Positions 1-64,000 of a DNA stretch of 64,000 nt are shown piece after piece. Below the pieces are notes generated by a model. The model did not search any database, was not told the DNA's origin, and saw nothing but the letters and a program-made list of their open reading frames with translations. Numbering within the stretch: position 1 is the first letter of the stretch; each line of letters opens with the position of its first letter. The translations under genes and the position numbers were made by a program. Source of the DNA: an uncultured archaeon (GTDB taxonomy: Archaea > Micrarchaeota > Micrarchaeia > Micrarchaeales > CABMGC01). The DNA lies in NCBI GenBank assembly GCA_963830445.1, contig CAWHMC010000015.1, positions 3,999 to 67,998 on the forward strand. Reading direction: 5' to 3'.

Positions 1-73
1 CATGAAGCAGAGGCTCGTCTATGTCGGCATATTCGTGGGCTTCCTCATCGGCTTCCTGGTGAACCTGATCTAA
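1..73 (+). CDS. 3' end of a membrane protein (partial)
   Basis: Frame from 2 reads MKQRLVYVGIFVGFLIGFLVNLI then TAA; hydrophobic C-terminal helix at the window edge. Confidence 0.55.
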   Translation, partial: MKQRLVYVGIFVGFLIGFLVNLI

Positions 74-75
74 TC

Positions 76-1131
76 TCAGACGTTCCCGCCGGAGATTATG
101 GCAACCGCCTTCTCCCCCTTGTTTATCCTTAATTTTCGGTAGGCAGCGACCGACGCAACGGCTGCAAGCTCAGCTACCAATCCGTATCTCTCGGCGAACC
201 TCTTCTGCTCCGCCTTCATCTCCGTGTCAGAGACGGTTATCGCGCTGCCCTCCAGGAAACGCAGGTCATCCAGGGCGCTCTCCCCGAAGGTCGGAAGACC
301 GACCGCTATCGCGTCCGCCCTGGTTGCGGGGTTCACGTATTCGACCGGCTTCAGGGCCGAGAACGCCTTCACGAACGGCTTGCACGAGCTGGACTGCACG
401 CCGATGACCTTCGGGATGTGCAGCTTCTGGTGCTCGGCCTTGAGGTGGCGCAGCGCCTTCAGCACCCCGCCCAGCAGCGTCGCGTTGCCCACGGGAACAA
501 TAAGGTACTTCGCGTCCGGCAGCTGGTTCAGCACTTCGTAGGCGATGGTGCTCTGGCCTTCCTTCCGATAGCAGTAGTCGCCGGCGAGGAATGCTCCCTC
601 CCGCTGTGCGTACCTCTCGGCGAGCCCCTGCGCCTTGGTGAAATCGCCGTCGACGTGGGTTACATCCGCATCGTGGGTCTCGCGTATGTCGCGCACCTTG
701 TCCTTGTTAGCGTCCCTGCTCACGAACACCTTGGTGCGTAGCCCGTAGAGCTTCGAATAATAGGCTATGGAATAGGCCATGTTGCCCGTCGAGGCGCAGA
801 CGATCTTCCTGTAACCGTACTCATGCGCCTTCGCCACCTCGATAACCGAGCCCCGGTCCTTGAACGAGCGAGTCGGGTTCTCCAGCTCAAGTTTCAGATA
901 CAGGTTCGGCTCCTGGGCCTGCATCAGAGTGGTAGAGCCCACTTTGTAATGCCTGTACTCCCCCCGCGGGAGCACCGGAGCGTAACCCCAGAACCTCGCA
1001 TCCCCGCTCACGAAGGGTGCGGAGTGGCTGTACACCACCTCCATTATCCCCCCACAGGTGACGCAAATCTGGGACTGGTAGTGGCGGTCGTACTCAGCCC
1101 TGCAGCGAGTGCACCTAAGTAAGTACTCCAT
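76..1131 (-). CDS. thrC: Threonine synthase-like PLP enzyme
   Basis: N-terminal CxxC..CxxC, NPTRSFKDRG PLP-lysine motif, ASTGN, VPVGN, SGGN C-terminus. Confidence 0.8.
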   Translation of the reverse strand: MEYLLRCTRCRAEYDRHYQSQICVTCGGIMEVVYSHSAPFVSGDARFWGYAPVLPRGEYRHYKVGSTTLMQAQEPNLYLKLELENPTRSFKDRGSVIEVAKAHEYGYRKIVCASTGNMAYSIAYYSKLYGLRTKVFVSRDANKDKVRDIRETHDADVTHVDGDFTKAQGLAERYAQREGAFLAGDYCYRKEGQSTIAYEVLNQLPDAKYLIVPVGNATLLGGVLKALRHLKAEHQKLHIPKVIGVQSSSCKPFVKAFSALKPVEYVNPATRADAIAVGLPTFGESALDDLRFLEGSAITVSDTEMKAEQKRFAERYGLVAELAAVASVAAYRKLRINKGEKAVAIISGGNV

Positions 1132-1195
1132 TTTGCATCCAGAGTTGCACTGGGAACCTTGTTTATATTAACTTTTTGTTACACTGATTCTACTA

Positions 1196-1238
1196 TGTGG
1201 TCACCTTAAGGGGAAGATATTTATATTTGTAGTCACCT
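1196..1238. promoter_or_regulatory. Direct repeats TGT(G/A)GTCACCT flanking the Fic TATA box
   Basis: tgtggtcacct 1196-1206 and tgtagtcacct 1228-1238 around tttatatt. Confidence 0.6.
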
Positions 1239-1247
1239 AATACTATT

Positions 1248-2183
1248 ATGTTTGTTGAAACAAGGAAGGTTAAAGACCAAAAAAAGTACTATTTAGTATA
1301 CTCCTACAGGACCGGAGACAAAGTCCAAAAAATTAGACTTTATCTAGGCACGAATCTGAACAAAAGTGAGATTCAGCTTAAAAGAAAAGTTGCTGAAGGA
1401 AAAATGAGAATAAAACTTGCAAGAAAGAAGTCTATCAATCCCTATAAAACAGTCTTATCTAGTAGCGAACTTGCAGACATTAAAGAGCTTGAACCAAACG
1501 GCAGAATAAAGTTGATACATCTAAGTGATGAAGAATGGCTTAGGTTCACTGAGACCTTCACTTACGATACTAACGCCATAGAAGGATCAACTGTAGAGAA
1601 ATCCGAAGTTCAGAAGATTCTAGAGGACAATAAATGGCCGGATAGATCAAAGCAAGAAATATCTGAGACGTTTGGCGTTTCTGAAGCGGTTAAGCATATA
1701 CGAACTACAAAAGAACATCTTTCAATAGAGCTAATCAAAATTCTACATAGCATAGTATTTAAGAATTCGAAAGGGTTTGCAGGCAGTGTAAGGAAAAATG
1801 GGGAAGAAGTTGTAGTAGTAGATAGATTTGGAAATGTGGTGCACAGAGGTGCCCACCCGGAAAATATTTTATCATTGCTTAAAGAGTTGGTTTCCTGGTA
1901 TGAGAAAAACAAGAAGAGATACCCTCCCCTGGTCCTGGCCGCGGTTGTACACAATCAATTTGAGAACATACATCCGTTCACAGACGGGAACGGGAGAGTA
2001 GGGAGACTCTTGCTTATTAACATCTTGTTAAAGAATGGATTACCGCCAGTAAACATAGAATTGGAAAACAGGAAAGAGTATTACGAAGCACTTCAGGAAT
2101 ATCAAAATAACGGCAATATACGGTCCACAGTAGAGCTCCTACTTAAAGAATATCGAAGGCTAAAGAACATTATCAAAAGGTGA
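1248..2183 (+). CDS. Fic family protein with N-terminal basic beta-rich domain
   Basis: HPFTDGNGRVGR Fic motif, TNAIEGS; visibly AT-richer than flanks. Confidence 0.92.
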   Translation: MFVETRKVKDQKKYYLVYSYRTGDKVQKIRLYLGTNLNKSEIQLKRKVAEGKMRIKLARKKSINPYKTVLSSSELADIKELEPNGRIKLIHLSDEEWLRFTETFTYDTNAIEGSTVEKSEVQKILEDNKWPDRSKQEISETFGVSEAVKHIRTTKEHLSIELIKILHSIVFKNSKGFAGSVRKNGEEVVVVDRFGNVVHRGAHPENILSLLKELVSWYEKNKKRYPPLVLAAVVHNQFENIHPFTDGNGRVGRLLLINILLKNGLPPVNIELENRKEYYEALQEYQNNGNIRSTVELLLKEYRRLKNIIKR

Positions 2184-2209
2184 CCACACAATTCAAAACT
2201 GTGGTCACC
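2178..2209. repeat. Inverted repeat of the same GTGGTCACC motif at the Fic stop
   Basis: aggtgaccaca 2178-2188, 11-nt spacer, tgtggtcacc 2200-2209. Confidence 0.7.
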
Positions 2210-2281
2210 ATTTAAGTGACAAAGTCAGACTAATGAAAAACAACCATTTATTACTTTTCTTAATTAAGTATAATCAGTGAT

Positions 2282-2902
2282 ATGATGAGCAACACAGATG
2301 GAGACCATATTGTAAAGCAGATGCCTGTGGGATACGAGAAAGTTCAGAACCTGATGGACCAGGAGACGTTCAACTGGCACCACGACACGCACTACGCGGG
2401 CTACGTTAACAAGCGCAACGAGATAGAGAAGGAGCTGAAAGCGGTTGACAAGAGCAAGGCGAACGCCAATTACAGCGTGATCCGTTCCCTTAAACTAGAG
2501 GAGACGTGGAACGCGAACGGCCAGATACTTCATGAGGTTTACTGGGACACGATGGGCGGGGACGGCAAGGCCGACCCCAGCCTGGGCATAGTAAAGAAGA
2601 TCATCGAGGACTTCGGCAGCGTTGATGCGTTCAAGGCTGAGTTCGTTGCGGTCGGCAAGTCCGGAAGAGGATGGGCGGTGTTGGCCTACGATCCGCTCAC
2701 CGACGGGAAGCTGCGCTGCGTGATGTACGACTTCCACAACCAGGGGGGCATAGTCGGATCGATGCCGCTGATCGCTGTGGACATATTCGAGCATGCCTAC
2801 TACCACAAGTACGGGCCCGACCGCGCCTCATACCTCGCCGCGCTGATCGAGAACATCGACTGGCAGAAGGTTGATGCGAAGTACTCGAAGTATACTCGCT
2901 GA
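2282..2902 (+). CDS. sod: Fe/Mn superoxide dismutase
   Basis: HHDTHYAGYVN, LHEVYW, DIFEHAYY metal-ligand motifs. Confidence 0.95.
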   Translation: MMSNTDGDHIVKQMPVGYEKVQNLMDQETFNWHHDTHYAGYVNKRNEIEKELKAVDKSKANANYSVIRSLKLEETWNANGQILHEVYWDTMGGDGKADPSLGIVKKIIEDFGSVDAFKAEFVAVGKSGRGWAVLAYDPLTDGKLRCVMYDFHNQGGIVGSMPLIAVDIFEHAYYHKYGPDRASYLAALIENIDWQKVDAKYSKYTR

Positions 2903-2911
2903 GGTCATCGC

Positions 2912-3274
2912 ATGGATGTCAAATATCAGGAACCGAAGGAGCTCGTGATACACCACCTTTACCAGGTGTCCACCGATGAGCTTACGCGCCTGTGCCTGTC
3001 TGTGCAGAGCAGCTCGCGGATGCTCTTCTGGCACAACGGGATCCTGTTCTTCTTCTACTCCATGCCGCACATAATGAGCGGCACCGTCTCGGACGACTAC
3101 CTCAAGGGCAGGGAGCACTGGGAGGAGGTTTTCTACGCGGAGCAGCCGAAGTTCCAGGAGAGCATGGAGCTGGAGGACGGGGAGTTCAAGGGCGCCAAGC
3201 TGCGCGTGGTCAAGGCCTCCAATTTCACGCCCCACAAGGAGTTCGCCGAATGGGTTGTGAAGCTGAAGAAGTAG
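2912..3274 (+). CDS. Hypothetical protein, probably co-transcribed with sod
   Basis: GAGGT RBS-like site, 9-nt gap after sod, host-like codon usage. Confidence 0.7.
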   Translation: MDVKYQEPKELVIHHLYQVSTDELTRLCLSVQSSSRMLFWHNGILFFFYSMPHIMSGTVSDDYLKGREHWEEVFYAEQPKFQESMELEDGEFKGAKLRVVKASNFTPHKEFAEWVVKLKK

Positions 3275-3348
3275 CGCTTCAAGGCGCCAGCGCCGGCCTT
3301 CCACCAACGCATATATATCTGAAAAACCAGAACAGATAATCAGATTAC

Positions 3349-3822
3349 ATGGCAGCTAAAACCCTACAAACCGCAAAGCCGAAGATGCTGGTGATACAGA
3401 CGCCCAACGACCCTCTGCTCGCGCTCCGAGCAAGGATCGCGCATGCGGATAGCGCAAAGAATCCCATCCGTGGGGTTCTCAGGTATGAGAGCCGCGAACA
3501 GGTGACAGCGACGGGTACGAAGCGCTCACCACGCAAGGAGGCGGTGACCGCAGACGGCAAGCACATAACACTTATCCTAAGGAGCGAGGCCGCCTTCGGC
3601 TCCAGCTCGCCCGGCGAGCTGAGACTGGCCACGGTAAAGGCAAAGGAACTGCTGAGAAAAGTCTCAGAGGCGTTGAACGTGCGATGGAACGTCCAGCTAC
3701 GGCCGTCGGCCCGCGGGTTCTTCAGGCTCAAGGTCCACGGACTGGATGCGGACAAGGCGAGGGACTGCTCGAACTTCTGCGACCGGGTCTCGCCTGCATT
3801 CTCAGACCTGCTGCGAACATAA
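3349..3822 (+). CDS. Orphan paralog array member A
   Basis: TATATATC box 3312-3319; KPKMLV..NDPLL resembles member C; RGFFRLKV resembles B/E RGYL. Confidence 0.65.
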   Translation: MAAKTLQTAKPKMLVIQTPNDPLLALRARIAHADSAKNPIRGVLRYESREQVTATGTKRSPRKEAVTADGKHITLILRSEAAFGSSSPGELRLATVKAKELLRKVSEALNVRWNVQLRPSARGFFRLKVHGLDADKARDCSNFCDRVSPAFSDLLRT

Positions 3823-3895
3823 TCTTTATCCCGACAGCCGTCATAGGTTCTAGATAGTCGTAAATATCAGGAAATTCATAATATTGAATGATAAT

Positions 3896-4540
3896 ATGTC
3901 CGGCAAGAACAGTTTTGTCGTCAAGCACGTACCTGTTACTTTTAAGCAGTACCAGCTGGGCTTCATGCGCGTGGACCTGCGCGAGAGCGCTCCACGGCCG
4001 GAACTGAAGGCACCCGCCCTCGCCGAAGTGAACCCCGACGCCTGGCTGAAGGAGATGAAGCGCACGCTCCCGGCCCGGATGGAGAAGCTGTGCGATGCAG
4101 TACTGTCGACCGACCCTCCTGCAAATATCCAGTACGTCGCGCCGGGCATTCTCCAGAGCGAGTTCTCAAACGGCACCCTGACAGAGCGCGTGGCCTACGA
4201 CATGTCCCACATCTCCGATCGCACCATAGGCGAGGTGGTCGACAAACTTGGCCTGACGCTGGTAAATGTGGCCTGCGACCAGAGGAAGTCCGGCCTGCTG
4301 TGCAACTCGGAGGGCGCTTTCGACGTGATGGGCGGCCACATAATCCGCCACCTCTACAGCTCCTATGCGGCCCTGTTGAGGTACGGGAAGGTCCAGATGG
4401 TGGCCAACAAGCGCGGCTACCTGGGCCTCAGCATAAGCGACCCCGGGTATGACGATCCGGAGCAGGGCGAGCGACTCAAGGAGGAGCACATAAAATTCCT
4501 GAGGTCGACCCTCAAGGCGGCGCAGCGCCAGATTGCCTGA
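3896..4540 (+). CDS. Orphan paralog array member B
   Basis: TAAATATC 3861-3868; AYDMSH shared with C; KRGYLGL shared with E. Confidence 0.7.
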   Translation: MSGKNSFVVKHVPVTFKQYQLGFMRVDLRESAPRPELKAPALAEVNPDAWLKEMKRTLPARMEKLCDAVLSTDPPANIQYVAPGILQSEFSNGTLTERVAYDMSHISDRTIGEVVDKLGLTLVNVACDQRKSGLLCNSEGAFDVMGGHIIRHLYSSYAALLRYGKVQMVANKRGYLGLSISDPGYDDPEQGERLKEEHIKFLRSTLKAAQRQIA

Positions 4541-4620
4541 ATCAGTGTCTGATGCTTTGCGGCCTTGCGGCCAGATACGGTTAAATATCTAAAACACACC
4601 AATACAATCGTGAAATTACT

Positions 4621-5304
4621 ATGCACAGCAGCAAGCCAAGGTTCCTGGTAAAAGCGATAATCAACGACCCCAGCCTGCTCCGCCTGGGCATAGAGCAGGT
4701 CCGACTAATCGATGAGAAGCGACCGTCAGGTGATACGGGACGTACGGCTCCCATTACTCACAATCTCCCTCGGAACGAGGCACGGGAAAGCTACAGCTCG
4801 ATCCTAGGGCAGTACGACACGTTCGACGATGGCCAGGAGATAAAGGAGGACAAAACTCCCCTTAGAGTAATCCGCGGGACAAGGGCCAACAACTTCGAGC
4901 ACTGCACACTGCACGTCACGGCGAGCTATGACATGAGCCACAAGGACTTCGACGCTCTCGTCGAAATAGTCAGAACCCTGAGCAAGATAGCCACAAAATT
5001 CGCCGGCGAGGAGCTGCAGACCCTCTTCCGCGAATCAAAGAATGCCTACAGCGATGACGGCTTTTATGTTCAATCAGGAACGATAAAACCCGACACCTCG
5101 GACACCCAGGTCGCCGCAGTACTAGAGCGCGGCCACATAAAGATATTCGCGATAAGGGATATCTCTCCCAACCGGCAGAGCAACGACCGGATAAGCATCG
5201 AGGTGAACGACGTGCCCGTCAACGCACCTTCCAAGGAAGAGATATTTAATTTTGCAGAGAACGCGCTCTGCTTCTTCATGAGGCAACTGCCTCCCGGCAG
5301 GTAG
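4621..5304 (+). CDS. Orphan paralog array member C
   Basis: TAAATATC 4582-4589; SYDMSH and AAVLERGHI align with B. Confidence 0.7.
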   Translation: MHSSKPRFLVKAIINDPSLLRLGIEQVRLIDEKRPSGDTGRTAPITHNLPRNEARESYSSILGQYDTFDDGQEIKEDKTPLRVIRGTRANNFEHCTLHVTASYDMSHKDFDALVEIVRTLSKIATKFAGEELQTLFRESKNAYSDDGFYVQSGTIKPDTSDTQVAAVLERGHIKIFAIRDISPNRQSNDRISIEVNDVPVNAPSKEEIFNFAENALCFFMRQLPPGR

Positions 5305-5312
5305 GTGATGAG

Positions 5313-5756
5313 ATGACCCGAACAATAGCAGGCAGAGCGGAAGGCGCAAGGCAGAAGGCGCTGAACCCCGCATTCCTACTCCAGGCTCTTGCTCGCCGCG
5401 GAGTGCTTGAGCGCAAACCTCTGATAATTGAGAGCTTTGAGCTCCTGCTGACAGGCACCCCTGCATACAAGGCGGCCTACGACGGCGTCAGCGCAACAAT
5501 CGTCAACCGAACGGTAATACTCGAGGCCAGAACCGACAAGGAGCTGAACGCAACTCTCGCTGAAAAGGCCAAGATATTTATGCGGGACAGCACGCATGCG
5601 AAGGAGGCGCGACGCAGATCCGGGTTGAAGATGCGGAATGGTGTGATCACTCTCACCTACTTCGAAGTGGACGTGAAGAACGGGGAGCTGAAGCACTACG
5701 CGAAGCTCGCCGATCATCTGCTCGAAGCGCTTGCCAAGGCGCTCAGGCAAGCCTGA
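5313..5756 (+). CDS. Orphan hypothetical protein, possible array member D
   Basis: GGTGA RBS after member C stop; only weak similarity to A. Confidence 0.6.
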   Translation: MTRTIAGRAEGARQKALNPAFLLQALARRGVLERKPLIIESFELLLTGTPAYKAAYDGVSATIVNRTVILEARTDKELNATLAEKAKIFMRDSTHAKEARRRSGLKMRNGVITLTYFEVDVKNGELKHYAKLADHLLEALAKALRQA

Positions 5757-5808
5757 GTCTGGCGACTACTAATAAATATCTGAACCTATAGAGGGTTTCT
5801 GTGATGCG

Positions 5809-6387
5809 ATGACCAAGATTCAAAGGAAGCACGAAGTCAGGCAAGGATTTGACCTGAATGGGATAGGCCCCTTCTCCGACCTGCTGCGCCCGTACAAGTT
5901 CGAGAGCCAAGAGGATGCGATCCCCGGAGTGAAGAGAAGCGTCCTGGAGATACAATCGGGCAAGGCCTCCGTGTTCGAGTACGAGAGGTTGGGTGTCGTG
6001 CCCAACACGCTTCCAGAGCTAAAGAGGACAGTCACAGGGCTAAATGAGATCTTCGTGAAGATGGCAGCTTCAAACGGTCTATCCGCTCTCCTGAAAGAGG
6101 AGCCCTCCATACCTGCCTTCACGCCCCTGGACGGAATAATACGGGACGGCCTTTACGAAGAGGTCTACGAGCTCGCAGGCCACCTATTCATCAAGAACGG
6201 AAGGGCAATCACCCATGCCAGCAGGCGCGGCTATCTCCTCATAGACTTCAAGGACCTGGCCAGGGAAGAGATAGCTCCGGCAACAAGGCTGGCGAGAGAC
6301 GCACTGGCAGAGTTCACGAAAGAGGAGGAAGCAATGAAGACTCTCGAGTTCGTGAACAGCCTCACGCTGTTGGGGGCCAGCGACTGA
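5809..6387 (+). CDS. Orphan paralog array member E
   Basis: TAAATATC 5773-5780; LSALL..AF..NGRAITHASRRGYLLI aligns with B. Confidence 0.7.
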   Translation: MTKIQRKHEVRQGFDLNGIGPFSDLLRPYKFESQEDAIPGVKRSVLEIQSGKASVFEYERLGVVPNTLPELKRTVTGLNEIFVKMAASNGLSALLKEEPSIPAFTPLDGIIRDGLYEEVYELAGHLFIKNGRAITHASRRGYLLIDFKDLAREEIAPATRLARDALAEFTKEEEAMKTLEFVNSLTLLGASD

Positions 6388-6401
6388 ATCCGGCGCGAGA
6401 C

Positions 6402-7727
6402 TCACTTGCATCCAGCAGCGAACGTCTTGACCACACTGTCAAGCGCTGCGCCTCGCGGCTTCAGTTCGTAACCCACCTGCACCAGCGGCTTGTTTATCTT
6501 CATCAGCGTGCGCAGGTCGGTAGGCGTGGCCGAGATTACCACGTCACACTTCGCTTTGTTCACCGAGCTCTCCAGGTCCTTCACCTCCTTCGGGCTGTAT
6601 CCGACAGCCGGCATCTCAATGTTGAGCCGCGGATACTTGTCAAACACCTTTCGTATCTCTCCGACTGCAGAGTCTCTGGCCTTCGCGAATGAGCGGGCTT
6701 TGTACTCTTTTGCAGCCACCATCCCTGCTCCGATGCGCATCCCACCGTGGGTTATCGTTGGACCGTCCTCTATCACCAGCACGCGCCTGCCCTTTATCAG
6801 TTCGGGCTTGTCTGGCAGTACCACCGAATCCGCACAGATGACCGTGGCTTTCGGATTGATCTGCTTAAGGTCCTCCTTCAGCAGCGCAAGTTCGCTCTTC
6901 GTTGCGGAGTTCACCTTGTTTATTATTAGCACGTCCGCCATCCTCGCGCACGTCTCGCCGGGATAATAGGTAAGCTCGTTGCCGGCGCGCAGCGGGTCGG
7001 CGACGGTTATGAAAAGGTCGGGCTTGAAGAACGGCGCATCGTTGTTGCCGCCGTCCCAGAGGACCACGTCCGCTTCCTTCTCAGCCGCACGCAGTATGCG
7101 CTCATAATCTACACCAGCGTATACGATGAACTTGTTGCGTATGTGCGGTTCGTAATCCTCGCGCTCCTCGATCGTTGTCTTGTACCTGTCAAGGTCCTTT
7201 AGAGAGGCGAAGCGCTCGACCTGCTGGTCCTTGAGCACGCCATAGGGCATCGGATGACGCACGACAACCACGCGCAGCCCTAGTTTGCGCAGCATAAGTG
7301 CGATGTATCGCGAGGTCTGGCTCTTTCCGCAGCCGGTGCGCACGGCGCAGACAGCGATAACCGGTTTAGTAGACTTAATCATCGTGCGTTCCGGAGCGAC
7401 CAGCCAGAAGTCAGCTCCGGCTGCGTTTGCAATTGCAGCTTTGTGCATTACATCGGCGTAGGGCAGGTCGCTGTAGGCCTGTATGCAGATCTCTACCTCG
7501 AACTTCTTTATGAGGGCCGGCAGTTCAGATTCATCGTGTATCCGTATCCCCCTGGGATACAGCCGACCGCTCAGTTCCTTCGGGTAAATGCGATCGGAGA
7601 TGTAGGGTATCTGATTGGCTGTGAAGGCAACGACGTTATATGCCGGATCATCACGAAAGAGTACATTGAAGTCGTGGAAGTCCCTTCCTGCAGCACCAAT
7701 AATTATCACATTCTTTTTCTTTGACAT
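6402..7727 (-). CDS. arcE: COG2403 P-loop NTPase / cDPG-synthetase-like protein; probable arginine synthetase ArcE
   Basis: GAAGRDFHDFN, AVRTGCGKSQ, RHPMPYG, TIEEREDYE, WDGGNND, EDGPT..HGG; clustered with OTC and carbamate kinase. Confidence 0.75.
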   Translation of the reverse strand: MSKKKNVIIIGAAGRDFHDFNVLFRDDPAYNVVAFTANQIPYISDRIYPKELSGRLYPRGIRIHDESELPALIKKFEVEICIQAYSDLPYADVMHKAAIANAAGADFWLVAPERTMIKSTKPVIAVCAVRTGCGKSQTSRYIALMLRKLGLRVVVVRHPMPYGVLKDQQVERFASLKDLDRYKTTIEEREDYEPHIRNKFIVYAGVDYERILRAAEKEADVVLWDGGNNDAPFFKPDLFITVADPLRAGNELTYYPGETCARMADVLIINKVNSATKSELALLKEDLKQINPKATVICADSVVLPDKPELIKGRRVLVIEDGPTITHGGMRIGAGMVAAKEYKARSFAKARDSAVGEIRKVFDKYPRLNIEMPAVGYSPKEVKDLESSVNKAKCDVVISATPTDLRTLMKINKPLVQVGYELKPRGAALDSVVKTFAAGCK

Positions 7728-7789
7728 GAGAGCACCAAAGATAGATTCTATGGCTGTATCTAAATAAGTTCGCTGCCGTCAGATGCCTG

Positions 7790-8086
7790 TTAGTCAAGGA
7801 ACTTCTTTATCCCGAATCCGAACATCAGCACCATGAGCCAGAATCCGACCAGCAGCACCGGCAGCGCATAGCCGTCGTACAGGTTGAACACCACCAGGCC
7901 CGCCACGATTATCGTCGCAGCCATAAAGTTTGCCAGCCCGAAGAGTACGTTGGTTCTGGGCTTCGACTTTTGGCCGAATGGGCTCTTGAATATCCTACCG
8001 GCCGCGCCGAACGCGAAGTGCGGCATCCCATTGCCCAACAAGAACCCTATTATGAAATACCATATAAGAAAGAGTTCAGATGCCAT
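7790..8086 (-). CDS. Small three-helix membrane protein in the arc cluster
   Basis: ATG at 8086 after GAGGG, 4 nt past the arcC stop; three hydrophobic segments; NGMPHF..G..F.SPF. Confidence 0.65.
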   Translation of the reverse strand: MASELFLIWYFIIGFLLGNGMPHFAFGAAGRIFKSPFGQKSKPRTNVLFGLANFMAATIIVAGLVVFNLYDGYALPVLLVGFWLMVLMFGFGIKKFLD

Positions 8087-8090
8087 GCCC

Positions 8091-9017
8091 TCACACAATA
8101 GTTGTACCTGCCTTTCCCTCAAGCGCACCATCTGAATTCTCCAGCGAGGTAATGATGGCCTTGTTGCCCGTAGCTTTGACGAAAGCTACTACTGCCTCAA
8201 TCTTAGGCCTCATCGTCCCGTTCTCAAACTGGTTGCTTGCCAGATGGGCGTTGCACTCTCGAACGCTGACCTTTGTCAGCTTCTGCTGGTTCTTCTTCCT
8301 ATAGTTGATGAATACGTGGTCAACATCTGTAAGTATCATAAACCTATCGACATTCAGGCTCCTTGCAAGCAGCGACGATGCATGGTCCTTGTCAATCACC
8401 GCATCAACGCCTGTCAACACTCCTACTTCTCTCACCACCGGCACTCCGCCTCCGCCCGTACATACAACAATCTTTTTCTCCGCCACGAGCTTGCGTATTG
8501 TGTCCAGTTCAACTATCTCGAGAGGCATTGGTGACGGCACCACCCTCCTGTACTTCCCGTCCTCGCGCACCAGCGTCCATCCGAACTCCTTCGCCAGCTT
8601 GTCTGCTTCCCTTTTTTCATAGAACGGCCCCACGGGCTTCGCCGGGTTCTTGAAATGCGGATCCTTGCTGCTGACCACCGTTTGCGTAAGCACGCACGCT
8701 ACCTCCTTCGAGATTCCCGCCTTGCGCAGCTCGTTAGCGATCGCCTGCGAGATCATGTAGCCCATCATCCCCTGGCTCTCACCTCCGCACACATGCAGTG
8801 GCATCGTCGGAAGTCTCGATCTGGCAAGCTCGTAGCGCAGGAGGATGTCGCCCACCTGCGGGCCGTTGCCATGGGTTATCACAACGTTGTGGCCCTTCTT
8901 GATTATCTTCACTATGTGCCTGGCGGTGTTCACTATGTTCGCTTGCTGCTCCTCGTAGGTCCCCTTCTGGTGCTCTTTCAATATCGCGTTCCCGCCGAGA
9001 GCAATAAGTATGTTCAT
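8091..9017 (-). CDS. arcC: Carbamate kinase
   Basis: ALGGNA, THGNGPQVG, KPVGPFY, RRVVPSP, GGGGVPV, AVIDKD. Confidence 0.95.
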   Translation of the reverse strand: MNILIALGGNAILKEHQKGTYEEQQANIVNTARHIVKIIKKGHNVVITHGNGPQVGDILLRYELARSRLPTMPLHVCGGESQGMMGYMISQAIANELRKAGISKEVACVLTQTVVSSKDPHFKNPAKPVGPFYEKREADKLAKEFGWTLVREDGKYRRVVPSPMPLEIVELDTIRKLVAEKKIVVCTGGGGVPVVREVGVLTGVDAVIDKDHASSLLARSLNVDRFMILTDVDHVFINYRKKNQQKLTKVSVRECNAHLASNQFENGTMRPKIEAVVAFVKATGNKAIITSLENSDGALEGKAGTTIV

Positions 9018-9021
9018 CCTC

Positions 9022-9957
9022 TCACTGCTTCGGCTTCCTGCCGTTTATCGTGAAGTCCAGTACGGCTGCAGCACCATAGAGCTTGTTCTCCGCCTGCTGC
9101 CACGCCACCGAGTGCTTGCCCTCCAGGACCTGGTCAGTTATCTCGAGCCCGCGATGGGCCGGCAGGCAGTGCATCACGACCGCGTCTTTCTTCGCAAGCG
9201 CAAGGAGTTTGCCGTTGATCTGGTATCCCCTGAAGGCCTTCATGCGCCTCTCGGTCTCGCCCTCTTCGCCCATGCTCACCCAGACATCAGTATACAGAAC
9301 ATCTGCATCGCCCACCGCCTCCTTCGGATCGCGGACGACGTTTATCTTTGACCCGGTCCCCCTCGCGATCGCCTTTGCCTTCGCAACTATAGCTGCGTTG
9401 GGTTCGTAGCCCTTCGGGCAGGCGACGGTCGCGTTGGCTCCGCCGGTCGCGGCTGCGAGAAGCAGGCTGTTCGCGACATTGTCTCCGTCTCCAATGTAGG
9501 CGATATTCACGCCCTTTATTCTTCCCTTCGATTCATAAATCGTGAGCATGTCCGAGACGAGCTGCGTCGGATGCTCCAGGTCGCTGAGTCCGTTTATCGT
9601 TGGAAGTCCAGAATACTCATCGAACTGCACAACTGTTTTGTTTGAGAAGACGCGCGCCACTATCGCGTCAAGGTATCCTCCAAGAACCCGTGCGGTGTCC
9701 TTTATCGGCTCACCCCTCTTGAGTTGGAGCTCTGCCTCCGCGAGATATAATGGTTTCCCCCCGAGCCGCATCGCCGCGGCCTCGAACGAGGTGCGCGTGC
9801 GCGTCGATGGCTTCTCGAAAAGAAGGCCGACTATCTTGTTGTCGAGCAGGTGAATCTCTTCCCGGGATTTTATTATTTCCTTCAGGTTCTTGGCCTTTTG
9901 GAGAAGCGGAAGAAACTCATTGACAGAAATATCCGCGAATGATACTATTGATCCCAT
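9022..9957 (-). CDS. arcB: Ornithine carbamoyltransferase
   Basis: STRTR, HPTQ, DVWVSMG, HCLP motifs; catabolic role inferred from context. Confidence 0.93.
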   Translation of the reverse strand: MGSIVSFADISVNEFLPLLQKAKNLKEIIKSREEIHLLDNKIVGLLFEKPSTRTRTSFEAAAMRLGGKPLYLAEAELQLKRGEPIKDTARVLGGYLDAIVARVFSNKTVVQFDEYSGLPTINGLSDLEHPTQLVSDMLTIYESKGRIKGVNIAYIGDGDNVANSLLLAAATGGANATVACPKGYEPNAAIVAKAKAIARGTGSKINVVRDPKEAVGDADVLYTDVWVSMGEEGETERRMKAFRGYQINGKLLALAKKDAVVMHCLPAHRGLEITDQVLEGKHSVAWQQAENKLYGAAAVLDFTINGRKPKQ

Positions 9958-10043
9958 CCAAGCACCTGCACTCAGTACTACTCACTAATTAATATCTATA
10001 AACGCTACTTCCTGCCTGCCTTCACACATGGGGGCCACATTTG

Positions 10044-10078
10044 TTACGAAAGTTATGATAAAGTATTAACTTTGGTAA
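10044..10078. repeat. Inverted repeat downstream of the AbiE module
   Basis: TTACGAAAGTTA-N11-TAACTTTGGTAA, one mismatch. Confidence 0.65.
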
Positions 10079-10085
10079 TTTTTGT

Positions 10086-10673
10086 TCAACTTCTAATAAT
10101 CCTATTTACCTTATTCCTAAACGAAACCGGATACGCTCTTAGATACTTATCAAGCTTCTTCCTGTCAACCCTCCGTCTTAACTCCTTTATTACGTCATCT
10201 CTCAGATAATGCCTAAAGTAGACGAAGTCTATCAACGTCTTTTCATTATCTGATACTGGCACCCACATATCATAATACCTCATCAACTCGTATCCGAAGA
10301 GCAACTTCTTGCTTATGCTCTGGATGACGTAGTTGCTGTCACCAAACTTTCTCGCGCCGCGTCTGACTTTACACGAAGTTATTACTATCGGATTAGTCCC
10401 CTGTTCCCATAGTTTTCTTATCGTAAGTGCATTTTCCAACCCGTAGTAGAAGGGCCGGAAAGCAAACCCAACAACAATTATGTCGTCATGTACGGTGTAT
10501 ATCCCCCTAGTTATACGTCTTATATCACCCCTCTTAAGAAGATAATTGATCATACGTTTTAGATAGGCATCGCTTATCCCCCTGAGTCTGAGGACCGCTC
10601 GCAATTCATAGAGCTTAAACACTGGGGACCTTGGATCATCGAAATGCGTCCGCACGTAATCGACGTACTTCAT
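10086..10673 (-). CDS. AbiEi-like type IV TA antitoxin
   Basis: N-terminal wHTH (RITRGIY), YYGLENAL, VSDNEKTLID. Confidence 0.8.
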   Translation of the reverse strand: MKYVDYVRTHFDDPRSPVFKLYELRAVLRLRGISDAYLKRMINYLLKRGDIRRITRGIYTVHDDIIVVGFAFRPFYYGLENALTIRKLWEQGTNPIVITSCKVRRGARKFGDSNYVIQSISKKLLFGYELMRYYDMWVPVSDNEKTLIDFVYFRHYLRDDVIKELRRRVDRKKLDKYLRAYPVSFRNKVNRIIRS

Positions 10674-11326
10674 GCGAATCTCCCTCTTATGTGGTTGACC
10701 ATGTTCTTGAATGACGGAACGGGCCCCTGATATATTATCGCCTTCAGATCACTTTCATTGACTGGTTCTTCTATCTTGGAGAGAAACGAGAGCACTTCTT
10801 TACGCAGTGCATTTTTGTTCTCAATATAATCGCTCAGCACATACATATCATAAATATCCCGGATGAACCGTCTATCCGAGTAGGCTGCTATTTTCTCCTC
10901 CATCAGTTTGTCTGGAGGGAGTGTAAGGACATCCGTATAGGTGCCATCCACCTTCTCAAACCTTGTTGCTATAGGTTTCATGCCTTTCTTGACGTGATTA
11001 ATCTCTACTTTTAGGTATGTATCGCCAAGTGAGAATGCCATGAACACGAGGTGGCCCGTGTCTTTTATCTTTTCCAGTCTAGCCCCGTACTCCGATGCGG
11101 CACTTTCTATCTTCGCTTTGATTGATAGAAGGCTCACGTTCGTACCTAGGTAGATGTCTATATCATTCGAGAAACGATTTCCTGAAAAGCAACGCCAGAT
11201 TGCGGTTCCACCGTGTAGCACCACGTTGCTCTCCACGTTATAAAGTATGTCTATCACCGTATCTTGGAACGTCGCTATCTCTTGATACTCCCGTTTCTTG
11301 AGAAGCTTGATTATTGGCAATTTCAT
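10670..11326 (-). CDS. AbiEii-like nucleotidyltransferase toxin
   Basis: GGTA..RFSNDID, EKIAA..R...RDIYD; ATGA overlap with the antitoxin. Confidence 0.85.
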   Translation of the reverse strand: MKLPIIKLLKKREYQEIATFQDTVIDILYNVESNVVLHGGTAIWRCFSGNRFSNDIDIYLGTNVSLLSIKAKIESAASEYGARLEKIKDTGHLVFMAFSLGDTYLKVEINHVKKGMKPIATRFEKVDGTYTDVLTLPPDKLMEEKIAAYSDRRFIRDIYDMYVLSDYIENKNALRKEVLSFLSKIEEPVNESDLKAIIYQGPVPSFKNMVNHIRGRFA

Positions 11327-11330
11327 ATAT

Positions 11331-11364
11331 TTCCCTAGGTTACATTATAATGTAACTTAGGTAT
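11331..11364. promoter_or_regulatory. Palindromic operator upstream of the AbiE module
   Basis: TTCCCTAGGTTA-CATTATAATG-TAACTTAGGTAT; 28-bp core 11334-11361 is near-perfectly palindromic and lies between the TATA-like box and the ATG. Confidence 0.7.
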
Positions 11365-11413
11365 ATAGATATAAATAGCTTTCTAGGGCTATCATCCCTT
11401 CCTTACCTAGGGG

Positions 11414-12679
11414 TTAGTACCACCCGCGGATCTTCATCGCAGCGGCGACACGCCCAACCGCGACTATGTACGCGGCCATGCGCGGGCTGATCCTGCGGCC
11501 CAGGTCCTTGTACTTCTTCTGCGTGGCCATCACGTCGTTGAAGGATCTGGTGATTATCTTGTCCAGGCGCCGGTACACGTCCTCCTCCTCCCAGTAGAAG
11601 CTCTGCAGGTTCTGCACCCACTCGAAGTAGGAGACGATCACCCCTCCTGAGTTCACAAGAAAGTCCGGCAGGTCCATCACTCCGTTCCCGAAGAGTATCG
11701 CGTCTGCGGCCGGCGTCACCGGTCCGTTCGCCAGCTCGAGCACTATCTTCGCCTGCACCTTCGCCGCGTTCGCCTCCGTTATCTGGTTCTCAAGCGCGCA
11801 GGGAATCAGTACGTCGACCTTCAGCGTGAGCAGCTCCTCGTTCGTTATCTTCTTGCCTCCCTTGTAATTGACAACGCTGCCCGTCCTCTTCTTCGTGTCC
11901 ATCAGCTTGTCGTAGTCCAGCCCCTTAGCATCGTAGATCCCTCCGCTGGAGTCGCTCACCGCGACTATCTTCGAGCCGAAGAGCCTCTTGGAGAGGTCGA
12001 AGGCGAAGTTGCCCGCGTTCCCGAAGCCCTGAATCGCTATGGTCGCCGTCTTGAGGTTTATCTTCTTGATCTTCGCCGCCTCGCGGAGCACGTACATTCC
12101 ACCCATGGCCGTCGAGTCGAACCGTCCCTGCGAGCCGCCCACTTCAAGGGGCTTGCCAGTGATAACGCCGAACTCGTCGTAGCCCACGATCTTGCTGTAC
12201 TCGTCCATCATCCAGGCCATGTCCTGCGGGTTGGTGTAGACGTCTGGCGCGGGGATGTCCACCCGGGGCCCGATGAAGCGGCCCAGGGCGCGCACGTAGC
12301 CCCGGCAGAGGTTCTCGAGCTCCGCATCGCTCATCTTCTTCGTGTCGCAGATTATCCCGCCCTTCGCCCCTCCGTAGGGGATGTTCGCTAGGGCGCACTT
12401 CCAGGTCATCCAGGCGGAGAGCGCCTTCACCGTGCTGATGCTCTCCTGCGGATGGTAGCGTATGCCGCCCTTGCCGGGCCCGCGCGCATCGTTGTACTGC
12501 ACCCTGAAGCCCTTGAACACCTTCGTCTTCCCGTCGCGCATCTTCACCGGGATGTTTATCTCCAGCGTGCGCATGGGCTCGCGCAGTATCTGGTGGGCTG
12601 TCCTGTCGAGGCCCATTATCGCCGCGGCCGCATCCAACTGCATCTGGCTTATCTTGAACGGATCCAATTCCTCTGCCAT
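11414..12679 (-). CDS. gdhA: Glutamate dehydrogenase
   Basis: [40 protein letters not shown]. Confidence 0.95.
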
Positions 12680-12688
12680 ATAATCACA

Positions 12689-12997
12689 TTAAACGTGTTC
12701 CACGACGTACTCGCACAGCCGGTCGATCTCAAGGCCGACGGATCGGGCGTCCTTCCCCTCGAGTATCTCCGCCGTGATCTTGTCCACGAGCTTGTTCTTC
12801 TCTATGTACTCCTTCACCGCGAGGACCTCCTTAGAGTAACGGTGGTTGAGATACTTGCTCACCGCGACCTGCACCACGCCGAGCCCCTTGCCGATCCGTG
12901 CCTGCGTCCATCCGTACTTGTCGTGCATCCTCTGCGCTACCGAGGCCCGCACCGCGGGCAGCACCTGTTTGGTTATACTCCTGCACTCCGGCTCCAC
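12689..12997 (-). CDS. HTH transcriptional regulator (archaeal COG2522-like)
   Basis: PEC....VLPAVR..WTQARIGKGLGVVQVAVSKYL; GTG start at 12997 inferred after the upstream stop. Confidence 0.75.
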   Translation of the reverse strand: MEPECRSITKQVLPAVRASVAQRMHDKYGWTQARIGKGLGVVQVAVSKYLNHRYSKEVLAVKEYIEKNKLVDKITAEILEGKDARSVGLEIDRLCEYVVEHV

Positions 12998-13004
12998 AAA
13001 ACCA

Positions 13005-13604
13005 CTACTTGCCCTTCTTCTCTTCGTCGATGATGCCCAGCGCGTCCTTAAGCTTGCCGAACATGCCTGGCCTCGCCGGGCCCGTCTCCGTGTCCTCTTC
13101 CTCCTCTTCTGGCGCCTCTTCCACCTTCGCCTTCCTGTTGAACAAGCCACCCAGGGCGGGTTTCGCCGGCGCTTCCTTGGCTGCCGGTTTGGCCGCCTGC
13201 GCGGTCTCCCTGAGCTTTATCTTCTTCTGCTGCGCGACCGGCTTCTTCACTCCGCTTCCGGCGTCCTCCAATTCAGCGGCCACCTCCTTCACCACTCCCG
13301 TGCCGCCGCTCACCAGTATGACATTGGGATCGCTCCTGAAGGCCATGGCGACGTCGGAGCGCGAACCGCACCGCACGGCGCGCACGTCCCTGCTCTTGTT
13401 CAGCGCCATCTCCGCCGCGACGTAGTTGTCGGCGACGCCTATGACCAGGTCGTAGTTCCTGTGCAGCGCATCTATCGCCACCGCGCAGAACTCCTCCGTA
13501 TCGCCGGCCAGCTCCTTGCCCACCACGCTCGCGTCGGTGTCGGAGAGCAGGTCAACCAGCTCGTCCACCGTGCCCTCCACGTTGCTTAATGCGAGTATTT
13601 TCAT
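13005..13604 (-). CDS. Degenerate RpiB/LacAB-like protein with low-complexity tail
   Basis: MALNKSRDVRAVRC..DPNVIL resembles RpiB; catalytic CGTG absent. Confidence 0.55.
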   Translation of the reverse strand: MKILALSNVEGTVDELVDLLSDTDASVVGKELAGDTEEFCAVAIDALHRNYDLVIGVADNYVAAEMALNKSRDVRAVRCGSRSDVAMAFRSDPNVILVSGGTGVVKEVAAELEDAGSGVKKPVAQQKKIKLRETAQAAKPAAKEAPAKPALGGLFNRKAKVEEAPEEEEEDTETGPARPGMFGKLKDALGIIDEEKKGK

Positions 13605-13686
13605 AAAATCGCGCCCACGCCGATATATGTAATATCAACGCACGTATTATTAACCTTTTTACCCACAAATATAGCAAGGTGTTCAT

Positions 13687-13938
13687 TTGAGAGGAAAAGA
13701 ACCGCTTGTAACATGCGACAACTGCGGGCGAAAGATGCCGCGCAACAAGGCCGTCGCCTATGAGAAGACTATACGCTTCGGCACTGACCCGAACAGCCAG
13801 CAGAACGTGCGGTTCATGAGCTCGCGCAAGGTGTACTACTGCATAAGCTGCGGCAAGCACAAGGGCATCTTCGAGCGCAAGGCCCACGATGCCGCAAGAC
13901 AGGCAGAGCGCGCTGCGACCCGCGGATTCGAACGGTGA
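13687..13938 (+). CDS. rps26e: Ribosomal protein eS26
   Basis: RG....VTCDNCGR.MPRNKA ... YYCISC..H..I signature. Confidence 0.85.
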   Translation: MRGKEPLVTCDNCGRKMPRNKAVAYEKTIRFGTDPNSQQNVRFMSSRKVYYCISCGKHKGIFERKAHDAARQAERAATRGFER

Positions 13939-13944
13939 GAACGC

Positions 13945-14838
13945 TTGACAACTGACGTGAACGATCTGTTGATCTTCAAAAACCGTCAGATGAAAGAGCA
14001 GAAGAAGGAGGAAAAGAAACCGGAGCCCGTAAAGGCAACTCCACCTCCACCTCCGCCTCCGCCTCCGCCGAAGCAAAAGGAGCCAGCGAAGCCGAAGGAA
14101 GTTCCGAAGGTAAAGGCTAGGCCTGCGCCAGCACCACCCGCGCCTGTCGAAGTTGTAAAGTGGCAGCCTGCGGTGCCCGTCTCACCAAAAACCGAGAACG
14201 TCCAACCCGAACGCGCACAACCTCAGAATGCGGCAAACCTTACCTGTGTAAATCATCCCTGGCGCGCGGCCTACGCCGTCTGTGCCTATTGCGAACGCCC
14301 CTTCTGCTATGCCGACACGATCATGCACAACGGCAAGACGTATTGCCTTGAAGACATAGACAACGTCAGCCGCCTGCCCCCTCCATCCTCGGACAGGCGC
14401 GGGGTGTGGGTCTACATCGCGAGCATAATATTCATACTCAGCGCGCTGCTCCTGAGCTATTCCATCTACCCCGAGGCTGCGTATCTGGGGCACTACGTAA
14501 TGACAACTTCCTTCCTTGTCGCATACAATGTCATCATAACCACCTACTCCATCTCCGTGCTCAACCTGCTGGCCGTGTTCTTCTGCTTCGTCTCAGGAAT
14601 AGTGATACTGACAAACTCGCGCCGCGCTCACACCTTCTGCGGACTGGTGCTAGGCCTGATGCTGATCCTCATGACCTACGAGTACCTGAACTTCAACGCC
14701 CAGTACCTTTTCATAATCGCCGCCGCTACGATCATCAACATGGCGGTCATAGCCGGCGGGCGCATGAGCCTGCTCGGCATGAAGCGCTTTGAGGAGAGCT
14801 ACTCCCAGGTCGACTGGCCGAGGCCAGAAGTTTTCTGA
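13945..14838 (+). CDS. Pro-rich, B-box-like zinc finger, four-TM membrane protein
   Basis: Poly-Pro run, CVNHP...CAYCERPFC, four hydrophobic helices. Confidence 0.75.
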   Translation: MTTDVNDLLIFKNRQMKEQKKEEKKPEPVKATPPPPPPPPPPKQKEPAKPKEVPKVKARPAPAPPAPVEVVKWQPAVPVSPKTENVQPERAQPQNAANLTCVNHPWRAAYAVCAYCERPFCYADTIMHNGKTYCLEDIDNVSRLPPPSSDRRGVWVYIASIIFILSALLLSYSIYPEAAYLGHYVMTTSFLVAYNVIITTYSISVLNLLAVFFCFVSGIVILTNSRRAHTFCGLVLGLMLILMTYEYLNFNAQYLFIIAAATIINMAVIAGGRMSLLGMKRFEESYSQVDWPRPEVF

Positions 14839-14847
14839 GGTCTTAAC

Positions 14848-15129
14848 TTGGTAAGCGAGGAAGATGAGATAAAGTCCTATCAAGAGCTGGTAGTGCAGGA
14901 AGCCAAGATAAAGGACAAGTCGGGAATCACCGAAGTACCGATTGTAAAGGACAACGCCCGCCTGAACTTCAATGAGGCGCTCAGCGCGAACAGAGGGAAT
15001 CCTACGCTCGGCGCAAAAATAAACAAGCACGCCCCTTCATGGGTAAAGGGAGTACTGTTAATACTTGCTATTCTCATAATTATTGGATTTGTACTTGGAG
15101 TGATACTCTATCTAGAGGTTCGTGTATGA
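14848..15129 (+). CDS. Small C-terminally anchored membrane protein
   Basis: Hydrophilic N-terminus and single C-terminal TM. Confidence 0.6.
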   Translation: MVSEEDEIKSYQELVVQEAKIKDKSGITEVPIVKDNARLNFNEALSANRGNPTLGAKINKHAPSWVKGVLLILAILIIIGFVLGVILYLEVRV

Positions 15130-15437
15130 GCGACAACGACGTAAACCTCGGAAACTTCTTCGACTCCGTCCCATCCGAGCAGAAGTCCACTGAAGATAAT
15201 AGTTATTCCTATGATAGCGTAGACGCACCAGTAACTTCATCGAGGGAGGACCTCTCAGAGATAAGCGGCGACCTTTCGATGAACCAGCGCGGATTCCTCT
15301 CCCAAAGGAGGACGAGGAGTCGAAGTGTCCACAGCCGCAACCTTATGCTGTGGCCCAGACGCGTACTCATAATCGCGATCGCTGTGATAATTGTAGCGTT
15401 CCTGTACGAAGCGCTCTTCGTGTTGCGCATAAGATAG
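15126..15437 (+). CDS. Small C-terminally anchored membrane protein
   Basis: ATGA overlap with the previous gene; acidic/Ser-rich N-terminus, C-terminal TM. Confidence 0.6.
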   Translation: MSDNDVNLGNFFDSVPSEQKSTEDNSYSYDSVDAPVTSSREDLSEISGDLSMNQRGFLSQRRTRSRSVHSRNLMLWPRRVLIIAIAVIIVAFLYEALFVLRIR

Positions 15438-15486
15438 GGGGTAGCTCCTGGGCAACACCGATATTGCAAACCCTACGCTAAGCGGC

Positions 15487-15524
15487 AAAAATCAAAAAGA
15501 AAAGAAGAAGGGCCCCGAAGGGCC
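15487..15524 (-). terminator. Hairpin (cUUCGg loop) plus U-tract
   Basis: Minus strand GGCCC-TTCG-GGGCC followed by CTTCTTCTTTTCTTTTTG. Confidence 0.65.
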
Positions 15525-15553
15525 AAATTAAAATCTAGAAGATAAAAATTTAC

Positions 15554-15793
15554 TTATCTCCTTCTGCTGCTTATGCGACCGCGCCTGTTCATCTTCGTCC
15601 TTGCGACGTATCCGCTCTTGTCGATGAAATACAGGAAGCCGTCTGCGCGTGAGACTTTCTCGCTGCCAACCTTGGCCTTGCGTCCGCCCGGATTGTTCTT
15701 CATAGGCGTTCTCCACACGAATCCATCTTTTCCGAGGTAATAGAGGAATCCATCTGCTCTCTTTACCTTCTCGTCTGTCATTCTTTCAGCCAT
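15554..15793 (-). CDS. Small basic protein with internal duplication
   Basis: EKVKRADGFLYYLGKDG / EKVSRADGFLYFIDKSG; GGTGA RBS and TATA box upstream. Confidence 0.8.
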   Translation of the reverse strand: MAERMTDEKVKRADGFLYYLGKDGFVWRTPMKNNPGGRKAKVGSEKVSRADGFLYFIDKSGYVARTKMNRRGRISSRRR

Positions 15794-15919
15794 TAATTCA
15801 CCGATTATACGATAGAACCGACATCTTTTTATATATATCGTCGTAGTACCGTCAGCAAACTACAAATGTCCTCGTCAAAATCGTATTTAAAGGCTACCAT
15901 GCATTATGTATTTGATTTA

Positions 15920-16665
15920 ATGATCGAAATAAAACTGCAAAGCGAACAGGACCTCAAGGGTTACACCGTGATAGAAACCTTCCCCGGAGTCGGCCTGGTA
16001 GGGCCCATGGCCGGCAGCTACATAATCGAGAAGCTCGCGATGGAGCCCATCGGATACATAGTCAGCGAGGGCTTCCCGCCGATAGCATCCATACACAACT
16101 CCACGCCGATGCACCCGGCGCGCATCTACAAGTCGCAGAAGTACAAGCTCCTCATCTTCCTCTCGGAGTTCGCGATCCCGCCGCAGCTGGTCTACCCTCT
16201 GGCGGATGAGCTCATGGCCTTCGCGCGCAAGTACGAGATTCAAGAATCGTCTCCGTGGGCGGCATGCCTTCCCAGAAGCCGAAGGAGAGCATCTACGTCA
16301 CTACCACCGACAAGGAGATACTAAAGAAAGCTATCAAGGCCGGCATAAAGCCGATCACCGAAGGGGTGGTGGCCGGAGTGAGCGCTGCCATACTGGTGAA
16401 GGCCTCGGACTACGACATCTCCGCACTCGACGTGATGGTCGAGGTGGACCCGCAGATCACCGATCCCATCTACGCCGAGCTGGCGATCACCGGGCTGAAT
16501 AAGCTGCTGGATACGGACATCGACCTGGCCGAGCTGGACAAGGAGGCGAAGGCTGTCGAAGCCAAGATACGCGAGCTGATGAGCAAGGTGAAGACCTCCC
16601 ACGAGCTCGCAGGGGGCAGCAGCGGAAGCGGCGGCGGAGACACCGGACCATCGATGTACGCGTGA
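15920..16665 (+). CDS. PAC2 proteasome assembly chaperone family protein (frameshift near 16245, likely error)
   Basis: FPGVGLVG N-terminal motif; continues in another frame as IVSVGGMP..GVVAGVSA..DP..A..SMYA. Confidence 0.85.
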
Positions 16666-16671
16666 TGTAGA

Positions 16672-17091
16672 ATGGATGAGCGGTTCTTCCAAATCGGGGT
16701 CAAGGCACTGATACAAGACCCCGATGGGCGGATCTTGCTGCTGCACAAATCAAGTTTCCACTCTCCAGACCGCAGCCATGAAGGTTACTGGGATCTTCCC
16801 GGAGGCCGCATGAAGGATGAAAGCATAGTGCACACACTGGAAAGGGAGATCGAAGAGGAACTTGGCATAAACGGTCTGAGGATAGGGGAACTTTTTGATG
16901 CCGGAATTGCAAAGTTCACAGCCCACGGGTCAGCCCTGTTTCTTGTAACCTATCGCTGTTCTCTTCCAAAAGGTGCGGAGGTCAAGCTCAGCGAGGAGCA
17001 TGACCAGTTAAAGTGGGTGAACGTGATGGAGGCTGGCATACTGCTTGCAGATAACTTTCCGGATTCCCTAATAGAACGACTGGGAAAGTAG
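16672..17091 (+). CDS. NUDIX hydrolase
   Basis: WDLPGG..ESIVHTLEREIEEELG. Confidence 0.9.
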   Translation: MDERFFQIGVKALIQDPDGRILLLHKSSFHSPDRSHEGYWDLPGGRMKDESIVHTLEREIEEELGINGLRIGELFDAGIAKFTAHGSALFLVTYRCSLPKGAEVKLSEEHDQLKWVNVMEAGILLADNFPDSLIERLGK

Positions 17092-17129
17092 TCCTGTTTA
17101 TATAATTTCGCGAAGAGAATACTTACTGC

Positions 17130-17234
17130 GCAGGGGTGGCAGAGTCTGGTCTGGCTTTCTGGCCACGGAAAAACGCGCGGGACTTAAGATCCCGTGGCTT
17201 AGCGCCTTCGAGAGTTCAAATCTCTCCCCCTGCA
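17130..17234 (+). tRNA. tRNA-Leu(TAA) with non-canonical D-loop intron (about 17151-17171)
   Basis: GCAGGGG/CCCCTGC acceptor, CGGGA-CTTAAGA-TCCCG anticodon arm, long variable arm, GAGAG-TTCAAAT-CTCTC T arm; 21-nt D-loop insert fits a bulge-helix-bulge. Confidence 0.88.
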
Positions 17235-17239
17235 ATCAC

Positions 17240-17635
17240 TTACTTTGCCTGGCCAGTGAACGCGGGGCACGTACCGCAGGCGGTGCCGGTGCATCCCTTC
17301 CCTAATCCGTACCAGCAGACGCCAAGCTTCTTCATCTCCTTCACTACCTTCTCCAGGTCCCTACCTTTCTTGGTGAGCCTGTACTCCACATACACGACGT
17401 TGCCGCGCTTCACCCCCTTCTTCGACATCAGCAGCTCCCCGCAGAGGCGGTTCAGAGACTCGCTCAGGTTCCTGGGCGTGATTCCGGGCAGCGCCCTCTT
17501 GATGGTGTTGAACGAGGAACGCTCCTCTGAGAAATAAACGACCTCCATCACCGGAACGGTCCATCTCTTGCCAAGCAGGTGGACTATCTCAAGCGTTGGG
17601 CACTTTGTTTTATTGTTATTCATGTCCGCACTCAT
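17240..17635 (-). CDS. HxlR-family winged-helix regulator with Cys-rich tail
   Basis: CP....LLGKRWT, SFNTIKRALPGITPRNLS, VEYRLTKKG; tail C-x7-C-x4-C-x2-C. Confidence 0.85.
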   Translation of the reverse strand: MSADMNNNKTKCPTLEIVHLLGKRWTVPVMEVVYFSEERSSFNTIKRALPGITPRNLSESLNRLCGELLMSKKGVKRGNVVYVEYRLTKKGRDLEKVVKEMKKLGVCWYGLGKGCTGTACGTCPAFTGQAK

Positions 17636-17689
17636 AGACAATTAATCACCAATTGATAAATATTGTTCGGTTTGAAAAAGAGAGGTGCG

Positions 17690-17755
17690 TCAACCTTTTT
17701 GCGAGGTTGATTCACCGCTCATATAAATCCCCGATAGTATTAAATTAGATACTAT
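17690..17755. promoter_or_regulatory. Two inverted repeats in the hxlR/nrdD divergent promoter
   Basis: TCAACCT-N7-AGGTTGA 17690-17710; ATAGTAT-N8-ATACTAT 17734-17755 just after ATATAAAT. Confidence 0.55.
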
Positions 17756-17868
17756 GAACTTATTAAGATGTCTTGAAAATCTTGTTACATATTTTTCCCA
17801 GTGTGCGCTGCTCACGCTTTAATAAGACTTCTGCGCAAGAAAATTCTACCCGCGTTCGTGGTGTTCGG

Positions 17869-19890
17869 ATGATTGAAAGCGTTATTAAAAGAGACGGCAC
17901 GATAGTGCCCTTCAACAAGCAAAAGGTAGAGAGCGCGATACTGCGGGCGATGCAAGCCATCGGCCTGGATCTCACCGCGAACGCCAAAGCTGCCGTCGAC
18001 ATAACCGAGAATGTGGTGCAGGCTCTGGACAAGGACGGGAAGAAGCGCGCATCCGTGGAGCACATCCAGGACTGCGTGGAGAGTGCACTCGTCGCGACCG
18101 GCAACACGCCGCTCGTCAAGTCCTACATGCTCTACAGGAAGCAGCACGCGGACCTCCGCGATGCGACCTCGATCCTTGAAGACATAAAGCTGATAGAGAG
18201 CTACGTCGACCGCAAGGACTGGCTCGTCAAGGAGAACGCGAACATGGACTACTCCATACAGGGCCTCAACAACTACCTCAACTCGCGCATCATCTCCGAG
18301 TACTGGCTCAACAAGGTCTTCCCGAAGGAGGTGCGCAACGCGCACGTCAGCGGCGATTTCCACATACACAACCTGAACTTCCTGGGCCCCTACTGCGTGG
18401 GCTGGGACCTGCGCGACCTTCTGCTAAGGGGCTTCTGCGGCGCCAGCGGAAAGATCGCCTCAAAGCCCGCGAAGCACCTGCGCACGGCGCTGATGCAGAT
18501 CGTCAATTTCTTCTACACCCTGCAGGGCGAGAGCGCAGGAGCACAGGCGTTCTCCAACTTCGACACCTACCTCGCCCCGTTCATCCGCTACGACAAGCTG
18601 GACTACGAGGGAGTGAAGCAGGCGATGCAGGAGTTCCTATTCAACATGAACGTGCCCACCCGCGTGGGCTTCCAGACCCCCTTCACCAACCTTACCCTGG
18701 ACCTTAAGGTGCCGGAGTTCATGAGAAACGAGGCAGCCATAATCGGCGGGAAGCCGGCGGCTGAGCCCTATGGAGACTTCCAGAAGGAGATGGACATGCT
18801 GAACATGGCGTTCGCCGAGGTCCTTTCCGAAGGCGATGCTGTGGGCCGGGTCTTCACGTTCCCCATCCCTACCTACAACATAACCAAGGACTTCGAGTGG
18901 GAGAATCCGGCCTACCTGCCCATCTGGAAGATGACGGCGAAATACGGGATCCCCTACTTCTCAAACTTCATAAACAGCGACATGAAGCCGGAGGACGCGC
19001 GCAGCATGTGCTGCCGGCTGAGGATCGACAACCGCGAGCTCAAGAAGCGCGGCGGCGGCCTCTTCGGCGCGAATCCGCTGACCGGATCCATCGGCGTCTT
19101 CACCATAAACATGCCGCGCATCGGCTACCTCTCCAAGACCGAGGAGGCGTTCTTTGAGAGGCTCGGCGCAGTGATGGACCTGGCCAAGGAAGGGCTTGAG
19201 GTGAAGCGCAAGACCATAGAGAAGTTCACCGAGATCGGCCTCTATCCCTACTCAAAGTTCTACCTGGCCGAGATAAAGCACCGCTTCGGCGGCTACTGGA
19301 AGAACCACTTCGCCACCATAGGCCTGGTGGGGATGAACGAGGCGTGCACCAACTTCCTGGGGAAGGACATAACCACTCCCGAAGGCAAGGCGTTCGCGCT
19401 CAAGGTATTGGACTTCATGAGGGACAGGCTCGAGACCTACCAGAACGAGACGAACAGCATCTACAACCTGGAGGCGACCCCCGCGGAAAGCACAGCCTAC
19501 TCCCTCGCACGCCACGACAAGAAGAAGTTCAACGAGATACTGGTCGCGAACGAGGAGGAGTACAAGCACGGCGCCTCTCCCTACTACACCAACTCATCCC
19601 ACGTTCCAGTCGGCTACACCGACGACCTGTTCATGCTGCTGAAACAGCAGGACGAGCTCCAGACGCGCTACACCGGCGGCACGGTCATCCACGCCTTCCT
19701 CGGCGAAGCGATGGTCGACCCGATCGCGACGCGACAGCTGGTCCGCAGCATCGCGGAAAACTTCCGCCTGCCTTATTATACTATAACACCGACGTTCAGC
19801 GTCTGCCCGACGCACGGTTACATCTCCGGAGCGCACGAGTACTGCCCGAAGTGCGACCAGGCGATCCTGAACCGGGTAGTCAAACAGTGA
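17869..19890 (+). CDS. nrdD: Class III ribonucleotide reductase large chain with ATP cone
   Basis: VIKRDG ATP cone, SMCCRL finger loop, YNLEATPAE, YTNS, YTGG, CPTH..CPKC; lacks the glycyl-radical loop. Confidence 0.93.
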   Translation: MIESVIKRDGTIVPFNKQKVESAILRAMQAIGLDLTANAKAAVDITENVVQALDKDGKKRASVEHIQDCVESALVATGNTPLVKSYMLYRKQHADLRDATSILEDIKLIESYVDRKDWLVKENANMDYSIQGLNNYLNSRIISEYWLNKVFPKEVRNAHVSGDFHIHNLNFLGPYCVGWDLRDLLLRGFCGASGKIASKPAKHLRTALMQIVNFFYTLQGESAGAQAFSNFDTYLAPFIRYDKLDYEGVKQAMQEFLFNMNVPTRVGFQTPFTNLTLDLKVPEFMRNEAAIIGGKPAAEPYGDFQKEMDMLNMAFAEVLSEGDAVGRVFTFPIPTYNITKDFEWENPAYLPIWKMTAKYGIPYFSNFINSDMKPEDARSMCCRLRIDNRELKKRGGGLFGANPLTGSIGVFTINMPRIGYLSKTEEAFFERLGAVMDLAKEGLEVKRKTIEKFTEIGLYPYSKFYLAEIKHRFGGYWKNHFATIGLVGMNEACTNFLGKDITTPEGKAFALKVLDFMRDRLETYQNETNSIYNLEATPAESTAYSLARHDKKKFNEILVANEEEYKHGASPYYTNSSHVPVGYTDDLFMLLKQQDELQTRYTGGTVIHAFLGEAMVDPIATRQLVRSIAENFRLPYYTITPTFSVCPTHGYISGAHEYCPKCDQAILNRVVKQ

Positions 19891-19914
19891 GTATGATATT
19901 ATAAAAGTGATTAA

Positions 19915-20106
19915 ATGAAGCAAGAAACTGTGGAACTTGAACTGGAGAAGACCAGCGTGCTGCTGAAGGAGCACGAGTCGGAACGCACGCACTGCGAGGT
20001 CTACTCGCGGATTGTGGGTTACCTTCGCCCGGTGAGCCAGTGGAATGCCGGCAAGCAGGCAGAGTTCAAGGACCGCAAGACCTACAACAACACGCAGGGC
20101 GTCTGA
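19915..20106 (+). CDS. Stand-alone NrdD glycyl-radical domain
   Basis: CEVYSRIVGYLRPVSQWNAGKQAEF. Confidence 0.85.
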   Translation: MKQETVELELEKTSVLLKEHESERTHCEVYSRIVGYLRPVSQWNAGKQAEFKDRKTYNNTQGV

Positions 20107-20119
20107 ACCGGGTAATGGA

Positions 20120-20833
20120 ATGGAGATTGCGGGCTTCCAGCGCGTAAGCCTGATCGACTATCCGGGCCGCATGGCCACGCTGCTCTTTGTCACGGGCTGC
20201 AACATGCGCTGTCCCTTTTGCCACAACGCGGACCTGGTCCTGAAGAACTACAAGAAGCTTACCGTTTATCCGGAGCAGGAAGTGCTGCAGAAGCTGAAGG
20301 AGAGCAAGGCGTTCGTGGATGCGGTGCAGATAAGCGGGGGCGAGCCGACCCTCTGGAGCGACCTGCCCCAGTTCATCAGGAAGTGCAAGAAGCTGGGCTT
20401 CTCCGTGAAGCTCGACACCAACGGGACCAACCCGGCCATGGTGGAGAAGCTGCTGAAGGAGAAGCAGCTGGACTACGTCGCCATGGATATCAAGGCGCCT
20501 CTCAACAACGAGCGCTACTCCAAGTCCATAGGCGTCAAGAGCGACGCTCTCCTGGAAAAGATAAACCAGACCATAGATCTGCTGCTCAATTCAAAGATAG
20601 ACTACGAGTTCCGCACCACCCTGGTCCCGGGCCTGGTCTCGGTTAGCGACGTGATGGACATCGCCGTCCGCATACGGAACGCCAACGCCTATTACCTTCA
20701 GCAGTTCAAGTCCGCGAACACCCTGGATCCCGCGCTCCGCAGGGTGGAGCCCTACTGGAACGAGGTGCTCTACGAGCTGCGTGAGAAGATAGTCAAGCAG
20801 AACCTGGTCAAGAAGTGCGAAGTGCGCGCCTGA
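20120..20833 (+). CDS. nrdG: Class III RNR activating radical-SAM enzyme
   Basis: SLIDYPG, GCNMRCPFCHN, SGGEPT, KLDTNG, YEFRTT. Confidence 0.92.
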   Translation: MEIAGFQRVSLIDYPGRMATLLFVTGCNMRCPFCHNADLVLKNYKKLTVYPEQEVLQKLKESKAFVDAVQISGGEPTLWSDLPQFIRKCKKLGFSVKLDTNGTNPAMVEKLLKEKQLDYVAMDIKAPLNNERYSKSIGVKSDALLEKINQTIDLLLNSKIDYEFRTTLVPGLVSVSDVMDIAVRIRNANAYYLQQFKSANTLDPALRRVEPYWNEVLYELREKIVKQNLVKKCEVRA

Positions 20834-20873
20834 AAAATATAAATATCAGGGGAAATCAAGAGTAAGTGTTACC

Positions 20874-21467
20874 ATGGCAGTCAAAGAGAGGACGCAAACA
20901 ACACAGACGCCCAGGGTCAGCACCATCCCAGAGTTTCATGAACTGCTGAAAGTGCAGGGGAGTAAACTTAAAGAATTTTTCCTCGGGGATATCCTATTCC
21001 GCCGGCGCAGGAATCGCAACGGCACCGATCCCGGCTTCGTCGCACGGGGCGCGGATCTTGCGGATACGGTTACCGTACGCTACGGGGCCCTGGTATTTCC
21101 AGGAGCAAAGCTAGAGAACTACGTGGTAGTAGACAAGTTTTCCGTAGTCCACGGCAACACGCTTCTCGAAACGGGCGTCAGACTGGGTGAGCACTCAGAG
21201 GTTCACCCCCACACCATAATCAGGACCGGCGTGCTGGTCAGAGACCTGGCCTACATATACGGCGGCACTGCGAACAAGCCCACCACCATCGGAGACTGGA
21301 CGGTCGTCGGCTACGGCGCGAATGTGGGGAAGAGCACGACCACCGGAAAGGGCGTGAAGATCGGGAGGGGCGCGCACGTAACCGATTGCGCAAGGGTGCC
21401 AGACGGGCAGAAGATTAACGACGCGCAGACGTTCTCAGAGACCGAGCTCAAGAATGCAGCGCGCTAG
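20874..21467 (+). CDS. Left-handed beta-helix (hexapeptide repeat) protein
   Basis: Hexapeptide periodicity (TTIGDWTVVGYGANVG..VKIGRGAHV); TAAATATC at 20840. Confidence 0.7.
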   Translation: MAVKERTQTTQTPRVSTIPEFHELLKVQGSKLKEFFLGDILFRRRRNRNGTDPGFVARGADLADTVTVRYGALVFPGAKLENYVVVDKFSVVHGNTLLETGVRLGEHSEVHPHTIIRTGVLVRDLAYIYGGTANKPTTIGDWTVVGYGANVGKSTTTGKGVKIGRGAHVTDCARVPDGQKINDAQTFSETELKNAAR

Positions 21468-21474
21468 CTGCGGA

Positions 21475-22149
21475 TCACAGACGGTTCTGCAAACCCGAGA
21501 GGAACTTCTCCACATGATCAAGCATCGTCTTCAACGCCTCCAGCGAATTCTTATAATCGTCCTCCATCTCCAGGCTGTGGTCGGCACCATCGAAGACCAG
21601 CACCTGCGCATCCAGCGACTTCGCGATGCTGTCAAGATTGTCCTTGTTGAAGTGCGGGTCACCCGAACCCGTGACGAAAAGGGACTTCACGTTCGTTGCG
21701 TTGGCTTCTATGCTCCTCAGCAGTTCCGTGTCGTTAAGCAGAGGCGTCAGCCAGATTACGTGGGAGACCTTCCCGGCCCGCCCCGACTCGAGCAGCTTTG
21801 CGGCTCCGGTTGTGCCCAGCGACTTCCCGACCAGCACAACCGAGCTGTACTTCTGGTGCTTCATCAGCGCCGCATAGGCCTCCTCTACGTCTGAACGCAG
21901 CCACCGCTCCAGTTCGGCTTCGCCGGTCTCTGCGCCCGCCCGCTTGTTGTAGGAGTAGTCGACGCACAGCACATCGTATCCCTTCTGCAGGAGCAGCTGG
22001 GCGGTGTAGAAAAGCAGCGGCATCTCGCAGCTGTAGCCCAGGCCCGGGAAGACCATGGCCGCCTTCTCGCTCCCCTGCCGGCTGTAGAAGGTGTTCGGCA
22101 GCTGGCGCTCCCTGTACCCGAAGATGCTCAATTTGCCGATCTCGTACAT
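21475..22149 (-). CDS. Alpha/beta hydrolase
   Basis: FPGLGY, GKSLGT nucleophile elbow, GSGDP, GADHSL. Confidence 0.85.
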   Translation of the reverse strand: MYEIGKLSIFGYRERQLPNTFYSRQGSEKAAMVFPGLGYSCEMPLLFYTAQLLLQKGYDVLCVDYSYNKRAGAETGEAELERWLRSDVEEAYAALMKHQKYSSVVLVGKSLGTTGAAKLLESGRAGKVSHVIWLTPLLNDTELLRSIEANATNVKSLFVTGSGDPHFNKDNLDSIAKSLDAQVLVFDGADHSLEMEDDYKNSLEALKTMLDHVEKFLSGLQNRL

Positions 22150-22215
22150 GCATTCACCTACGTTATGACCAACAGCACTCTTTTATGTTTTTCTTGGCTA
22201 CTCGTATTGAGTCCC

Positions 22216-23714
22216 ATGGACCGCTCGAAGCTCTCAATAATAGTGCTACTCCTGCTCGTGGCGATCGTCGGCATCGCCTACTTCGCGGGGGTGCAGAACG
22301 TGCGCGTCGGCCAGCGCAGCGTGCAGACCGTCTCGGTGCAGGTCACCGACCCGCTGTACGCACCCAGCACGGTGACCGGGCTCAACCTGACCTACACCTC
22401 TGTCGGGATCCACTTCACCAGCGGCAACTTCAGCGGCTGGGCGTATTACAACGCGACCGGGATCCTTGACCTGATGCAGCTGCAGAACTACACCTACACC
22501 CTGGCCCAGTTCGCGGTACCCTACAACGCCACGGTGGACCAGGCCGAGCTCGACACCGTGTACTCGAACCTCACCACTGGGCACACGGCGCAGCAGTCAT
22601 TCATAATCGCGGGCCATCTCTACACCCACGTGAACAACACGCGCGTCACGGACAACAACTCGACGGTGCTGTTGGACCTCAGCCCCACGATCATACCTGT
22701 TGTTAACCAGACGACGCTCTACTTCGGCGTCAGGCCAGAGCTCTCAGCGGCATCGATCCAGAGCAACGTCCAGATGATCGGCACCGTGGCTCCGATCAAC
22801 TCCACCGCCAAGGGCATCTTCCGCAGGGCGCCATCGAACCTTACCATAACATCGGCGAGCATTACCGAATCAGGCAATCGCACGCGCATCAGCATAACCC
22901 TGAGCAACAACGGGAGCTCTCAGCAGACTGTAGAAGGGATGGTTGTGCTCGGCAACTTCACAGTCCAGAGCGGGATAACCAACGCCTCCATACTGCAGGG
23001 CATAACCAGCGCAGTGGCGAACTCCAACACCCTGCAGCGCGTCCTTCCGGCGAACCTCACAAGCCAGATAAGCAGCACCACAGCGAACAGCTCCGGCATA
23101 CTCGGCAGCATCGGCTCCATATTCAACAAGTCCGGATTCCTCTCCTCCCTCTCCGGAAAGGTGGGCGGAGCGATCTCGAACATCTCCTCCACATTGCACC
23201 TCCCATCGGTCATCAACCTCAACAGCTCGCTCACTTCGCTCAACGCAAGCTCCTACAGGAGCGTGCTCATCCAGACGCTCTCCAACGCGACCCATGGGCG
23301 CCTCACCACTTCCTACCTCTCCAACCAGACCGTCGGCGGACTCTCCTCCATAGTGAACAACCTGGGCGGGATAGGCAACAGCTCCCTAGAAGGGAACCTG
23401 GCCGTGAGCCTGGTGAAGAGCGAGTACAATCAGTACGTCAACCGCACCCTGGTCTTCAGCTCACAGGTGCGGAAGCTAGGGCCGTCGGCCTCATCGCGCA
23501 GAAGAACGGGGGCCTGGCCGTGCCCACCCCTGCCCAGCTCGCCCGCGGCTCGTCGGGATATGTGCTCTCCGCCCATCAGACCGCCACACTCACGTTCAAC
23601 GGGACCCTGAGCTCCGACGGGATCAACTCCTTCCTGGCGCTGCACAACAATACATATAAAATAATTGTCAGTGGAGATAATAATGCCGCACTAGCGACAG
23701 TGCGCGCCAACTGA
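22216..23714 (+). CDS. DUF4382-like membrane-anchored surface protein (frameshift near 23475)
   Basis: N-terminal TM, VQVTDP..LNLTY, LLDLSPT, many NxS/T; C-terminus continues in the 23520-23714 frame and matches the 26273 paralog. Confidence 0.7.
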
Positions 23715-23783
23715 TGGTGCATCAAATGGGATTAATGGATCTATTCGGGGAAGAAGAATGTAGCAGATGACCTTTCGAAGCGC

Positions 23784-24140
23784 ATGCCGTTCACCATAAA
23801 GACGGAGTTCGTGCCCTACCGGCTCAAATCGCGGGAGAGCAGCACGGTGACGCTGAACGTTGGGCTGAAGAACATAACCAACGAGGCGGTGCTCGGTTCC
23901 CTGGTGATCGAGGTGCCCAGGCAACTCAGCTTCGACATGACCGGCACGGCCAAGCAGAAGGAGGTAAGGCTGGGCACCATAGCACCCAACGCGGAGAAGT
24001 TCTCCTCCATAGACATCCACGGAGGCCTCGGCACGGACAAGGGCACCTACACCATGACGCTGACCGCATTCGTGCACTACCGCGACTACGGCCATGTGCT
24101 CAACGAGATGCGCAAGCGCACGGTCATCGAGGCCGTTTGA
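23784..24140 (+). CDS. Hypothetical Ig-like beta-sandwich protein
   Basis: Alternating beta pattern (LGTIAPNAEK, GTYTMTLTAF); host-like codons. Confidence 0.65.
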   Translation: MPFTIKTEFVPYRLKSRESSTVTLNVGLKNITNEAVLGSLVIEVPRQLSFDMTGTAKQKEVRLGTIAPNAEKFSSIDIHGGLGTDKGTYTMTLTAFVHYRDYGHVLNEMRKRTVIEAV

Positions 24141-24172
24141 TCCAGAGTCAGGGATAAAAAAGGAGACCTGAC

Positions 24173-24557
24173 CTATTTTCGCAGCACAGAGACCAGTTTC
24201 TCGAGCGCTTCGTCGGTTGATGTTCTAATTGTAGTTTCCAGCTTCCTAAGCTGGACGGACTCAGCAATATGATTCAGGCCCAGGCCGCCACAGGATGCGC
24301 TGGCGACCCAAAGCCACCGGGCAGCCTCGTTATCCCCGAATACCATCGCCGCACCGGCAAACGCCACTCCAGCGGCCAAAAAAGAGCGATCCGTAGATCC
24401 TATTGCCTGCGGTAAAATCGTCGAGCTTCTTGTAGAACTCCTGCCTATTCTGGTCTCCCATCAGGCTCATGGGCCCGCCGCGGTAGGGGAGCGCATCCCT
24501 CCTGCTGGCATCCAGAAACGTCTGTATTATATTTGCCTTTCTGTGTTGGGTTATCAT
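24173..24557 (-). CDS. Orphan two-TM protein, probably one frameshifted gene
   Basis: Two overlapping ORFs joinable near 24380; TATATATC box about 36 nt upstream. Confidence 0.4.
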
Positions 24558-24692
24558 CCTGCCACAATATCCTTACCGAATTCCTGATATATAAAATCGA
24601 CGATTCAAGTCCAAAATCATTGCAGTGGACATATGCCTACAACATGTCAAGATTGCCTTTTTGTAGCCCTATAACTATCTACCGCACCCGTT

Positions 24693-25049
24693 TCACGGTG
24701 CAGGCTGGGTTGGCGGCTGTGCTGCAGGTGTAGGTTGTGCGGGCGCCTGTGCAGGCGCCCCGGCCTCCGGCACCTTTATCTGCCCTGTGACTATCCCTAC
24801 CACTTCGTTGACGTTCTTCGCGATCCTCTTCCCTTTCTCAGTAAGTTTTAGACTCTTGCTCTTCCCGTGCCTCTCCGACTCCACTATCCCCGCCTTCTCG
24901 CACTCGCTGATGAACCGGCTGGTGTGGACATAGGTCGCCCCCGCCTGCTTCGCCAGCTCGTTCAGGTGCCACTCCTTCCCCTCCGTGCTGAGCAGCATCA
25001 GTATCTTTGCCTGCTTTTCCTTGAAAAGGAGCTTCGGAGGGACGTCCAT
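24693..25049 (-). CDS. Winged-helix (MarR-like) DNA-binding protein
   Basis: ELAKQAGATYVHTS..GIVESERHGK..LKLTEKG; Pro/Ala/Gln tail. Confidence 0.8.
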   Translation of the reverse strand: MDVPPKLLFKEKQAKILMLLSTEGKEWHLNELAKQAGATYVHTSRFISECEKAGIVESERHGKSKSLKLTEKGKRIAKNVNEVVGIVTGQIKVPEAGAPAQAPAQPTPAAQPPTQPAP

Positions 25050-25199
25050 GCCTATCGAATAAGCATGGAACGGCACAATTTTTATCCCTTCCCGGCATTT
25101 TTCCCGGCAAAGGCACCCGCTCCCTTCGTCAAGTTTTTCGGGGATAGATTTATAAATATACGTCATTAATATATGTTTGACCTATTGACCGGTGTGAAC

Positions 25200-25447
25200 A
25201 TGGTAAAATATATGATAGCGGAACAGCTCGTGGGCAAGGAAGTCGTAACTAACGATGGATTCGATCTCGGAAAGTTCATAGATGCTGAAGTGAGTGAGAT
25301 CAGGTAAGCTCAACTCTCTGGTAGTTGAGCCTAACGTGGACAGCGAACTGGTAAGCAAGCTTACGTCAAGGGAGGAAACTCGACCGTACAGTACGCGAGC
25401 GTCTGGCAGTGAACGACTTCATAGTCGTGGACAGGAAGGGCTTGTAA
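25200..25447 (+). CDS. PRC-barrel protein, CdpB-like (frameshifted in this sequence)
   Basis: MVKYMIAEQLVGKEVVTNDGFDLGKFID ... GKLNSLVVEP ... AVNDFIVVDRKGL across frames; absent from the ORF track. Confidence 0.7.
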
Positions 25448-25462
25448 TGTAATGGTGATTCT

Positions 25463-26164
25463 ATAATAATTGCCGGCGGAGACGAGGCCGGTCGCGGCGC
25501 AGTGATGGGTCCGCTAGTGATAGGCGCGGTCAGCATGAGCAAGGGAAAGGAGGGGAAGCTCTCGCGCATAGGCGTTCGGGACTCGAAGATGCTCACACCA
25601 AGAAGAGACGGTTCCTTTACGATGAGATCTACTCCCTGGCCGAGGAGGTCCAGGTGTACAAGATACTGCCCGCCGAGATAAACGAGGCGATGCGCAACCA
25701 CATCTCCATAAACGAGCTCGAGGCGCTGAACTTGCGCGATGATTGATACATTCACATGCGCCCACCCGCATCTTCCTGGATTCGCCGGACGTGATCTCCG
25801 ACAGGTTCGGGGTGCGGGTCAGCTTCTTCGCGAAGCGACAGCTGCTTGCGTCGGGGGTGAAGCGCACGCGAGTCAAGGGCGCAGGCCCGGCATCCCGATA
25901 ATCGCGGAGCACAAGGCGGATGCGCGCTACCCGGTCGTTTCAGCGGCCAGCATAATAGCGAAGGTGGTGCGCGACCAGGAGATTGAACGCATAACTGACA
26001 AGATAGGGATGGACATAGGCTCCGGCTACCCTTCCGATGTTTACACCATAAATGCGATACGCGCAAGCCTGGTGAACGGAAAGATGGCCCCATACCTGCG
26101 CGACTATTGGCAGACGCTGAAGAACGTGCGCCAGCTGAAGATGGACGAGTTCCTGGAAGAGTAG
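25463..26164 (+). CDS. rnhB: Ribonuclease HII (several indels)
   Basis: GGDEAGRGAVMGPL, GVRDSKML, EHKAD..YPVVSAASIIAKV.RD, GSGYPSD; start uncertain. Confidence 0.85.
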
Positions 26165-26272
26165 TCCCAAACCGCTAATTCTCCGACCACAGACCTAAAA
26201 CCGCAGCAAAACCGAATCCCAACAGAAACTATTTATAGCAGCGGATGGCATATACTGCCGTATGGTGGGATC

Positions 26273-27682
26273 ATGAGTAAGTTCGGGAAGACCAAAAAAG
26301 AGATACTCAGCCTGCTCTCCAAGCAGCAGTATACCCTAACAGACCTCAGCGCAAAGCTCGAGCTCTCCCCATCCACAATAAAGCAGCACCTGGAGGAGCT
26401 CGAATCGGCTGGCGCCATCCTGCAGGTGGAGAACGAGTTCATCCGCAGATGGAAGTACTACAAACCGAATCCTACCTTCAACCTATCGGATGTCGTGCCC
26501 GGGGTTAACAACAACGAGGCATCACGTTTCCTTCCCTACCTGGTCGGTGCGCTCGTGATGATTGCCATCGCGGGAATATACTTCAGCGGCGTTCTTTCCG
26601 GAGCTGCGGCATCAAGTCCGGGGGGTGCGAGCCTTGTCTCAGTAAGGCTGACCGACCCTCCGTTTGTGCCTCCTGGAACCACAGCACTGTACATTAATTA
26701 CTCTTCAGTGCAGCTGCACACCATCGGCACGGGCAACGCCTGGGTGCAGGGCACCGGAAGCGGCACGATAAACCTGCTCACGTTGGTCAACGCCAGCCAG
26801 GTCATAGGCGACGTGTACTTGAATCCCAACACCACTGTGGACAAGATACGTTTCAACATCACGGCCGCACGCGTAGTGATAAACGGCGTCAGCTACGAAG
26901 TCAAGGTGCCCACCGGGCAGATAACGGCACAACTGCCCGCATCTGACCAGGTAAACGCGAACGAGAGTCTGCTACTGGACTTCTCGCCAACGGTCTCACA
27001 ACTATACAACGCAAGCACCGAAACGTTCGTCATGCTGCCCTCCATAAAGGCCGCAGTCATGGACAACGAGTCGCAGGAGGCCCGGGGGCACATAGGGCAG
27101 CGCTTCACGCTCATCGGACCAGAGCGCACAACACTCTACGATGATGCAGGCCAATGTGCGATACTCAACGCGTCCGTCGCAATCCTAAACGCCTCCGCCA
27201 ACAGAATCGTGTTCACGGTGAAGAACAATGGCAACACCAGCGTCGACATAACCCACGTGCTGCTGTACGGCGCAGTACAGTCAAACTTCACCACCGCGCC
27301 CCTTGCCGATCACGAGCACCAGGGCCCGGGAACGATACTAAATATGCTTCACATGCAGGTCTTCTCGATGATGCAGGGATGGATGCCCGCGCCGCTTCCG
27401 ACGCCCGGCCGGGCCCCGATGTCGTCTTCGATGGGATCCAATGGCGTAATCATGTTCACCGTGCAGCGCAACGGCAGCATCGGCATGCCTTTCACACAGG
27501 CGGACATGCTGCAACCCGGCAACGTTCTCGCGCCCGGAGCAACCGCGACCTTCACCCTCAACCGCAACATAAGCGTCGCTGACGAGCACATGCTCGTAAG
27601 CCTGGTTCCAAACGAGTCCTACAGGCTAGTCGTGATAGGCGGGCACGGAATGGTGGCAACCGCGAACGTTACGGCAACCTAA
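26273..27682 (+). CDS. ArsR-type HTH, TM and DUF4382-like extracellular domain
   Basis: TLTDLSAKLELSPSTIKQHLEELESAG, TM near aa 86-106, VRLTDPP, LLLDFSPT. Confidence 0.8.
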   Translation: MSKFGKTKKEILSLLSKQQYTLTDLSAKLELSPSTIKQHLEELESAGAILQVENEFIRRWKYYKPNPTFNLSDVVPGVNNNEASRFLPYLVGALVMIAIAGIYFSGVLSGAAASSPGGASLVSVRLTDPPFVPPGTTALYINYSSVQLHTIGTGNAWVQGTGSGTINLLTLVNASQVIGDVYLNPNTTVDKIRFNITAARVVINGVSYEVKVPTGQITAQLPASDQVNANESLLLDFSPTVSQLYNASTETFVMLPSIKAAVMDNESQEARGHIGQRFTLIGPERTTLYDDAGQCAILNASVAILNASANRIVFTVKNNGNTSVDITHVLLYGAVQSNFTTAPLADHEHQGPGTILNMLHMQVFSMMQGWMPAPLPTPGRAPMSSSMGSNGVIMFTVQRNGSIGMPFTQADMLQPGNVLAPGATATFTLNRNISVADEHMLVSLVPNESYRLVVIGGHGMVATANVTAT

Positions 27683-27771
27683 CCCCCAATCCCATAGTAT
27701 GTTATATTGAAAGTGTCAACGCAGCAAAGAAACAGGCAACGAATTTAAATACTTCCATCCTATTTATTCCC

Positions 27772-29631
27772 ATGCAAACAAAGCTAATGGCATTCTCCGT
27801 AATGCTTGTCCTGGCCTCGATGCTGCCGCTCGGCTACGCCTACACGACCCGGATCCATGCTCCTGCGGTGCTGCAAAGTCAGGATATCGGAGCGCTCACA
27901 CAGCTGCAACTCAACGTCACGCCCGGAAATGGTGGCGTCTATGTCAACGGACCCGCCTATGTGGGCTCCAGCACCACCCAGTCCGCCCAGGCAGCCGCCA
28001 AGTATGCGGCGACGTTCGTCGGGGTAAACGTCTCCCACTACAACTTCACCTACTACGTGCTCGGCAACACCATGAACGTCTCCGGTCCGAGCGCCGGCCT
28101 CGCATTCACGCTGCTCGCGATCTACGGCCTCGAATCGAAGCAGCCGCACAGCAACTTCACCGTGACCGGGACCATAAATCCGGACGGCACCGTGGGCCTG
28201 GTCGGCGGCGTATACGACAAGGCGCAGGTATCCGCCAGCGGCGGCATGAAGTATCTGGTCGTGCCAAATGCGAGCAGCGACGCCCTGGAGGAGCTCATCT
28301 ACTACATCGCGCAGCAGACGTTCAAGCTGCCCCTAGTCCAGGTCTCCAACGTCCTGCAGGCGCTCCCCTACGCGGCCGGAGTCTCGCCGCTCACAATCCA
28401 GCCCATCAGCCCGAACCTGACCCAGTCCTACAACCTCTCGGTGGTTAAGCAGTCCACGCTGGTCTGCAGCCAGTGCAACATGAGCGCCTTCGCCCAGCTC
28501 ACCAACTTCACCTTCAATCTGGGTAATTATGCGATATACAACATAAGCAGCAACTACAGCGCGGTAACCACACAGCTGGAGCAGCAGCTCGCCCTCTACA
28601 AGCAGATCTCGTCCAAGGGCTATCTGTACACGGGCGCGGACCTCGCGTTCCAGCAGTACCCCTACGAGTTCCTGCTGGCAGAGTCCAACTCCTATTCGCA
28701 GGGTGCAGCCTATGGTGTCATATACAACGTTTCCGGTTACTGCGACGGCCTCACGCCGCCCCAGCTCACCAACCTGAACTACGAGTACGTGGTGGGAGGA
28801 GAGCTCCGCCAGGCGCTCGCCCAGGTTAGCGTGGGCGAAGCCTACAACGCACTGAACACCTCCCAGTCCACAGATGACATAATAAACGCTCTCAGCACCA
28901 CCGCAGAGGCCTATGCCTGGTGCAGGGCATCCAACGAGATGTACTCCATCGCCACGAACCTCGGCGGCACCCCCGTGCAGGAGTCGGTGGGCCTGATGAA
29001 CCCGGCAGCCGCCGCCGCAGTAAGCGCAGCAGCGCAGTACCCGGGCATATATGCCCAGGCAGCGCAGATCGCCTACAACAACAGCGAATACTCCGCCGCT
29101 CTCTACGCGGCCACCTACGCACGTACCTTCCGGGGCGGCTTCAGCCCGGCCAATTACACCTCCGCGGAAGCGTCCCTGCTGCAGCGCCAGGCCACCAATG
29201 ACACCTACGGCATCTGGCCCACCGAGTTTGCCGATTCGGCGCTGTTCTATCTGCAGCAGCTCAACGCCTCCAAGAGCTCTGTCCCAGATGACATAAACAA
29301 TGCCTACTCGCTCGCGCTCCTGGCCTCGAACCTCAACTCCGAGAACCGCTTCATCGCGGGCAACCTCACCTCAATCACGCAGGCGTCGCCGCCCTGGGCC
29401 AACAGCTCCGTCCTAATAAATCTAGTAATAAATCAGTCGCAGCAGCTCTCCAGCCTCCAGACACGCGTCGACACGCTGCTCTCCGTGGTCCAGTTCCTCT
29501 CGGTGCTCGTAGTCCTGATGCTCATGGTGCTGATGTTCCTCTTCGTGAGGGAGCTGCACCGCATCAGAACAGCGCGCAGGGTAAAGCCCGCAGGTGCAGC
29601 GCAGCAGCGCAGAAGACACCGCAGCAGTTAA
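27772..29631 (+). CDS. Surface-anchored Lon-like (S16) serine protease without ATPase domain
   Basis: Signal peptide, VSGPSAG, TGTINPDG.VG.VGGVYDK, C-terminal TM plus basic tail. Confidence 0.85.
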   Translation: MQTKLMAFSVMLVLASMLPLGYAYTTRIHAPAVLQSQDIGALTQLQLNVTPGNGGVYVNGPAYVGSSTTQSAQAAAKYAATFVGVNVSHYNFTYYVLGNTMNVSGPSAGLAFTLLAIYGLESKQPHSNFTVTGTINPDGTVGLVGGVYDKAQVSASGGMKYLVVPNASSDALEELIYYIAQQTFKLPLVQVSNVLQALPYAAGVSPLTIQPISPNLTQSYNLSVVKQSTLVCSQCNMSAFAQLTNFTFNLGNYAIYNISSNYSAVTTQLEQQLALYKQISSKGYLYTGADLAFQQYPYEFLLAESNSYSQGAAYGVIYNVSGYCDGLTPPQLTNLNYEYVVGGELRQALAQVSVGEAYNALNTSQSTDDIINALSTTAEAYAWCRASNEMYSIATNLGGTPVQESVGLMNPAAAAAVSAAAQYPGIYAQAAQIAYNNSEYSAALYAATYARTFRGGFSPANYTSAEASLLQRQATNDTYGIWPTEFADSALFYLQQLNASKSSVPDDINNAYSLALLASNLNSENRFIAGNLTSITQASPPWANSSVLINLVINQSQQLSSLQTRVDTLLSVVQFLSVLVVLMLMVLMFLFVRELHRIRTARRVKPAGAAQQRRRHRSS

Positions 29632-29635
29632 CGGA

Positions 29636-30493
29636 TCAGATGAAGAACGCAGCGCCAAGAAGTATTGCGAGCAGCGCGAGCGCCATGGCCACCAGGGAGA
29701 TGTTGCGCGCATTCTTGTAGAACTCGGCGCTCGTCCTGCTAAGATAATCGCTCGAGATGTAGAGCAGGAGCACGTCGGATACTATTATCGGAAGGCCGTA
29801 GGCCAGGTTGTTGAGGAACGGGAGGACGTAGCGGAAGAGGTAGGCGCTTATCCCTATGGCTGCAAGGTAAAGAATAAACGCAACATAGGATGCGGCCTTC
29901 CATCCCATTATCCTGGGCAGCGAGTTGACCCGGCGTGCCTTGTCCCCCTCCAGGTCGCGCACCGTCCCGTGTATCTCGCGGGCGAGCCCGCTCAGGAAGA
30001 TCATCGCGCTGACGATAAGTATTACGCTCAGGCCAGAACCGCTCTTCACATAGCTCCCATATATGAACGGAATCACCATCGCGAACGCGATGTAGATGTT
30101 GCCGAGAAGCAGCACCTCCTTGAGCCTGTAGCTGTAGAGCATGGCGAGAGCGCCGAATATTACAGCTATGACGACGCAGTAGAGGTTTATGAACGCGCTG
30201 GCAGCGATGCCGACCACAAGGCATATCGTCGTGATGTAGAGCGCCGAGCTGCGCGAGAGCTCTCCGGTGACCAGCGGCCCTTTCTTCTTGTTGGCCTTGT
30301 CCACCTCGACGTCGAAGTAGTCGTTTATGGCGAAGGCCGCCATGCTCACGAATATGGGCGTAATCAGACTGGCGATAAATATCGAAAGGCTGGGGAGCCC
30401 GCCGGCGATGAGCTCCGCCGCTATGACAGCGACCACGAGCATCAGGCTGTGCTCTATGCGTGTGAGCTTGAATATCGCGGAGACCTTTCCCAT
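29636..30493 (-). CDS. UbiA prenyltransferase, probable DGGGP synthase
   Basis: NDYFDVEVDKAN, YSYRLK, AREI...RDLEGD. Confidence 0.85.
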   Translation of the reverse strand: MGKVSAIFKLTRIEHSLMLVVAVIAAELIAGGLPSLSIFIASLITPIFVSMAAFAINDYFDVEVDKANKKKGPLVTGELSRSSALYITTICLVVGIAASAFINLYCVVIAVIFGALAMLYSYRLKEVLLLGNIYIAFAMVIPFIYGSYVKSGSGLSVILIVSAMIFLSGLAREIHGTVRDLEGDKARRVNSLPRIMGWKAASYVAFILYLAAIGISAYLFRYVLPFLNNLAYGLPIIVSDVLLLYISSDYLSRTSAEFYKNARNISLVAMALALLAILLGAAFFI

Positions 30494-30541
30494 GCTAGTC
30501 TAACCTATAACCCGTTCAAGGTATAAAAATAGCGACCCCGC

Positions 30542-30949
30542 CTACTTCGGCACGGTCGCGTTCGCCGGGACAACCTTGTTAGGTGCTATGCTCCTGTAGA
30601 TCACCGCTCCCCTCCCAATGTCCGCTCCCTCGCCGATCCGCACACGCCCTGTTACGCTGACTCCATCGTGCACCGTGGCTCGCGCACAGACCAGCGCTTT
30701 GTCGTCCATGTTGACCCTAGGCGAGACCTTTGCCGTCTCATGCACGAACGGCCCTACGGTGCCGTCATGGTTCTCGCTGCGCACATATCGTTCCCCTTTG
30801 AGGTAAGCGACCTTCTCGTTTGTCCCGAGGTCCACTAGCTGCTCCTCGCTCTTGACGATGCGCACGCTGGGTTCCGGCCCCCTGACACACTCTTCAAAAG
30901 TGAAAGCAAAGGACGTCTGCTCCTCTTCTCTAAATCTAACCGCTTGCAT
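30542..30949 (-). CDS. Orphan protein with C-terminal hexapeptide repeats
   Basis: NHDGTVGPFVHETAKV..VRIGEGADIG resembles the 20874 protein; start uncertain. Confidence 0.55.
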   Translation of the reverse strand: MQAVRFREEEQTSFAFTFEECVRGPEPSVRIVKSEEQLVDLGTNEKVAYLKGERYVRSENHDGTVGPFVHETAKVSPRVNMDDKALVCARATVHDGVSVTGRVRIGEGADIGRGAVIYRSIAPNKVVPANATVPK

Positions 30950-31057
30950 CTCTACTTCCCCGTCTATATTATGACTGTCAATTATTTTATGTCTTTCCCT
31001 GAACGTTCCTAAAAGGCTATATAGTTTCACGCGCATCTCCTATATTGTGGGAGCAAG

Positions 31058-31360
31058 ATGGCGCAAATTACTACGATGGACGTCACCAAAGCACTGAAGA
31101 GCACGGTGGATCCAGAGATAGGACTCAACATAGTGGACCTCGGATTGATCTACAACATCAACGTCGATTCGGCGAACGATGTCGACCTAAAGATAACGAT
31201 GACGAGCCCGATGTGCCCTGTGACAACAATAATACTCGCAGATGTCCAGCTCCGCTTGGAACAGATAGCAGGAGTGGGAAAAGTCAATGTGGACCTGGTC
31301 TGGGAGCCCGCCTGGACACCTGAGATGATTACTGAGGAGGCGCGCCTGGGGCTGCAGTGA
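31058..31360 (+). CDS. DUF59/SufT-like Fe-S cluster assembly factor
   Basis: VDPEIGLNIVDLGLIY, TSPMCP, WEPAWTPE. Confidence 0.9.
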   Translation: MAQITTMDVTKALKSTVDPEIGLNIVDLGLIYNINVDSANDVDLKITMTSPMCPVTTIILADVQLRLEQIAGVGKVNVDLVWEPAWTPEMITEEARLGLQ

Positions 31361-32338
31361 TCACTTGCTGCCATGCCTCAACGAGTTCTTGTAAAAGTTC
31401 ACCGCATCCTCTGTGTCCATGTTCTCCGTGGCGCTGAACAGGTCTGTCGGCTTCCCCGCGTTTTCCAGCTTTGGATTGTCGAGAGCCTTTACCGCATCTT
31501 CATAGCTTACTCCGGCCGCCACGAGTTCCTTCAGCAGGAGGGGCTTCTGCTCCTTCAGATCCATCTTCGCTATGTTGCTGAAGAAGTTCACCACCTCAAA
31601 CATGCCCTCGAACGGGCCTGCCGAAAGGTGAACGCAATTGTTCGCGATGCTGACGCTTTGGAATCCATACTCCTTCGCCTCCCTGTACAGTATGCCGCGT
31701 ATCGAGTTTGGATCCGCTTTCTCAGGGAAGGTCGCCCCCACCATCTCATTCTTCAGCGTTGCCCATTCCGTGTCCGAGTGGAGGAGCATCAGCACGATCT
31801 TGTGTGAGGGCGTTGTGAAGTGGGCGAGCATGCTCGGATGGAAGCCGTTGACAAGTATGATGTCGTCGCTGCCACTCTTTATGTGCCTCACGTAGAAGCC
31901 GCTCCTTATCTTCACCGACTTTTCCGCGAACCAGATTCTGTCAAGGCCTTCTGGCGTCTCATTCTTATGCAGCGCCAGATACTCGTGCCCTCCGAGGATC
32001 CTTAACTTCCCTTCCTCCAGGCCGTAGATCTCGGCGATCTTCTTCCTGCTCTCCTGGTCCACCTTCTTTGAAGCGGTGTGGGAGACGACGTCTATGTAGC
32101 CGTAGTGCTTGCTCATTATGTTGTATTCCTCCAGGGTCTTCCCACTCACCGCATAAATGCCGTCGACACTGGCCCCGAACTTCCCGATTGTGTCGAGGAT
32201 CAGCGTCACCGCCTTTCTGATCTTTTTCTTGTCACCCAGCATGAAGATCTCGGGTTTTATGAACAGGAGCAGTTCATTCTCGAACTTCGTCTCCCCTACC
32301 TTCAGCGGGGCGATCTCGTCGTAGCTCTCGCAGCCCAT
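31361..32338 (-). CDS. Enlarged nucleoside-diphosphate-kinase-like protein
   Basis: LLFIKPE, VGATFPEKADPNSIRG, NNCVHLSA; ATG at 32338. Confidence 0.65.
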   Translation of the reverse strand: MGCESYDEIAPLKVGETKFENELLLFIKPEIFMLGDKKKIRKAVTLILDTIGKFGASVDGIYAVSGKTLEEYNIMSKHYGYIDVVSHTASKKVDQESRKKIAEIYGLEEGKLRILGGHEYLALHKNETPEGLDRIWFAEKSVKIRSGFYVRHIKSGSDDIILVNGFHPSMLAHFTTPSHKIVLMLLHSDTEWATLKNEMVGATFPEKADPNSIRGILYREAKEYGFQSVSIANNCVHLSAGPFEGMFEVVNFFSNIAKMDLKEQKPLLLKELVAAGVSYEDAVKALDNPKLENAGKPTDLFSATENMDTEDAVNFYKNSLRHGSK

Positions 32339-32473
32339 CGTCACGTCAACTATTTTGTCTACAATACCAACCGGTGATGCCACATTATCACTTGCAAATC
32401 CGAAACTAGAGATTAATTTATACCTTTTAATATTAATAACAATAAGTTTATAACCTCTATACAGGAGATAAGC

Positions 32474-34232
32474 ATGATGCGCCAGCCGATAATCGTAGTG
32501 ATGGGCCACGTCGATCACGGCAAGACGAGCCTTCTCGACCGCATTAGGAACACCGCCGTGGCGAGCAAGGAGGCGGGCGGCATAACCCAGCACATCGGCG
32601 CCAGCGAGGTGCCCCTGGACGCCATCCAGAAGACAGTGGGAGACCTGCTCACGAAGACCGGGATAAAGATCACGATACCCGGGCTGCTTTTCATAGACAC
32701 GCCGGGCCACGAGGCGTTCACGAATCTGAGGAGGAGGGGCGGCTCAGTCGCCGACCTCGCGATCCTGGTGGTTGACGTCACGAAGAACTTCGAGCCCCAG
32801 ACCTATGAGGCCATAGAGATACTAAAGGAGTACAAGACACCCTTCATCATCGCTGCGAACAAGATAGACCTGATAACCGGATGGCACAACACCGGCAGCT
32901 CCAGCTTCAGCGAGGCGATCGCGAAGCAGAACAAGCAGGTCCAGGAGGAGGTCGAGTCGCGGATCTATACCTTCGTCGGCAAGCTTCAGCGAGGTGGGCT
33001 TCAACGCGGAGCGGTTCGACCGGGTCAAGGACTTCAAGAAAGAGCTGATAATCGTCCCCATAAGCGCGAAGACTGGGGAGGGCATAGCCGAGCTTTTGCT
33101 TTATACCGCTGGCCTTTCGCAGAGATTCCTCGAGGAGCGTCTCCAGATAGAGGTAAAGGGACCTGGCCGAGGCGGCATCCTGGAGCGGAAGGAGGAGAAG
33201 GGGCTGGGCACAACCATCGACGTCATACTCTACAATGGGACACTAAAGGTGAACGACACCATCGCCTTCGCAACCGCCACGGGCATCGGCACCGCGCGCA
33301 TAAAGGCGCTGCTCAAGCCCAAGCCGCTGCAGGAGCTGCGCGAGTCATCGAGCAAGTTCTACTACGTCGACTCGGTGAGCGCGGCCTCGGGAGTGAAGAT
33401 CAGCGGCAGCGGCCTGGAGGATGCGCTGCCCGGCTCATCCGTCATCTCCACAGAGGTTCCGGGCTACGAGAATGAGATAAAGTCCGAGATAAAGGAGGTC
33501 TTCGACGTGGACAAGTCCGGCATAGTGCTAAAGGCGGACTCGATAGGTGGCATAGAGGCGCTCTCCCGCCTGCTCAAGGCCGCCGACATAAACATCGGCA
33601 AGAAGGGCATCGGAAGGGTCACGAAGCGCGACGTGATGGACGCCTTCGGGATGCGCGCCATAGATCCCTACAGCGCCGTTGTAATGGGATTCAACGTGCC
33701 CGCGGAGGAGGAGGCGCTGGACGAGGTGCGAATCACCGGAGTGAAGCTGATAAAAGGGGACGTGATCTACCACATGATCGAGGAGTACCAGGCCTGGCTC
33801 GTCGACGAGAAGCAGAAGAGCAAGATGATGCTCGAGAAGGCGCTTACCTTCCCAGGAATGGTGCAGGCGATCCCGAACAACTGCTTCAGGGCCTCGCATC
33901 CCGCAATCTTCGGAGTGGAGGTCAAGCGCGGCCGGATCAAACCCGGCGTACAGCTGATGAACGAGGAGGGGGAGATAGTGGGCAAGATAAAGGAGATACA
34001 GAACAACGGGGAGAGCGTCCAGGAGGCGAAGATGGGCGAGAGCGTCGCCATCTCGGTAGATGACGCGACCTACGGGCGCCAGATAAAGGACAACGACAAG
34101 CTCTACGTGTTCATAAACGACGACGAGGAGCGCGCCCTGCGCTACAAGTTCAACACCCTGCTGAGCGAGGACGAGCTCGCGCTGCTGGACAAGCTCTCGG
34201 AAGCGAAGTCGAAGAGGAGGAAGGTGCAGTAG
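32474..34232 (+). CDS. infB: Translation initiation factor aIF5B/IF-2 (frameshift near 32990, likely error)
   Basis: [26 protein letters not shown], then SAKTGEG in the second frame. Confidence 0.95.
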
Positions 34233-34296
34233 CTCGCAGGAAGTCCACCAACACGGTCTATTTAATCATATACCTACAACTATTAGTGGTGGATCA

Positions 34297-35283
34297 ATGA
34301 GAAAAATATCAATAGCGATACTGCTTTTCAGCGCCCTGGCGCTGCTGCTGCCCTCTGTCTATGCAGTAGGGTACGGCACGTCCAGCATAACTCTTTCAAC
34401 CACCCAGCTCTCCTTCACGCTGACGGGCCAGCGCAACGCAGTAATCAACTACACCGTCAACCTTGCAAGCGGCAATACCTGGGGCACGACCCTCGCGGTG
34501 GTAAACAACAACCAGCTCTCGGCGCAGGGCATAATGACGAGCATAAGCAACCCCTCCGGCGATCCTCCCTACTCTGGCACGCTCACGGTCTCGCTCGCTG
34601 CATCCGCAACAAACGGCGAATACTCGATAATACTCGCGGCCACCGGCGACGACCCCTCGGCCAGCAATGCGACCGTCTCACTCACCGTGGCCAATCCCTC
34701 CACCACAGTAACCACCATAGCCAGCCAATCCAACGGGACGGTGCATGGAGTATTCACGACCATAAATGTTACATCGACCATTCCTGCTGCGACCCTTGGG
34801 TCAACCTCTGGCGTCCAGGCCTGGTCAATGAACAAGATCATGCTCTACGCGCTCGTGATAATCATAATAATACTGGCTGCACTTTCCATGCTCCTATGGA
34901 AGGCCCTGCCCACGCGGCTTACAGTCATCGGCGTGGCCCTGCTGGTCATCGGCACGGCAGCCTGGCTGTATGGGGACTACAGCGGCGGCAACTTTAAGTA
35001 TATCTGGGGAGGCGTAGCTGCGATAGTAGTGGGCGCTCTCCTATGGATCTATGCGGACCGCAAGCTCCTGGCGCACAGGTCAGCCGCTGCGATGCTCGCC
35101 TGGGTCGGCGTGATACTCATAGGGGTCGGCACGATTGCGTGGCTGTACGGCGATTATACTGGCGGTCAGCTGCAGTACGTCTGGTCAGGGGCAATCGCGA
35201 TCCTGCTCGGTACGCTGATCTGGATAGTCGGAGACTGGAAAGTTGGCGCATTCCTCCGTTCCGTGGGAAAGAAAAAGAGCTAG
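34297..35283 (+). CDS. Surface protein with Ig-like domain and duplicated TM hairpin
   Basis: Signal peptide, Ser/Thr-rich domain, two copies of AWLYGDY.GG...Y.W.G. Confidence 0.75.
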   Translation: MRKISIAILLFSALALLLPSVYAVGYGTSSITLSTTQLSFTLTGQRNAVINYTVNLASGNTWGTTLAVVNNNQLSAQGIMTSISNPSGDPPYSGTLTVSLAASATNGEYSIILAATGDDPSASNATVSLTVANPSTTVTTIASQSNGTVHGVFTTINVTSTIPAATLGSTSGVQAWSMNKIMLYALVIIIIILAALSMLLWKALPTRLTVIGVALLVIGTAAWLYGDYSGGNFKYIWGGVAAIVVGALLWIYADRKLLAHRSAAAMLAWVGVILIGVGTIAWLYGDYTGGQLQYVWSGAIAILLGTLIWIVGDWKVGAFLRSVGKKKS

Positions 35284-35528
35284 CCGCCCTTGAACTGTCC
35301 CATTGCCCTGTGCTTCTTGGCCCATCTTATCCATAGGAGTGAGACGGCCGCTATGGACACCAGTAGCGCCACCAGCATCACGACTATCTTCTGGAACAGG
35401 CTGAAGCCCGTCGCGTAGAAAGCGACGCTCACCAGCGCACCCACCAATACTGCCGTCGGAATAACTACTGTGAGGCCAAGCTCACATCCCATCTCCACTT
35501 TTGGCTTTGCCATGGAATCAACAGGCAC
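35280..35528 (-). CDS. Small two-TM protein
   Basis: Two hydrophobic segments; start uncertain. Confidence 0.55.
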   Translation of the reverse strand: MPVDSMAKPKVEMGCELGLTVVIPTAVLVGALVSVAFYATGFSLFQKIVVMLVALLVSIAAVSLLWIRWAKKHRAMGQFKGG

Positions 35529-35579
35529 CCATGGTGCCCTAAGACTTATAATTATTATAGCGAAAAGGCACGCTGATTA

Positions 35580-35870
35580 CTACTTTATGCTTTTTGGTAC
35601 GGCAAGCGCATTCTCAAGCTCCTTTGCAAGGTCTATCACCTTCTTGCCCTTTTCCGTCGTCCTGTAGGCTATTATTCTCCTGCCTGTCCTCGACCTGGTG
35701 ACTACCTCTTCAATCGCCTTTGCCGCGATAAGCTCGTCCAGCCGCTTCGAGACCGTCGCCGAGCTCAGGCGCTTATTCTTTATCGTGATCTTCGTAAAGT
35801 CGTTGAACGACTTGGGCCCATAGCTATGGGCCAACTCTAGCATCTCCAGAACTCCCTTTATCATTGCCAT
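35580..35870 (-). CDS. Winged-helix regulator (HxlR-like)
   Basis: SFNDF..LSSATVSKRLDEL..AYRTTEKG. Confidence 0.75.
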   Translation of the reverse strand: MAMIKGVLEMLELAHSYGPKSFNDFTKITIKNKRLSSATVSKRLDELIAAKAIEEVVTRSRTGRRIIAYRTTEKGKKVIDLAKELENALAVPKSIK

Positions 35871-35936
35871 ACCTATCGCCTTAGTTTTATGTATGGTACC
35901 TCTACATATAAATACTTTAGCTAGTGCCATATATTT

Positions 35937-35952
35937 CATATTCTAGAATATG
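35937..35952. promoter_or_regulatory. Perfect 16-bp palindrome in a divergent promoter
   Basis: CATATTCTAGAATATG between the regulator and the VOC gene. Confidence 0.5.
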
Positions 35953-36055
35953 CTTTAGGATATATGATTATATAATATAAATAAAGTATTAATTAAATAA
36001 GCAAAGTATTATATACACAAGTGAAGTAATAGTATTGACTATAGAAGGTGGAAGA

Positions 36056-36523
36056 ATGAAGAACGAAATAAATGAAATTGCTCATTTTGAGATTCCTGCG
36101 AGGGATCCTGAAAGGTTGAGAAAGTTCTACACCGAGGTGTTTGGCTGGAAGTTCAAAAACTCGGCGGCAAAGAACATGCAGTACTGGACAATACGTACCG
36201 GCACCAAGCACCTGCCCGGTGTCAATGGGGGAATGTACAAGCGGGGCAGCAAGAAGCAGACGCTGGTGAATTACATAAGCACTCCCGACCTGGAAGCCTC
36301 CATGGCGGAAGTAGAAAGGTCAGGAGGCCACATAACCGTGGGCAGAAAGGAGACATTGGGGCACGGATCCACAGCAATAGGCACAGATCCGGAAGGAAAC
36401 GCGATAGGATTGTTCGAATCCGCGGACAGGGGCCTGCTTAGGCAAAAGGGCCTGCAGAGCCAGAGCGGTGCAGACAGGGTAAAATCCAAGCTCAGGAACA
36501 ACAGAACGAAAGATAGTAAATAA
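36056..36523 (+). CDS. VOC/glyoxalase family protein
   Basis: IAHFEIPARDPER..FY..VFGW, GVNGG, DPEGNAIGL. Confidence 0.88.
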   Translation: MKNEINEIAHFEIPARDPERLRKFYTEVFGWKFKNSAAKNMQYWTIRTGTKHLPGVNGGMYKRGSKKQTLVNYISTPDLEASMAEVERSGGHITVGRKETLGHGSTAIGTDPEGNAIGLFESADRGLLRQKGLQSQSGADRVKSKLRNNRTKDSK

Positions 36524-36535
36524 TTGGATGATGGT

Positions 36536-36814
36536 ATGGCGACGAAAACAGGACACGGAATAGGATTACTGCTAGCGGCAATCTTGATTGCACTGATATT
36601 CATCTATGTCCTGCCGCTTACCGGAAGTCTGCTCTACACGCTTCTGATTAATACGATAATAGGGTTCATCGTGATCTTCCTGGTGAATGCACTCTTCGGT
36701 CTGGGTATACGATACGACCTGCTCGTGCTGGTCTTCGTTGCGATCTTCGGGCTGCTTGCGGTGGCCATACTGATAATACTGAATCTGCTCGGAGTCAGCG
36801 AGGCCAAGAAGTAA
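36536..36814 (+). CDS. BofA-like small membrane protein
   Basis: LLINTIIGFIVIFLVN..FG..I....LVFVAIFGL. Confidence 0.6.
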   Translation: MATKTGHGIGLLLAAILIALIFIYVLPLTGSLLYTLLINTIIGFIVIFLVNALFGLGIRYDLLVLVFVAIFGLLAVAILIILNLLGVSEAKK

Positions 36815-36823
36815 CGTGATGAT

Positions 36824-37105
36824 ATGCTTGACATGCTGTTAGCCATAACGATCGGACCCATTGCCTCAGAGATATTGGTAATAGCCGCCATCCTGGTGGT
36901 ACTGTACATAATTCTCAAGCTCGGGAGGGTAATAATCGGTCTTGTGCTAAACAGCGTGCTCGGCCTGATCGCCATATATCTGGTAAACACGATCTTCGGG
37001 CTGGGAATAATATTCAACCTGCTGACGCTGATTGTGGTAGCACTGTTCGGATTACCCGCGGTCGCAATCGTAATAATCCTGAAGCTAATGGGAATCTCGA
37101 TCTGA
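36824..37105 (+). CDS. BofA-like small membrane protein
   Basis: LVLNSVLGLIAIYLVN..FG..I.FN..TLIVVALFGLPAV. Confidence 0.7.
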   Translation: MLDMLLAITIGPIASEILVIAAILVVLYIILKLGRVIIGLVLNSVLGLIAIYLVNTIFGLGIIFNLLTLIVVALFGLPAVAIVIILKLMGISI

Positions 37106-37132
37106 TTTAACTTATACTTAATTTGTGGAAAT

Positions 37133-37705
37133 ATGGAACAAACACATCCTGGGGAGAAAAGGGAGAAGTTTTACACAGTGTCGGCAAGACTGATATTTTC
37201 AGGTGTAATTGCACTGCTGGTTGTCGTAGCAATACTGGGCGCCTCGGTCATCATAAACAACGGCCCGATATTACCGTTGCTCGGCGTAATACAGCTAACT
37301 AATCCAATCATCGGAGGCCCATCCATAGGGATAATATGCACTCCGACCTCATCGGCGTTCGGATGCATCAACCCTGCTTTTAATGCCACTACCGGACTCT
37401 TTACCGTTGCAATGAGGCAAACCAGCGGATACAACTGGACGCTGGTAACCGTGAGATTCGTCGCGGCAGGCACGACCTACTCTCAAACCGGAGTGCCTAT
37501 TCTCTCCTGGTCTCCGCCTCTAGCGGTCAACATAACTGGCGGGCTGGCGAATAACGTCACGAAATATGTTACCATACCTGTGGCCTACGGGCCAGTATCG
37601 GCAGGGACGAATATAACGGGCTCAATATGGGCCAAGTACCAACTGGGTGCAGGCAAGGCGCAGTTCTACGCGAACATGTCCTCTGCGATCATCAGCGTCA
37701 AGTGA
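37133..37705 (+). CDS. Membrane-anchored surface protein
   Basis: N-terminal TM, Cys pair, NxT sites, GSIWAKY. Confidence 0.65.
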   Translation: MEQTHPGEKREKFYTVSARLIFSGVIALLVVVAILGASVIINNGPILPLLGVIQLTNPIIGGPSIGIICTPTSSAFGCINPAFNATTGLFTVAMRQTSGYNWTLVTVRFVAAGTTYSQTGVPILSWSPPLAVNITGGLANNVTKYVTIPVAYGPVSAGTNITGSIWAKYQLGAGKAQFYANMSSAIISVK

Positions 37706-37747
37706 TGGTTGCGGTGGGTCTTGTCTTTACGATTAGAGGTGAATAGA

Positions 37748-37867
37748 ATGGCAAAAAAGAGCAGAGGAGGAAGAATGACAGCCGCCAAGAGGCGTGCAGC
37801 TAAGGGAAAGGGAGGAAAGGGCATGGTCAAGAACCGACCTGCAGGAAAGAAGATAATGAAGACGTAG
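37748..37867 (+). CDS. 39-aa Lys/Arg/Gly-rich small protein
   Basis: GAGGTGA RBS; MAKKSRGGRMTAAKRRAAKGKGGKGMVKNRPAGKKIMKT; terminator follows; below the ORF-track cutoff. Confidence 0.7.
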   Translation: MAKKSRGGRMTAAKRRAAKGKGGKGMVKNRPAGKKIMKT

Positions 37868-37881
37868 TACGTCAGGGCATC

Positions 37882-37923
37882 GGCTGCGGAAACGGGGAAT
37901 TTCCGCAGCCTTTCCTTTGATTT
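37882..37923 (+). terminator. Hairpin plus U-rich tract
   Basis: GGCTGCGGAAA-N7-TTTCCGCAGCC then TTTCCTTTGATTT. Confidence 0.7.
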
Positions 37924-37959
37924 AAAGATTAATAAAAGATTTTGGGTTGTGGTGTTGGT

Positions 37960-38790
37960 ATGGAAGGAGGGGAGGAACGGATCATCGCTGACAGTAACCC
38001 ACGCCACGACCGCGGCAGTCCGAACGCTGCCCCTTCCTTGTTAGAAACATTGCCCTTCAGGTTGCAGAACGAAGAGCAGATAGTAAGGGAGCTGAAGCCC
38101 CAATTTATCGGATTCATGATAACGAGGTCCTTTGCCGCTTATGTGGGTGTACTGGGTCTTATCCTCATCTCCGTGGCGGTCCCCATAATATTCAGGAATA
38201 GCGTCGCGAATTTCCTCCCCCTATTCTCCATCATGCCCATCCTGGCTCTCGCTCTGGTGCTGGTAACATCGATCGGGCCGCTCATCGCCTACGGCAAGTC
38301 CTGGTACTGGATCACAAACCACCGGGTTATCGGGAAGAGGGGATTTCTTGGGTACAGCATCGACTCGATACCCTTGGAGAATGTGACCGACATAGTGCTC
38401 ACCAGGACCCTGCTTGACAGGTTCCTTGGACTATCCTCACTGATAATCGTGCCGATGGGGGGCAGCTCCAAGGTGGTCGGAGACATGGCAGAAAAGTCAC
38501 AGAGCCCCAACTTTTTTCCCGCATTGACGCAGGAAACGGCCCGGGAGCTCCAGATGGAGCTCTTCAACCTAAGAGACGAGCTGAAGAAGCCCAGGCAGGT
38601 CAGTTCGCCGGTGAGCAGTCCGGGCATCTCGCAACCGACGACTCCTTCTCCAATTAAAAAAATGCAGCTATCCCACTCCCGTGCAAAGGTAAAGGCTGCG
38701 CCTGCCGTCCCCCATCGGCGAGAGATAGGCTTACGTGGAACAAGAACATTAAACTGGCACAGAGATAGCCATAAAAGCCGCCCAGAGCGT
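37960..38790 (+). CDS. Membrane protein with bacterial PH domain (3' end uncertain)
   Basis: Two TMs then YWITNHRVI.KRGFL....DSIPLENV.D....LLDRFLG; read-through to 39246 overlaps an opposite-strand gene. Confidence 0.65.
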
Positions 38791-38796
38791 AGCAAA

Positions 38797-40058
38797 CTAC
38801 TCAACGCGCAGCTCCTGCGCCAGCGCCCGTATTCCGTCGGCCCGCTGGCCGTTTCCTCCACGTTCCTCTATCTCCGCAAGCATCTCAAAATGGCCGTTCA
38901 TCTCGCAGAAATGCCTCAGCTTCTCCTGCATCCTTTTGTCGCCTGCCATGAGCCCCGCCGCCTCGGAGCTCTTGCCCTCCTTTATCTTCGCCTCTATGGC
39001 CTTCTCCCGGAACTCCTGGATCAGTCCTGTGTTCCCAGAGAGGCCTATCAGCACGAGGCCGAAATCATAGAGCCCATAGGCCTCGCATATGTGCAATGCG
39101 CCGCGCTCATCCTTAAGCTTGTGCAACATGGTTCTGGCAGCGTTCCCCGGCTCGCCCTGCTCCAGCCTATACCTCACCTCCTTCTCGTAGAACGCCCGCT
39201 CCCCCTTCTGCTGCGCATCGCCGCCAGGTCTCCCGCGAGCTCGTAGAGCATCCCGTTCTTGAATATCTCTATCTCCCGCGCACTGCGCTCCTTCGCGAGC
39301 GCCGCATCTCCACCCCGGGCTGCATCTTCAGCTTCCTGGTGGGCCTTCGTAGCGGCATACCTGGTCACATCGGCCAGGCCGAGCATGTCCTTTCCCCTCC
39401 TATGTCTCTCCATGGTCCTGTCTATCAAACGGTCGGCGCGCTCCTGCCCTATGTGCATGAGCGAGAACCTGTATCCGTAATCGTAGGCTCCGAACTGCTC
39501 AAGCACCGAGGCCGTCGTGCCCAGGTGCCCGTACTGCAGCCCCAGCTCCATGATCCTGGCGAACCGGTGCTGCTTGCCGCACTGTTCCATCGCCTTCTTA
39601 ACGAATCCGCGGAGCATCTTCCAGTTCTTTATCCGCAAAGAGAATTCTGCACCTTCGACATACTGCTCTTTCGACTCGAAGTCGGAAGCCGCGAGCCCAG
39701 CGAACTCCTCGGCGCGCTTGGCCTGGCCTTTTCCAGCGGCGAGTTCCCAGCCGCGCGTATAGAGTCCAGCCCTGTTGCAGACCTCGAGAGCGCGTTCCAG
39801 GTTGCCCGCCATGAGTAGCACGGTCACCCCGTCGTTCGCATGGCCCCTGTCCAGCTGCGTGCGCACTATCTCCTTGAGCTCCTTCCTCCCAAGGCTCTCC
39901 AGGGCTATCTTCCCCTGCACTATCGCGCCGCCGGTGGCCAGTGCGCGTCCCTCTCGCGTGTGCAGCATGCGGATAAGGCCGTGCAGCTCGCTCTCCGGCT
40001 TCTGCTGCTCTTCCTTCTTGCCGTTCTTGCGGGCGGACCTGCGTGTCGGATATGCCAT
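38797..40058 (-). CDS. Alpha-helical repeat orphan protein, probably one gene with a frameshift near 39180
   Basis: Recurring A..(I/V)C...GLY..G..L units in both ORF halves. Confidence 0.5.
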
Positions 40059-40115
40059 GAGCATTATGAATCCCGGTTGTGATATAAGAATCTGACGGTC
40101 TTCATCGCAGCGCAT

Positions 40116-40670
40116 TTAAGCCTGCGTACCCGTTGCCAGGAACCTCTCCTCCCTGAAGGCGCGCCTGGTGAGCTCCTTGAGATGTGCCAATACGCTCCCA
40201 CGCGTCCGTTCATAGTGCGAATTCCTATCGTTGCTCGGCATCTCCCAGTACTCGTTGCTCAGCTGACCCATTTCGACAGGGAAGCGCATGTTTGCTACGT
40301 CGATGTTCATATCCGACGAGATAATAAGGTGGAAAAGCGCCCCATAATTCCTTTTGAAGATCACAAACTTCCTGATATTGAGTTCGTTATCCTCCCTACT
40401 AAAATTAAAGGAGTGGGGCTCCAGCAGTACCTGCCTGCCCCCTATTGAGAACTGGGAGAGGACGAAGTCGGGGGTGTAAACTATCCCGCCGCTGTCGCCT
40501 ATCTTGAAGCTGAGTGGGGCATAGTGCGTCCGTATCCCCAGGTCCAGAAGGCACTCCCTATATACTCTCTCGATCGGGCTAGCAACCCTGGTCTCTCTTG
40601 AGAGCAACGTGCCTTCGTTCAATGGGATACCGCGCCGCACTTCACCAACGTTTCTTACCGTGACCGCCAT
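40116..40670 (-). CDS. PD-(D/E)XK-like nuclease-fold protein
   Basis: SPIER..LGI..Y, YTPDFVL, LLEPH; TAAATATC box upstream. Confidence 0.55.
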   Translation of the reverse strand: MAVTVRNVGEVRRGIPLNEGTLLSRETRVASPIERVYRECLLDLGIRTHYAPLSFKIGDSGGIVYTPDFVLSQFSIGGRQVLLEPHSFNFSREDNELNIRKFVIFKRNYGALFHLIISSDMNIDVANMRFPVEMGQLSNEYWEMPSNDRNSHYERTRGSVLAHLKELTRRAFREERFLATGTQA

Positions 40671-40783
40671 ACAAGCACTTTGCAAAATATACCTCTGGAC
40701 CTTAGATATTTATACCGTCTGTCCAAACCGGAAACCCGGGGCTGCCAGAGAAGCCGTATAAATGGAGAGGCACATAACCTATC

Positions 40784-41362
40784 ATGGCAAACACGAGTCC
40801 AAGGAGTTACCTCCTGTTGCTGTTCCTTGCCGCTGCGGCTCTCCTGCTGGCAATGGCATCCCTGCTGTACTGGGGTTCGGGGGTCAGTCCCATTCCAGGC
40901 TCAATCCTAGCGCCTAACCTGTCCTCGCCCTGTCCCTATGGCTATGTCTGTGGCACAAAGGCCAACGGATGCGCCGTGCCCGGAGCCGTCTACAACTGCC
41001 CCATGGAGCCGGCCACCCCTCCAAAGAACGGCACATCAAACGGAACGGTCGCGGTAAACCTGACCCAGGAGCTGAAGAACGCAGCCGCGGACGGGTTCAC
41101 CCTCACGCAGAGCATGTTCTACGCGAACTCCTCATCGGCATGCTCGAAGCAGCAGATAACCGCATGCAACAACAACGTGCCCAGCCAGTTCGTCTGCGTG
41201 AACCAGCAGTATGCCGGCCTCGTCTCCTCCCAGTGGAAGAGCATATACCCTTTCCCGACTCCGTGCCCTCTGTTCCTTATGGCGGGAACAGCCTCCTGCG
41301 GGGTCAGCGATGGCTACTGCGTGGTACTCCAAACCGGATCTGAAGTGCCGATTACTCCGTGA
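40784..41362 (+). CDS. Cys-rich membrane-anchored/secreted protein
   Basis: N-terminal hydrophobic helix and ten Cys. Confidence 0.65.
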   Translation: MANTSPRSYLLLLFLAAAALLLAMASLLYWGSGVSPIPGSILAPNLSSPCPYGYVCGTKANGCAVPGAVYNCPMEPATPPKNGTSNGTVAVNLTQELKNAAADGFTLTQSMFYANSSSACSKQQITACNNNVPSQFVCVNQQYAGLVSSQWKSIYPFPTPCPLFLMAGTASCGVSDGYCVVLQTGSEVPITP

Positions 41363-42002
41363 GCATCTTGAAGGCGATGTTCCAGTTGTTGTACTTCGCG
41401 GCATAGGTCACCCAAAGCACGCACAGAGGCTCCATTATCCTTGACTGCTCTATCTTCCCCAGATCGGTTATGTTCTTCCAGCCGAAGGCCTGTAGGATGC
41501 CCCTGACCTGCTCCTTCGCCCCATCATCATTGCCGCAGAGCAGCATATCCGGCTCCCCCTGCTTCAGCTTCGGGTTGACCATCAGTGAGTTCCCCACTAT
41601 GTTCAGGGTCTTGACGACCTTCGCATCTGGCAGCAACCGTTGTACCGTCTCGCCGGCCGAGTTGTTAAAACCGACGGTTAGCCTGGGCGGCATCCCTGCT
41701 GAAAAGTCCAGGGGGTTAGTCACGTCTATCACTGTCTTTCCCGCAAGGTTCTTCGCGCCCGCAAGTCCGAGCGCCTCTTCTATGACCTTCCCTCCTACCG
41801 CAAGGACCACCACCTCTCCGAATCTAGCGACATCATCAAATTTTCCGACGGAGAGCTTTTTGCCACCCGTCTCTTCGAGCAGCGGCTTGAGCTTATCCGC
41901 ATTGCCGTCACGCGTACCTATCATTACTTCATAATCCAAACCCGCGAAGCCGCGCGCAAGCGCCTGACCAACATCTCCCGAACCCAGTATCCCAATCTTC
42001 AT
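41352..42002 (-). CDS. NADPH-dependent F420 reductase family oxidoreductase
   Basis: GILGSGDVG, GKTVIDVTNPL, SAGE..Q, VVKTLN, CGND..AK. Confidence 0.85.
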   Translation of the reverse strand: MKIGILGSGDVGQALARGFAGLDYEVMIGTRDGNADKLKPLLEETGGKKLSVGKFDDVARFGEVVVLAVGGKVIEEALGLAGAKNLAGKTVIDVTNPLDFSAGMPPRLTVGFNNSAGETVQRLLPDAKVVKTLNIVGNSLMVNPKLKQGEPDMLLCGNDDGAKEQVRGILQAFGWKNITDLGKIEQSRIMEPLCVLWVTYAAKYNNWNIAFKMLTE

Positions 42003-42074
42003 GCACTCACTATCAGTATCAATTAAGATACTACATTTTAATATGGTATAGACAAAGAATATATTGGTGGATAA

Positions 42075-42500
42075 ATGGTGACCAAGCGGCAGGTCGAGTA
42101 TAAGCGAGAGATACGGAAGCAGATCTCAGGAGGACTAATAGACAAGAGAGTCCAGACGCTAAACGACTGGCGCGGAGAGCTGTTTTCCCGCATCCGCGCT
42201 TTGATGAAGGAAGCAGATCCAGAAATCGTCGAGGAAGTGAAGTGGATAAAACCTGACAACCCGCTCGGGACCGCGATCTGGTCTCACGATGGGGGGATCT
42301 GCACCTGCGAGGCCTACAAGAATCACATAAGGATGACATTCCCCAAAGGCGCCTCGTTGGATGACCCTTCGGGCCTCTTCAATTCCAGTCTCGATGCCAA
42401 GGTATGGCGCGCCATCGTCTTCCACGAAGGCGACAAGATCAATGAAAAAGCGCTGAAAACTCTTATCCGCGCCGCCGTGACCTTGAACAAGTCCCCTTGA
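42075..42500 (+). CDS. DUF1801 (YdhG-like) protein
   Basis: DWRGE...IR...ADPEIVEEVKW, F.KGASL.DP..LFN. Confidence 0.8.
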   Translation: MVTKRQVEYKREIRKQISGGLIDKRVQTLNDWRGELFSRIRALMKEADPEIVEEVKWIKPDNPLGTAIWSHDGGICTCEAYKNHIRMTFPKGASLDDPSGLFNSSLDAKVWRAIVFHEGDKINEKALKTLIRAAVTLNKSP

Positions 42501-42506
42501 ATGAGA

Positions 42507-42579
42507 TGGGGAGTACGAGATTTGAACTCGTGTCATCAGGTCCCAAACCTGATAGCCTACCAAGCTAGCATAACTCCCC
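42507..42579 (-). tRNA. tRNA-Pro(TGG)
   Basis: GGGGAGT/ACTCCCC acceptor, TCAGG-TTTGGGA-CCTGA anticodon arm, ACGAG-TTCAAAT-CTCGT T arm. Confidence 0.92.
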
Positions 42580-42622
42580 GTGAGGATTATTATCTATTAA
42601 TAATGATAAATATAGCTTTGCT

Positions 42623-42925
42623 CTAACGGCTGGTTTGTCTTCTCAAATATCCTCTCCGAATGCTGGTCCGAGCAGGTTCCCTTCCGATAACAACACCTGC
42701 GGCCTTACCATCTTTCACCATGCCTATAACGCCGCTGACTTCCATCCCTCTATTAAGCATCTTGCATGCATCATCCAACTGGCGGTAGTGAGCTTGCATT
42801 GCCGGGTCATCATAGCAATCGACATCCTCTACTTCTCTAGGAGGCCATCTTCCGGCTCCTCTTCCTAAACTTTTGCATAGCTCATCCATAATCTTCGGAT
42901 CCCTTAGGTCAGCAAGAGTTGTCAC
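42623..42925 (-). CDS. Hypothetical protein
   Basis: ORF fills the gap between flanking genes; no recognised motif. Confidence 0.4.
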   Translation of the reverse strand: MTTLADLRDPKIMDELCKSLGRGAGRWPPREVEDVDCYDDPAMQAHYRQLDDACKMLNRGMEVSGVIGMVKDGKAAGVVIGREPARTSIRRGYLRRQTSR

Positions 42926-42962
42926 ATTATCCCGTTACCATAAGGCAAGGAAAGGGATTTAA

Positions 42963-43412
42963 TTATGCCTTTGGCAGCCTGCCCCTCGGCTTGGGCAGTT
43001 TCAGGTTGGGGAATACCTTGGCCAGCATCTCCTGGTTCATGTCCGCGTCGAAGCCCAGGTTCTGCATGATCTTTCGGATAAGATAGGTATTCGCTATCTC
43101 CTTGAGCTCCGGCTTCACCGTGCAGGCCTTCTCCACGGCGGCCTTCGCATCGGACGAGCCCATCGCCTCTATGGCAGTGGCGAGGTCCTTGAAGTTCTTC
43201 TTCCTGCCCGCGGTTATGGTGCCCGCGCAGGCATCCAGCGTAGCCATGTCTATGCCTATGAATTCGAAGCCCTTCTTGTCCAGGGTCTGGCGTATGCCGG
43301 CCAGGTGGAACGCGACCTCCTCGGGGCCCGTGTTGTCGTGAACGCTGAGCTTCCTTATGGCTATCCAGTTGTTGTACTTGGCCATGAACTCTATCGCATC
43401 ACCTTCGCTCAT
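42963..43412 (-). CDS. DUF2666-like archaeal protein
   Basis: IEFMAKY..W....K...T..EEVA..LA.I; FP.LKLPKPRGR C-terminus. Confidence 0.65.
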   Translation of the reverse strand: MSEGDAIEFMAKYNNWIAIRKLSVHDNTGPEEVAFHLAGIRQTLDKKGFEFIGIDMATLDACAGTITAGRKKNFKDLATAIEAMGSSDAKAAVEKACTVKPELKEIANTYLIRKIMQNLGFDADMNQEMLAKVFPNLKLPKPRGRLPKA

Positions 43413-43420
43413 GAACCTAC

Positions 43421-43642
43421 CTACTTGGAGAGTGCGTAGTAGCCCGACGCCTTTTCACGCGCCACGCGCTTCAGCTTGTTCTTGTCCACGAGTGCGATGA
43501 GTGTGTTCGTTACGAGACCCTTGGGTCGGTTGCACTTCTTTGCGATGTCGTCAGCCGTCTTCTTCTTTTCCTCGCTCACGGCGCCCAGTTCCCTAACCGC
43601 TTCAAGTACCAGATTCTCTATCGGAGTCAGTTCGTCTGTCAT
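43421..43642 (-). CDS. Small winged-helix protein
   Basis: KTADDIAKKCNRPKGLV..L..LV.K..LKR....GYY. Confidence 0.7.
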   Translation of the reverse strand: MTDELTPIENLVLEAVRELGAVSEEKKKTADDIAKKCNRPKGLVTNTLIALVDKNKLKRVAREKASGYYALSK

Positions 43643-43673
43643 ATGATTACCTTTTCTAAGGCTTAAACGTCAG

Positions 43674-43826
43674 CTACTTCTTCACAAGCGCCTTCTTTCT
43701 CTTCGGGCGGAGGTACTTGCTGCCGCACTTCCTGCACTTTGCGATGCCTGCACGGTTGCGCGCCTTGCATCTCCTGCATACCGATATCTTGGCCAATTCC
43801 TCGTCAGCCAATGCAAATTTTCCCAT
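43674..43826 (-). CDS. rpl40e: Ribosomal protein eL40
   Basis: VCRRCKARN....KCRKCGSKYLRPK; 50 aa, absent from the ORF track. Confidence 0.92.
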   Translation of the reverse strand: MGKFALADEELAKISVCRRCKARNRAGIAKCRKCGSKYLRPKRKKALVKK

Positions 43827-43959
43827 AATGAACACTAGGTAAGGTTAATACGTGGGAATATATTGCACGGAAAGGTATTTATTCATTGTTTGCATCCTGG
43901 CCCTGCAAGGCTAACCGAACACCGTCGGAAGGTATTTATACGTTTTACGCCTAAGTTAA

Positions 43960-46140
<2,181 letters not shown>

Positions 46141-46169
46141 CTCCGCATTATACTAAAGAAAGTGATATC

Positions 46170-46571
46170 ATGCAGATTGTTTACTCGGACAGGAAGAGTG
46201 GAAAGACCGGACAGGTAGCGGTGGCCAAGGAGCGCGAAGCGCAGCTTATCGGGCACAAGATGGGGGAGGTCGTCGACGGCGCGGTAGTGGCGCTGGACGG
46301 ATTCAAGCTTAAGATCACGGGCATGAGCGACAACAACGGCGCCCCATCCCGCTCGGAGATAGACGGGACGCTGAAGGCGCACCCGCTGCTGGGCAAGGGC
46401 GTTGGCATGCGCCTGCGCGGCAAGGGACTGCGTTCACGCAGGCTCGTGCGCGGCAACACCATCAGCACCGACACGGTGCAGGTGAACACCGTAATCGAGG
46501 AGTACGGCAGCAAGCCCCAGGAGGAGCTGTTCAAGCCCAAGGAGAAGGCAGCTGAGGAAGAAAAGAAGTAA
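46170..46571 (+). CDS. rps6e: Ribosomal protein eS6
   Basis: KLKITGMSD..G.P, RRLVRGNTIS..TVQVN. Confidence 0.92.
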   Translation: MQIVYSDRKSGKTGQVAVAKEREAQLIGHKMGEVVDGAVVALDGFKLKITGMSDNNGAPSRSEIDGTLKAHPLLGKGVGMRLRGKGLRSRRLVRGNTISTDTVQVNTVIEEYGSKPQEELFKPKEKAAEEEKK

Positions 46572-47788
46572 TGATGCCTATGATCAAGCAGAGCGAGCTT
46601 AACATCGGGACCCTGGGCCACGTCGACCACGGAAAGACGACCCTGGTATCCGCGATAACCCACGCCTGGACCGACGTCCACAGCGAGAGCGTGAAGCGGA
46701 GCATGACCATCAAGCTCGGCTACGCCGACGCGATAATAAAGAAGTGCGGAGGCGGAGGGATCTTCCCATTCACAGTAGGCGACAAGTGCGCCGACGGATC
46801 CACTCCAGAGATATTCAGGAAGGTCTCGCTTCTCGATGCGCCGGGCCACGAGACGCTCATGGCAACTGCCATAGCCAGCTCGAGCATCATCGACTGCGCC
46901 CTATTCGTCATAGCCGCATCGGAGCCCTGCCCCATGCCGCAGACAAGGGAGCACCTGATGATAATCAACGCGCTGGGGATAAAGAACGTGATAATCGCCC
47001 AGACGAAGGTGGACATCATCGGCAAGGAGGCCGCGAAGAAGCACTACGACCAGATAAGGGCGTTCGTGAAGGGGAGCGTGGTCGAGAACTCACCTGTGAT
47101 ACCGCTCATGGCGAACAAGGGGATCAACATAGACGCGCTGCTATCGGAGATTGCCGGACTGAAGATCCCGGAGCGCGATGTCCATGCTGACCCGATAATG
47201 TACGTGGCGCGATCATTCGACGTCAACAGGCCGGGCATCCAGATGAAGGAGATGGTGGGCGGCGTCGTGGGGGGCTCGATAATAAGGGGAACATTCAAGA
47301 TCGGGGATGAGATAGAGATAAGGCCGGGCGTCAACCTCTCCGGGGACAAGGCGAAGAGGGAGGTGTACGAACCGCTCATAACCAAGATCGACAGCCTTTC
47401 GGCGGGCGACCAGAAGCTGGACAGCGCCATAGCGGGAGGGCTCATAGCGATAGGTACCGAGACCGACCCCTCATTCACCAAGGCCGACGGCCTGGTGGGC
47501 CAGGTGGTGGGCAAGGCAGGTCACCTGCCGGAGAGCAGGGAGGAGATAACAATAACCTACACTTCATTGAACAGGACCGACATCCCGAAGCAGGCGTTCC
47601 GCCAGAACGAGCAGGTGCTGCTGGGGATAGGAACGGGCACGTTTGTCGGCATGATAACAAACCTGAAGAAGAACAGGCTCGAGATACGCCTCAACCGCGC
47701 GGCCTGCATAGACAAGAGCACGAAGATCTCGGTTCTGAGGAACTTCATCCAGCGCTGGAAGCTATCTGGATTCGGAATCCTCGTATGA
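46571..47788 (+). CDS. eif2g: Translation initiation factor aIF2 gamma
   Basis: [36 protein letters not shown]. Confidence 0.95.
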   Translation: MMPMIKQSELNIGTLGHVDHGKTTLVSAITHAWTDVHSESVKRSMTIKLGYADAIIKKCGGGGIFPFTVGDKCADGSTPEIFRKVSLLDAPGHETLMATAIASSSIIDCALFVIAASEPCPMPQTREHLMIINALGIKNVIIAQTKVDIIGKEAAKKHYDQIRAFVKGSVVENSPVIPLMANKGINIDALLSEIAGLKIPERDVHADPIMYVARSFDVNRPGIQMKEMVGGVVGGSIIRGTFKIGDEIEIRPGVNLSGDKAKREVYEPLITKIDSLSAGDQKLDSAIAGGLIAIGTETDPSFTKADGLVGQVVGKAGHLPESREEITITYTSLNRTDIPKQAFRQNEQVLLGIGTGTFVGMITNLKKNRLEIRLNRAACIDKSTKISVLRNFIQRWKLSGFGILV

Positions 47789-47813
47789 TTCATCTGCGAA
47801 CTAATATTCTGAC

Positions 47814-48488
47814 GTGCGTCGGACTCCCAAATCCATTTTGGAAAAGAACACAGAAGCATTCATGGTCAGATTCACGTATGATACTCAACGCATCGAGGGG
47901 TCCAAACTTTCCTTACGAGATACGGGAATGGTTCTGATCGACAAAATTGTTCCTAGAGATGCAAAGATTGATGATGTAAAAGAGGCCGAGGCTCACAAGA
48001 AGGTATTCTACTCTATGTTGAAATACAACGGAGAGTTTAGCATGGATGTAGTTCTGGAGTGGCATAGACTCCTATTCGCCGAAACAAAACCTGACGTTGC
48101 AGGTAAAGTAAGGGGATATCCTGTTTTGATAACCAACAGCGACTTCGTACCTCCAAAAGCCGAGCAGTTAGAACGCCTGCTTTCAGACTTCTTCAACTGG
48201 TATGAGCTAAACGAGAAGCTTCTCCATCCTGTCAGGCTTGCTGCGCTAGCGCATCTAAAGCTCGTTACAATACACCCATTCGGGGATGGGAATGGCAGAA
48301 TATCCAGGATGATATTGAATTTTGTGCTCAAGAGTTTCTCATACCCTCTGATAGACATAAAATACGTAAATAGATACAGCTACTATAAGGCTCTTGAAAG
48401 GTCGCAGATAGAAAAGGATGAACGGATCTTTTCAGAGTGGTTCTTCCGACAATATGCCGAGGATAACAAAGCCCACACCGGCCGTTAA
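47814..48488 (+). CDS. Fic family protein, possibly N-terminally truncated
   Basis: HPFGDGNGRISR, FTYDTQRIEGS; AT-richer than flanks. Confidence 0.85.
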   Translation: MRRTPKSILEKNTEAFMVRFTYDTQRIEGSKLSLRDTGMVLIDKIVPRDAKIDDVKEAEAHKKVFYSMLKYNGEFSMDVVLEWHRLLFAETKPDVAGKVRGYPVLITNSDFVPPKAEQLERLLSDFFNWYELNEKLLHPVRLAALAHLKLVTIHPFGDGNGRISRMILNFVLKSFSYPLIDIKYVNRYSYYKALERSQIEKDERIFSEWFFRQYAEDNKAHTGR

Positions 48489-49455
48489 TCAGAGTAAAGC
48501 TCTGCAGCCACGCTTATTATCTCATCAGCGAGCGCCTTTCTCCCCGAAGGCGTCTTCATGTCGTACCTCTTCCTGTCAAACTGAAACCAGAGGCATGCGG
48601 ATGGCCCCCGCCTCCAAACCTGTTTGCGAGTGTCGAGCAGTCATTCTTGACGCTCCTGAGGTGTACCTTATCCGAGTCTACATTTATGTAACATCCGATG
48701 TCGCTGCCCGTCTTCTTTATTATCCGCTGGCACGCGTCGTTCGTGGAGACTATGGGAGTGAATCCGATGGAGATGACGCCGCCCGTTATCACTGTCTTCA
48801 TCATCTTGTCGAGACGCTCCTCGTTCAGCTCCGAGAACTTCGCCGACGCGCGCTGCAGGAACTCAGGTATGATCTCGCCGTTGCTTATGCATTCCGCTAT
48901 CTGCTCCGCGCGCTCCAGGTAGGCGCTCTGCCCCTGCATCCTAAAGTAGGCGAGGCCCAGTACGTATCCCCCGATGATATTCCTCATCTTCGTGTTGTCC
49001 GGAGTCAGTGCAAAGTCAGAGATGTGGACCATGTGCAGCAGTGCCTTCACGAACGGGTCGTCCAGGCCTATCTGGGCGGCCGTTATCTCAGAGGCGCAGA
49101 ACTTCTCGTTCTCTCCCACCACCGCCTTGTCGCACTGCTTCGCCAGAAGTTCGAGATTCTCGCTGTCCCATTTATGGTGGTCGAACCAGAACACCTTCCC
49201 GTTCCTGGATTTGACGTGCGAGATTATCCTCGAGAAGCCAGGCGCAGTGGATCCTTCAGCGCCCAGATCCGTTATGAAGAGCGTCCCTCCTCGTATGAAC
49301 TTCCTCTTCACCAGCTTCTCTATCCTGAGCAGCTCTTCCTCTCCGTAATCGGCGAATAGTATGCTGCTCCCGTTGATCCCGTACTTGCGCATCAGCAGCC
49401 CGGCGCTCGCTATGCCGTCAAAGTCAGCGGCGTGAGTTATGACTAAAGCGTCCAT
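48485..49455 (-). CDS. DHH/DHHA1 phosphoesterase
   Basis: HAADFDG, ITDL, FDHH, GGGGHPHASG; the true stop at 48485 requires one base restored near 48580. Confidence 0.8.
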
Positions 49456-49533
49456 GGCTAGACAATGAACGTTACTAAATAAAAGCTTAGCTAATCCGCG
49501 AGTTAGTGGCAAGAAGGAGGAGAGACCACGGCC

Positions 49534-49569
49534 AAAGAGGAAAAGACAGGCCCGCTGGTGAAGCGGGCC
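49534..49569 (-). terminator. Hairpin plus U-rich tract
   Basis: GGCCCGCT-N5-AGCGGGCC followed on minus by TGTCTTTTCCTCTTT. Confidence 0.5.
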
Positions 49570-49576
49570 CGCTCAT

Positions 49577-50092
49577 CTACTGTGGAGGTGATATAATGAG
49601 TATATTGGTCGCCTTGCCAGCATCATATTTGTAATAAACTTTGTGACCGAGCTGGAACCTCTCCAGGAGGCCCTTCTCGCGCAGCTTGTTCAGCCGGTTG
49701 CATGCCGCATTCTTTCCCTTGTAGCCCATGACCGCCTTTACCTCGTCGGCGCAGGCCATCTCCTTGGACTGAACATAGTTGACTATCTTAATATCAAGCG
49801 CCGAAAGCGCCACTTCGCGCCGGACGGGCGCCTCATCATAGGTGTTCTCCTCCTGCGTGTAGGACTGTTGCACGTCATGCTCCATCTTCGTGATCTTGGC
49901 GGTTATGCTGGAGAGAATCTTGTTCGTTCGCTCCCGCTCTTCTGTCATGTACCTGAGGATGACGGCCATGTTGCTCCCTTCCGGGACCACGGGCTCCTTC
50001 TTCGAGGCAAGCGCCGCAAGCTCGCTCTTCAGGGTCTGTATCTCCCTCTCGATTTGCTTGCTTGTTTTTGCCATCCCATTCACCGTCGTCAT
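49577..50092 (-). CDS. Coiled-coil plus winged-helix protein
   Basis: Heptad N-terminus; ACADEV...GYKGKNAACNRLNKL...GLLER...GHKVYY. Confidence 0.75.
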   Translation of the reverse strand: MTTVNGMAKTSKQIEREIQTLKSELAALASKKEPVVPEGSNMAVILRYMTEERERTNKILSSITAKITKMEHDVQQSYTQEENTYDEAPVRREVALSALDIKIVNYVQSKEMACADEVKAVMGYKGKNAACNRLNKLREKGLLERFQLGHKVYYKYDAGKATNILIISPPQ

Positions 50093-50102
50093 CTGATCTT
50101 AA

Positions 50103-50132
50103 TTCATGAACCTTATGTATTTGGTTCGTGAA
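50103..50132. promoter_or_regulatory. Inverted repeat, possible autoregulatory operator
   Basis: TTCATGAACC-N10-GGTTCGTGAA between the TATA-like box and the start at 50092. Confidence 0.5.
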
Positions 50133-50270
50133 AGAATCACGATTGAATCATAAGATAATAAGGTATATAAAGCTTCTGTTTTAGTGGACATATAATACAC
50201 ATGCACAGCAATCAAATAAAAAATTCATAACCAATAAATATCTGTCCCCCACTTTCTCTAGTACAAGTAC

Positions 50271-50684
50271 ATGACCACCCTACAACACTCGTTCCGCGTT
50301 CCTCCAGCACGCAAAGGCGTTTTGACAAAAGACAACTCAGGGCATGGCGCATATACTTCATCCTACATTATCTCTTTTCCTAAGGGAGAAAGCATCAGGG
50401 CGAGGGACGCCCAGCGCTTCATGCAGGTAGAGCTCAATGAGACCCCCACGCTCAAGAAAAGCGTCGAGATCCAGGTGCAGGTAGTGGCCGATATCATCCA
50501 TGTACGGCTTGTCGGCCGCACCAACGGGAACGACTCGGCTGCCGACAAGGCGATCCATGCGTTTGTGGAGGAGACCGGCGTAATGCTCGATTATCGCTAT
50601 CCCCTGGACTCGCCCCATAGGATTATCGGGGAACAGACGCGCGCAGGCGCAGCTACCTACTCTGCTCTTCGGCGCTCTCTCTAG
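50271..50684 (+). CDS. Orphan hypothetical protein
   Basis: TAAATATC at 50235, 36 nt before the ATG. Confidence 0.55.
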   Translation: MTTLQHSFRVPPARKGVLTKDNSGHGAYTSSYIISFPKGESIRARDAQRFMQVELNETPTLKKSVEIQVQVVADIIHVRLVGRTNGNDSAADKAIHAFVEETGVMLDYRYPLDSPHRIIGEQTRAGAATYSALRRSL

Positions 50685-51069
50685 CGGCCTCGTCGGCCAT
50701 CAGCCTAGAGTTGTAGTAGTTGTAGTAGGTGCGCCACTGCAGCTCGGCCGCGTTCCAGGTCACCAGCTCCATCCTCCACAGGTTCGTCTGCAGGCTCGCC
50801 GCTCCTCCCTGTAGCGTGTACTTCGCCAGCTCCATGTTGCCCGCCATGTTGAGCGTCATCTCCCTCGCCAGCTCCTGGTCGCCCATGAGCTGCGCGCGCA
50901 TCTCCTTCACCTGCTGCTTCTCCTCTGGTGGGGTCCTGCGCTCGAGCGGCTTAAGCGCCGTGAGCTTCTGCTCACGCTCATCCTCGTCTTCTTCTCCCCT
51001 GCGCAGCAGGGGCAAAAATGCGACAGAGCCAGCCGCATTCTGCCGCTTGCGCTCCAGTAACGCCACCAC
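50653..51069 (-). CDS. Orphan helical protein
   Basis: TATATATC box about 38 nt upstream on minus. Confidence 0.55.
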   Translation of the reverse strand: MVALLERKRQNAAGSVAFLPLLRRGEEDEDEREQKLTALKPLERRTPPEEKQQVKEMRAQLMGDQELAREMTLNMAGNMELAKYTLQGGAASLQTNLWRMELVTWNAAELQWRTYYNYYNSRLMADEAARESAEEQSR

Positions 51070-51120
51070 GCCCTTACCGATATCAATTGTGCGTTTTTTG
51101 ATATATAAGGTTAGTCTACG

Positions 51121-51151
51121 AAAAAACAGGGCTCGCCGTTTGGACGGCGGG
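51121..51151 (-). terminator. Hairpin plus U-tract downstream of mtnA
   Basis: Minus strand CCCGCCGT-CCAA-ACGGCGAG then CCCTGTTTTTT. Confidence 0.55.
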
Positions 51152-51217
51152 ATTAAATATCAGTAAATTCATATTTGCCTTATACGATTTATTTAGTTTC
51201 GGAAGACCGGAGGGCAA

Positions 51218-52300
51218 TCAGACCATGCTTCCTTCTTTTGAGATCAGTGACTTCAGCGATTTTTCATAGGGGGCACGGGCAATACCTAATTCGGTTATGA
51301 TTCCCGTGATAAGTTCCGGCGGCGTGCAGTCGAATGCGGGGTTGATTGCACCAACGTGCTCAGGAGCTATGGTGACCTTGCCCATCACGCTTTTTACCTC
51401 GTTAGGGTCCCTCTGCTCGATCCTGACCTGATCCCACTTCGTGACCGGATCTATGGTGGAGGTCGGTGCCGCAACATAGAACTCCACATTGCCGAAGTGA
51501 TGTGCGAGTATGGCAAGAGAAAACGTGCCTATCTTGTTGAATACGTGGCCCGTAGACACTATGCGGTCCGCACCGGCGAGCACTTTCGTTACTTTATACT
51601 CCTTCATCACATGCGCTGCGGCATTATCCGTCACCACGCGAACCGGGATGCCGTCGCGGTCCAGCTCCCATGCCGTTAGGCGCGAGCCCTGCAGGAGCGG
51701 GCGCGTCTCGGTGGCTATAACTTCAAACCTCTTCCCCTCGGCCCAGGCGGCCCTCAATGGGGCAGTGGCGGTGCCTATGCCGTCGCAGGCCAGGACGCCT
51801 GCGTTGCATACGGTCATTATTACGTCTCCATCGTGTATCAAACTCTTCCCAAACTCTCCGATCCTGGCGTTTGCAGCTACGTTCTCAGCCCTAACGTGCT
51901 GTGCTTCGTGTATTGCGATAAGCTTGATGCGCCTAGGGGTCGTATCCTTTCCGCACTCTACCTCAACCACCTTTACCAGGCGGTTTATACCCCAGGCGAG
52001 ATTCACTGCGGTGGGCCTGGTCTTGACTAGTATCTCAGCAGCAGACTTCACACTCCTCAGTATCTCTTCCTTCGAGTCAGGCGCATTATTCGCCGCCAGA
52101 GCTATTCCAAAAGCACCAGCCTCTCCAAGAACCGGTGCACCACGTATCTCCAACTTCTTTATAGCTAGGGCAAGTCGGTCTATGCTCTTCGTCGAGACGT
52201 ACGCCTCTTTCCACGGTATCTGGGCGTTGTCCAGCCAGACCACTTCTCCCTTCTTCTCGTTCCAGTCAACCGGGACTATGCTTGATGTTGCGCTGCCCAT
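51218..52300 (-). CDS. mtnA: Methylthioribose-1-phosphate isomerase (eIF2B-like family)
   Basis: IRGAP, TRPTAVNL, CNAG.LA..G.GTA, ETRPLLQGSRLTAWEL, GADRI, NKIGT, NPAFD.TP. Confidence 0.88.
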   Translation of the reverse strand: MGSATSSIVPVDWNEKKGEVVWLDNAQIPWKEAYVSTKSIDRLALAIKKLEIRGAPVLGEAGAFGIALAANNAPDSKEEILRSVKSAAEILVKTRPTAVNLAWGINRLVKVVEVECGKDTTPRRIKLIAIHEAQHVRAENVAANARIGEFGKSLIHDGDVIMTVCNAGVLACDGIGTATAPLRAAWAEGKRFEVIATETRPLLQGSRLTAWELDRDGIPVRVVTDNAAAHVMKEYKVTKVLAGADRIVSTGHVFNKIGTFSLAILAHHFGNVEFYVAAPTSTIDPVTKWDQVRIEQRDPNEVKSVMGKVTIAPEHVGAINPAFDCTPPELITGIITELGIARAPYEKSLKSLISKEGSMV

Positions 52301-52313
52301 GGATTCCTCAACT

Positions 52314-52700
52314 TTACCTAAGCGAGACCGGTTCAGCCTTCGTCGTCTCCTTCTCAACCACAACCGCAGTGCCGTAGGCCACTATCTCGGTCATTATGCC
52401 CCTAATATCAGAAGAATCGAAGCCCATGCTCAGCACCGCGTTCGCGCCCAACCCCTTTGCGTGCTCTTCAAGCCTCCGTATGGCATCCTGCCTTGCGTCT
52501 GCGAGCATACGGGTGTACTCGTTTATCTCCCCTCCCACCAGGCTCCGCAGGTTGGCGACGATGTTCCCGCCTATCCCCCTGCTGCGCACGATAAGCCCGA
52601 AAGTGAGCCCGATCACCTTTGTGATCCTGTAGCCAGGGACATAATCCGTCGTAACCACGATTATGTTTCCCTGCATTTTGTCTGCCGGTGTCTCGCTCAT
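52314..52700 (-). CDS. YbjQ/UPF0145 family protein
   Basis: VTTDYVPG, VGGEINEYT, GANAV, AYGTAV. Confidence 0.9.
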   Translation of the reverse strand: MSETPADKMQGNIIVVTTDYVPGYRITKVIGLTFGLIVRSRGIGGNIVANLRSLVGGEINEYTRMLADARQDAIRRLEEHAKGLGANAVLSMGFDSSDIRGIMTEIVAYGTAVVVEKETTKAEPVSLR

Positions 52701-52780
52701 TTCATCATCCCAATTACCTTATTCTATCCATACCTATAAAATACTCATCGACATATAATCGGAACGCTTAAAGTGAATTC

Positions 52781-53284
52781 ATGGAGCAGATACTCATACC
52801 ACAGAAGCGCGTTGCGGTGCTTAAGCGTATGCTGGACAAGGTAGCGAAGAGGCTAGGCTGCACCATCGAGCTCTCCGACAGCAACGAGGTCACGATCAAC
52901 GGCGACGGTTACGCGGAGTACAACGCGCGGAATGTGATCCAGGCGTTCGGGCGCGGTTTCCCCATGGACGACGCCTACAAGCTGCTCGACGAGCAGTACT
53001 TCTTCAAGTACATCAACCTCAAGGACATACTGAAGAACGAGGACCAGATAACGCGGATAAAAGCGCGCATAATCGGCACCAACGGAAAGACGAAGGAGTA
53101 CATCGAGGCGGTCAGCGATGCCATCCTGTCGATATACGGGAACACCATCGGGATGATTGGCACGACGGAGCAGCTGGCGGTCGCAACGGGCGCCCTCCAG
53201 GTACTTGTGGAAGGCGGAACGCACAAAAAGGCTTATAGAATCATGGAGGGCATTAAGAGGAAATACAGAGACGGTGCAACGTGA
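52781..53284 (+). CDS. KH-domain rRNA processing protein (Dim2/Pno1-like)
   Basis: AFGRGF, RIKARIIGTNGKTK, LVEGGTH. Confidence 0.88.
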   Translation: MEQILIPQKRVAVLKRMLDKVAKRLGCTIELSDSNEVTINGDGYAEYNARNVIQAFGRGFPMDDAYKLLDEQYFFKYINLKDILKNEDQITRIKARIIGTNGKTKEYIEAVSDAILSIYGNTIGMIGTTEQLAVATGALQVLVEGGTHKKAYRIMEGIKRKYRDGAT

Positions 53285-54948
53285 TGGCGACCACACTTAG
53301 CGCAGATGAGATCTTCAAGGAGTTCAAGGAGCACTCCATCTCGGAGTTCTTCAGGAAGAACAGCCAGATGCTTGGCTACTCGGGCAAGGTACGTTCGCTC
53401 ACAACCATAGTCCACGAGTACGTCACCAACTCCCTGGACGCCTGCGAAGAGGCGGGCATCCTCCCGGAGATACGCATCGAGATAAAGCCGCTCGAGGGCG
53501 AGGGAAAGTACACGATAAAGGTCATTGACAACGGTCCGGGCATCCCGAGCAAGCACGTGGGCAAGGCGCTCGCCACGGTCCTCGCAGGGACGAAGTTCCA
53601 CAGGTACCTGCAGCAGCGCGGGCAGCAGGGCATCGGAGCCGCAGGGTGCACACTCTACTCCAAGATTACAACAGGCAAACCGATTAGCGTGCGGGGCGCA
53701 ACCGACAAGGAGGCCTACTCCTGCGAGGTCACGATCGACATAAAGTCGAACAGGCCGATAATCACGAACATGCAGAAGATAACGCGCGCAGAGAAAGGGA
53801 TGGAGGTCGAGGGAGAGTTCGGCGACCTGAAGTACGAGAACAGCGACCACGGCGTGTACGAATATATAAAGCGCACGGCGCTTTCGAATCCCCACACCAC
53901 ACTTATACTAATAGAGCCGACTGGAAAGGAAGTCGCATTCCTGCGCTCGATAAAAGAGCTGCCGAAGCGGCCCAAGGAGATAAAGCCCCACCCGCTGGGC
54001 ATAGAGACCAACGACCTGGTCGAGTTCGCCCAGAGGACGCCCACCAAGAAGCTCAGTGCCTTCGTCGCCGAGACCTTCTCGCGCGTGAGCGACGGAAAAC
54101 TTGCCGAGCTAAGGGAGCTCGCCAGCGACGTCGACTGGGACCAGGAGCCGCACAAGCTCACCTGGCCCGACGCGGAGAAGATAATCAAGGCGTTCAAGCA
54201 GATCAAGTGGATGGCACCCGACCTGGACTCCCTTTCAACCATCGGCCAGCAGCAGGTCGAGGTCACCATGAAGAACATCCTCAACCCCAAGTTCCTGAGC
54301 GTGGTGGAGCGCAAGCCCAAGGTCTTCCGCGGCGGCATCCCCTTCGTTGTTGAAGCCGGGATAGCCTACGGCGGCGATGCGGGCAAGACCGTGGGTGAGG
54401 TTCCAACCCAGGAGGAGGGCGAGGAGGCCTCCATTCTCTCGGAAGGCAACGTCCTCCGCTTCGCCAACAAGGTCCCGCTCCTCTTCGACGGATCCAACTG
54501 CGCCATAACCGAGGCGGTGAAGGGCATCCAGTGGAAGCGCTACGGCATCGCCAACTTCGAGCAGGAACCGGTCAGCATATTCGTCAACGTCTCGAGCGTC
54601 TACGTGCCCTACTCCGGTCCGGGCAAGCAGGCGGTGGCCAAGGAGGACGATATAATAGAGGAGATCCGGCTGGCGGTCATGGACTGCGGCCGGATCCTGC
54701 AGCGCTACCTCAGGGGGATGCACAACCAGAAGCTCCAGGAGTCGCGCTACAAGACCATAATGCGCTACGTCACCCAGCTCTCCAAGGACCTGGGCGAGAT
54801 CACCGGTGCAGACCCGGCGAAGATAGAAGCCTCGCTCAAGCTGACCATAGAGAAGAAGTACAACAAGCTCTTCTCCGAGGACGCGGCGAACCTGGGCGAG
54901 GCGGCTAAGCATGAAGATACAGAATCAGAAAGCACAGAAGAGGACTAA
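53281..54948 (+). CDS. top6B: DNA topoisomerase VI subunit B
   Basis: SISEFF, HEYVTNSLDA, DNGPGI, RGQQGIG, RFANKVPL. Confidence 0.95.
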   Translation: MMATTLSADEIFKEFKEHSISEFFRKNSQMLGYSGKVRSLTTIVHEYVTNSLDACEEAGILPEIRIEIKPLEGEGKYTIKVIDNGPGIPSKHVGKALATVLAGTKFHRYLQQRGQQGIGAAGCTLYSKITTGKPISVRGATDKEAYSCEVTIDIKSNRPIITNMQKITRAEKGMEVEGEFGDLKYENSDHGVYEYIKRTALSNPHTTLILIEPTGKEVAFLRSIKELPKRPKEIKPHPLGIETNDLVEFAQRTPTKKLSAFVAETFSRVSDGKLAELRELASDVDWDQEPHKLTWPDAEKIIKAFKQIKWMAPDLDSLSTIGQQQVEVTMKNILNPKFLSVVERKPKVFRGGIPFVVEAGIAYGGDAGKTVGEVPTQEEGEEASILSEGNVLRFANKVPLLFDGSNCAITEAVKGIQWKRYGIANFEQEPVSIFVNVSSVYVPYSGPGKQAVAKEDDIIEEIRLAVMDCGRILQRYLRGMHNQKLQESRYKTIMRYVTQLSKDLGEITGADPAKIEASLKLTIEKKYNKLFSEDAANLGEAAKHEDTESESTEED

Positions 54949-54951
54949 TTC

Positions 54952-57315
54952 TCAGTAGAGCAGTTCGTCGAGGCGCTCCGCATCGATCAGTTCCACGGCG
55001 TTGTTCTCTAGGGCCATGCGCAGCAGCTCCGTCTTCTTCCCCGCCTTGCCGTACACGTCGTCCTCGAAGGCCTGCTTCGCCTCGCCGTTCAGGAAGACCA
55101 CGAATATCTTGTGGCCCGAGTGCACCGGCAGCTTGCGCACGCCCGACCTGCTGGAGTAGATGAACACGGGCACCTGCTTGTTGCGCGTCGTTATCACCAT
55201 GTCCGCCTCGGTGTTCGCATCCAGGTCGGTGAAGAAGAGCGCGTGCTCCACCAGGAAGTCCCGCAGCTTCCTGAAGATTATCAGGTACTCGATGTCGTGC
55301 TTGGACGCATCCACCCACTTCGCCGGCATGTAGTACTCGTCGGCGCAGACCAGCTTCCCGGCGTCGGCAAGGTGGTACAGCACCTCGTTCGTGTTCTGCA
55401 GCGTTATGGAGAGGGGGGTGTTGCCCGATCGTATGTTCGTGCTGATGCCAGACTTGATCTCCTCGGGCGTGAGCGGCATGAAGCGCCAGTGGTAGTGGTA
55501 GTTTATCGTCTCGAAGAGGTTCACTATGTTGTCGCCCGGAATGGTCACCTCGGTCTTCTTCACCGGAGGCAGCTCCGGGGCGTCTATGAAGTATTGCTCC
55601 CGGTTCGGCGCCCGCAGGATCACGTTCAGCAGCAGAATCACCACGGCTGCGGCTCCGAACTCTATATATATCGAAGGTATGCCCGCCGGAGCCGTATCAT
55701 AGGGGTGGAAGGTGTAGGCCTTGTTGAGTATGATGATCTTCATGGTCTCCGATCCGTATTGTATCGGCGCATGCGCCGGCAGCGCGTAGGTTATCAGCCC
55801 GTTCCTTATGGTTCCGTTCTGCGGGTAGGCTCCGTTGAGTGTTATGCTGTAGGGTGCACCGTTGAGCGGGGTGCCCGAGCTGTTTACCGAGATGAAGATC
55901 TGCCCCACGCTCCAGTTGGCTCCGGTAAGGGTGATGTTCAGGCTGGGCACGTAGAACACCGCTTTTCCGTAGCTCCTGTCGTTTATGTCAACGAGCGAGG
56001 CGATGTAGTAGGCGTTGGTGGAGAGGTTGCCGAACGGGTAGTACTGGATGATGGGCAGGGAGGTGTTGAAGAAGCTGAGCGGGAAGGCGTAGGCGAAGCT
56101 GAGGTTGCGGTTCGAGACCTCGATGCTGAACGACTTGCTCGAGGAGACGGTGTTCACCTTTATGCGTATGGGCACCACGTTCCCGTAGCCGATGACCGCG
56201 GGCACGCCCATGGTGCCGTTCGGCCGGAAGCTCACGCGGAACGGCAGCTCCAGGTTCTCCGAGCCGCCATCGTTGGAGACGTGGAGCCGTATGAGCGCGA
56301 AGGTGGCGTTGACCTGGTCCGAGACGTAGGGGGATGACATGTTGATTCCGCTCAGCCCGGAGGAGATAAGCGTGAGCCTGCCGTTCGGCTGCCAGTTGGT
56401 CTGGTTGAGCAGGTACCCGCCTGTTCCCAGCTGCGCCATCCAGTAGCGCGTGACGATCGCCTTGGAGAGGTCCTGCGCCTCGGCGCTTGCGTTCTTCCAG
56501 ATCTGCTGCGGCGTCCTGCTGAAGACCGCCAGCTCGCCGTTGGTGACGTTCTGGTAGGCCGAGGCGCCGTACATCTGGCCGAAAAGGAAGTTGAAGGAGG
56601 AGAGGTTGTAGATGAAGCCCGATGCGTATTTGGCGTAGGGCTGCGTGATCAGGTTCAGCCTGTGGAGCGTGAAGATCGTCGCGTTGGGCGTCTGGTAGGT
56701 TACTCCGGCCCCCCGCATGAATGAGAAATTGTCTCCTACATAGAGGACAGAGTCTCCCCTGTTGAACAGGTCCAGCAGGGTCACGTTCCTCACTCCCGGC
56801 GGCAGGGTGAGCCCGGAGTTCGGCATGATCTGCGCCGGCACGAATCCCGTCGAGAGCAGTATGAGCGAGTTAGGGCTGGTGGCGCTGATGTTGTTGATAT
56901 TGATCAGCTGCAGGCTGGTGCTGTTCCGCAGAATCCCGTCGCGGCTGAGGTTCGCTGCCAGAGCGGTGTAAAGCTGCGAGATGTTCAGGCACTCGTAGCA
57001 AGCGGTTCCGGCGTTCACCAGGTAGATGTTGAATATCGGATCCCTCCTGTAGACCCCGATGCTGAAGTTCACGGCGGTGGCGTTGGTGAAGGAGTAGCTG
57101 AGCTCACCGTACTCTACAAACGACTGGGCATTGTTGTAGGTCGCAACGTCCTTCCCTATCACGGTTGCGCTTATGCCGATGGGCCCTGCGACCTGCGCCA
57201 CGGGCTTGAGTTGGCTAAGCGTACTGGATACGAAGAGGTCAATTCCCACTATCATGAGGACGATCGCCAGTATAACTATGGCACCGACAACCATGAGCGT
57301 TCTTTTGGAGACCAT
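54952..57315 (-). CDS. Large surface protein with internal TM and cytoplasmic C-terminal domain
   Basis: N-terminal TM, NxS/T-rich region, second TM (IYIEFGAAAVVILLLNVIL), charged C-terminal domain. Confidence 0.8.
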   Translation of the reverse strand: MVSKRTLMVVGAIVILAIVLMIVGIDLFVSSTLSQLKPVAQVAGPIGISATVIGKDVATYNNAQSFVEYGELSYSFTNATAVNFSIGVYRRDPIFNIYLVNAGTACYECLNISQLYTALAANLSRDGILRNSTSLQLININNISATSPNSLILLSTGFVPAQIMPNSGLTLPPGVRNVTLLDLFNRGDSVLYVGDNFSFMRGAGVTYQTPNATIFTLHRLNLITQPYAKYASGFIYNLSSFNFLFGQMYGASAYQNVTNGELAVFSRTPQQIWKNASAEAQDLSKAIVTRYWMAQLGTGGYLLNQTNWQPNGRLTLISSGLSGINMSSPYVSDQVNATFALIRLHVSNDGGSENLELPFRVSFRPNGTMGVPAVIGYGNVVPIRIKVNTVSSSKSFSIEVSNRNLSFAYAFPLSFFNTSLPIIQYYPFGNLSTNAYYIASLVDINDRSYGKAVFYVPSLNITLTGANWSVGQIFISVNSSGTPLNGAPYSITLNGAYPQNGTIRNGLITYALPAHAPIQYGSETMKIIILNKAYTFHPYDTAPAGIPSIYIEFGAAAVVILLLNVILRAPNREQYFIDAPELPPVKKTEVTIPGDNIVNLFETINYHYHWRFMPLTPEEIKSGISTNIRSGNTPLSITLQNTNEVLYHLADAGKLVCADEYYMPAKWVDASKHDIEYLIIFRKLRDFLVEHALFFTDLDANTEADMVITTRNKQVPVFIYSSRSGVRKLPVHSGHKIFVVFLNGEAKQAFEDDVYGKAGKKTELLRMALENNAVELIDAERLDELLY

Positions 57316-57324
57316 GGCAACCCA

Positions 57325-57471
57325 TCATATGCTCTGCTTTTTCTCTATATACTTGTCCACCAGGTTCTGCACGAACTTCGACAGCACGTTGGTGTTCTGG
57401 TTCACGCTCTTGAGTATCTTGTAGGTCCGCACGTAGGCGAACTTCTTGTTTATGACCACTTCGTACTTCAT
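57325..57471 (-). CDS. 48-aa basic small protein
   Basis: MKYEVVINKKFAYVRTYKILKSVNQNTNVLSKFVQNLVDKYIEKKQSI; GGTG RBS; fills the operon gap; absent from the ORF track. Confidence 0.65.
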   Translation of the reverse strand: MKYEVVINKKFAYVRTYKILKSVNQNTNVLSKFVQNLVDKYIEKKQSI

Positions 57472-57479
57472 CCCCGCAC

Positions 57480-58217
57480 CTAGCTCTGGACCTCCAGGAA
57501 GCCGCGGGCCACCATCTTGTCAAGTATCTCCTCAACCCTCGGCGCGTTGATGCTGTAGGTCTTGGAGAAGAGATCGATGTCGATGCTGTTGTTGTGCACC
57601 TCTATCCAGTCCTCAACCATGGACATGAGCGACTCGTCGGAGTACTTCTGCAGCTTCTCAAGCTCCGCCTTCTGGGCCTTGTTCTCGGCGCTGAGCTGGG
57701 CCGCCTGTATGGTGAGGTTGCGGTTGGATGAGGAGAGCTCCAGGTTCAGGCGCTTGAATGCGCGGTACTCCTCCAGCATCCCGTCGTACTTGTTGAAGAG
57801 CGTGCTGTAGCTCGGCGTTATGCCTGCGAGCAGCTTGTCAAGTGTAGAATCGGCGTACTGGAGCAGCTCCGTCTGGCTCACGGTGTAATCGTCGGTGACC
57901 AGCGCGAGGATCGCGCAGACGCTGCGCAGTATGTTCGCCCTGCGCATGTCGCTGCTGGTGTCGGGTGGAATCGAGTAAACGGCCTCAACCCCGTCGCGCT
58001 TTATCATGATTATGTAGAAGAGGTAGGGCATCTTGTGGATGTTCCTGCTCTCCACCCGAGCGATGGTCAGTGCGTCTGCGTCAAGGCCTGTGGAGTAGAA
58101 AGGGATGACTGCAAGTTTGCTCTTTATCGCATCGAACGTGGTGAGCAGCTTGCCTGGGAACGTTATCTTTTCCATTTTCGGAGCCGGAATGCTCTCTTCT
58201 ACCACAATACCACTCAT
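57480..58217 (-). CDS. Coiled-coil protein with C-terminal winged-helix-like domain
   Basis: Heptads about aa 145-190; IDIDLFSKTYSINAPRVEEILDKMVARGFL. Confidence 0.75.
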   Translation of the reverse strand: MSGIVVEESIPAPKMEKITFPGKLLTTFDAIKSKLAVIPFYSTGLDADALTIARVESRNIHKMPYLFYIIMIKRDGVEAVYSIPPDTSSDMRRANILRSVCAILALVTDDYTVSQTELLQYADSTLDKLLAGITPSYSTLFNKYDGMLEEYRAFKRLNLELSSSNRNLTIQAAQLSAENKAQKAELEKLQKYSDESLMSMVEDWIEVHNNSIDIDLFSKTYSINAPRVEEILDKMVARGFLEVQS

Positions 58218-58343
58218 ACAATAATCAATATAATGTATTTATTGCTTGCGTTTGCCCGATTTATGCCCGCCTTTCGCCGTTGACGTGTGGTATAGCAACA
58301 AATTTAAACTATCCCAGGCAAATATGCTTAGCAGCGTGCTCAC

Positions 58344-59120
58344 ATGAAACCGTTCCTGCCACTCGCATTCGCGATCTTCTCGCTCCTGCTACTCTCCAAT
58401 GCCTATGCCTATTACAACATCACCTACACCAACACCACTGTCCTATTCAACGGGAACCAGAGCGCCCACGTGGTCGAGCAGTTCACCCTGTTCGTGAGCA
58501 ACTCTTCCTACTCCCAGTACCTGAGCAACCGGAATGCGGTGGGCCTGAGCCTTAACTACTGGCAGAACATCCTTTACACTAACCAGCTGGTGGAGCACAT
58601 AGTGAACAGCGGCCACAGCATAAGCCAGTTCGAGTTCCTGCCCGGCCCGCTGGCCACCGGCCCCACGGGCGGCGTAGCGACGCTCACCATAAACTACTAC
58701 ATCAACAACGTCACCCTGGTGACGAACACCGCCCCGCGCAGGTTCGAGTACACGTTCAACGACAGCCTCTTCAACTTCGAGAACACGGCCAACGGCCAGG
58801 CACTCCCCAACGCGGTACGCCTGAACTTCATAATACCGCACGGAGCCACCGCCGTGGCCATCTACCCGCTGCCGGACAGCCCCCAGCTCAACTTCATCAG
58901 CAACTCCACCAACGTCACCTCGTTCTCCTGGTACTCCGGGGAGCCCCTCTCCGGCTTCACGTTCCAGTACATCACCACACAGTCTCTGCAGGCCGAGGTG
59001 CTGCAGTACCTGCAGAACGTATACTCAAGCTACACCGCCGAGCTGTACCTCACTCTTATCGTAGCAATAGTACTCATCGGCGTCTACTCCTACCTGAAGA
59101 TAGTGCGCCAGGAGAAGTAG
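58344..59120 (+). CDS. Secreted, C-terminally anchored surface protein
   Basis: Signal peptide, IYPLPD motif, C-terminal TM. Confidence 0.75.
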   Translation: MKPFLPLAFAIFSLLLLSNAYAYYNITYTNTTVLFNGNQSAHVVEQFTLFVSNSSYSQYLSNRNAVGLSLNYWQNILYTNQLVEHIVNSGHSISQFEFLPGPLATGPTGGVATLTINYYINNVTLVTNTAPRRFEYTFNDSLFNFENTANGQALPNAVRLNFIIPHGATAVAIYPLPDSPQLNFISNSTNVTSFSWYSGEPLSGFTFQYITTQSLQAEVLQYLQNVYSSYTAELYLTLIVAIVLIGVYSYLKIVRQEK

Positions 59121-59138
59121 CAATCAGATACTGTTTTC

Positions 59139-61943
59139 TTACTCCCTTCCATGCTCTGCCATGAATGCCAGGTATCGTCCGATGATTGCCGGCGTGGCAG
59201 TCGGCCGCGTGTTCTTTATTATCGCGTTTATGTCCGCCGTCGTGATCATCTTTGTGCCCTCTTCAGGCACCTTGTCCGCTTCGTGGCCTATGAGCGAGTC
59301 CTCCAGCGCATGCATCTTCGCCTCGCGGCAGATGTTTGCAATATCCGCGCCGGTATACCCTGTGGTGACCGCTGCGAGCTTGTCGTAGTCCAGATCGGCA
59401 GCAACCGGTGCATTCTTCAGGTTTATCTTGAACAGGGTTACTCGTGCCTCCTTGTCCGGTGGCGAGGCGTAGACCAGCTTGTCCAGGCGACCCGGCCGGA
59501 TGAGCGCGGGCTCTATCGCGTCGGGACGGTTCGTCGCGCCCACTATCACCAGTCCGCCCGCCTCCTTGGCCTGGTCGAACTCGCGCAGGAACTCGGCTGT
59601 GAGCTGCACCATCCCCTCGCTCGCCGTGTCCCGGTTGGGCACCAGCGAGTCGATCTCGTCTATGAATAGTATGCTGGGGATGTTCTCCTTCGCCCGGAAG
59701 AAGTTCTCCTTTAGCTTGCGCACCGCGTTCTCGTAGCCCTCCTTGCTCAGGTCGGCGCCGGAGACGCTGATCATCGTAAGTCCCTCGGTGGCGTTGGCGA
59801 TCCCGCGCATGAGCATGGTCTTGCCGCAGCCGGGCGGCCCGAAGAGGAGTATGCCGCTGATGTTCTTCACGTCGTACTCCTTCATCATCTCAGGGTGCGC
59901 GAGCGGGATCGTTATCGCCTCGTTGAGCGCCCTCTTCGCATCCGCCATGTTGACCACATCCTCGATCTTCACGGCCTCGTCGGGCTTCTGCACCGGCTCG
60001 CCGTTGAGCCTGCGCTCGTAGTCGAGCTTGAACGCGTCGTACTCCTCCAGCTGCTCGTAGGTGGTGGTGGGCTTGGTCTGCTTGATCATCTCCACCAGGT
60101 GGTCGGTGTCGATGCGCATCGCCTTCGACTGCTTCACCGCCTCGTTGCCCACCCGCGTCGCTGCCTCCCGGCAGATGTTCGCGATGTCCGCTCCGGAGAA
60201 GCGCTTGGTCATCCTGGAGAGCTTGTCGAAATCGATGTCGTCGCTCATGGGGTAGAGCTTGGAGTAGTGCTTGAAGATCGCGACTCGTCCCGCATCATCG
60301 GGCAGGGGCATGTATATCACCCGGTCGACTCGGCCGGGCCTCATGAATGCGGGATCGATTAGCTGTGGCGTGTTAGTCGCACCCACCACTACGACCCCCT
60401 CCATCTTCTGGAACCCGTCCATCTCCGCCAGGAGCGTCGAGAGCATCTGGCGCTGAAGGTCGTCGGCAGAGGCGTCGCGCCTCCGGGCCAGGCTCTCCAC
60501 TTCGTCGAAGAAGAGAAGGGTCGGAGTGTGGGCCTTGGCCACGTCGAAGATTTTGGAGAGCGTCTTCGCGCTCTCGCCCTCCTGCGCTGAAAGGATGGTG
60601 GAGGCCTTGACGTAGAGGAAGCGGGCGCGTATCTCGTTGGAGAGGGCGCGCATGAGCATGGTCTTGCCCGTGCCCGGGGGCCCGAACAGCAGGATGCCCT
60701 TCGCGGGCTTGATGTTGTAGGCGCCCTCGATCTCCTTGTGCTCTATGGGCTGCAGGATGGCCTCGCGAAGCTCCTCCTTGGTGTGCTCGTAGTTGCCGAT
60801 GTCGTCCAGGGTCTCCCTGCTTCCGGAGGTGAGGTCCTCAAAGGCCTCGCCGAACTTGCCCATGAAGTCCTGCTTCATGACGTCAAGCGCGCGCACGATG
60901 TCGATGTCGTTGAGCTCCAGCAGGACCAGGACGAGGGGAGTTATCAGGAAGCCAGCAAGCATGTACGGGCTGATGGCGCTGTTGAAGAAGTAGGCGAGCC
61001 CGATGTAGGTGGCGAGTATGGCGAACGAGAAGAGGCTGGCGACGGTGCCCTTGAACCCGGACCTGCTGCTCATGACCCTCTGGGCGATGGCGAAGACCAC
61101 GATGAGCCAGACCGCGAGCTGCACGCCGATGGCAGTTATGTTGTATGCTATGGAAAGTATGCACAGGTATATCACGTACTCCAGCGAGCCCGCGATGTTT
61201 AGCGTGAGGAAGTTCACCACGGATGTGCCGAACGCGCCCGGCAGCTGCGTTATCGAAGGCGCTGGTTTGAGCGCGGTGATGAAAGCGGAGACGGAGCTAG
61301 TGCCGACCACCGCCTTGAAGCCCAGGGCGTTGAAGGCGATGGGGGCGGCGATGGGCAGGGCCATCATGGTCGCGAGCATGGGGAGCATCACCACGGCGAA
61401 GGCGGTGGCTATCGCCCCGCGCTTGAGCCCGATGTACAGGATCCCGATGACCAGGGCGGGGATCTCCAGGAAGAAGCCCAGGAAGGAGAAGGGCAGCGCG
61501 ATGAGCGCGTAGGCCAGGGTGATGATCCGGTAGTGCTTGTAGCCGAAGACCAGGGAGGCCACCAGGAAGATGCAGTAGAGGAGCGCGATGAGCGGGGCCT
61601 GGAACAGGTACACGGGCAGCGAGACGAAGAGCAGCACCATCAGCCCAGCGAGCGGATGGTAGCGGGTAAGGAGGAAGACGATAACGGCGAATACGGCGAT
61701 CAGCTCGACGGGGTAGAAGGGGAAGGCGATGACGATGCTCAGCAGCGCAAAGGTGGCGAGGATGGAGTCGGGGAAGTACTTGTTGCTCATGAACTCGTGG
61801 ATCTCCTCCTTGAGCCAGTAGTAGGTCATCGGAGTGGAGATGCGCGCCGTGGGTTTCTTCGCAGGCTCCGGCTTCGCCGCGCTAGGTGCCGCTTTCTTTT
61901 TAGCGCCGTCCTTTGCCTTGCTTGGTGGTGGAGTTCCCGGCAT
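59139..61943 (-). CDS. Polytopic membrane protein fused to tandem AAA+ domains
   Basis: About 9-10 hydrophobic segments, [40 protein letters not shown]. Confidence 0.9.
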   Translation of the reverse strand: MPGTPPPSKAKDGAKKKAAPSAAKPEPAKKPTARISTPMTYYWLKEEIHEFMSNKYFPDSILATFALLSIVIAFPFYPVELIAVFAVIVFLLTRYHPLAGLMVLLFVSLPVYLFQAPLIALLYCIFLVASLVFGYKHYRIITLAYALIALPFSFLGFFLEIPALVIGILYIGLKRGAIATAFAVVMLPMLATMMALPIAAPIAFNALGFKAVVGTSSVSAFITALKPAPSITQLPGAFGTSVVNFLTLNIAGSLEYVIYLCILSIAYNITAIGVQLAVWLIVVFAIAQRVMSSRSGFKGTVASLFSFAILATYIGLAYFFNSAISPYMLAGFLITPLVLVLLELNDIDIVRALDVMKQDFMGKFGEAFEDLTSGSRETLDDIGNYEHTKEELREAILQPIEHKEIEGAYNIKPAKGILLFGPPGTGKTMLMRALSNEIRARFLYVKASTILSAQEGESAKTLSKIFDVAKAHTPTLLFFDEVESLARRRDASADDLQRQMLSTLLAEMDGFQKMEGVVVVGATNTPQLIDPAFMRPGRVDRVIYMPLPDDAGRVAIFKHYSKLYPMSDDIDFDKLSRMTKRFSGADIANICREAATRVGNEAVKQSKAMRIDTDHLVEMIKQTKPTTTYEQLEEYDAFKLDYERRLNGEPVQKPDEAVKIEDVVNMADAKRALNEAITIPLAHPEMMKEYDVKNISGILLFGPPGCGKTMLMRGIANATEGLTMISVSGADLSKEGYENAVRKLKENFFRAKENIPSILFIDEIDSLVPNRDTASEGMVQLTAEFLREFDQAKEAGGLVIVGATNRPDAIEPALIRPGRLDKLVYASPPDKEARVTLFKINLKNAPVAADLDYDKLAAVTTGYTGADIANICREAKMHALEDSLIGHEADKVPEEGTKMITTADINAIIKNTRPTATPAIIGRYLAFMAEHGRE

Positions 61944-61999
61944 AATTTTTATACTGGCATGATAACGTATAAATAGCTGCCCGGCGATATTATCAGCAT

Positions 62000-62107
62000 C
62001 CCGCTGTAGCTCAACGGCAGAGCGATCGGCTGTAGTCTGAAGAAGCTTCTTGGAGGTTTTTCAAGAAGGATACCGATAGGCTGGGAGTTCAAATCTCCCC
62101 AGCGGGA
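62000..62107 (+). tRNA. tRNA-Tyr(GTA) with canonical intron (about 62036-62071)
   Basis: CCCGCTG/CAGCGGG acceptor (C1:G72), ATCGG-CTGTAG..A-CCGAT, GGGAG-TTCAAAT-CTCCC. Confidence 0.9.
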
Positions 62108-62139
62108 AACATAAATATCTCAAAAGCAGTTGTACTTAC

Positions 62140-62634
62140 ATGCGGAAAGTTGTCGCAGTGGCAGTGGTGCTCAAGGACCACTCACTGCTTGTATTGAGAC
62201 ACCCCAGCAGCGACGGCGAGTCTCCAGGGCCCTGGGGCCTTGTGGCAGGAGCCCGCGAAGGGAAGGAGAGCTTCCTCAAGGCAGCCGCAAGAGAGACCGA
62301 GGAGGAGTCGGGCATCCGCGCCAAGCGCCGAGAGATCGTCCAGATAGGCAGAGCGGAAGGGTATTCGTACCATCCAGCGGCCCAGAACGGCAATGGGCGC
62401 AAAGGCATCAGGAAGTTCTTCATCCTCGACTCAAGTGTTTCCATCAGAAAGATAAACCTGTCAGAGGAGCACAATGCCAAAACTTCATTAGCGCTCGGTC
62501 AGATAAGGGCGATAAAGAAGGGAGAGAGAGCCAGGGGCATAACTCTGCACAACATCACCAAGGGCTTGAAGATGCTGCTCACGAGAAGAGAACTTTACCG
62601 TGTCCTCGAGAGAAAACTCTGCGAAGATTCATAG
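62140..62634 (+). CDS. NUDIX-family protein
   Basis: WGLVAGAREGKESFLKAAARETEEESG, LSEEH. Confidence 0.75.
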   Translation: MRKVVAVAVVLKDHSLLVLRHPSSDGESPGPWGLVAGAREGKESFLKAAARETEEESGIRAKRREIVQIGRAEGYSYHPAAQNGNGRKGIRKFFILDSSVSIRKINLSEEHNAKTSLALGQIRAIKKGERARGITLHNITKGLKMLLTRRELYRVLERKLCEDS

Positions 62635-62832
62635 CTACGCTTACTAAACGTGACGTCATGGAAATACTACTCGACCCTCCTGCCCAGGTGGCCAGAGCCG
62701 ATGAGCTTACATTCCATCTGCAATGCGTCTATACAAAAGCCAGCTGCACAGGAGTAGACGAAAAAAGAAAGGTGCCCGCAATGCTTGATAGCGCGGCACT
62801 ACTAATTAAAAAAGCAAGGCGCGGAGTCCCCC

Positions 62833-63285
62833 CTACCCAAACTCGTCAAATGCGGCATCAAGTATGGAACGTACATTAGGGAACATCTTGAGGTTGCGCA
62901 GCTCCTTCCTGCTGAACCAGTTTATATCCGTCGATTCATGGCTTTTCGCAAACTTCGTTCTACCGGCATCTGCGATGTATACCATGTCGAAGTGCATATG
63001 CCTCCCCTCTTTGTAGGGGACCGTCTCGTGCAGTATGACGAACGGCGAATGCGCCTGCTTTGCGTGGACGTCATCCTTCACTATCTTATCCGAGGTGTGC
63101 AGGAGCCTGACTTTGAGACCGGTCTCCTCCATAACCTCGCGAAGAGCAGCCTCGGACGGCAACTCGCCGGGTTCCACGTGACCGCCCGGCGGGAGCCACA
63201 CGCCCAGCTTCCTGTGATTTACGAGTATAACCCTGCTGTGCTCCTTGTCGAACACGACCGTCGTAGACACTATGCATCTTTTCAA
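62833..63285 (-). CDS. NUDIX hydrolase
   Basis: HRKLGVWLPPGGHVEPGE...AALREVMEETG, H.HFD; TTG start inferred. Confidence 0.88.
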   Translation of the reverse strand: MKRCIVSTTVVFDKEHSRVILVNHRKLGVWLPPGGHVEPGELPSEAALREVMEETGLKVRLLHTSDKIVKDDVHAKQAHSPFVILHETVPYKEGRHMHFDMVYIADAGRTKFAKSHESTDINWFSRKELRNLKMFPNVRSILDAAFDEFG

Positions 63286-63350
63286 TCTGACACCCGATGA
63301 AGAAATAAGAAAAGGACTATAAAAGCGTTGCGCGATATAGGTGTGATTCA

Positions 63351-64000
63351 ATGATCGAAAAAATCCACGGGGAGCTAATAACTTTTCTGTCAGAGGACAT
63401 GGTTACGCTCAACGGCTTCCTGGTGAGGAGGAAGGGGAAGGCGTGCCTGATATACGTCCACGGGATGGGCAGTGGCTTCTATAGGCAGCTCCCGCTTGTT
63501 CTCTCCCATGAGCTTAAGAGCATCTCAACTTTCTCGATAAACACCCGTGGGCATGACGAGCTCACCTGGCTGCGCAAGGGCAAGAATCGCAGGCAATTCT
63601 TGGCAGGCACTGGTGCCGAGAGGTTCGAGGAGTGCGTCTACGACCTGGGCGGCGCGATAAGAGCGATGCGGAAGATGGGATTCCAGAAGTTTATCCTGGC
63701 AGGGCACAGCACCGGCTGCCAAAAGGTCGCCTACTACCAGTACAAGCGCAGAGACGGCCGCGTAAAGGCTGTCATCCTGTTCGCTCCTGCCGACGACTAC
63801 GGGCTCCGAGAGAAAAACCCGGCCACGCTTAAGAAAGCAGTTTCGCTTTCGCGCAAGCTCAAGACATCCGGAAAATACGACGTACCTGCAGCAGCGCTCG
63901 AGTTCTTCACTCCGAGGCGCACTCTTTCAGTGTCTGACCTAAAGAACGTAGAAGCGCGCATGTTCTACTACAACGGAAAGCTTTCTGAGTTCTCCAGGAT
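63351..64000 (+). CDS. Alpha/beta hydrolase (DUF1749-like; partial, frameshift near 63520)
   Basis: YVHGMGS, NTRGHD, ERFEECVYD, AGHSTGCQK across frames. Confidence 0.75.
   Translation, partial: MIEKIHGELITFLSEDMVTLNGFLVRRKGKACLIYVHGMGSGFYRQLPLVLSHELKSISTFSINTRGHDELTWLRKGKNRRQFLAGTGAERFEECVYDLGGAIRAMRKMGFQKFILAGHSTGCQKVAYYQYKRRDGRVKAVILFAPADDYGLREKNPATLKKAVSLSRKLKTSGKYDVPAAALEFFTPRRTLSVSDLKNVEARMFYYNGKLSEFSR

Follow-up and report, generated by a model that had tools for sequence, protein, structure and literature searches.

A promoter subclass composed of a BRE, a TATA box and the flank TCWRAA, at normal register and spacing, is enriched before soluble, fast-evolving genes in the genome of an uncultured member of the Micrarchaeota, a tiny archaeon dependent on a host, and likely lets a single basal TBP/TFB switch these genes as a group (probability about 0.55). 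The subclass also points to the flank downstream of the TATA box as a determinant of archaeal promoter class, in a lineage with half-TBPs. To our knowledge, nothing is known about gene regulation in Micrarchaeota symbionts or about their action upon hosts, and a full-text literature search found no description of a Micrarchaeota or DPANN promoter motif among the matches listed. In one cultured member of the Micrarchaeota, 29% of the genes are without an arCOG (PMC8975820); the signature described here picks a coherent subset of unknown genes and provides a testable list of candidate host-interaction proteins.

The window is the whole stretch of 64,000 nt that was analysed; genome-wide tests on its source genome, G000 (54% GC, 65% completeness), were run also with the window left out. 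Genes and their starts were called with our own caller on an assembly in which many genes are split by frameshifts, and "conserved" in relatives denotes a BLAST match in partial data from five genomes. Part of contig C5 is GC-richer and bacterial-looking, and the 18 leading genes past C5:120500 were left out of all tests; a sigma-70-like gene in the bin was rejected as a candidate, since it sits in this same part of the contig.

The box TAWATATC occurs 18 times in the window against 1.94 copies expected, a number reached by none of 100 shuffles. An earlier note on this DNA had placed ten of these boxes 28-42 nt before start codons (counted from the first box base), and all ten positions and distances proved correct (Table 1). 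Four tandem orphans each have a box of their own. The description of the targets as orphan or diverged genes held for most of them: eight of the ten lack a Pfam match, the exceptions being a hexapeptide-repeat protein, which as a query found no match in 10 other genomes of the genus, and a NUDIX protein, and the Pfam-less 40670 protein has relatives. The intergenic copy at 51154 has, as reported, no sense gene behind it and points at the 3' end of a minus-strand gene. Seven copies had gone unmentioned, two before conserved genes and five within or antisense to genes (5248-, 5580-, 10851+, 30376+ and 55665+). Genome-wide, TAWATATC has 121 sites in G000 against 39 for the reversed pattern, found on 15 of 16 contigs and hardly clustered (7 adjacent pairs vs 3.3, p = 0.04); no such clustering of adjacent pairs was seen in G250, which belongs to another family.

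Table 1. Promoter elements of the window and the genes behind them; distances run from the first box base to the start codon.
Feature	Position	Strand	Details
Promoter element: BRE (AA), TATA box CATATATA 3310-3317, flank TCTGAA; textbook class member	3304..3323	+	box 3312, 37 nt to start
Soluble orphan gene, 157 aa	3349..3822	+	no Pfam or PHROG match; no relative in a 5.8-billion-protein set
Promoter element, flank TCAGGA	3853..3872	+	box 3861, 35 nt to start 3896
Soluble orphan gene, 214 aa	3896..4540	+	self match only in the 5.8-billion-protein set
Promoter element, flank TCTAAA	4574..4593	+	box 4582, 39 nt to start 4621
Soluble orphan gene, 227 aa	4621..5304	+	no Pfam match
Promoterless orphan, 8 nt after the 4621 gene	5313-5756	+	probably co-transcribed with the 4621 gene
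Promoter element, flank TCTGAA	5765..5784	+	box 5773, 36 nt to start 5809
Soluble orphan gene, 192 aa	5809..6387	+	no Pfam, PHROG or usable Atlas match
Promoter element, flank TCAGGG	20832..20851	+	box 20840, 34 nt to start 20874
Hexapeptide-repeat protein, Thr/Gln-rich N-terminal tail	20874..21467	+	Pfam
Promoter element, flank TCAGGA	24582..24601	-	box 24593, 36 nt to start 24557
Short orphan ORF, 75 aa, weak coding score	24330..24557	-	no Pfam match
Promoter element, flank TCTAAG	40701..40720	-	box 40712, 42 nt to start 40670
Fast-evolving protein, predicted PD-(D/E)xK fold, T7 endonuclease I-like	40116..40670	-	invariant residues, model
Promoter element, flank TCTGTC	50227..50246	+	box 50235, 36 nt to start 50271
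Soluble orphan gene, 137 aa	50271..50684	+	no Pfam match
Promoter element, flank TCAAAA; back to back with the 51154 copy	51096..51115	-	box 51107, 38 nt to start
Soluble orphan gene, 138 aa, GTG start	50653..51069	-	no Pfam match
Promoter-like copy; antisense to the 3' end of gene 51218-52300 if read	51146..51165	+	box 51154
Promoter element, flank TCTCAA, leaderless spacing	62104..62123	+	box 62112, 28 nt to start 62140
NUDIX-domain gene (target with Pfam match)	62140..62634	+	Pfam
Counter-example: box followed by TCGT, before ATG of conserved PAC2 gene	15824..15843	+	box 15832, 34 nt to ATG
Counter-example, housekeeping-type: box followed by TCTT, before PALP enzyme gene	1212..1231	-	box 1223, 92 nt before gene

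With the window left out, 28 of 198 operon-leading genes that lack a Pfam match have the box before them, compared with 4 of 230 Pfam-bearing ones (odds ratio 9.3, p = 1e-6); the box is thus not equally frequent in the two sets as a plain consensus TATA box would be; TTTAWA shows no bias in the same sets (40/198 vs 44/230). With the window included, the counts are 35/226 and 6/253 (odds ratio 7.5, p = 2.6e-7), so that 41 leading genes of G000, in as many transcription units, have the box as a common cis element. When leaders were followed to 200 nt, it was found at 37 of 156 soluble orphans and 16 of 253 Pfam-bearing genes (odds ratio 4.6); TAWATATC continued by WR was enriched (28/156 vs 5/253), whereas the continuation WT was not (6/156 vs 7/253). 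The exact 8-mer is present at only about a fifth of the soluble orphans (34/156). As the box is far commoner before fast-evolving soluble unknowns than before recognisable genes, it likely singles out a set of genes under control of their own, and the box genes may be co-regulated. The TTTAWA boxes ascribed to core genes were recovered for the Lon-like gene (TTTAAATA) and cdc48 (TATTTATA), whereas that of sod reads TTTATTA.

TAWATATC corresponds to TATA positions 3-8 plus the start of the flank, within a class consensus of BRE (RNAANN), TATA (NWTAWATA) and TCWRAA. EM models of orphan and core promoters of G000 gave the same BRE and the same distance peaks; both EM and neutral-anchor matrices place a purine-rich BRE right before an 8-bp A/T box, with AA at equal offset in the two classes, and distances from box to predicted start codon peak at 28-30 and 35-38 nt, like those of core genes. 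With a class-neutral anchor, the orphan and Pfam groups (61 vs 115 promoters) differed, with counts of 39 vs 37 for T at +1, 35 vs 34 for C at +2, 42 vs 52 for R at +4 and 33 vs 29 for A at +6, and the 33 membrane orphans resembled the Pfam group. The leave-one-out AUC for the two promoter classes was 0.76, and cross-genome AUCs were just 0.60-0.63. Housekeeping promoters have the flank NN-TT and strong ones TC-TT; the 8-mer also lies within the strong housekeeping promoters of EF-1a, TFB and the L30e operon (TTTAAATATCTT), so the two classes overlap. Frequency, flank and EM tests agree that the box belongs to a separate promoter variant associated with orphan genes, beyond a plain consensus TATA, as the earlier note had proposed.

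Like the standard archaeal core promoter, in which a BRE and TTTAWATA are followed by an A/T-rich BREdown (PMC8131849, PMC11065993), the class has AA in the BRE, an 8-bp box and leaderless or short-leader spacing; unlike it, the box is loose at positions 1-2 and rigid at positions 3-8, TCWRAA replaces the A/T-rich TT, and the class is biased to one kind of gene. TFB is described as contacting BREdown DNA (PMC8131849). In the mechanism that we propose, a TBP of half-size subunits would bind the 8-bp box and TFB would contact the BRE in the usual way. The six flank bases that follow the box would lie where the first cyclin repeat of TFB touches DNA (BREdown), so that the flank would alter initiation through TFB itself or through one flank-reading factor, and the box genes may form a regulon for one life-cycle state.

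The class recurs beyond the source genome. In G250, the box precedes 27 of 165 non-conserved genes compared with 3 of 106 conserved ones (p = 3e-4), with 31 box-bearing leading genes in 400 kb. In G104, which has 45 sites, an ORF follows at 27-46 nt in 25 of the first 30, and 19 of 24 scanned targets lack a Pfam match. The link to gene class is weak in G108 (4/55 vs 2/132, p = 0.06), insignificant in G005, of the same genus as G000 (5/85 vs 3/85), and absent in G113 and G246, of other orders, where no more than 9 of 26 and 8 of 24 sites have an ORF 24-50 nt behind them, one of these ORFs being a diphthamide gene. Counts of the motif against the reversed pattern in 251 genomes are untrustworthy where genomes are A+T-rich (G103, G096), and were therefore not taken as proof of range. 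The box is kept in the orthologous promoters of a DUF218 gene (G000/G005) and of one orphan family.

Box targets in G000 have a median length of 170 aa, and hydropathy indicates a membrane or signal segment in 1 of 35 compared with 69 of 191 other orphans, which speaks against the export programme that the earlier note had raised, in its classical form. The basic and Thr-rich tails described earlier were borne out in part: there is a modest rise in Thr and in S/T/N/Q/P together, whose N-terminal excess is +0.084 (n = 69) against +0.035 (n = 120; p = 0.002) and 0.000 (n = 104), whereas the K+R excess equals that of other non-conserved genes (p = 0.99). Some products have ankyrin, TPR, NUDIX or nuclease domains. 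A single-sequence fold prediction for the 3896 protein was unusable (pLDDT 33).

The box could simply mark promoters of high constitutive strength, at the rigid TAWATA-TC extreme of a single continuum, selected where a gene standing alone must be highly expressed and without any common regulation. Its presence in the EF-1a, TFB and L30e promoters and within 200 nt of some Pfam genes would be consistent with this reading, as would the high expression of many hypothetical genes that is reported for a cultured Micrarchaeon (PMC8623467) and viral early promoters with a core in common with highly expressed host genes (PMC11065993). However, highly expressed housekeeping promoters continue T-rich and the orphan class with WRAA, enrichment before orphans is confined to the WR continuation, and membrane orphans have the core type; we consider the strong-promoter reading possible but somewhat improbable. 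An artefact of A+T-rich gaps with spurious ORFs behind them is scarcely credible. The reversed pattern is also largely intergenic in G000 (28/39), and 26 of 29 of the apparent motif excess in A+T-rich G103 is intragenic, but the excess in G000 arises at 54% GC with a fixed distance and BRE register, the targets are of the length given above, and the 40670 protein has a family and a confidently modelled fold (pLDDT 89); positional and class tests refute the artefact for G000, G250 and G104. Targets acquired from viruses or mobile elements might have brought their own early-type promoter, given that anti-defence genes of archaeal viruses have one common regulatory sequence (PMC11065993), that the tandem window orphans each have a box, that box genes have a lower GC3 (0.64 vs 0.75) and that one target is predicted to be T7 endonuclease I-like. 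This origin appears very unlikely, however: 45 of 47 proteins (46 box targets and one co-transcribed neighbour) had no match in a PHROG scan, the sites are scattered over nearly all contigs, no common element was seen by eye at 3' ends, and a second family has this consensus too, whereas motifs vary between viruses (PMC11065993). As in the early or anti-defence sequence of SIRV2 and other viruses, BRE-TATA plus flank is common to many unrelated small hypothetical genes and usable for finding the marked genes (PMC11065993); the box class differs in being chromosomal, scattered in a cellular genome and without PHROG links. No Aca8-like regulator was found.

Haloarchaea select promoters by multiple TBPs and TFBs, and a different basal factor might likewise read the box, through half-TBP A/B dimers that differ or through a TFB paralogue, with one combination preferring it; we regard this as unlikely. 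A two-repeat TBP occurs in none of 31 genomes of the order, and two separate half genes in 25 of 30 relatives; a literature search found no description of such a split TBP. The two halves, A (49 sequences) and B (9), carry different residues at the positions that match 203 and 205 of yeast TBP (A/L vs V/I), described as setting TATA position 2 in TBPm3 (PMC1636458); adenine stands at this TATA position in 36 of the 66 sites from two-half genera compared with 1 of 16 in a one-half genus. Furthermore, G250 encodes two TFBs along with four TFB-core-like proteins. Against this, the motif excess is no lower in 25 one-half genomes, a sample from a single genus (372 vs 120 control), than in 20 genomes with at least two TBP matches (320 vs 163; p = 0.18), and the same goes for the CA variant (p = 0.23); TATA positions 1-2 do not tell the classes apart in G000 with a neutral anchor. 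The bases before the box are mostly TT, TA or CT in the two-half genomes G104 and G005, and a tie between "CA before the box" and half B faded with these and over 45 genomes. The alternative TFB raised in the earlier note is unneeded, as the motif is in strong excess in G104, G065 and G217, each of which has a single TFB gene, and the occurrence of the class in genomes with just one half-TBP rules out a second TBP, and with it half-TBP dimer choice, as a requirement. In G000 half A and one TFB only were found, at 65% completeness; no candidate for the protein reading the box was identified. Single-domain TbpA accompanies a full TBP (PMC3597702). The order resembles these systems in having two different TBP-domain genes and, in some genomes, extra TFB-like genes, but here the halves replace the full TBP, and the class is seen even where there is a single half-TBP and a single TFB.

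The products of the box genes, which have polar tails at the N-terminus and now and then an ankyrin, TPR, NUDIX or nuclease domain, may, tentatively, act on the host cell. More speculatively, and in our view improbably, a Micrarchaeales promoter class set apart by its post-TATA bases would turn on tens of soluble, fast-evolving effectors with polar N-terminal tails, passed into the host at contact sites, possibly via a phylum-wide VirB4/VirB6-like machine; if true, this would give a first sequence-based rule by which DPANN host effectors could be listed, and would amount to a sigma-factor-like switch without an alternative basal factor. A VirB4-like ATPase (DUF87/AAA_10/P-loop_TraG; G000 C13:150508-152016) adjoins six genes with 6-8 predicted membrane segments and no relevant Pfam match; the promoters of this locus are core-type, without the motif, and the ATPase is equally present in two genomes lacking the class. 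Type IV secretion substrates have a charged or hydrophobic C-terminal translocation signal, and no consistent C-terminal bias was found on the targets of G000 or G250 (1 of 48 comparisons with p below 0.05). In Legionella, Dot/Icm substrates form effector regulons under PmrA/CpxR control; the likeness lies in one promoter motif for many unrelated proteins that are soluble and evolve fast, a few of them with ankyrin or TPR repeats, and in a VirB4-like locus in the genome. The box class differs in being a core-promoter variant rather than an upstream activator site, in lacking the C-terminal signal and in the motif-free promoters of the VirB4-like machine, and translocation is putative here.

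The 40670 protein, although Pfam-less, belongs to a family present in 48 of the order's 151 genomes, in which E34, P67-D68-F69 and E84 are invariant and the N-termini unalignable. A Foldseek search with its model found nothing at E 0.001 or better, and the best rows were PD-(D/E)xK nucleases (E 0.002-0.005). The exact box is retained at 5 of 30 loci of this nuclease family.

The TAWATATC box (W = A/T) marks a genome-wide promoter subclass, a variant of the archaeal core promoter, which we regard as real since it held outside the window and in a second family. The window contains 18 copies, against 1.94 expected from shuffled sequence, and the source genome (G000, a 732-kb assembly, 65% complete) contains 121, against 39 for the reversed pattern. 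All ten boxes named in an earlier note lie 28-42 nt upstream of a start codon, as described there. Its claim that the targets are nearly all orphan or diverged genes held for the eight without a Pfam match; the other two encode a hexapeptide repeat protein and a NUDIX protein. Among the eight further copies in the window, one lacks a sense gene, two precede conserved genes and five lie within or antisense to genes. The copy at 51154 has no sense gene downstream, in agreement with the note. Two boxes stand back to back here, and the plus-strand one would read antisense into the gene at 51218-52300, where a small RNA is possible.

Genes of G000 were called with a self-trained coding model. The test set, drawn from the G000 stretches examined, comprised 497 genes that encode 70 aa or more and have 50 nt or more free upstream; their first 300 residues were scanned against Pfam (E 1e-6), and a box was counted when it lay 24-50 nt upstream of an in-frame start. 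Removal of 18 genes of a contig C5 stretch left 479 for testing. That stretch appears to be bacterial DNA that was assembled with the contig; it is GC-richer and includes an ECF sigma-70-like gene, MarR, pirin and repeat proteins. The box preceded 35/226 Pfam-less (orphan) and 6/253 Pfam-bearing genes (OR 7.5, p 2.6e-7), compared with 44/226 and 51/253 for the TTTAWA box. Exclusion of the window, where the motif was first noticed, left 28/198 vs 4/230 (p 1e-6). Because housekeeping genes often have long leaders, the search was widened to 200 nt upstream, where the box was found in 37/156 soluble orphans (those without a hydrophobic segment) and 16/253 Pfam genes (OR 4.6). Thirteen more box-bearing ORFs outside the leading-gene set were scanned apart and left uncounted; Pfam gave no match for 12 of them. 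It follows that the box is not just the consensus TATA, as equal frequency before core genes would have implied: in G000 it is commoner before orphans.

EM motifs from G000 upstream regions were gnAAnn-TWTWTAWA-nnTT for Pfam genes and membrane orphans alike, and gnAAng-NWTAWATA-TCWGAA for soluble orphans. BRE offset and two distance peaks were identical between the soluble-orphan and Pfam-gene models; in this common register TAWATA corresponds to TATA positions 3-8 and TC to the start of the downstream flank. When the comparison was repeated with an anchor blind to the flank, the classes differed at TATA position 7 and flank positions +1 to +6, with no difference at TATA positions 1-2 in G000, and were separated with a leave-one-out AUC of 0.76. 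The strong housekeeping promoters of EF-1a, TFB and the L30e operon partly contain the box, followed by T (TTTAAATATCTT). TAWATATCWT showed no orphan enrichment (6/156 soluble orphans vs 7/253 Pfam genes), in contrast to TAWATATCWR (28/156 vs 5/253). Among the papers listed in literature searches, none described this promoter class.

The class seems characteristic of the order Micrarchaeales, with a very uneven size between genomes. In G250 (another family, 400 kb) the box preceded 27/165 non-conserved soluble and 3/106 conserved leading genes, EM on upstream regions recovered the same consensus, and 24/28 non-conserved box targets had no Pfam match at E 1e-3. G104 has 45 strict box sites; among the first 30, an ORF lay 27-46 nt behind 25, and 19/24 targets lacked a Pfam match. 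The link was weak in G108 (4/55 vs 2/132) and G005 (5/85 vs 3/85). Most box sites in G113 and G246 had no ORF at the expected distance; intergenic sites with an ORF led to non-conserved soluble proteins in 7/9 and 5/7 cases, respectively. Two genomes of other orders gave no link: A+T-rich G096 (32% GC; 2/74 vs 1/68) and G103, with 26/29 box sites within genes. An expanded family of about 480 aa with an AsnC-type HTH occurs in G250 and G108; the 8-mer lies upstream of all three G250 copies and of none in G108. On G000 contig C8, box-bearing orphans cluster densely around two kinase-like genes.

Box targets in G000 are soluble, with a hydrophobic segment in 1/35 vs 69/191 other orphans (Kyte-Doolittle scale). 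The basic/Thr-rich N-terminal tails described earlier were borne out in their polar part. Residues 2-20 were compared with the remainder of the protein across four pooled genomes, with starts chosen alike for every group. The S/T/N/Q/P excess of 0.084 in box targets (n 69) compared with 0.035 (n 120; p 0.002) for the other non-conserved genes and 0.000 (n 104) for the conserved ones, whereas K+R matched other non-conserved genes (p 0.99). For G250 alone the excess over other non-conserved genes was not significant (p 0.13), and C-terminal composition showed no bias. Domains among the targets were varied (ankyrin, TPR, NUDIX, MazG, mTERF, methyltransferase, DUF218), and the box also precedes plain core genes, for example eRF1 and a diphthamide enzyme. 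Among 5.8 billion sequences, restricted to the lengths searched, two window proteins had no relative, and a PHROG scan gave no match for 45/47 G000 proteins.

TBP occurred as single-repeat halves only in 31/31 genomes searched, with two separate half-TBP genes in 25/30 relatives of G000. In other archaea a lone TBP domain accompanies full TBP, according to PMC3597702. Clade A has Ala/Leu at yeast positions 203/205 and Lys at 196, clade B Val/Ile and Arg (L001-L004, L007-L026); both retain the acidic TFB-binding stirrup, and G000 half A has Ala at the Thr equivalent of yeast T215, unique among 49 (1/49). Compared with Pyrococcus TBP at the residues that determine TATA position 2 in yeast TBPm3, half A is like the N-lobe and half B like the C-lobe. 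This made dimer choice a real candidate for box reading, and position 2 is A in 36/66 sites of two-half genera vs 1/16 of a one-half genus. However, two-half G104 favours TT, TA or CT, motif excess did not differ between the family's one-half (25) and two-half (20) genomes (p 0.18), and dimer choice was rejected as a required reader because the class is also present with half A alone. As G104, G065 and G217 each have a single TFB gene, no alternative basal factor is required, contrary to the alternative TBP/TFB suggested earlier. We favour ordinary machinery with the flank acting through TFB contact or one putative regulator: ordinary TBP/TFB would read the box, and the flank would either alter TFB contact or be bound by that regulator. 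The TFB first cyclin repeat touches DNA where the flank lies (review, PMC8131849). G250 has two full TFBs and four TFB-cyclin-repeat proteins that lack a zinc ribbon, one of them preceded by a fused HTH-like N-terminus; additional TFB-core matches occur in G013, G017 and G231, and a box-bearing 165-aa gene of G104 weakly matches the TFIIB zinc ribbon (E 8e-5).

Co-regulation of the putative box regulon is somewhat favoured (probability about 0.55). A regulon for one life-cycle state would most simply explain why dozens of unrelated lone genes converge on a flank shunned by housekeeping and membrane genes. That the products are host effectors is a doubtful extension. It would suit soluble, fast-evolving, polar-tailed targets, the host contact structures of Micrarchaeota-type cells described in PMC11329633 and PMC8975820, and a VirB4-like locus in G000, whose ATPase shares 49-68% identity across five genomes of four families. 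However, the targets have no C-terminal signal, the locus has core-type promoters, an equivalent ATPase occurs in two genomes without the promoter class, and PMC8975820 reports that no cytoplasmic contact was observed. The closest published parallel is the early promoter common to anti-defence genes of archaeal viruses (PMC11065993).

The family of window gene 40116-40670 is present in 48/151 genomes of the order. Its product matches a T7 endonuclease I-like profile (E 1e-4) and has a confident predicted structure (pLDDT 89) with weak structural matches to PD-(D/E)xK nucleases; the exact box precedes 5/30 loci of this nuclease-like family, and a near variant several more. This small genome carries two Fic genes and three AbiEii genes, of which the window copy adjoins a likely partner gene, and many conserved genes are frameshift-split, probably by assembly indels.

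Coordinates of features (C, contigs of G000; L, sequence stretches with their own coordinates)
Feature	Location	Strand	Remark
Hexapeptide repeat protein	window 20874		box target with Pfam match
NUDIX	window 62140		box target with Pfam match
PAC2 gene (position of its box)	window 15832		conserved; box before it
PALP enzyme gene (position of its box)	window 1223	minus	conserved; box before it
Back-to-back boxes	window 51096-51165		
Half-TBP gene	G000:C15:94827-95171 (L065:6928-7272)	minus	half A
VirB4/HerA-like ATPase locus	G000:C13:150508-162801 (L060, L061)		with six multi-membrane neighbours
TFB / TFB-core proteins, G250	L078:4694-6516, L082:10270-11277, L079:14358-15398, L074:6760-7242, L076:14086-16698		
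Zinc-ribbon-like gene, G104	L334:1536-2030		165 aa
AsnC-type HTH family	G250 L069:7114-8592, L070:5745-7214, L081:14849-16294; G108 L100, L104		
Orphan cluster	G000:C8, about 2700-11400 (L046)		
Bacterial-looking stretch	G000:C5, about 120500-145280 (L040, L041)		
AbiEii genes	window 10086-11326; L045:6369-7022; L065:17076-17510		
Fic genes	window 1248 and 47928		
Frameshift-split genes	window 15866-16665, 25366-26164		examples
Fe-only hydrogenase large-subunit domain	L039:6451-7350		
RelA/SpoT-region protein	L037:12611-13510		
Ice-binding-like protein	L046:16320-17219

Follow-up and report, generated by a model that had tools for sequence, protein, structure and literature searches.

The DNA stretch analysed here (the window; 64,000 nt) carries a gene cluster of an uncultured Micrarchaeote that very probably encodes orthologs of arginine synthetase (ArcE), ornithine carbamoyltransferase (OTC; ArcB) and carbamate kinase (ArcC), and that, judging from sequence, would convert arginine into ornithine, ammonia and CO2 with a gain of two ATP per arginine. 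This is a known pathway in another host rather than a new system, and a Micrarchaeote ArcE is already listed in Table S1 of PMC11032458. The enzyme was described in 2024, when the reaction of TK2200 of Thermococcus kodakarensis was shown in vitro (PMC11032458). Apart from being a neat example with three genes, the locus contributes little.

The same three enzyme families make up the T. kodakarensis pathway (ArcE TK2200, ArcB TK0871, ArcC TK2158; PMC11032458; PMC13260591), whose locus tags lie far apart, while the arc genes are adjacent in the window. Searches of the 65% complete genome gave no deiminase, ArgG or CPS, as in T. kodakarensis; the differences are the Micrarchaeote host, a 98 amino acid protein-coding gene inside the cluster, and the lack of a pyrimidine or hydrogenase sink among the genes found in this 65% complete genome. 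The arginine deiminase (ArcABC) pathway has OTC and carbamate kinase in common with the cluster, but it begins with a hydrolysis and yields a single ATP overall. The earlier note had seen no arginine deiminase in the window, and this extends to the whole genome (65% complete), in which PF02274 finds no match.

Organization of the arc cluster

The three ORFs previously noted in this region, for the OTC, the carbamate kinase and a P-loop protein, were confirmed in both coordinates and co-orientation, all three being intact and on the minus strand (Table 1). The OTC scores 398 bits against TIGR00658 (cut-off: 281) and 273 bits against the putrescine carbamoyltransferase model (cut-off: 500), so that it is not of the putrescine type, and carries the sequences STRT51, HPTQ129, DVWVSMG224 and HCLP263, which we take to be OTC motifs. 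The carbamate kinase scores 408 bits against TIGR00746 (cut-off: 358) and carries GGNA, HGNGPQVG and IDKD, presumably the motifs of its family. Both partners of an arginine synthetase pathway are present, adjacent and above the equivalog cut-offs.

Table 1. Features of the arc cluster and its flank in the window.
Feature	Position	Strand	Length	Basis or location
arcE, predicted arginine synthetase (ATP-forming arginine deiminase) ortholog	6402..7727	-	441 aa	homology to TK2200-primer gene
TATA-like box TTTAGATA, candidate	7757..7764	-		30-37 nt before arcE start; spotted by eye
Conserved hydrophobic protein	7790..8086	-	98 aa	between arcC and arcE; overlooked in the earlier note
arcC, carbamate kinase	8091..9017	-	308 aa	TIGR00746
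arcB, ornithine carbamoyltransferase	9022..9957	-	311 aa	TIGR00658
TATA-like box TTTATA, candidate	9997..10002	-		40-45 nt before arcB start; spotted by eye
AbiEii/AbiEi pair	10086-11326			between OTC gene and gdhA
gdhA	11414-12679			beyond AbiE pair from OTC gene

The arcC start lies 4 nt past the arcB stop and the start of the 98-aa gene 4 nt past the arcC stop, and arcB, arcC and the 98-aa gene probably form a single transcript. TATA-like boxes, judged against what we take to be the archaeal consensus, occur upstream of both arcB and arcE, and arcE may possibly have its own promoter, separate from that of arcB-arcC. Both boxes were chosen after the fact, and across the genome the pattern TTTA[AGT]ATA, which describes the arcE box, occurs 0.16 times per kb and TTTATA 0.54 times per kb.

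The 98-aa protein contains hydrophobic stretches, finds no match in Pfam or NCBIfam and has 383 homologs, the best of which are 67-78% identical and most of which are labelled 'hypothetical'. A role as a dedicated transporter or partner of the pathway was considered and is unsupported, as no arc gene stands beside its homologs in 32 other loci (9 from the phylum and 23 from metagenomes; most flanks short, many <2 kb) and the single near-linkage is a homolog 1.8 kb upstream of arcE in genome G194. The 98-aa gene is probably a passenger and no part of the pathway.

The proximity of gdhA had been read in the earlier note as a sign of an amino acid catabolism neighbourhood, which could not be upheld. 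A GDH match is found in none of 68 related arc loci, most of them with 1.5-6 kb flanks around an arc gene, and the AbiEii/AbiEi pair, with a lower G+C content (42-44% vs 54-56%), intervenes between gdhA and the OTC gene. Consequently, gdhA was rejected as a part of the module.

Assignment of the P-loop protein to ArcE

The sequence comparisons support the P-loop protein as an ArcE ortholog, as first proposed in the earlier note. It shares 57% identity and 77% similarity (one gap, 440 aa) with the product of a Thermococcales gene which matches both published TK2200 primers, against 21% identity over 240 residues with the cyclic 2,3-diphosphoglycerate synthetase CpgS. The Thermococcales reference gene was reached through a degenerate primer scan and a family search, the exact forward primer having no match in the genome contigs. 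The tree suggested in the earlier note, a quick tree of 58 ArcE and 13 CpgS rows with SH-aLRT support and no bootstrap, places the protein inside the ArcE clade (SH-aLRT: 100) and joins this clade to the CpgS rows by a very long branch; its 58 ArcE rows combine the 30 best matches with hand-picked others, a biased sampling, and its 13 CpgS rows all derive from relatives of genome G301.

The P-loop GCGKS is located at residues 132-136, with GAAGRDFH at 11-18 and WDGGNND at 224-230. Of the columns with a conservation of 85% or more among 53 other homologs, the protein retains all 83, and of the 118 that do not vary among 18 ArcE proteins from outside the Micrarchaeota it retains 105 and differs in 13. 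To our knowledge, no substrate-binding residues have been identified in ArcE, and for this reason its specificity is judged from overall identity. A structure model of the protein (pLDDT: 94.8) finds its best fold matches in CpgS and then in LpxK (4EHY), on which the discovery paper superimposed its TK2200 model (PMC11032458).

NCBIfam gives no match for the protein and Pfam only a weak match to cobW, while its homologs bear the NCBI labels 'predicted GTPase' or 'cyclic 2,3-diphosphoglycerate synthase', bearing out the expectation that annotation pipelines would mislabel this gene as a GTPase or cDPG synthetase. CpgS (PDB 8ORK, 8ORU, 9SXB), from which the mislabel originates, is a distant homolog with a related P-loop fold, about 20% identity and a separate clade; in the alignment, its rows do not have the GAAGRDFH motif near the N-terminus, and its partner is 2-phosphoglycerate kinase. 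The genome search proposed alongside the tree recovered neither arcA nor 2-phosphoglycerate kinase in the 65% complete genome, the kinase being sought with one protein query without a positive control and being absent from the cluster. Over residues 31-400, the arcE products of six genomes of the same order match proteins labelled by NCBI as Micrarchaeota, Micrarchaeia or Micrarchaeaceae, and for a seventh genome the matching protein carries the label of a bacterium, Acidoferrales.

Direction and substrate of the predicted pathway

By its orthology to TK2200, ArcE would convert arginine, ADP and Pi into citrulline, NH3 and ATP, a phosphorylated form of citrulline perhaps, as a guess, serving as the intermediate at the P-loop site. 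In the direction that we infer for the two enzymes assigned by family profile, ArcB would convert citrulline and phosphate into ornithine and carbamoyl phosphate, and ArcC would pass the phosphate of the latter to ADP. Two ATP per arginine would result, based on the reaction described in PMC11032458 and provided that the pathway runs catabolically. This direction is favoured by the genome content, with no CPS, ArgG or PyrB found in the 65% complete genome. The arginine may be drawn from a host or from peptides, with uptake possibly through a candidate, unlinked APC permease on contig C6, which scores 32 bits against the arginine-ornithine antiporter model (cut-off: 591); no arginine/ornithine antiporter is encoded within the cluster. 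The ornithine may be exported or transaminated, and ornithine cyclodeaminase was not found in five of five genomes. The genome is small and 65% complete, so that each absence reported here carries little weight; genes of the agmatinase type and for class III aminotransferases, which all of 4 relatives checked possess, were likewise not found in it.

ArcE and ArcB could instead mainly supply carbamoyl phosphate for pyrimidines or hydrogenase maturation, and ArcC would then act as an overflow. Such a supply has been shown genetically in T. kodakarensis, where carbamoyl phosphate was provided through arcE and arcB and the deletion of arcC made little difference (PMC13260591). It would suit a genome in which CPS was not found and of which ~35% is missing, and a second, aspartate-type carbamoyltransferase match occurs in some arcE relatives. 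An OMP-decarboxylase-family gene is also present in the genome, so that some carbamoyl phosphate may be used for pyrimidines. However, the 65% complete genome yielded no aspartate transcarbamoylase, dihydroorotate dehydrogenase or HypF zinc finger, searches for the latter two also drew a blank in genomes G101, G111 and G194 (90-94% complete), and arcC is separated from arcB by only those 4 nt, leaving this role unlikely as the main one.

The ArcE ortholog could also have come to act on a different guanidino compound (agmatine or a modified arginine, for instance), in which case the carbamoyltransferase would use the corresponding amine. The 43% of residues that differ from TK2200 and the 13 differing columns among the 118 invariant outside the Micrarchaeota would be compatible with this, and the cited papers assay only one member of the family. 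Such a shift is nonetheless very unlikely given the retention of every broadly conserved column, a transferase score that exceeds the OTC cut-off but stays far short of the putrescine one, and the rejection of agmatine, D-arginine and guanidine by TK2200 (PMC11032458).

Operation in reverse, with ArcC forming carbamoyl phosphate, ArcB citrulline and ArcE fixing ammonia to make arginine, can hardly be expected either. In its favour, the reaction can run both ways, with a Keq of about 10 at 80 C (PMC11032458), ArcE formed arginine in vivo when given citrulline, and ArgG did not turn up in the 65% complete genome. CPS, however, was likewise not found there, nor were class III aminotransferases, the sole type searched for ornithine synthesis, and in T. 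kodakarensis carbamate kinase is unable to replace the arcE/arcB route to carbamoyl phosphate (PMC13260591). Finally, that the P-loop gene encodes CpgS beside incidental neighbours is extremely improbable and was rejected. The NCBI names speak for this reading, and CpgS is the top PDB entry both in the sequence search (E: 1e-6) and in the fold comparison; it leads by default, as no closely related ArcE came up when the PDB was searched by sequence. These points are outweighed by the partial 21% identity, by 17-21% identity to the 13 CpgS sequences (19-23% for TK2200 itself), by placement outside the CpgS clade and by the failure to find, in the 65% complete genome, a 2-phosphoglycerate kinase such as the one that the reference CpgS overlaps.

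Distribution and implications for the Micrarchaeota

Arginine catabolism through ArcE, the reading preferred here, would draw on a gene set that is common in this archaeal group, with arcE in over half of the phylum sample (164/301 genomes). Carbamate kinase accompanies it in 129 of these genomes and was not seen in the other 35, and arcE is present in 129 of the 147 genomes with carbamate kinase. A clear full-length deiminase occurs in eleven genomes of the phylum, ten of which have carbamate kinase and none arcE. Genome G135 is a borderline double, with an arcE that contains one internal TAG and a PF02274 match over the full span (E: 7e-24). Neither OTC nor kinase was seen in 7/65 selected arcE genomes and, among 54 hand-picked genomes that carry the complete trio, neither CPS nor ArgG in 38. 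The genomes behind these co-occurrence counts are related and not independent.

Adjacency of the three arc genes is rare among the relatives. In three relatives arcE adjoins carB-carA, and argG was not found there. Arginine synthetase and carbamate kinase genes were not seen in three of five genomes of the same genus. In the tree, the ArcE of the window is sister to that of G111 and nested among rows of family f2 (support: 98, 98). Horizontal acquisition of arcE, for which this nesting speaks, may have occurred, but an AU test does not reject a grouping with the same-genus G101 (p: 0.189), and the sampling is biased.

In Table S1 of PMC11032458, Ca. Fermentimicrarchaeum limneticum, of the same phylum, shows the gene pattern seen here (arcA 0, arcC 1, arcE 1; a table entry only), Archaeon GW2011_AR10 and AR20 have arcC and arcE, and Ca. 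Micrarchaeum sp. A_DKE has arcA instead; the available sections of the main text contain no discussion of Micrarchaeota. Beyond this table, no report of ArcE in DPANN was found among the top-ranked literature matches, a search that left subscription journals mostly uncovered, and in a word search the main text of a 2025 study of 163 Micrarchaeota genomes contains none of the words arginine, citrulline and carbamate (PMC12892359). With the gene carrying a GTPase or cDPG synthetase label, this route can escape reconstructions of DPANN metabolism.

A wider and doubtful, though possible, reading is that ArcE catabolism constitutes a principal and overlooked substrate-level source of ATP across the Micrarchaeota, alternating with the deiminase and with host or peptide arginine as a main fuel. 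Under this reading, the compact cluster of the present genome would be a reacquisition of the pathway from a sister family, and in a separate family, where arcE lies directly ahead of carB-carA and argG was not found, the enzyme would serve arginine biosynthesis. If the pathway operates as in Thermococcus, over half of the sampled Micrarchaeota would possess a two-ATP, redox-neutral energy route, which suggests arginine supplementation for their cultivation and a drain of arginine as a cost to their hosts.

Identity of the arc cluster

The arginine synthetase ArcE and its pathway have been known since 2024, when TK2200 of Thermococcus kodakarensis was reported to interconvert arginine + ADP + Pi and citrulline + NH3 + ATP with specificity for L-arginine (PMC11032458). 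The same paper reports genomes in which arcE lies close to arcB, arcC or both, and its Table S1 includes arcC and arcE of Ca. Fermentimicrarchaeum limneticum. The co-orientation of the window OTC, carbamate kinase and P-loop genes described in the earlier note was confirmed, all three lying on the minus strand with the OTC and kinase exceeding their equivalog cut-offs, and the intergenic gaps along arcB, arcC, a 98-aa ORF and arcE measure 4, 4 and 62 nt. Against the putrescine carbamoyltransferase model the OTC scored 273 bits, under the cut-off of 500.

Features of the arc cluster and its surroundings in the window
Feature	Position	Strand	Remarks
OTC (arcB)	9022-9957	-	311 aa; 398 bits, NCBIfam equivalog cut-off 281
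Carbamate kinase (arcC)	8091-9017	-	308 aa; 408 bits, NCBIfam equivalog cut-off 358
98-aa ORF	7790-8086	-	conserved hydrophobic protein without Pfam match
P-loop protein (arcE)	6402-7727	-	441 aa; sole Pfam match a weak cobW
AbiEii/AbiEi type IV toxin-antitoxin pair	10086-11326		between gdhA and arcB; low G+C
Five or six co-oriented ORFs	3349-6387	+	147-227 aa, convergent on arcE; Pfam scan of five gave no match
Ordinary genes	76-2902 and 17773-19890		threonine-synthase-like PLP enzyme, Fic protein, Fe/Mn superoxide dismutase, class III ribonucleotide reductase

With at most one mismatch allowed, the TK2200 reverse primer had a match in 24 of the 97 genomes of the family that includes G301, and the gene at L064:3738-5081 of the Thermococcales genome G327 (reverse primer exact; 26/26 forward primer bases tested) was taken as a stand-in for TK2200. 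The window P-loop protein shares 57% identity and 77% similarity with this gene over 440 residues with one gap, and 21% identity over 240 residues with the reference for cyclic 2,3-diphosphoglycerate synthetase (CpgS, one of the database labels), a protein of locus L054 that is nearly identical to PDB 9SXB and whose gene overlaps a 2-phosphoglycerate kinase gene. A quick tree with TK2200 and CpgS, the check proposed in the earlier note, placed the window protein on the ArcE side, the 71 rows splitting into 58 ArcE and 13 CpgS rows (SH-aLRT 100). The AlphaFold model (pLDDT 94.8) matches CpgS first and then LpxK 4EHY, the structure superimposed on the TK2200 model in PMC11032458. By sequence, the 441-aa protein is securely assigned to ArcE, with the corresponding activity predicted. 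Most of its named homologues are from Micrarchaeota, at 65-83% identity among the 120 matches listed. Four 50%-cluster representatives of 651-806 aa (P0125, P0132, P0153 and P0207) have an ArcE-like C-terminal part and are possible fusions.

The 98-aa protein has 383 homologues, among them named ones from Nitrososphaerota, and the family is seen in a few Micrarchaeota (10/301 phylum genomes). No arc gene adjoins it in 32 other loci, many of them short, and in G194 it is located 1.8 kb from arcE. Upstream of arcB the AbiE pair comes first and gdhA lies beyond; two more related AbiE pairs, one apparently broken, occur elsewhere in the genome. The suggestion that gdhA marks a catabolism neighbourhood was not supported, gdhA being seen in 0/68 related loci, most of them with flanks of 1.5-6 kb.

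Direction of the pathway in the host

The family assignments of the window proteins and their intact motifs are shown by the sequence; the pathway they form is most likely catabolic, with two ATP-making steps. ArcE would deiminate arginine, its presumed substrate, in the ATP-yielding direction, ArcB would phosphorolyse the citrulline, and ArcC would provide the second ATP; arginine uptake and a fate for the ornithine are presumed. The host genome (732 kb, 16 contigs, 65% complete) contains ATP synthase alpha/beta-family subunits, an OMP-decarboxylase-family gene and, on a separate contig, one APC amino-acid permease. No deiminase, ornithine cyclodeaminase, arginase-family or class III aminotransferase gene was found in this 65% complete assembly, which can miss much, since the latter two were each found in 4/4 relatives examined.

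The main rival, in which the genes chiefly supply carbamoyl phosphate, is improbable. Such supply has been demonstrated in T. kodakarensis, and deleting arcC changed little there (PMC13260591), but no sink was found in the 65% complete host genome, where searches for a second carbamoyltransferase, dihydroorotate dehydrogenase and the HypF zinc finger gave no result. A changed ArcE substrate is more doubtful still: the window protein keeps 83/83 columns at least 85% conserved in 53 other homologues (82 in the TK2200 gene). Of the 118 columns that do not vary among 18 ArcE proteins from outside Micrarchaeota it keeps 105, and the 13 that differ speak for such a change. Slightly less likely again is the biosynthetic direction, no CPS having been found in the 65% complete genome; ArgG was not found there either. 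That the P-loop gene encodes CpgS is highly improbable, and no 2-phosphoglycerate kinase was found in the same 65% of the genome.

Distribution and gene order in the phylum

In a sample of 301 genomes spread evenly over the phylum, 166 matched the window protein, and removal of weak matches in G115 and G215 (E about 1e-4) left 164 with arcE. Carbamate kinase is present in 147/301, with both genes in 129 genomes, arcE only in 35, kinase only in 18 and neither in 119. PF02274 matched 32/301 genomes, eleven of which hold a clear deiminase (full-length match, E 1.2e-39 or better); arcE occurs in 0/11 of these and the kinase in 10/11. G135 combines a full-span match (E 7e-24) with an arcE containing an internal TAG, while the other 20 matches are weak and partial, several of them in arcE genomes, and one that was examined scored better as DDAH-like. 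No p-values are given for these counts, since related genomes are not independent. A hand-picked subset of 80 genomes (65 with arcE, 15 without; 79 at least 90% complete) yielded OTC-family matches in 68, the large chain of CPS in 23, of which 21 exceed the cut-off, and ArgG in 9. All three arc genes are present in 54/65 arcE genomes, 38 of which show neither CPS nor ArgG. Both OTC and kinase were unseen in 7/65 (G005, G007, G030, G043, G045, G052 and G059; 93-98% complete), a possible stand-alone use of ArcE. No literature discussing ArcE across Micrarchaeota was found at the level of titles and abstract openings, and the word "arginine" is absent from the main text of PMC12892359, whose supplements may list such genes.

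The adjacency of the three genes is an exception among relatives. Either arcB or arcC lies beside arcE in 1/29 best non-self loci (G111; 1.5-kb flanks) and in 0/20 further loci with wider flanks; arcE adjoins arcC alone in five loci, picked because their coordinates hinted at it, and an arcE-arcC-arcB cluster occurs in a Ca. Nomurabacteria MAG, a CPR bacterium (L038). We take the usual arcE neighbours in the order to be gyrB, a radical-SAM-like gene, a small membrane gene and an HD-like gene; the host gyrB is on a different contig and does not adjoin arcE. The arcE products from six genomes of the same order match, across residues 31-400, NCBI proteins labelled Micrarchaeota, Micrarchaeia or Micrarchaeaceae, and a seventh matches one labelled Acidoferrales; 8/15 named proteins compared have no matching locus. 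The host is presumed to belong to Micrarchaeota.

Within the host genus, all three genes occur in G101, split between two places, neither arcE nor kinase was found in G049, G210 and G285, and OTC is also absent from the G049 and G285 results. In the tree, the window ArcE is sister to that of G111 and nested within f2, the sister family to the host's. Transfer of ArcE into the host lineage is suggested only, since grouping with G101 survives an AU test (p 0.189). In scattered genomes from both families, arcB and arcC again form a tight pair (L077, L079, L080, L081, L085 and L086). The pair closest to the window's is in G194 (78% and 74%), that of the same-genus G101 being lower (73% and 61%). 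Since the kinase adjoins a deiminase in G218 and G108, arcB-arcC may shift between an arcA and an arcE setting.

arcE beside carbamoyl phosphate synthetase genes

In G264 (L087:1151-8523), a gene for a DDAH-like pentein comes after arcE, then a DAP-epimerase-like gene and argG/argH-like genes, an ACT-domain gene being interposed; a divergent arcC is apparently split into two frames. In three further relatives, arcE directly precedes a co-oriented carB-carA pair (L083:6768-12652 in G103, L084:6759-12446 in G006 and L092:1326-8348 in G147), with one intervening ORF in G147, presumably transposase-like. All three genomes (96-98% complete) have OTC and carbamate kinase, and ArgG was not found in them; ArgG is present in G078, a fourth member of their family. 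ArcE in these three is a candidate arginine synthesis enzyme, arcE-carB-carA with no argG found fitting the biosynthetic use raised for other organisms in PMC11032458. Their CPS could simply serve pyrimidines, as a second carbamoyltransferase match is found in all three genomes. These arcE-carB-carA loci, outside the window, represent a more interesting lead than the window cluster.

Follow-up and report, generated by a model that had tools for sequence, protein, structure and literature searches.

A polytopic membrane-bound tandem AAA ATPase of Micrarchaeota with a predicted S-component-like membrane domain and a derived ring-1 pore loop in one genus

Results

A 64,000-nucleotide stretch of DNA from an uncultured archaeon of the Micrarchaeales (contig CAWHMC010000015.1; the window) encodes a protein in which two AAA modules are joined to a polytopic membrane domain, a combination that recurs across the phylum Micrarchaeota, whose members are tiny and live with hosts. 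In the window's genus, the ring nearer the membrane has lost the aromatic pore residue that most of its relatives keep. The reading that we tentatively prefer, at somewhat less than an even chance of being right, is that the protein extracts envelope proteins from the membrane and carries a receptor-like domain of its own.

An intact tandem AAA ATPase

The gene (59139..61943, minus strand; P0001), identified as an open reading frame without an internal stop and by family search, encodes 934 amino acids. Among the best 25 of 46 Pfam families there are two AAA domains and no CDC48_N, CDC48_2 or peptidase domain, and the sequence lacks the protease signature HExxH, in agreement with the original prediction that no protease is attached. 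The canonical CDC48 of the same genome, used as a comparator (P0002; 43984..46140, plus strand), has both CDC48_N and CDC48_2 and ends in an MYR tail; the N-terminal region of P0001 is all-helical and hydrophobic. Hydrophobicity, a fold model and topology analysis place a predicted ten-helix membrane domain at residues 57-344 (60912..61775, minus strand). It had been described as a multi-spanning domain of about 340 residues replacing the CDC48 N-domain; the replacement stands, given ten predicted helices and no CDC48_N, but the size comes down to about 290-310 residues because the first ~35 residues form a low-complexity disordered tail (pLDDT <50 for residues 1-29 of the full-length model).

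Both AAA modules retain Walker A and B motifs and arginine fingers, as first reported. Ring 1 (D1, membrane-proximal; residues 378-645, 60009..60812, minus strand) has the Walker A motif GPPGTGKT (421) and the Walker B motif FFDE, and ring 2 (D2; residues 660-931, 59151..59966, minus strand) has GPPGCGKT (702) and FIDE; the sensor-1 Asn and RPGR, with both arginines, are intact in each. Across 164 two-ring sequences of the family, picked for having two Walker A motifs, D1 keeps Walker B and both arginines in all 164, while D2 keeps Walker B in 163 and both arginines in 162. In the window's genus, the catalytic residues of both rings are invariant in 8/8 genes, and we reject gene decay there. 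These data show that the gene is intact and encodes two catalytically complete AAA modules on a membrane domain, with no protease.

The family is present in 255 of 301 Micrarchaeota genomes, nearly always as a single copy: the membrane domain alone found it in 247, and a broader profile recovered 8 of the 54 misses. Among close genomes, the membrane domain alone gives a match in 38 of 41, this one counted. Profile searches did not find the gene in several whole families (0/7, 0/15, 0/5 and 0/2 genomes). When 1.84 billion representatives were searched with a profile, there were only 75 matches; the long ones that we inspected carry AAA modules, with one exception described below. Across the homology searches, the minority of matches with a phylum- or family-level name are all from Micrarchaeota except one labelled 'Candidatus Aquilonibacter'. 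The idea of a membrane-embedded tandem-AAA motor is thus supported, and the motor is conserved across a DPANN phylum. A search of sequencing runs matched four DNA runs at small share, with no RNA run among the matches listed.

LonB (TIGR00764) is encoded by a separate gene in 295 of the 301 genomes, so the ATPase is not a stand-in for a missing membrane protease; LonB was not found in this genome, which is 65% complete. A literature search by title and abstract, with subscription papers and bioRxiv supplements outside its reach, returned no description of this architecture, and its presumed novelty holds within the literature searched. The passages of PMC5898192 on AAA proteins and S-layers concern other systems.

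The pore loops of the two rings have different histories

Pore loop 1 had been read as SAQEG in ring 1 and SKEGY in ring 2, versus KFVG and KYVG in the window's CDC48, and these sequences are correct. The D1 loop (LSAQEG; 60576..60593, minus strand) has Gln at the aromatic position, as placed by the model, alignment and tree. SKEGY (59733..59747, minus strand) does hold an aromatic residue, sited after the glycine. In the full-length model the D1 loop stays six residues long and the D2 loop shrinks to a predicted two-residue turn between helices.

The original prediction called both loops non-canonical. This is right for ring 2, where every family member inspected departs from the canonical loop, but not for ring 1 as a property of the family. 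Counting one row per genome locus and omitting one truncated locus, the D1 loop is aromatic (W, Y or F) in 61 of 68 genes outside the window's genus and in 0 of 8 inside it. In the basal families, outside the window's order, 34 of 38 genes have the aromatic residue; in 27 of them it is Trp, typically within S-Q/E-W-Y-G-E. In other genera of the order it is kept in 27 of 30 genes (13/13 in the genus's own family, 13/16 in the sister family and 1/1 in a third). Canonical loops in orthologs, which had been named as evidence against the idea, are thus half borne out, the basal ring-1 loop being at least as canonical as that of CDC48.

Within the window's genus the D1 loop reads SAQEG, SAYG, PQLG, PSIG, ANVG, SNSG, SKSG or STSG. 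In a FastTree tree of 183 sequences, from which inteins had been removed beforehand, the aromatic residue is lost on a single branch of 11 sequences (support 1.0) that includes the genus. There are separate losses elsewhere in the tree, for 25 of 183 sequences in all, and the loop erodes stepwise, from W-Y-G to Y-x-G to x-x-G. Judged from these alignments, absence of the aromatic residue from the ring-1 loop is a derived trait of the window's genus.

Three observations suggest that ring 1 was the working ring of the ancestor: it has kept W-Y-G, inteins insert exactly in its pore loop (9 of 167 sequences), and in four genomes it persists without ring 2. The D1-only proteins in these genomes, 623-659 residues long with an S-W-Y/H-G-E loop, still adjoin an S-layer gene. 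One further lineage carries a degenerate D2; taken with the D1-only proteins, this makes D1 the ring that the family cannot lose.

The D2 loop has taken another course. Its ancestral sequence, K-x-G-Y, is found in 25 of 33 basal genes. Over most of the window's order the loop varies (K-x-G-Y in 2/13 and 0/16 genes), yet K-E-G-Y is present in 8/8 genes of the window's genus. There, identity is 0.46 in the D1 loop versus 0.68 in its domain, and 0.83 versus 0.57 for D2; in eight other genes of the same family the corresponding values are 0.74 and 0.63 for D1 and 0.40 and 0.59 for D2. The conservation of the loop relative to its domain is therefore inverted between the window's genus and these eight genes of its family, in a comparison of short regions, picked after the pattern was seen, that represents one evolutionary event.

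Possibly, then, the lost gripping residue of ring 1 has been replaced in the window's genus by one in ring 2. We propose such compensation for this genus only, because G-Y was there before the D1 loss and 10 sequences have neither the D1 aromatic residue nor G-Y. Loss of the aromatic residue in one ring is in itself ordinary, as yeast Cdc48 functions with such a loss (reported in PMC5511170), and PMC5447069 describes VAT as employing the pore residues of both rings. The unusual state here is the loss in D1 on top of a D2 loop that is predicted to have collapsed.

The same loops could also have changed under relaxed selection, turning an ancestral extractase into a remodeller or scaffold that no longer threads substrate but acts on membrane complexes through ring motion, with K-E-G-Y kept only by descent. 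The variable D1 loop of the genus and its poorly conserved D1 pore loop 2 (0.32) are what this account expects. So too is the finding that K-x-G-Y was present before the loss, in basal families and in a sister clade that keeps the D1 aromatic residue, and that other D1 losses were not accompanied by G-Y; the tolerance of yeast Cdc48 fits as well. Against it stand the invariant catalytic residues of both rings and a D2 loop that exceeds its domain in conservation here and falls below it elsewhere in the family. We regard this account as rather unlikely.

The membrane domain resembles an S-component in predicted fold

Residues 57-344 give an all-helical model with a pLDDT of 88 and a pTM of 0.85, and positive-inside analysis of 183 family sequences yields 10 membrane helices with both termini in the cytoplasm. 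Helices 5-10 (residues 133-358, reaching the ring-1 linker; 60870..61547, minus strand) have, in the models, the six-helix fold of ECF S-components, and they have its orientation in the topology analysis (N-in, C-in, with loops 1, 3 and 5 outside). Two models and two aligners agree on the fold, as do two distant members, and every one of the best structural matches is a substrate-binding subunit of a transporter. In the models, polar and aromatic residues that are conserved lie on the outer half of these helices (S191, N198, Y204, Q275, W279 and Y313 in the family consensus), and invariant polar residues and a fixed topology hold phylum-wide in the 183 sequences. Between helices 7 and 8, the model and topology predict a large external insertion (residues 195-268; 61140..61361, minus strand), where 40% of the family carry an N-glycosylation sequon. 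In the model, helix 10 runs directly into ring 1.

No Pfam family matched the query's membrane domain at E<=0.1, and neither Pfam (39 members) nor a PDB profile search linked it by sequence to S-components; hhalign gave no link with a comparison set of 14 that was small and mixed with non-S proteins. Foldseek returned nothing at E<=0.001 from PDB and viral structures, and an Atlas structure search with the query's own domain gave no usable match. S-components are themselves highly divergent in sequence.

The same membrane domain also occurs apart from the ATPase, in P0182 and its relative P0188 (hhalign 96.8%, E 3e-10, 172 columns), where it is joined to a coiled coil and to regions that weakly match a zinc ribbon and an HTH. 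This suggests that the domain may have a function of its own. Searches for the source locus of P0182 gave one spurious zinc-ribbon match in genomes and none in metagenomes.

The fold raises the question of import, in which the domain would bind a nutrient, peptide or host protein from outside and the AAA rings, standing in for the ECF ATPase module, would drive uptake. The established polarity of AAA rings, which pull from the membrane to the cytoplasm, suits this idea, as do the structural matches to transporter subunits; few genomes of the phylum encode a canonical ECF S-component (PF12822 above cut-off in 4 of 151). However, several features argue against import. The gene was not found in several whole families (0/7, 0/15 and 0/5 genomes), no transport genes lie in its conserved neighbourhoods, the conserved W-Y-G loop and the HbYX tails described below point to polypeptide handling, and the four extra helices and large external insertion should hinder toppling. 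In addition, the AxxxA motif of helix 1, which PMC11109136 describes as the EcfT docking motif and as absent from non-transporter uses of the fold, is found in the equivalent helix of only 18 of 183 members, about as in helices 4 and 6. The S-component fold is thus present in the models without the marks of a transporter, and we consider import improbable.

The gene is linked to S-layer genes in ten families outside the window's order

In the window, the gene is flanked by a divergent, intron-containing tRNA-Tyr (61999..62108, plus strand) and by a convergent gene for a predicted 258-residue surface protein with a C-terminal membrane helix (58344..59120, plus strand). A tRNA-Tyr or tRNA-Asp lies just upstream in many relatives. 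The surface protein belongs to the core gene set of the order, being encoded in 40 of 41 genomes, but it neighbours the ATPase at just 11 of 38 loci, which all fall in one subclade, so that a role as a dedicated partner is unsupported. There is no conserved operon around the ATPase in Micrarchaeales, where the genes nearby are tRNAs, complex I-like genes or, in 12 loci, a gene whose OB-like fold was assigned by eye.

Outside the order the picture is different. Of 80 basal genomes searched, 74 contain both the ATPase and the S-layer gene (PF05124), and in 27 of these the two lie within 8 kb, on the same strand in 26 and with 10 of 15 families represented. In ten families the S-layer operon lies immediately downstream of the ATPase gene, and a secreted protein of ~690 residues usually comes after at the linked loci. 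The link is absent from the largest basal family (0/33) and, within flanks of up to ~9 kb that contig ends sometimes truncate, from all 38 loci of the window's order; in this genome the S-layer operon is on a separate contig, C13. The link in ten families leads us to infer that the clients are envelope proteins. Micrarchaeota build their S-layer from a PF05124-type protein with a predicted N-terminal signal peptide or membrane helix, and its anchoring is described as still a question (bioRxiv 10.1101/2021.04.28.441871). The only repeated functional neighbour is the organism's own S-layer gene, which leaves the suggested role at a host interface unsupported.

Proximity to S-layer genes would also suit a motor working outward, like Bcs1, which according to PMC7994207 has no substrate-binding loop and pushes folded cargo. 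Here, collapse of the pore loops would open a chamber for folded S-layer or other surface subunits, consistent with the predicted collapse of the D2 loop, the stepwise erosion of the D1 loop and the position directly upstream of the S-layer operon. But the loops run the wrong way: the S-layer-linked members have the most canonical D1 loop, the eroded members have lost the link, and D1-only members retain W-Y-G. The AAA modules score as CDC48/PAN-type, and the S-layer protein has its own predicted signal peptide or membrane helix (bioRxiv 10.1101/2021.04.28.441871). Export or insertion of this kind seems very improbable.

Inward extraction is in keeping with the C-terminal tails of some members. 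Eight of 183 extend six or more residues past the family's usual end; seven of these end HbYX-like, in GMYR, PMFG, RHYR or SHYR, and five fit the strict HbYX pattern as given in PMC3493965. They resemble the MYR, MYG and MFG ends of 21 Micrarchaeota CDC48 proteins. An HbYX-type tail is found in 7 of 166 relatives; the query ends in AEHGRE, with no HbYX. The tailed members fall in three places within one clade of the tree, suggesting repeated gain of proteasome docking, and the tails would fit a family whose products go to degradation.

Discussion

A working model for the family

In the model we favour, the ATPase likely forms a ring and likely draws membrane proteins of the cell envelope, or their anchors, into the cytoplasm. 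The S-component-like helices would likely provide a built-in module for recognizing a client or ligand, with helix 10 entering ring 1 much as helix 6 enters the output domain of receptors with the S-component fold. From AAA biochemistry, ring 1 would face the membrane and thread substrate away from it. The extracted proteins would then pass to the proteasome, probably by direct docking in the few members with HbYX tails. In the window's genus, where the grip of ring 1 appears lost, the invariant Tyr of the short ring-2 turn (K-E-G-Y; Y737 in this protein) could supply what grip remains; a gentler or more selective motor might follow from this shift, which is the weakest step of the model.

In its most complete form, this model would make the protein a one-chain counterpart of ERAD: the S-component-fold module would sense an envelope client or external ligand and gate a CDC48-type motor that extracts S-layer or surface proteins, in some lineages delivering them straight to the proteasome, and in the window's genus the grip would have moved to a reversed G-Y loop in ring 2. 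As a whole, this chain of steps is speculative and rather unlikely to hold at every point.

The family bears on routes other than LonB by which archaea remodel or turn over membrane proteins and the S-layer, and the reduced genomes of DPANN archaea retain few machines that could be spared. If the reading is correct, fusion of a phylum-wide AAA motor to a receptor-like S-component fold would add a third role for the fold to transport and kinase sensing. Natural variants with only ring 1, with an aromatic-free ring 1 or with an HbYX tail make the division of labour between the rings of type II AAA proteins testable, and a move of the grip to ring 2, if true, would be a natural experiment on how double-ring unfoldases reassign work.

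Relation to known systems

Membership of CDC48 proper is not indicated by the scores: against TIGR01243 (cut-off 802.65) the query scores 445 bits and two other members 513 and 477, versus 1029 for the window's CDC48. In a tree of 14 family and 10 CDC48 proteins, built with Micrarchaeota CDC48 only and without an outgroup, D1 and D2 of the family are each monophyletic and stand apart from CDC48 D1 and D2 (support 95); in AU tests on this set neither grouping is rejected, descent from a CDC48 duplicate included (p 0.36 and 0.34). We discarded the idea that the family's D1 derives from CDC48 D2: both rings favour the D2 profile (166/166 and 165/165), and because both do, these scores are uninformative about the origin of D1.

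Another membrane-bound tandem AAA group is known from archaea. As Serek-Heuberger and colleagues are said to have described in 2009, MBA1 and MBA2 of Sulfolobus solfataricus are membrane-bound, CDC48-related proteins with two AAA modules, no protease and an N-terminus of ~50 residues with a single membrane helix. On this description, the ~300-residue ten-helix domain would set our family apart. It is very doubtful that the family is an ordinary member of the MBA group with a larger anchor, its membrane domain merely tethering a general unfoldase and its S-component likeness reflecting a common helical arrangement: the domain has invariant polar residues and a fixed topology phylum-wide, it also occurs without the ATPase (P0182 and P0188, hhalign 96.8%), MBA1 and MBA2 reportedly have one helix, and the AU tests leave descent from CDC48 standing, although both family rings do fall outside the CDC48 D1 and D2 group. 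MBA is a recognized archaeal AAA cluster, of Sulfolobales and separate from CDC48, in PMC3493965, and this speaks for such a placement.

Among proteins with the S-component fold, the family shares the predicted six-helix fold and orientation with ThiT, BioY, RibU, FolT, PanT, CbiM and BtuM. Unlike them, it has four extra N-terminal helices, an external insertion of ~70 residues, no AxxxA and an AAA fusion, and its membrane domain has no detectable sequence similarity to theirs. Its last helix continues into a cytoplasmic output domain, as in the 5TMR kinases; PMC11109136 places the fold in 5TMR receptors and MreD as well as in transporters, and the word AAA does not occur in its main text.

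Other membrane-bound AAA machines share single features with the family. Like Bcs1, which is heptameric, the query is a membrane-bound AAA protein without a canonical loop, but basal members have a canonical D1 loop, and no SNAP- or Bcs1-specific domain was detected. FtsH, LonB and Msp1/ATAD1 are membrane-anchored AAA rings placed to extract membrane proteins; like them, the ATPase puts AAA modules at the membrane, and unlike them it has two rings, a polytopic domain and no protease domain. In NSF/Sec18, ring 1 works and ring 2 lacks a threading loop, an arrangement that may resemble the one here; unlike in NSF, ring 2 here keeps its full catalytic set.

The closest known systems are CDC48, VAT and p97, which are the best family and PDB matches (5vc7, 5g4f and p97 entries) and share the tandem classical AAA modules, the Walker motifs, sensor 1 and the two arginines. 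Basal members also share the W/Y-x-G-E-S-E ring-1 loop of CDC48, and a few share an MYR-type tail. The family differs in lacking the N-domain, in its ten-helix membrane domain and collapsed ring-2 loop, and in coexisting with a true CDC48; and whereas archaeal CDC48 has an aromatic pore loop 1 in both rings, the query is canonical in neither. In the favoured model the ATPase works like a membrane-bound CDC48 yet falls outside CDC48 itself, and we group it with the type II AAA unfoldases.

Genes beside the ATPase gene

Three further genes of the window lie near the gene for the double-AAA membrane ATPase (59139-61943, - strand). The predicted surface glycoprotein encoded at 58344-59120 (+ strand; 258 aa), which has a C-terminal membrane helix, lacks a match to any Pfam or NCBIfam family; it has matches in 40 of the 41 genomes of the order and is an uncharacterised core envelope protein of this group. 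The 245-aa protein encoded at 57480-58217 (- strand) contains a coiled coil, and its C-terminal end weakly matches EAP30/Vps36 (E 0.016). Adjoining it is the gene at 54952-57315, whose product (787 aa) is a membrane and surface protein that belongs to no family; these two neighbours are possibly an envelope or ESCRT-like pair.

At seven loci in related genomes (L154-L156, L160, L165-L167) there is a conserved S-layer operon, in which the S-layer gene (PF05124) is followed by a gene for a secreted protein of ~690 aa, a candidate anchor or stalk. The third member is often a ~190-210-aa protein, and at L154 and L156 a small gene resembling P-loop GTPases (206 aa) comes next. A different neighbour, a tandem OB-fold-like gene (~260 aa; RPA-like, by eye), is convergent with the ATPase gene at 12 loci from two families (L023, L025, L029, L031, L033, L034, L036-L038, L051-L053).

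Inteins at the D1 pore loop, and paralogs lacking its aromatic residue

The pore loop of the first ring, D1, carries an intein at loci L067, L068, and L070 and in proteins P0095, P0103, P0111, P0136, P0146, and P0153; the insertion site lies between W-Y/F-G-E and the following S. P0136 has two inteins, one of them in this loop. On contig C23 of genome G029, paralogs of the ATPase at 40316 (L035) and 70565 (L031), 30 kb apart, both lack the aromatic residue in this loop, reading SSNIG and SSSPG, respectively.

Other AAA proteins and the membrane domain

The genome containing the window encodes a second classical AAA protein other than CDC48 (contig C13, 115893-116297; ~500 aa), with TPR-like repeats, identified by eye, and a single AAA module whose loop reads M-Y-A-G. 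Other full-length classical AAA proteins, such as PAN, were not found in this 65%-complete assembly.

The predicted ten-helix membrane domain also occurs without the ATPase in three NCBI records (P0182, P0187, P0188), where it is joined to a coiled coil, a zinc ribbon (weak match), and an HTH-like C-terminal end. In the Atlas, the structure of a Bacillota cluster (401 aa) resembles the whole membrane domain of the ATPase (TM 0.57), and Chloroflexota clusters (339-345 aa) resemble it by features (0.86-0.88), a likeness that serves only as a lead.
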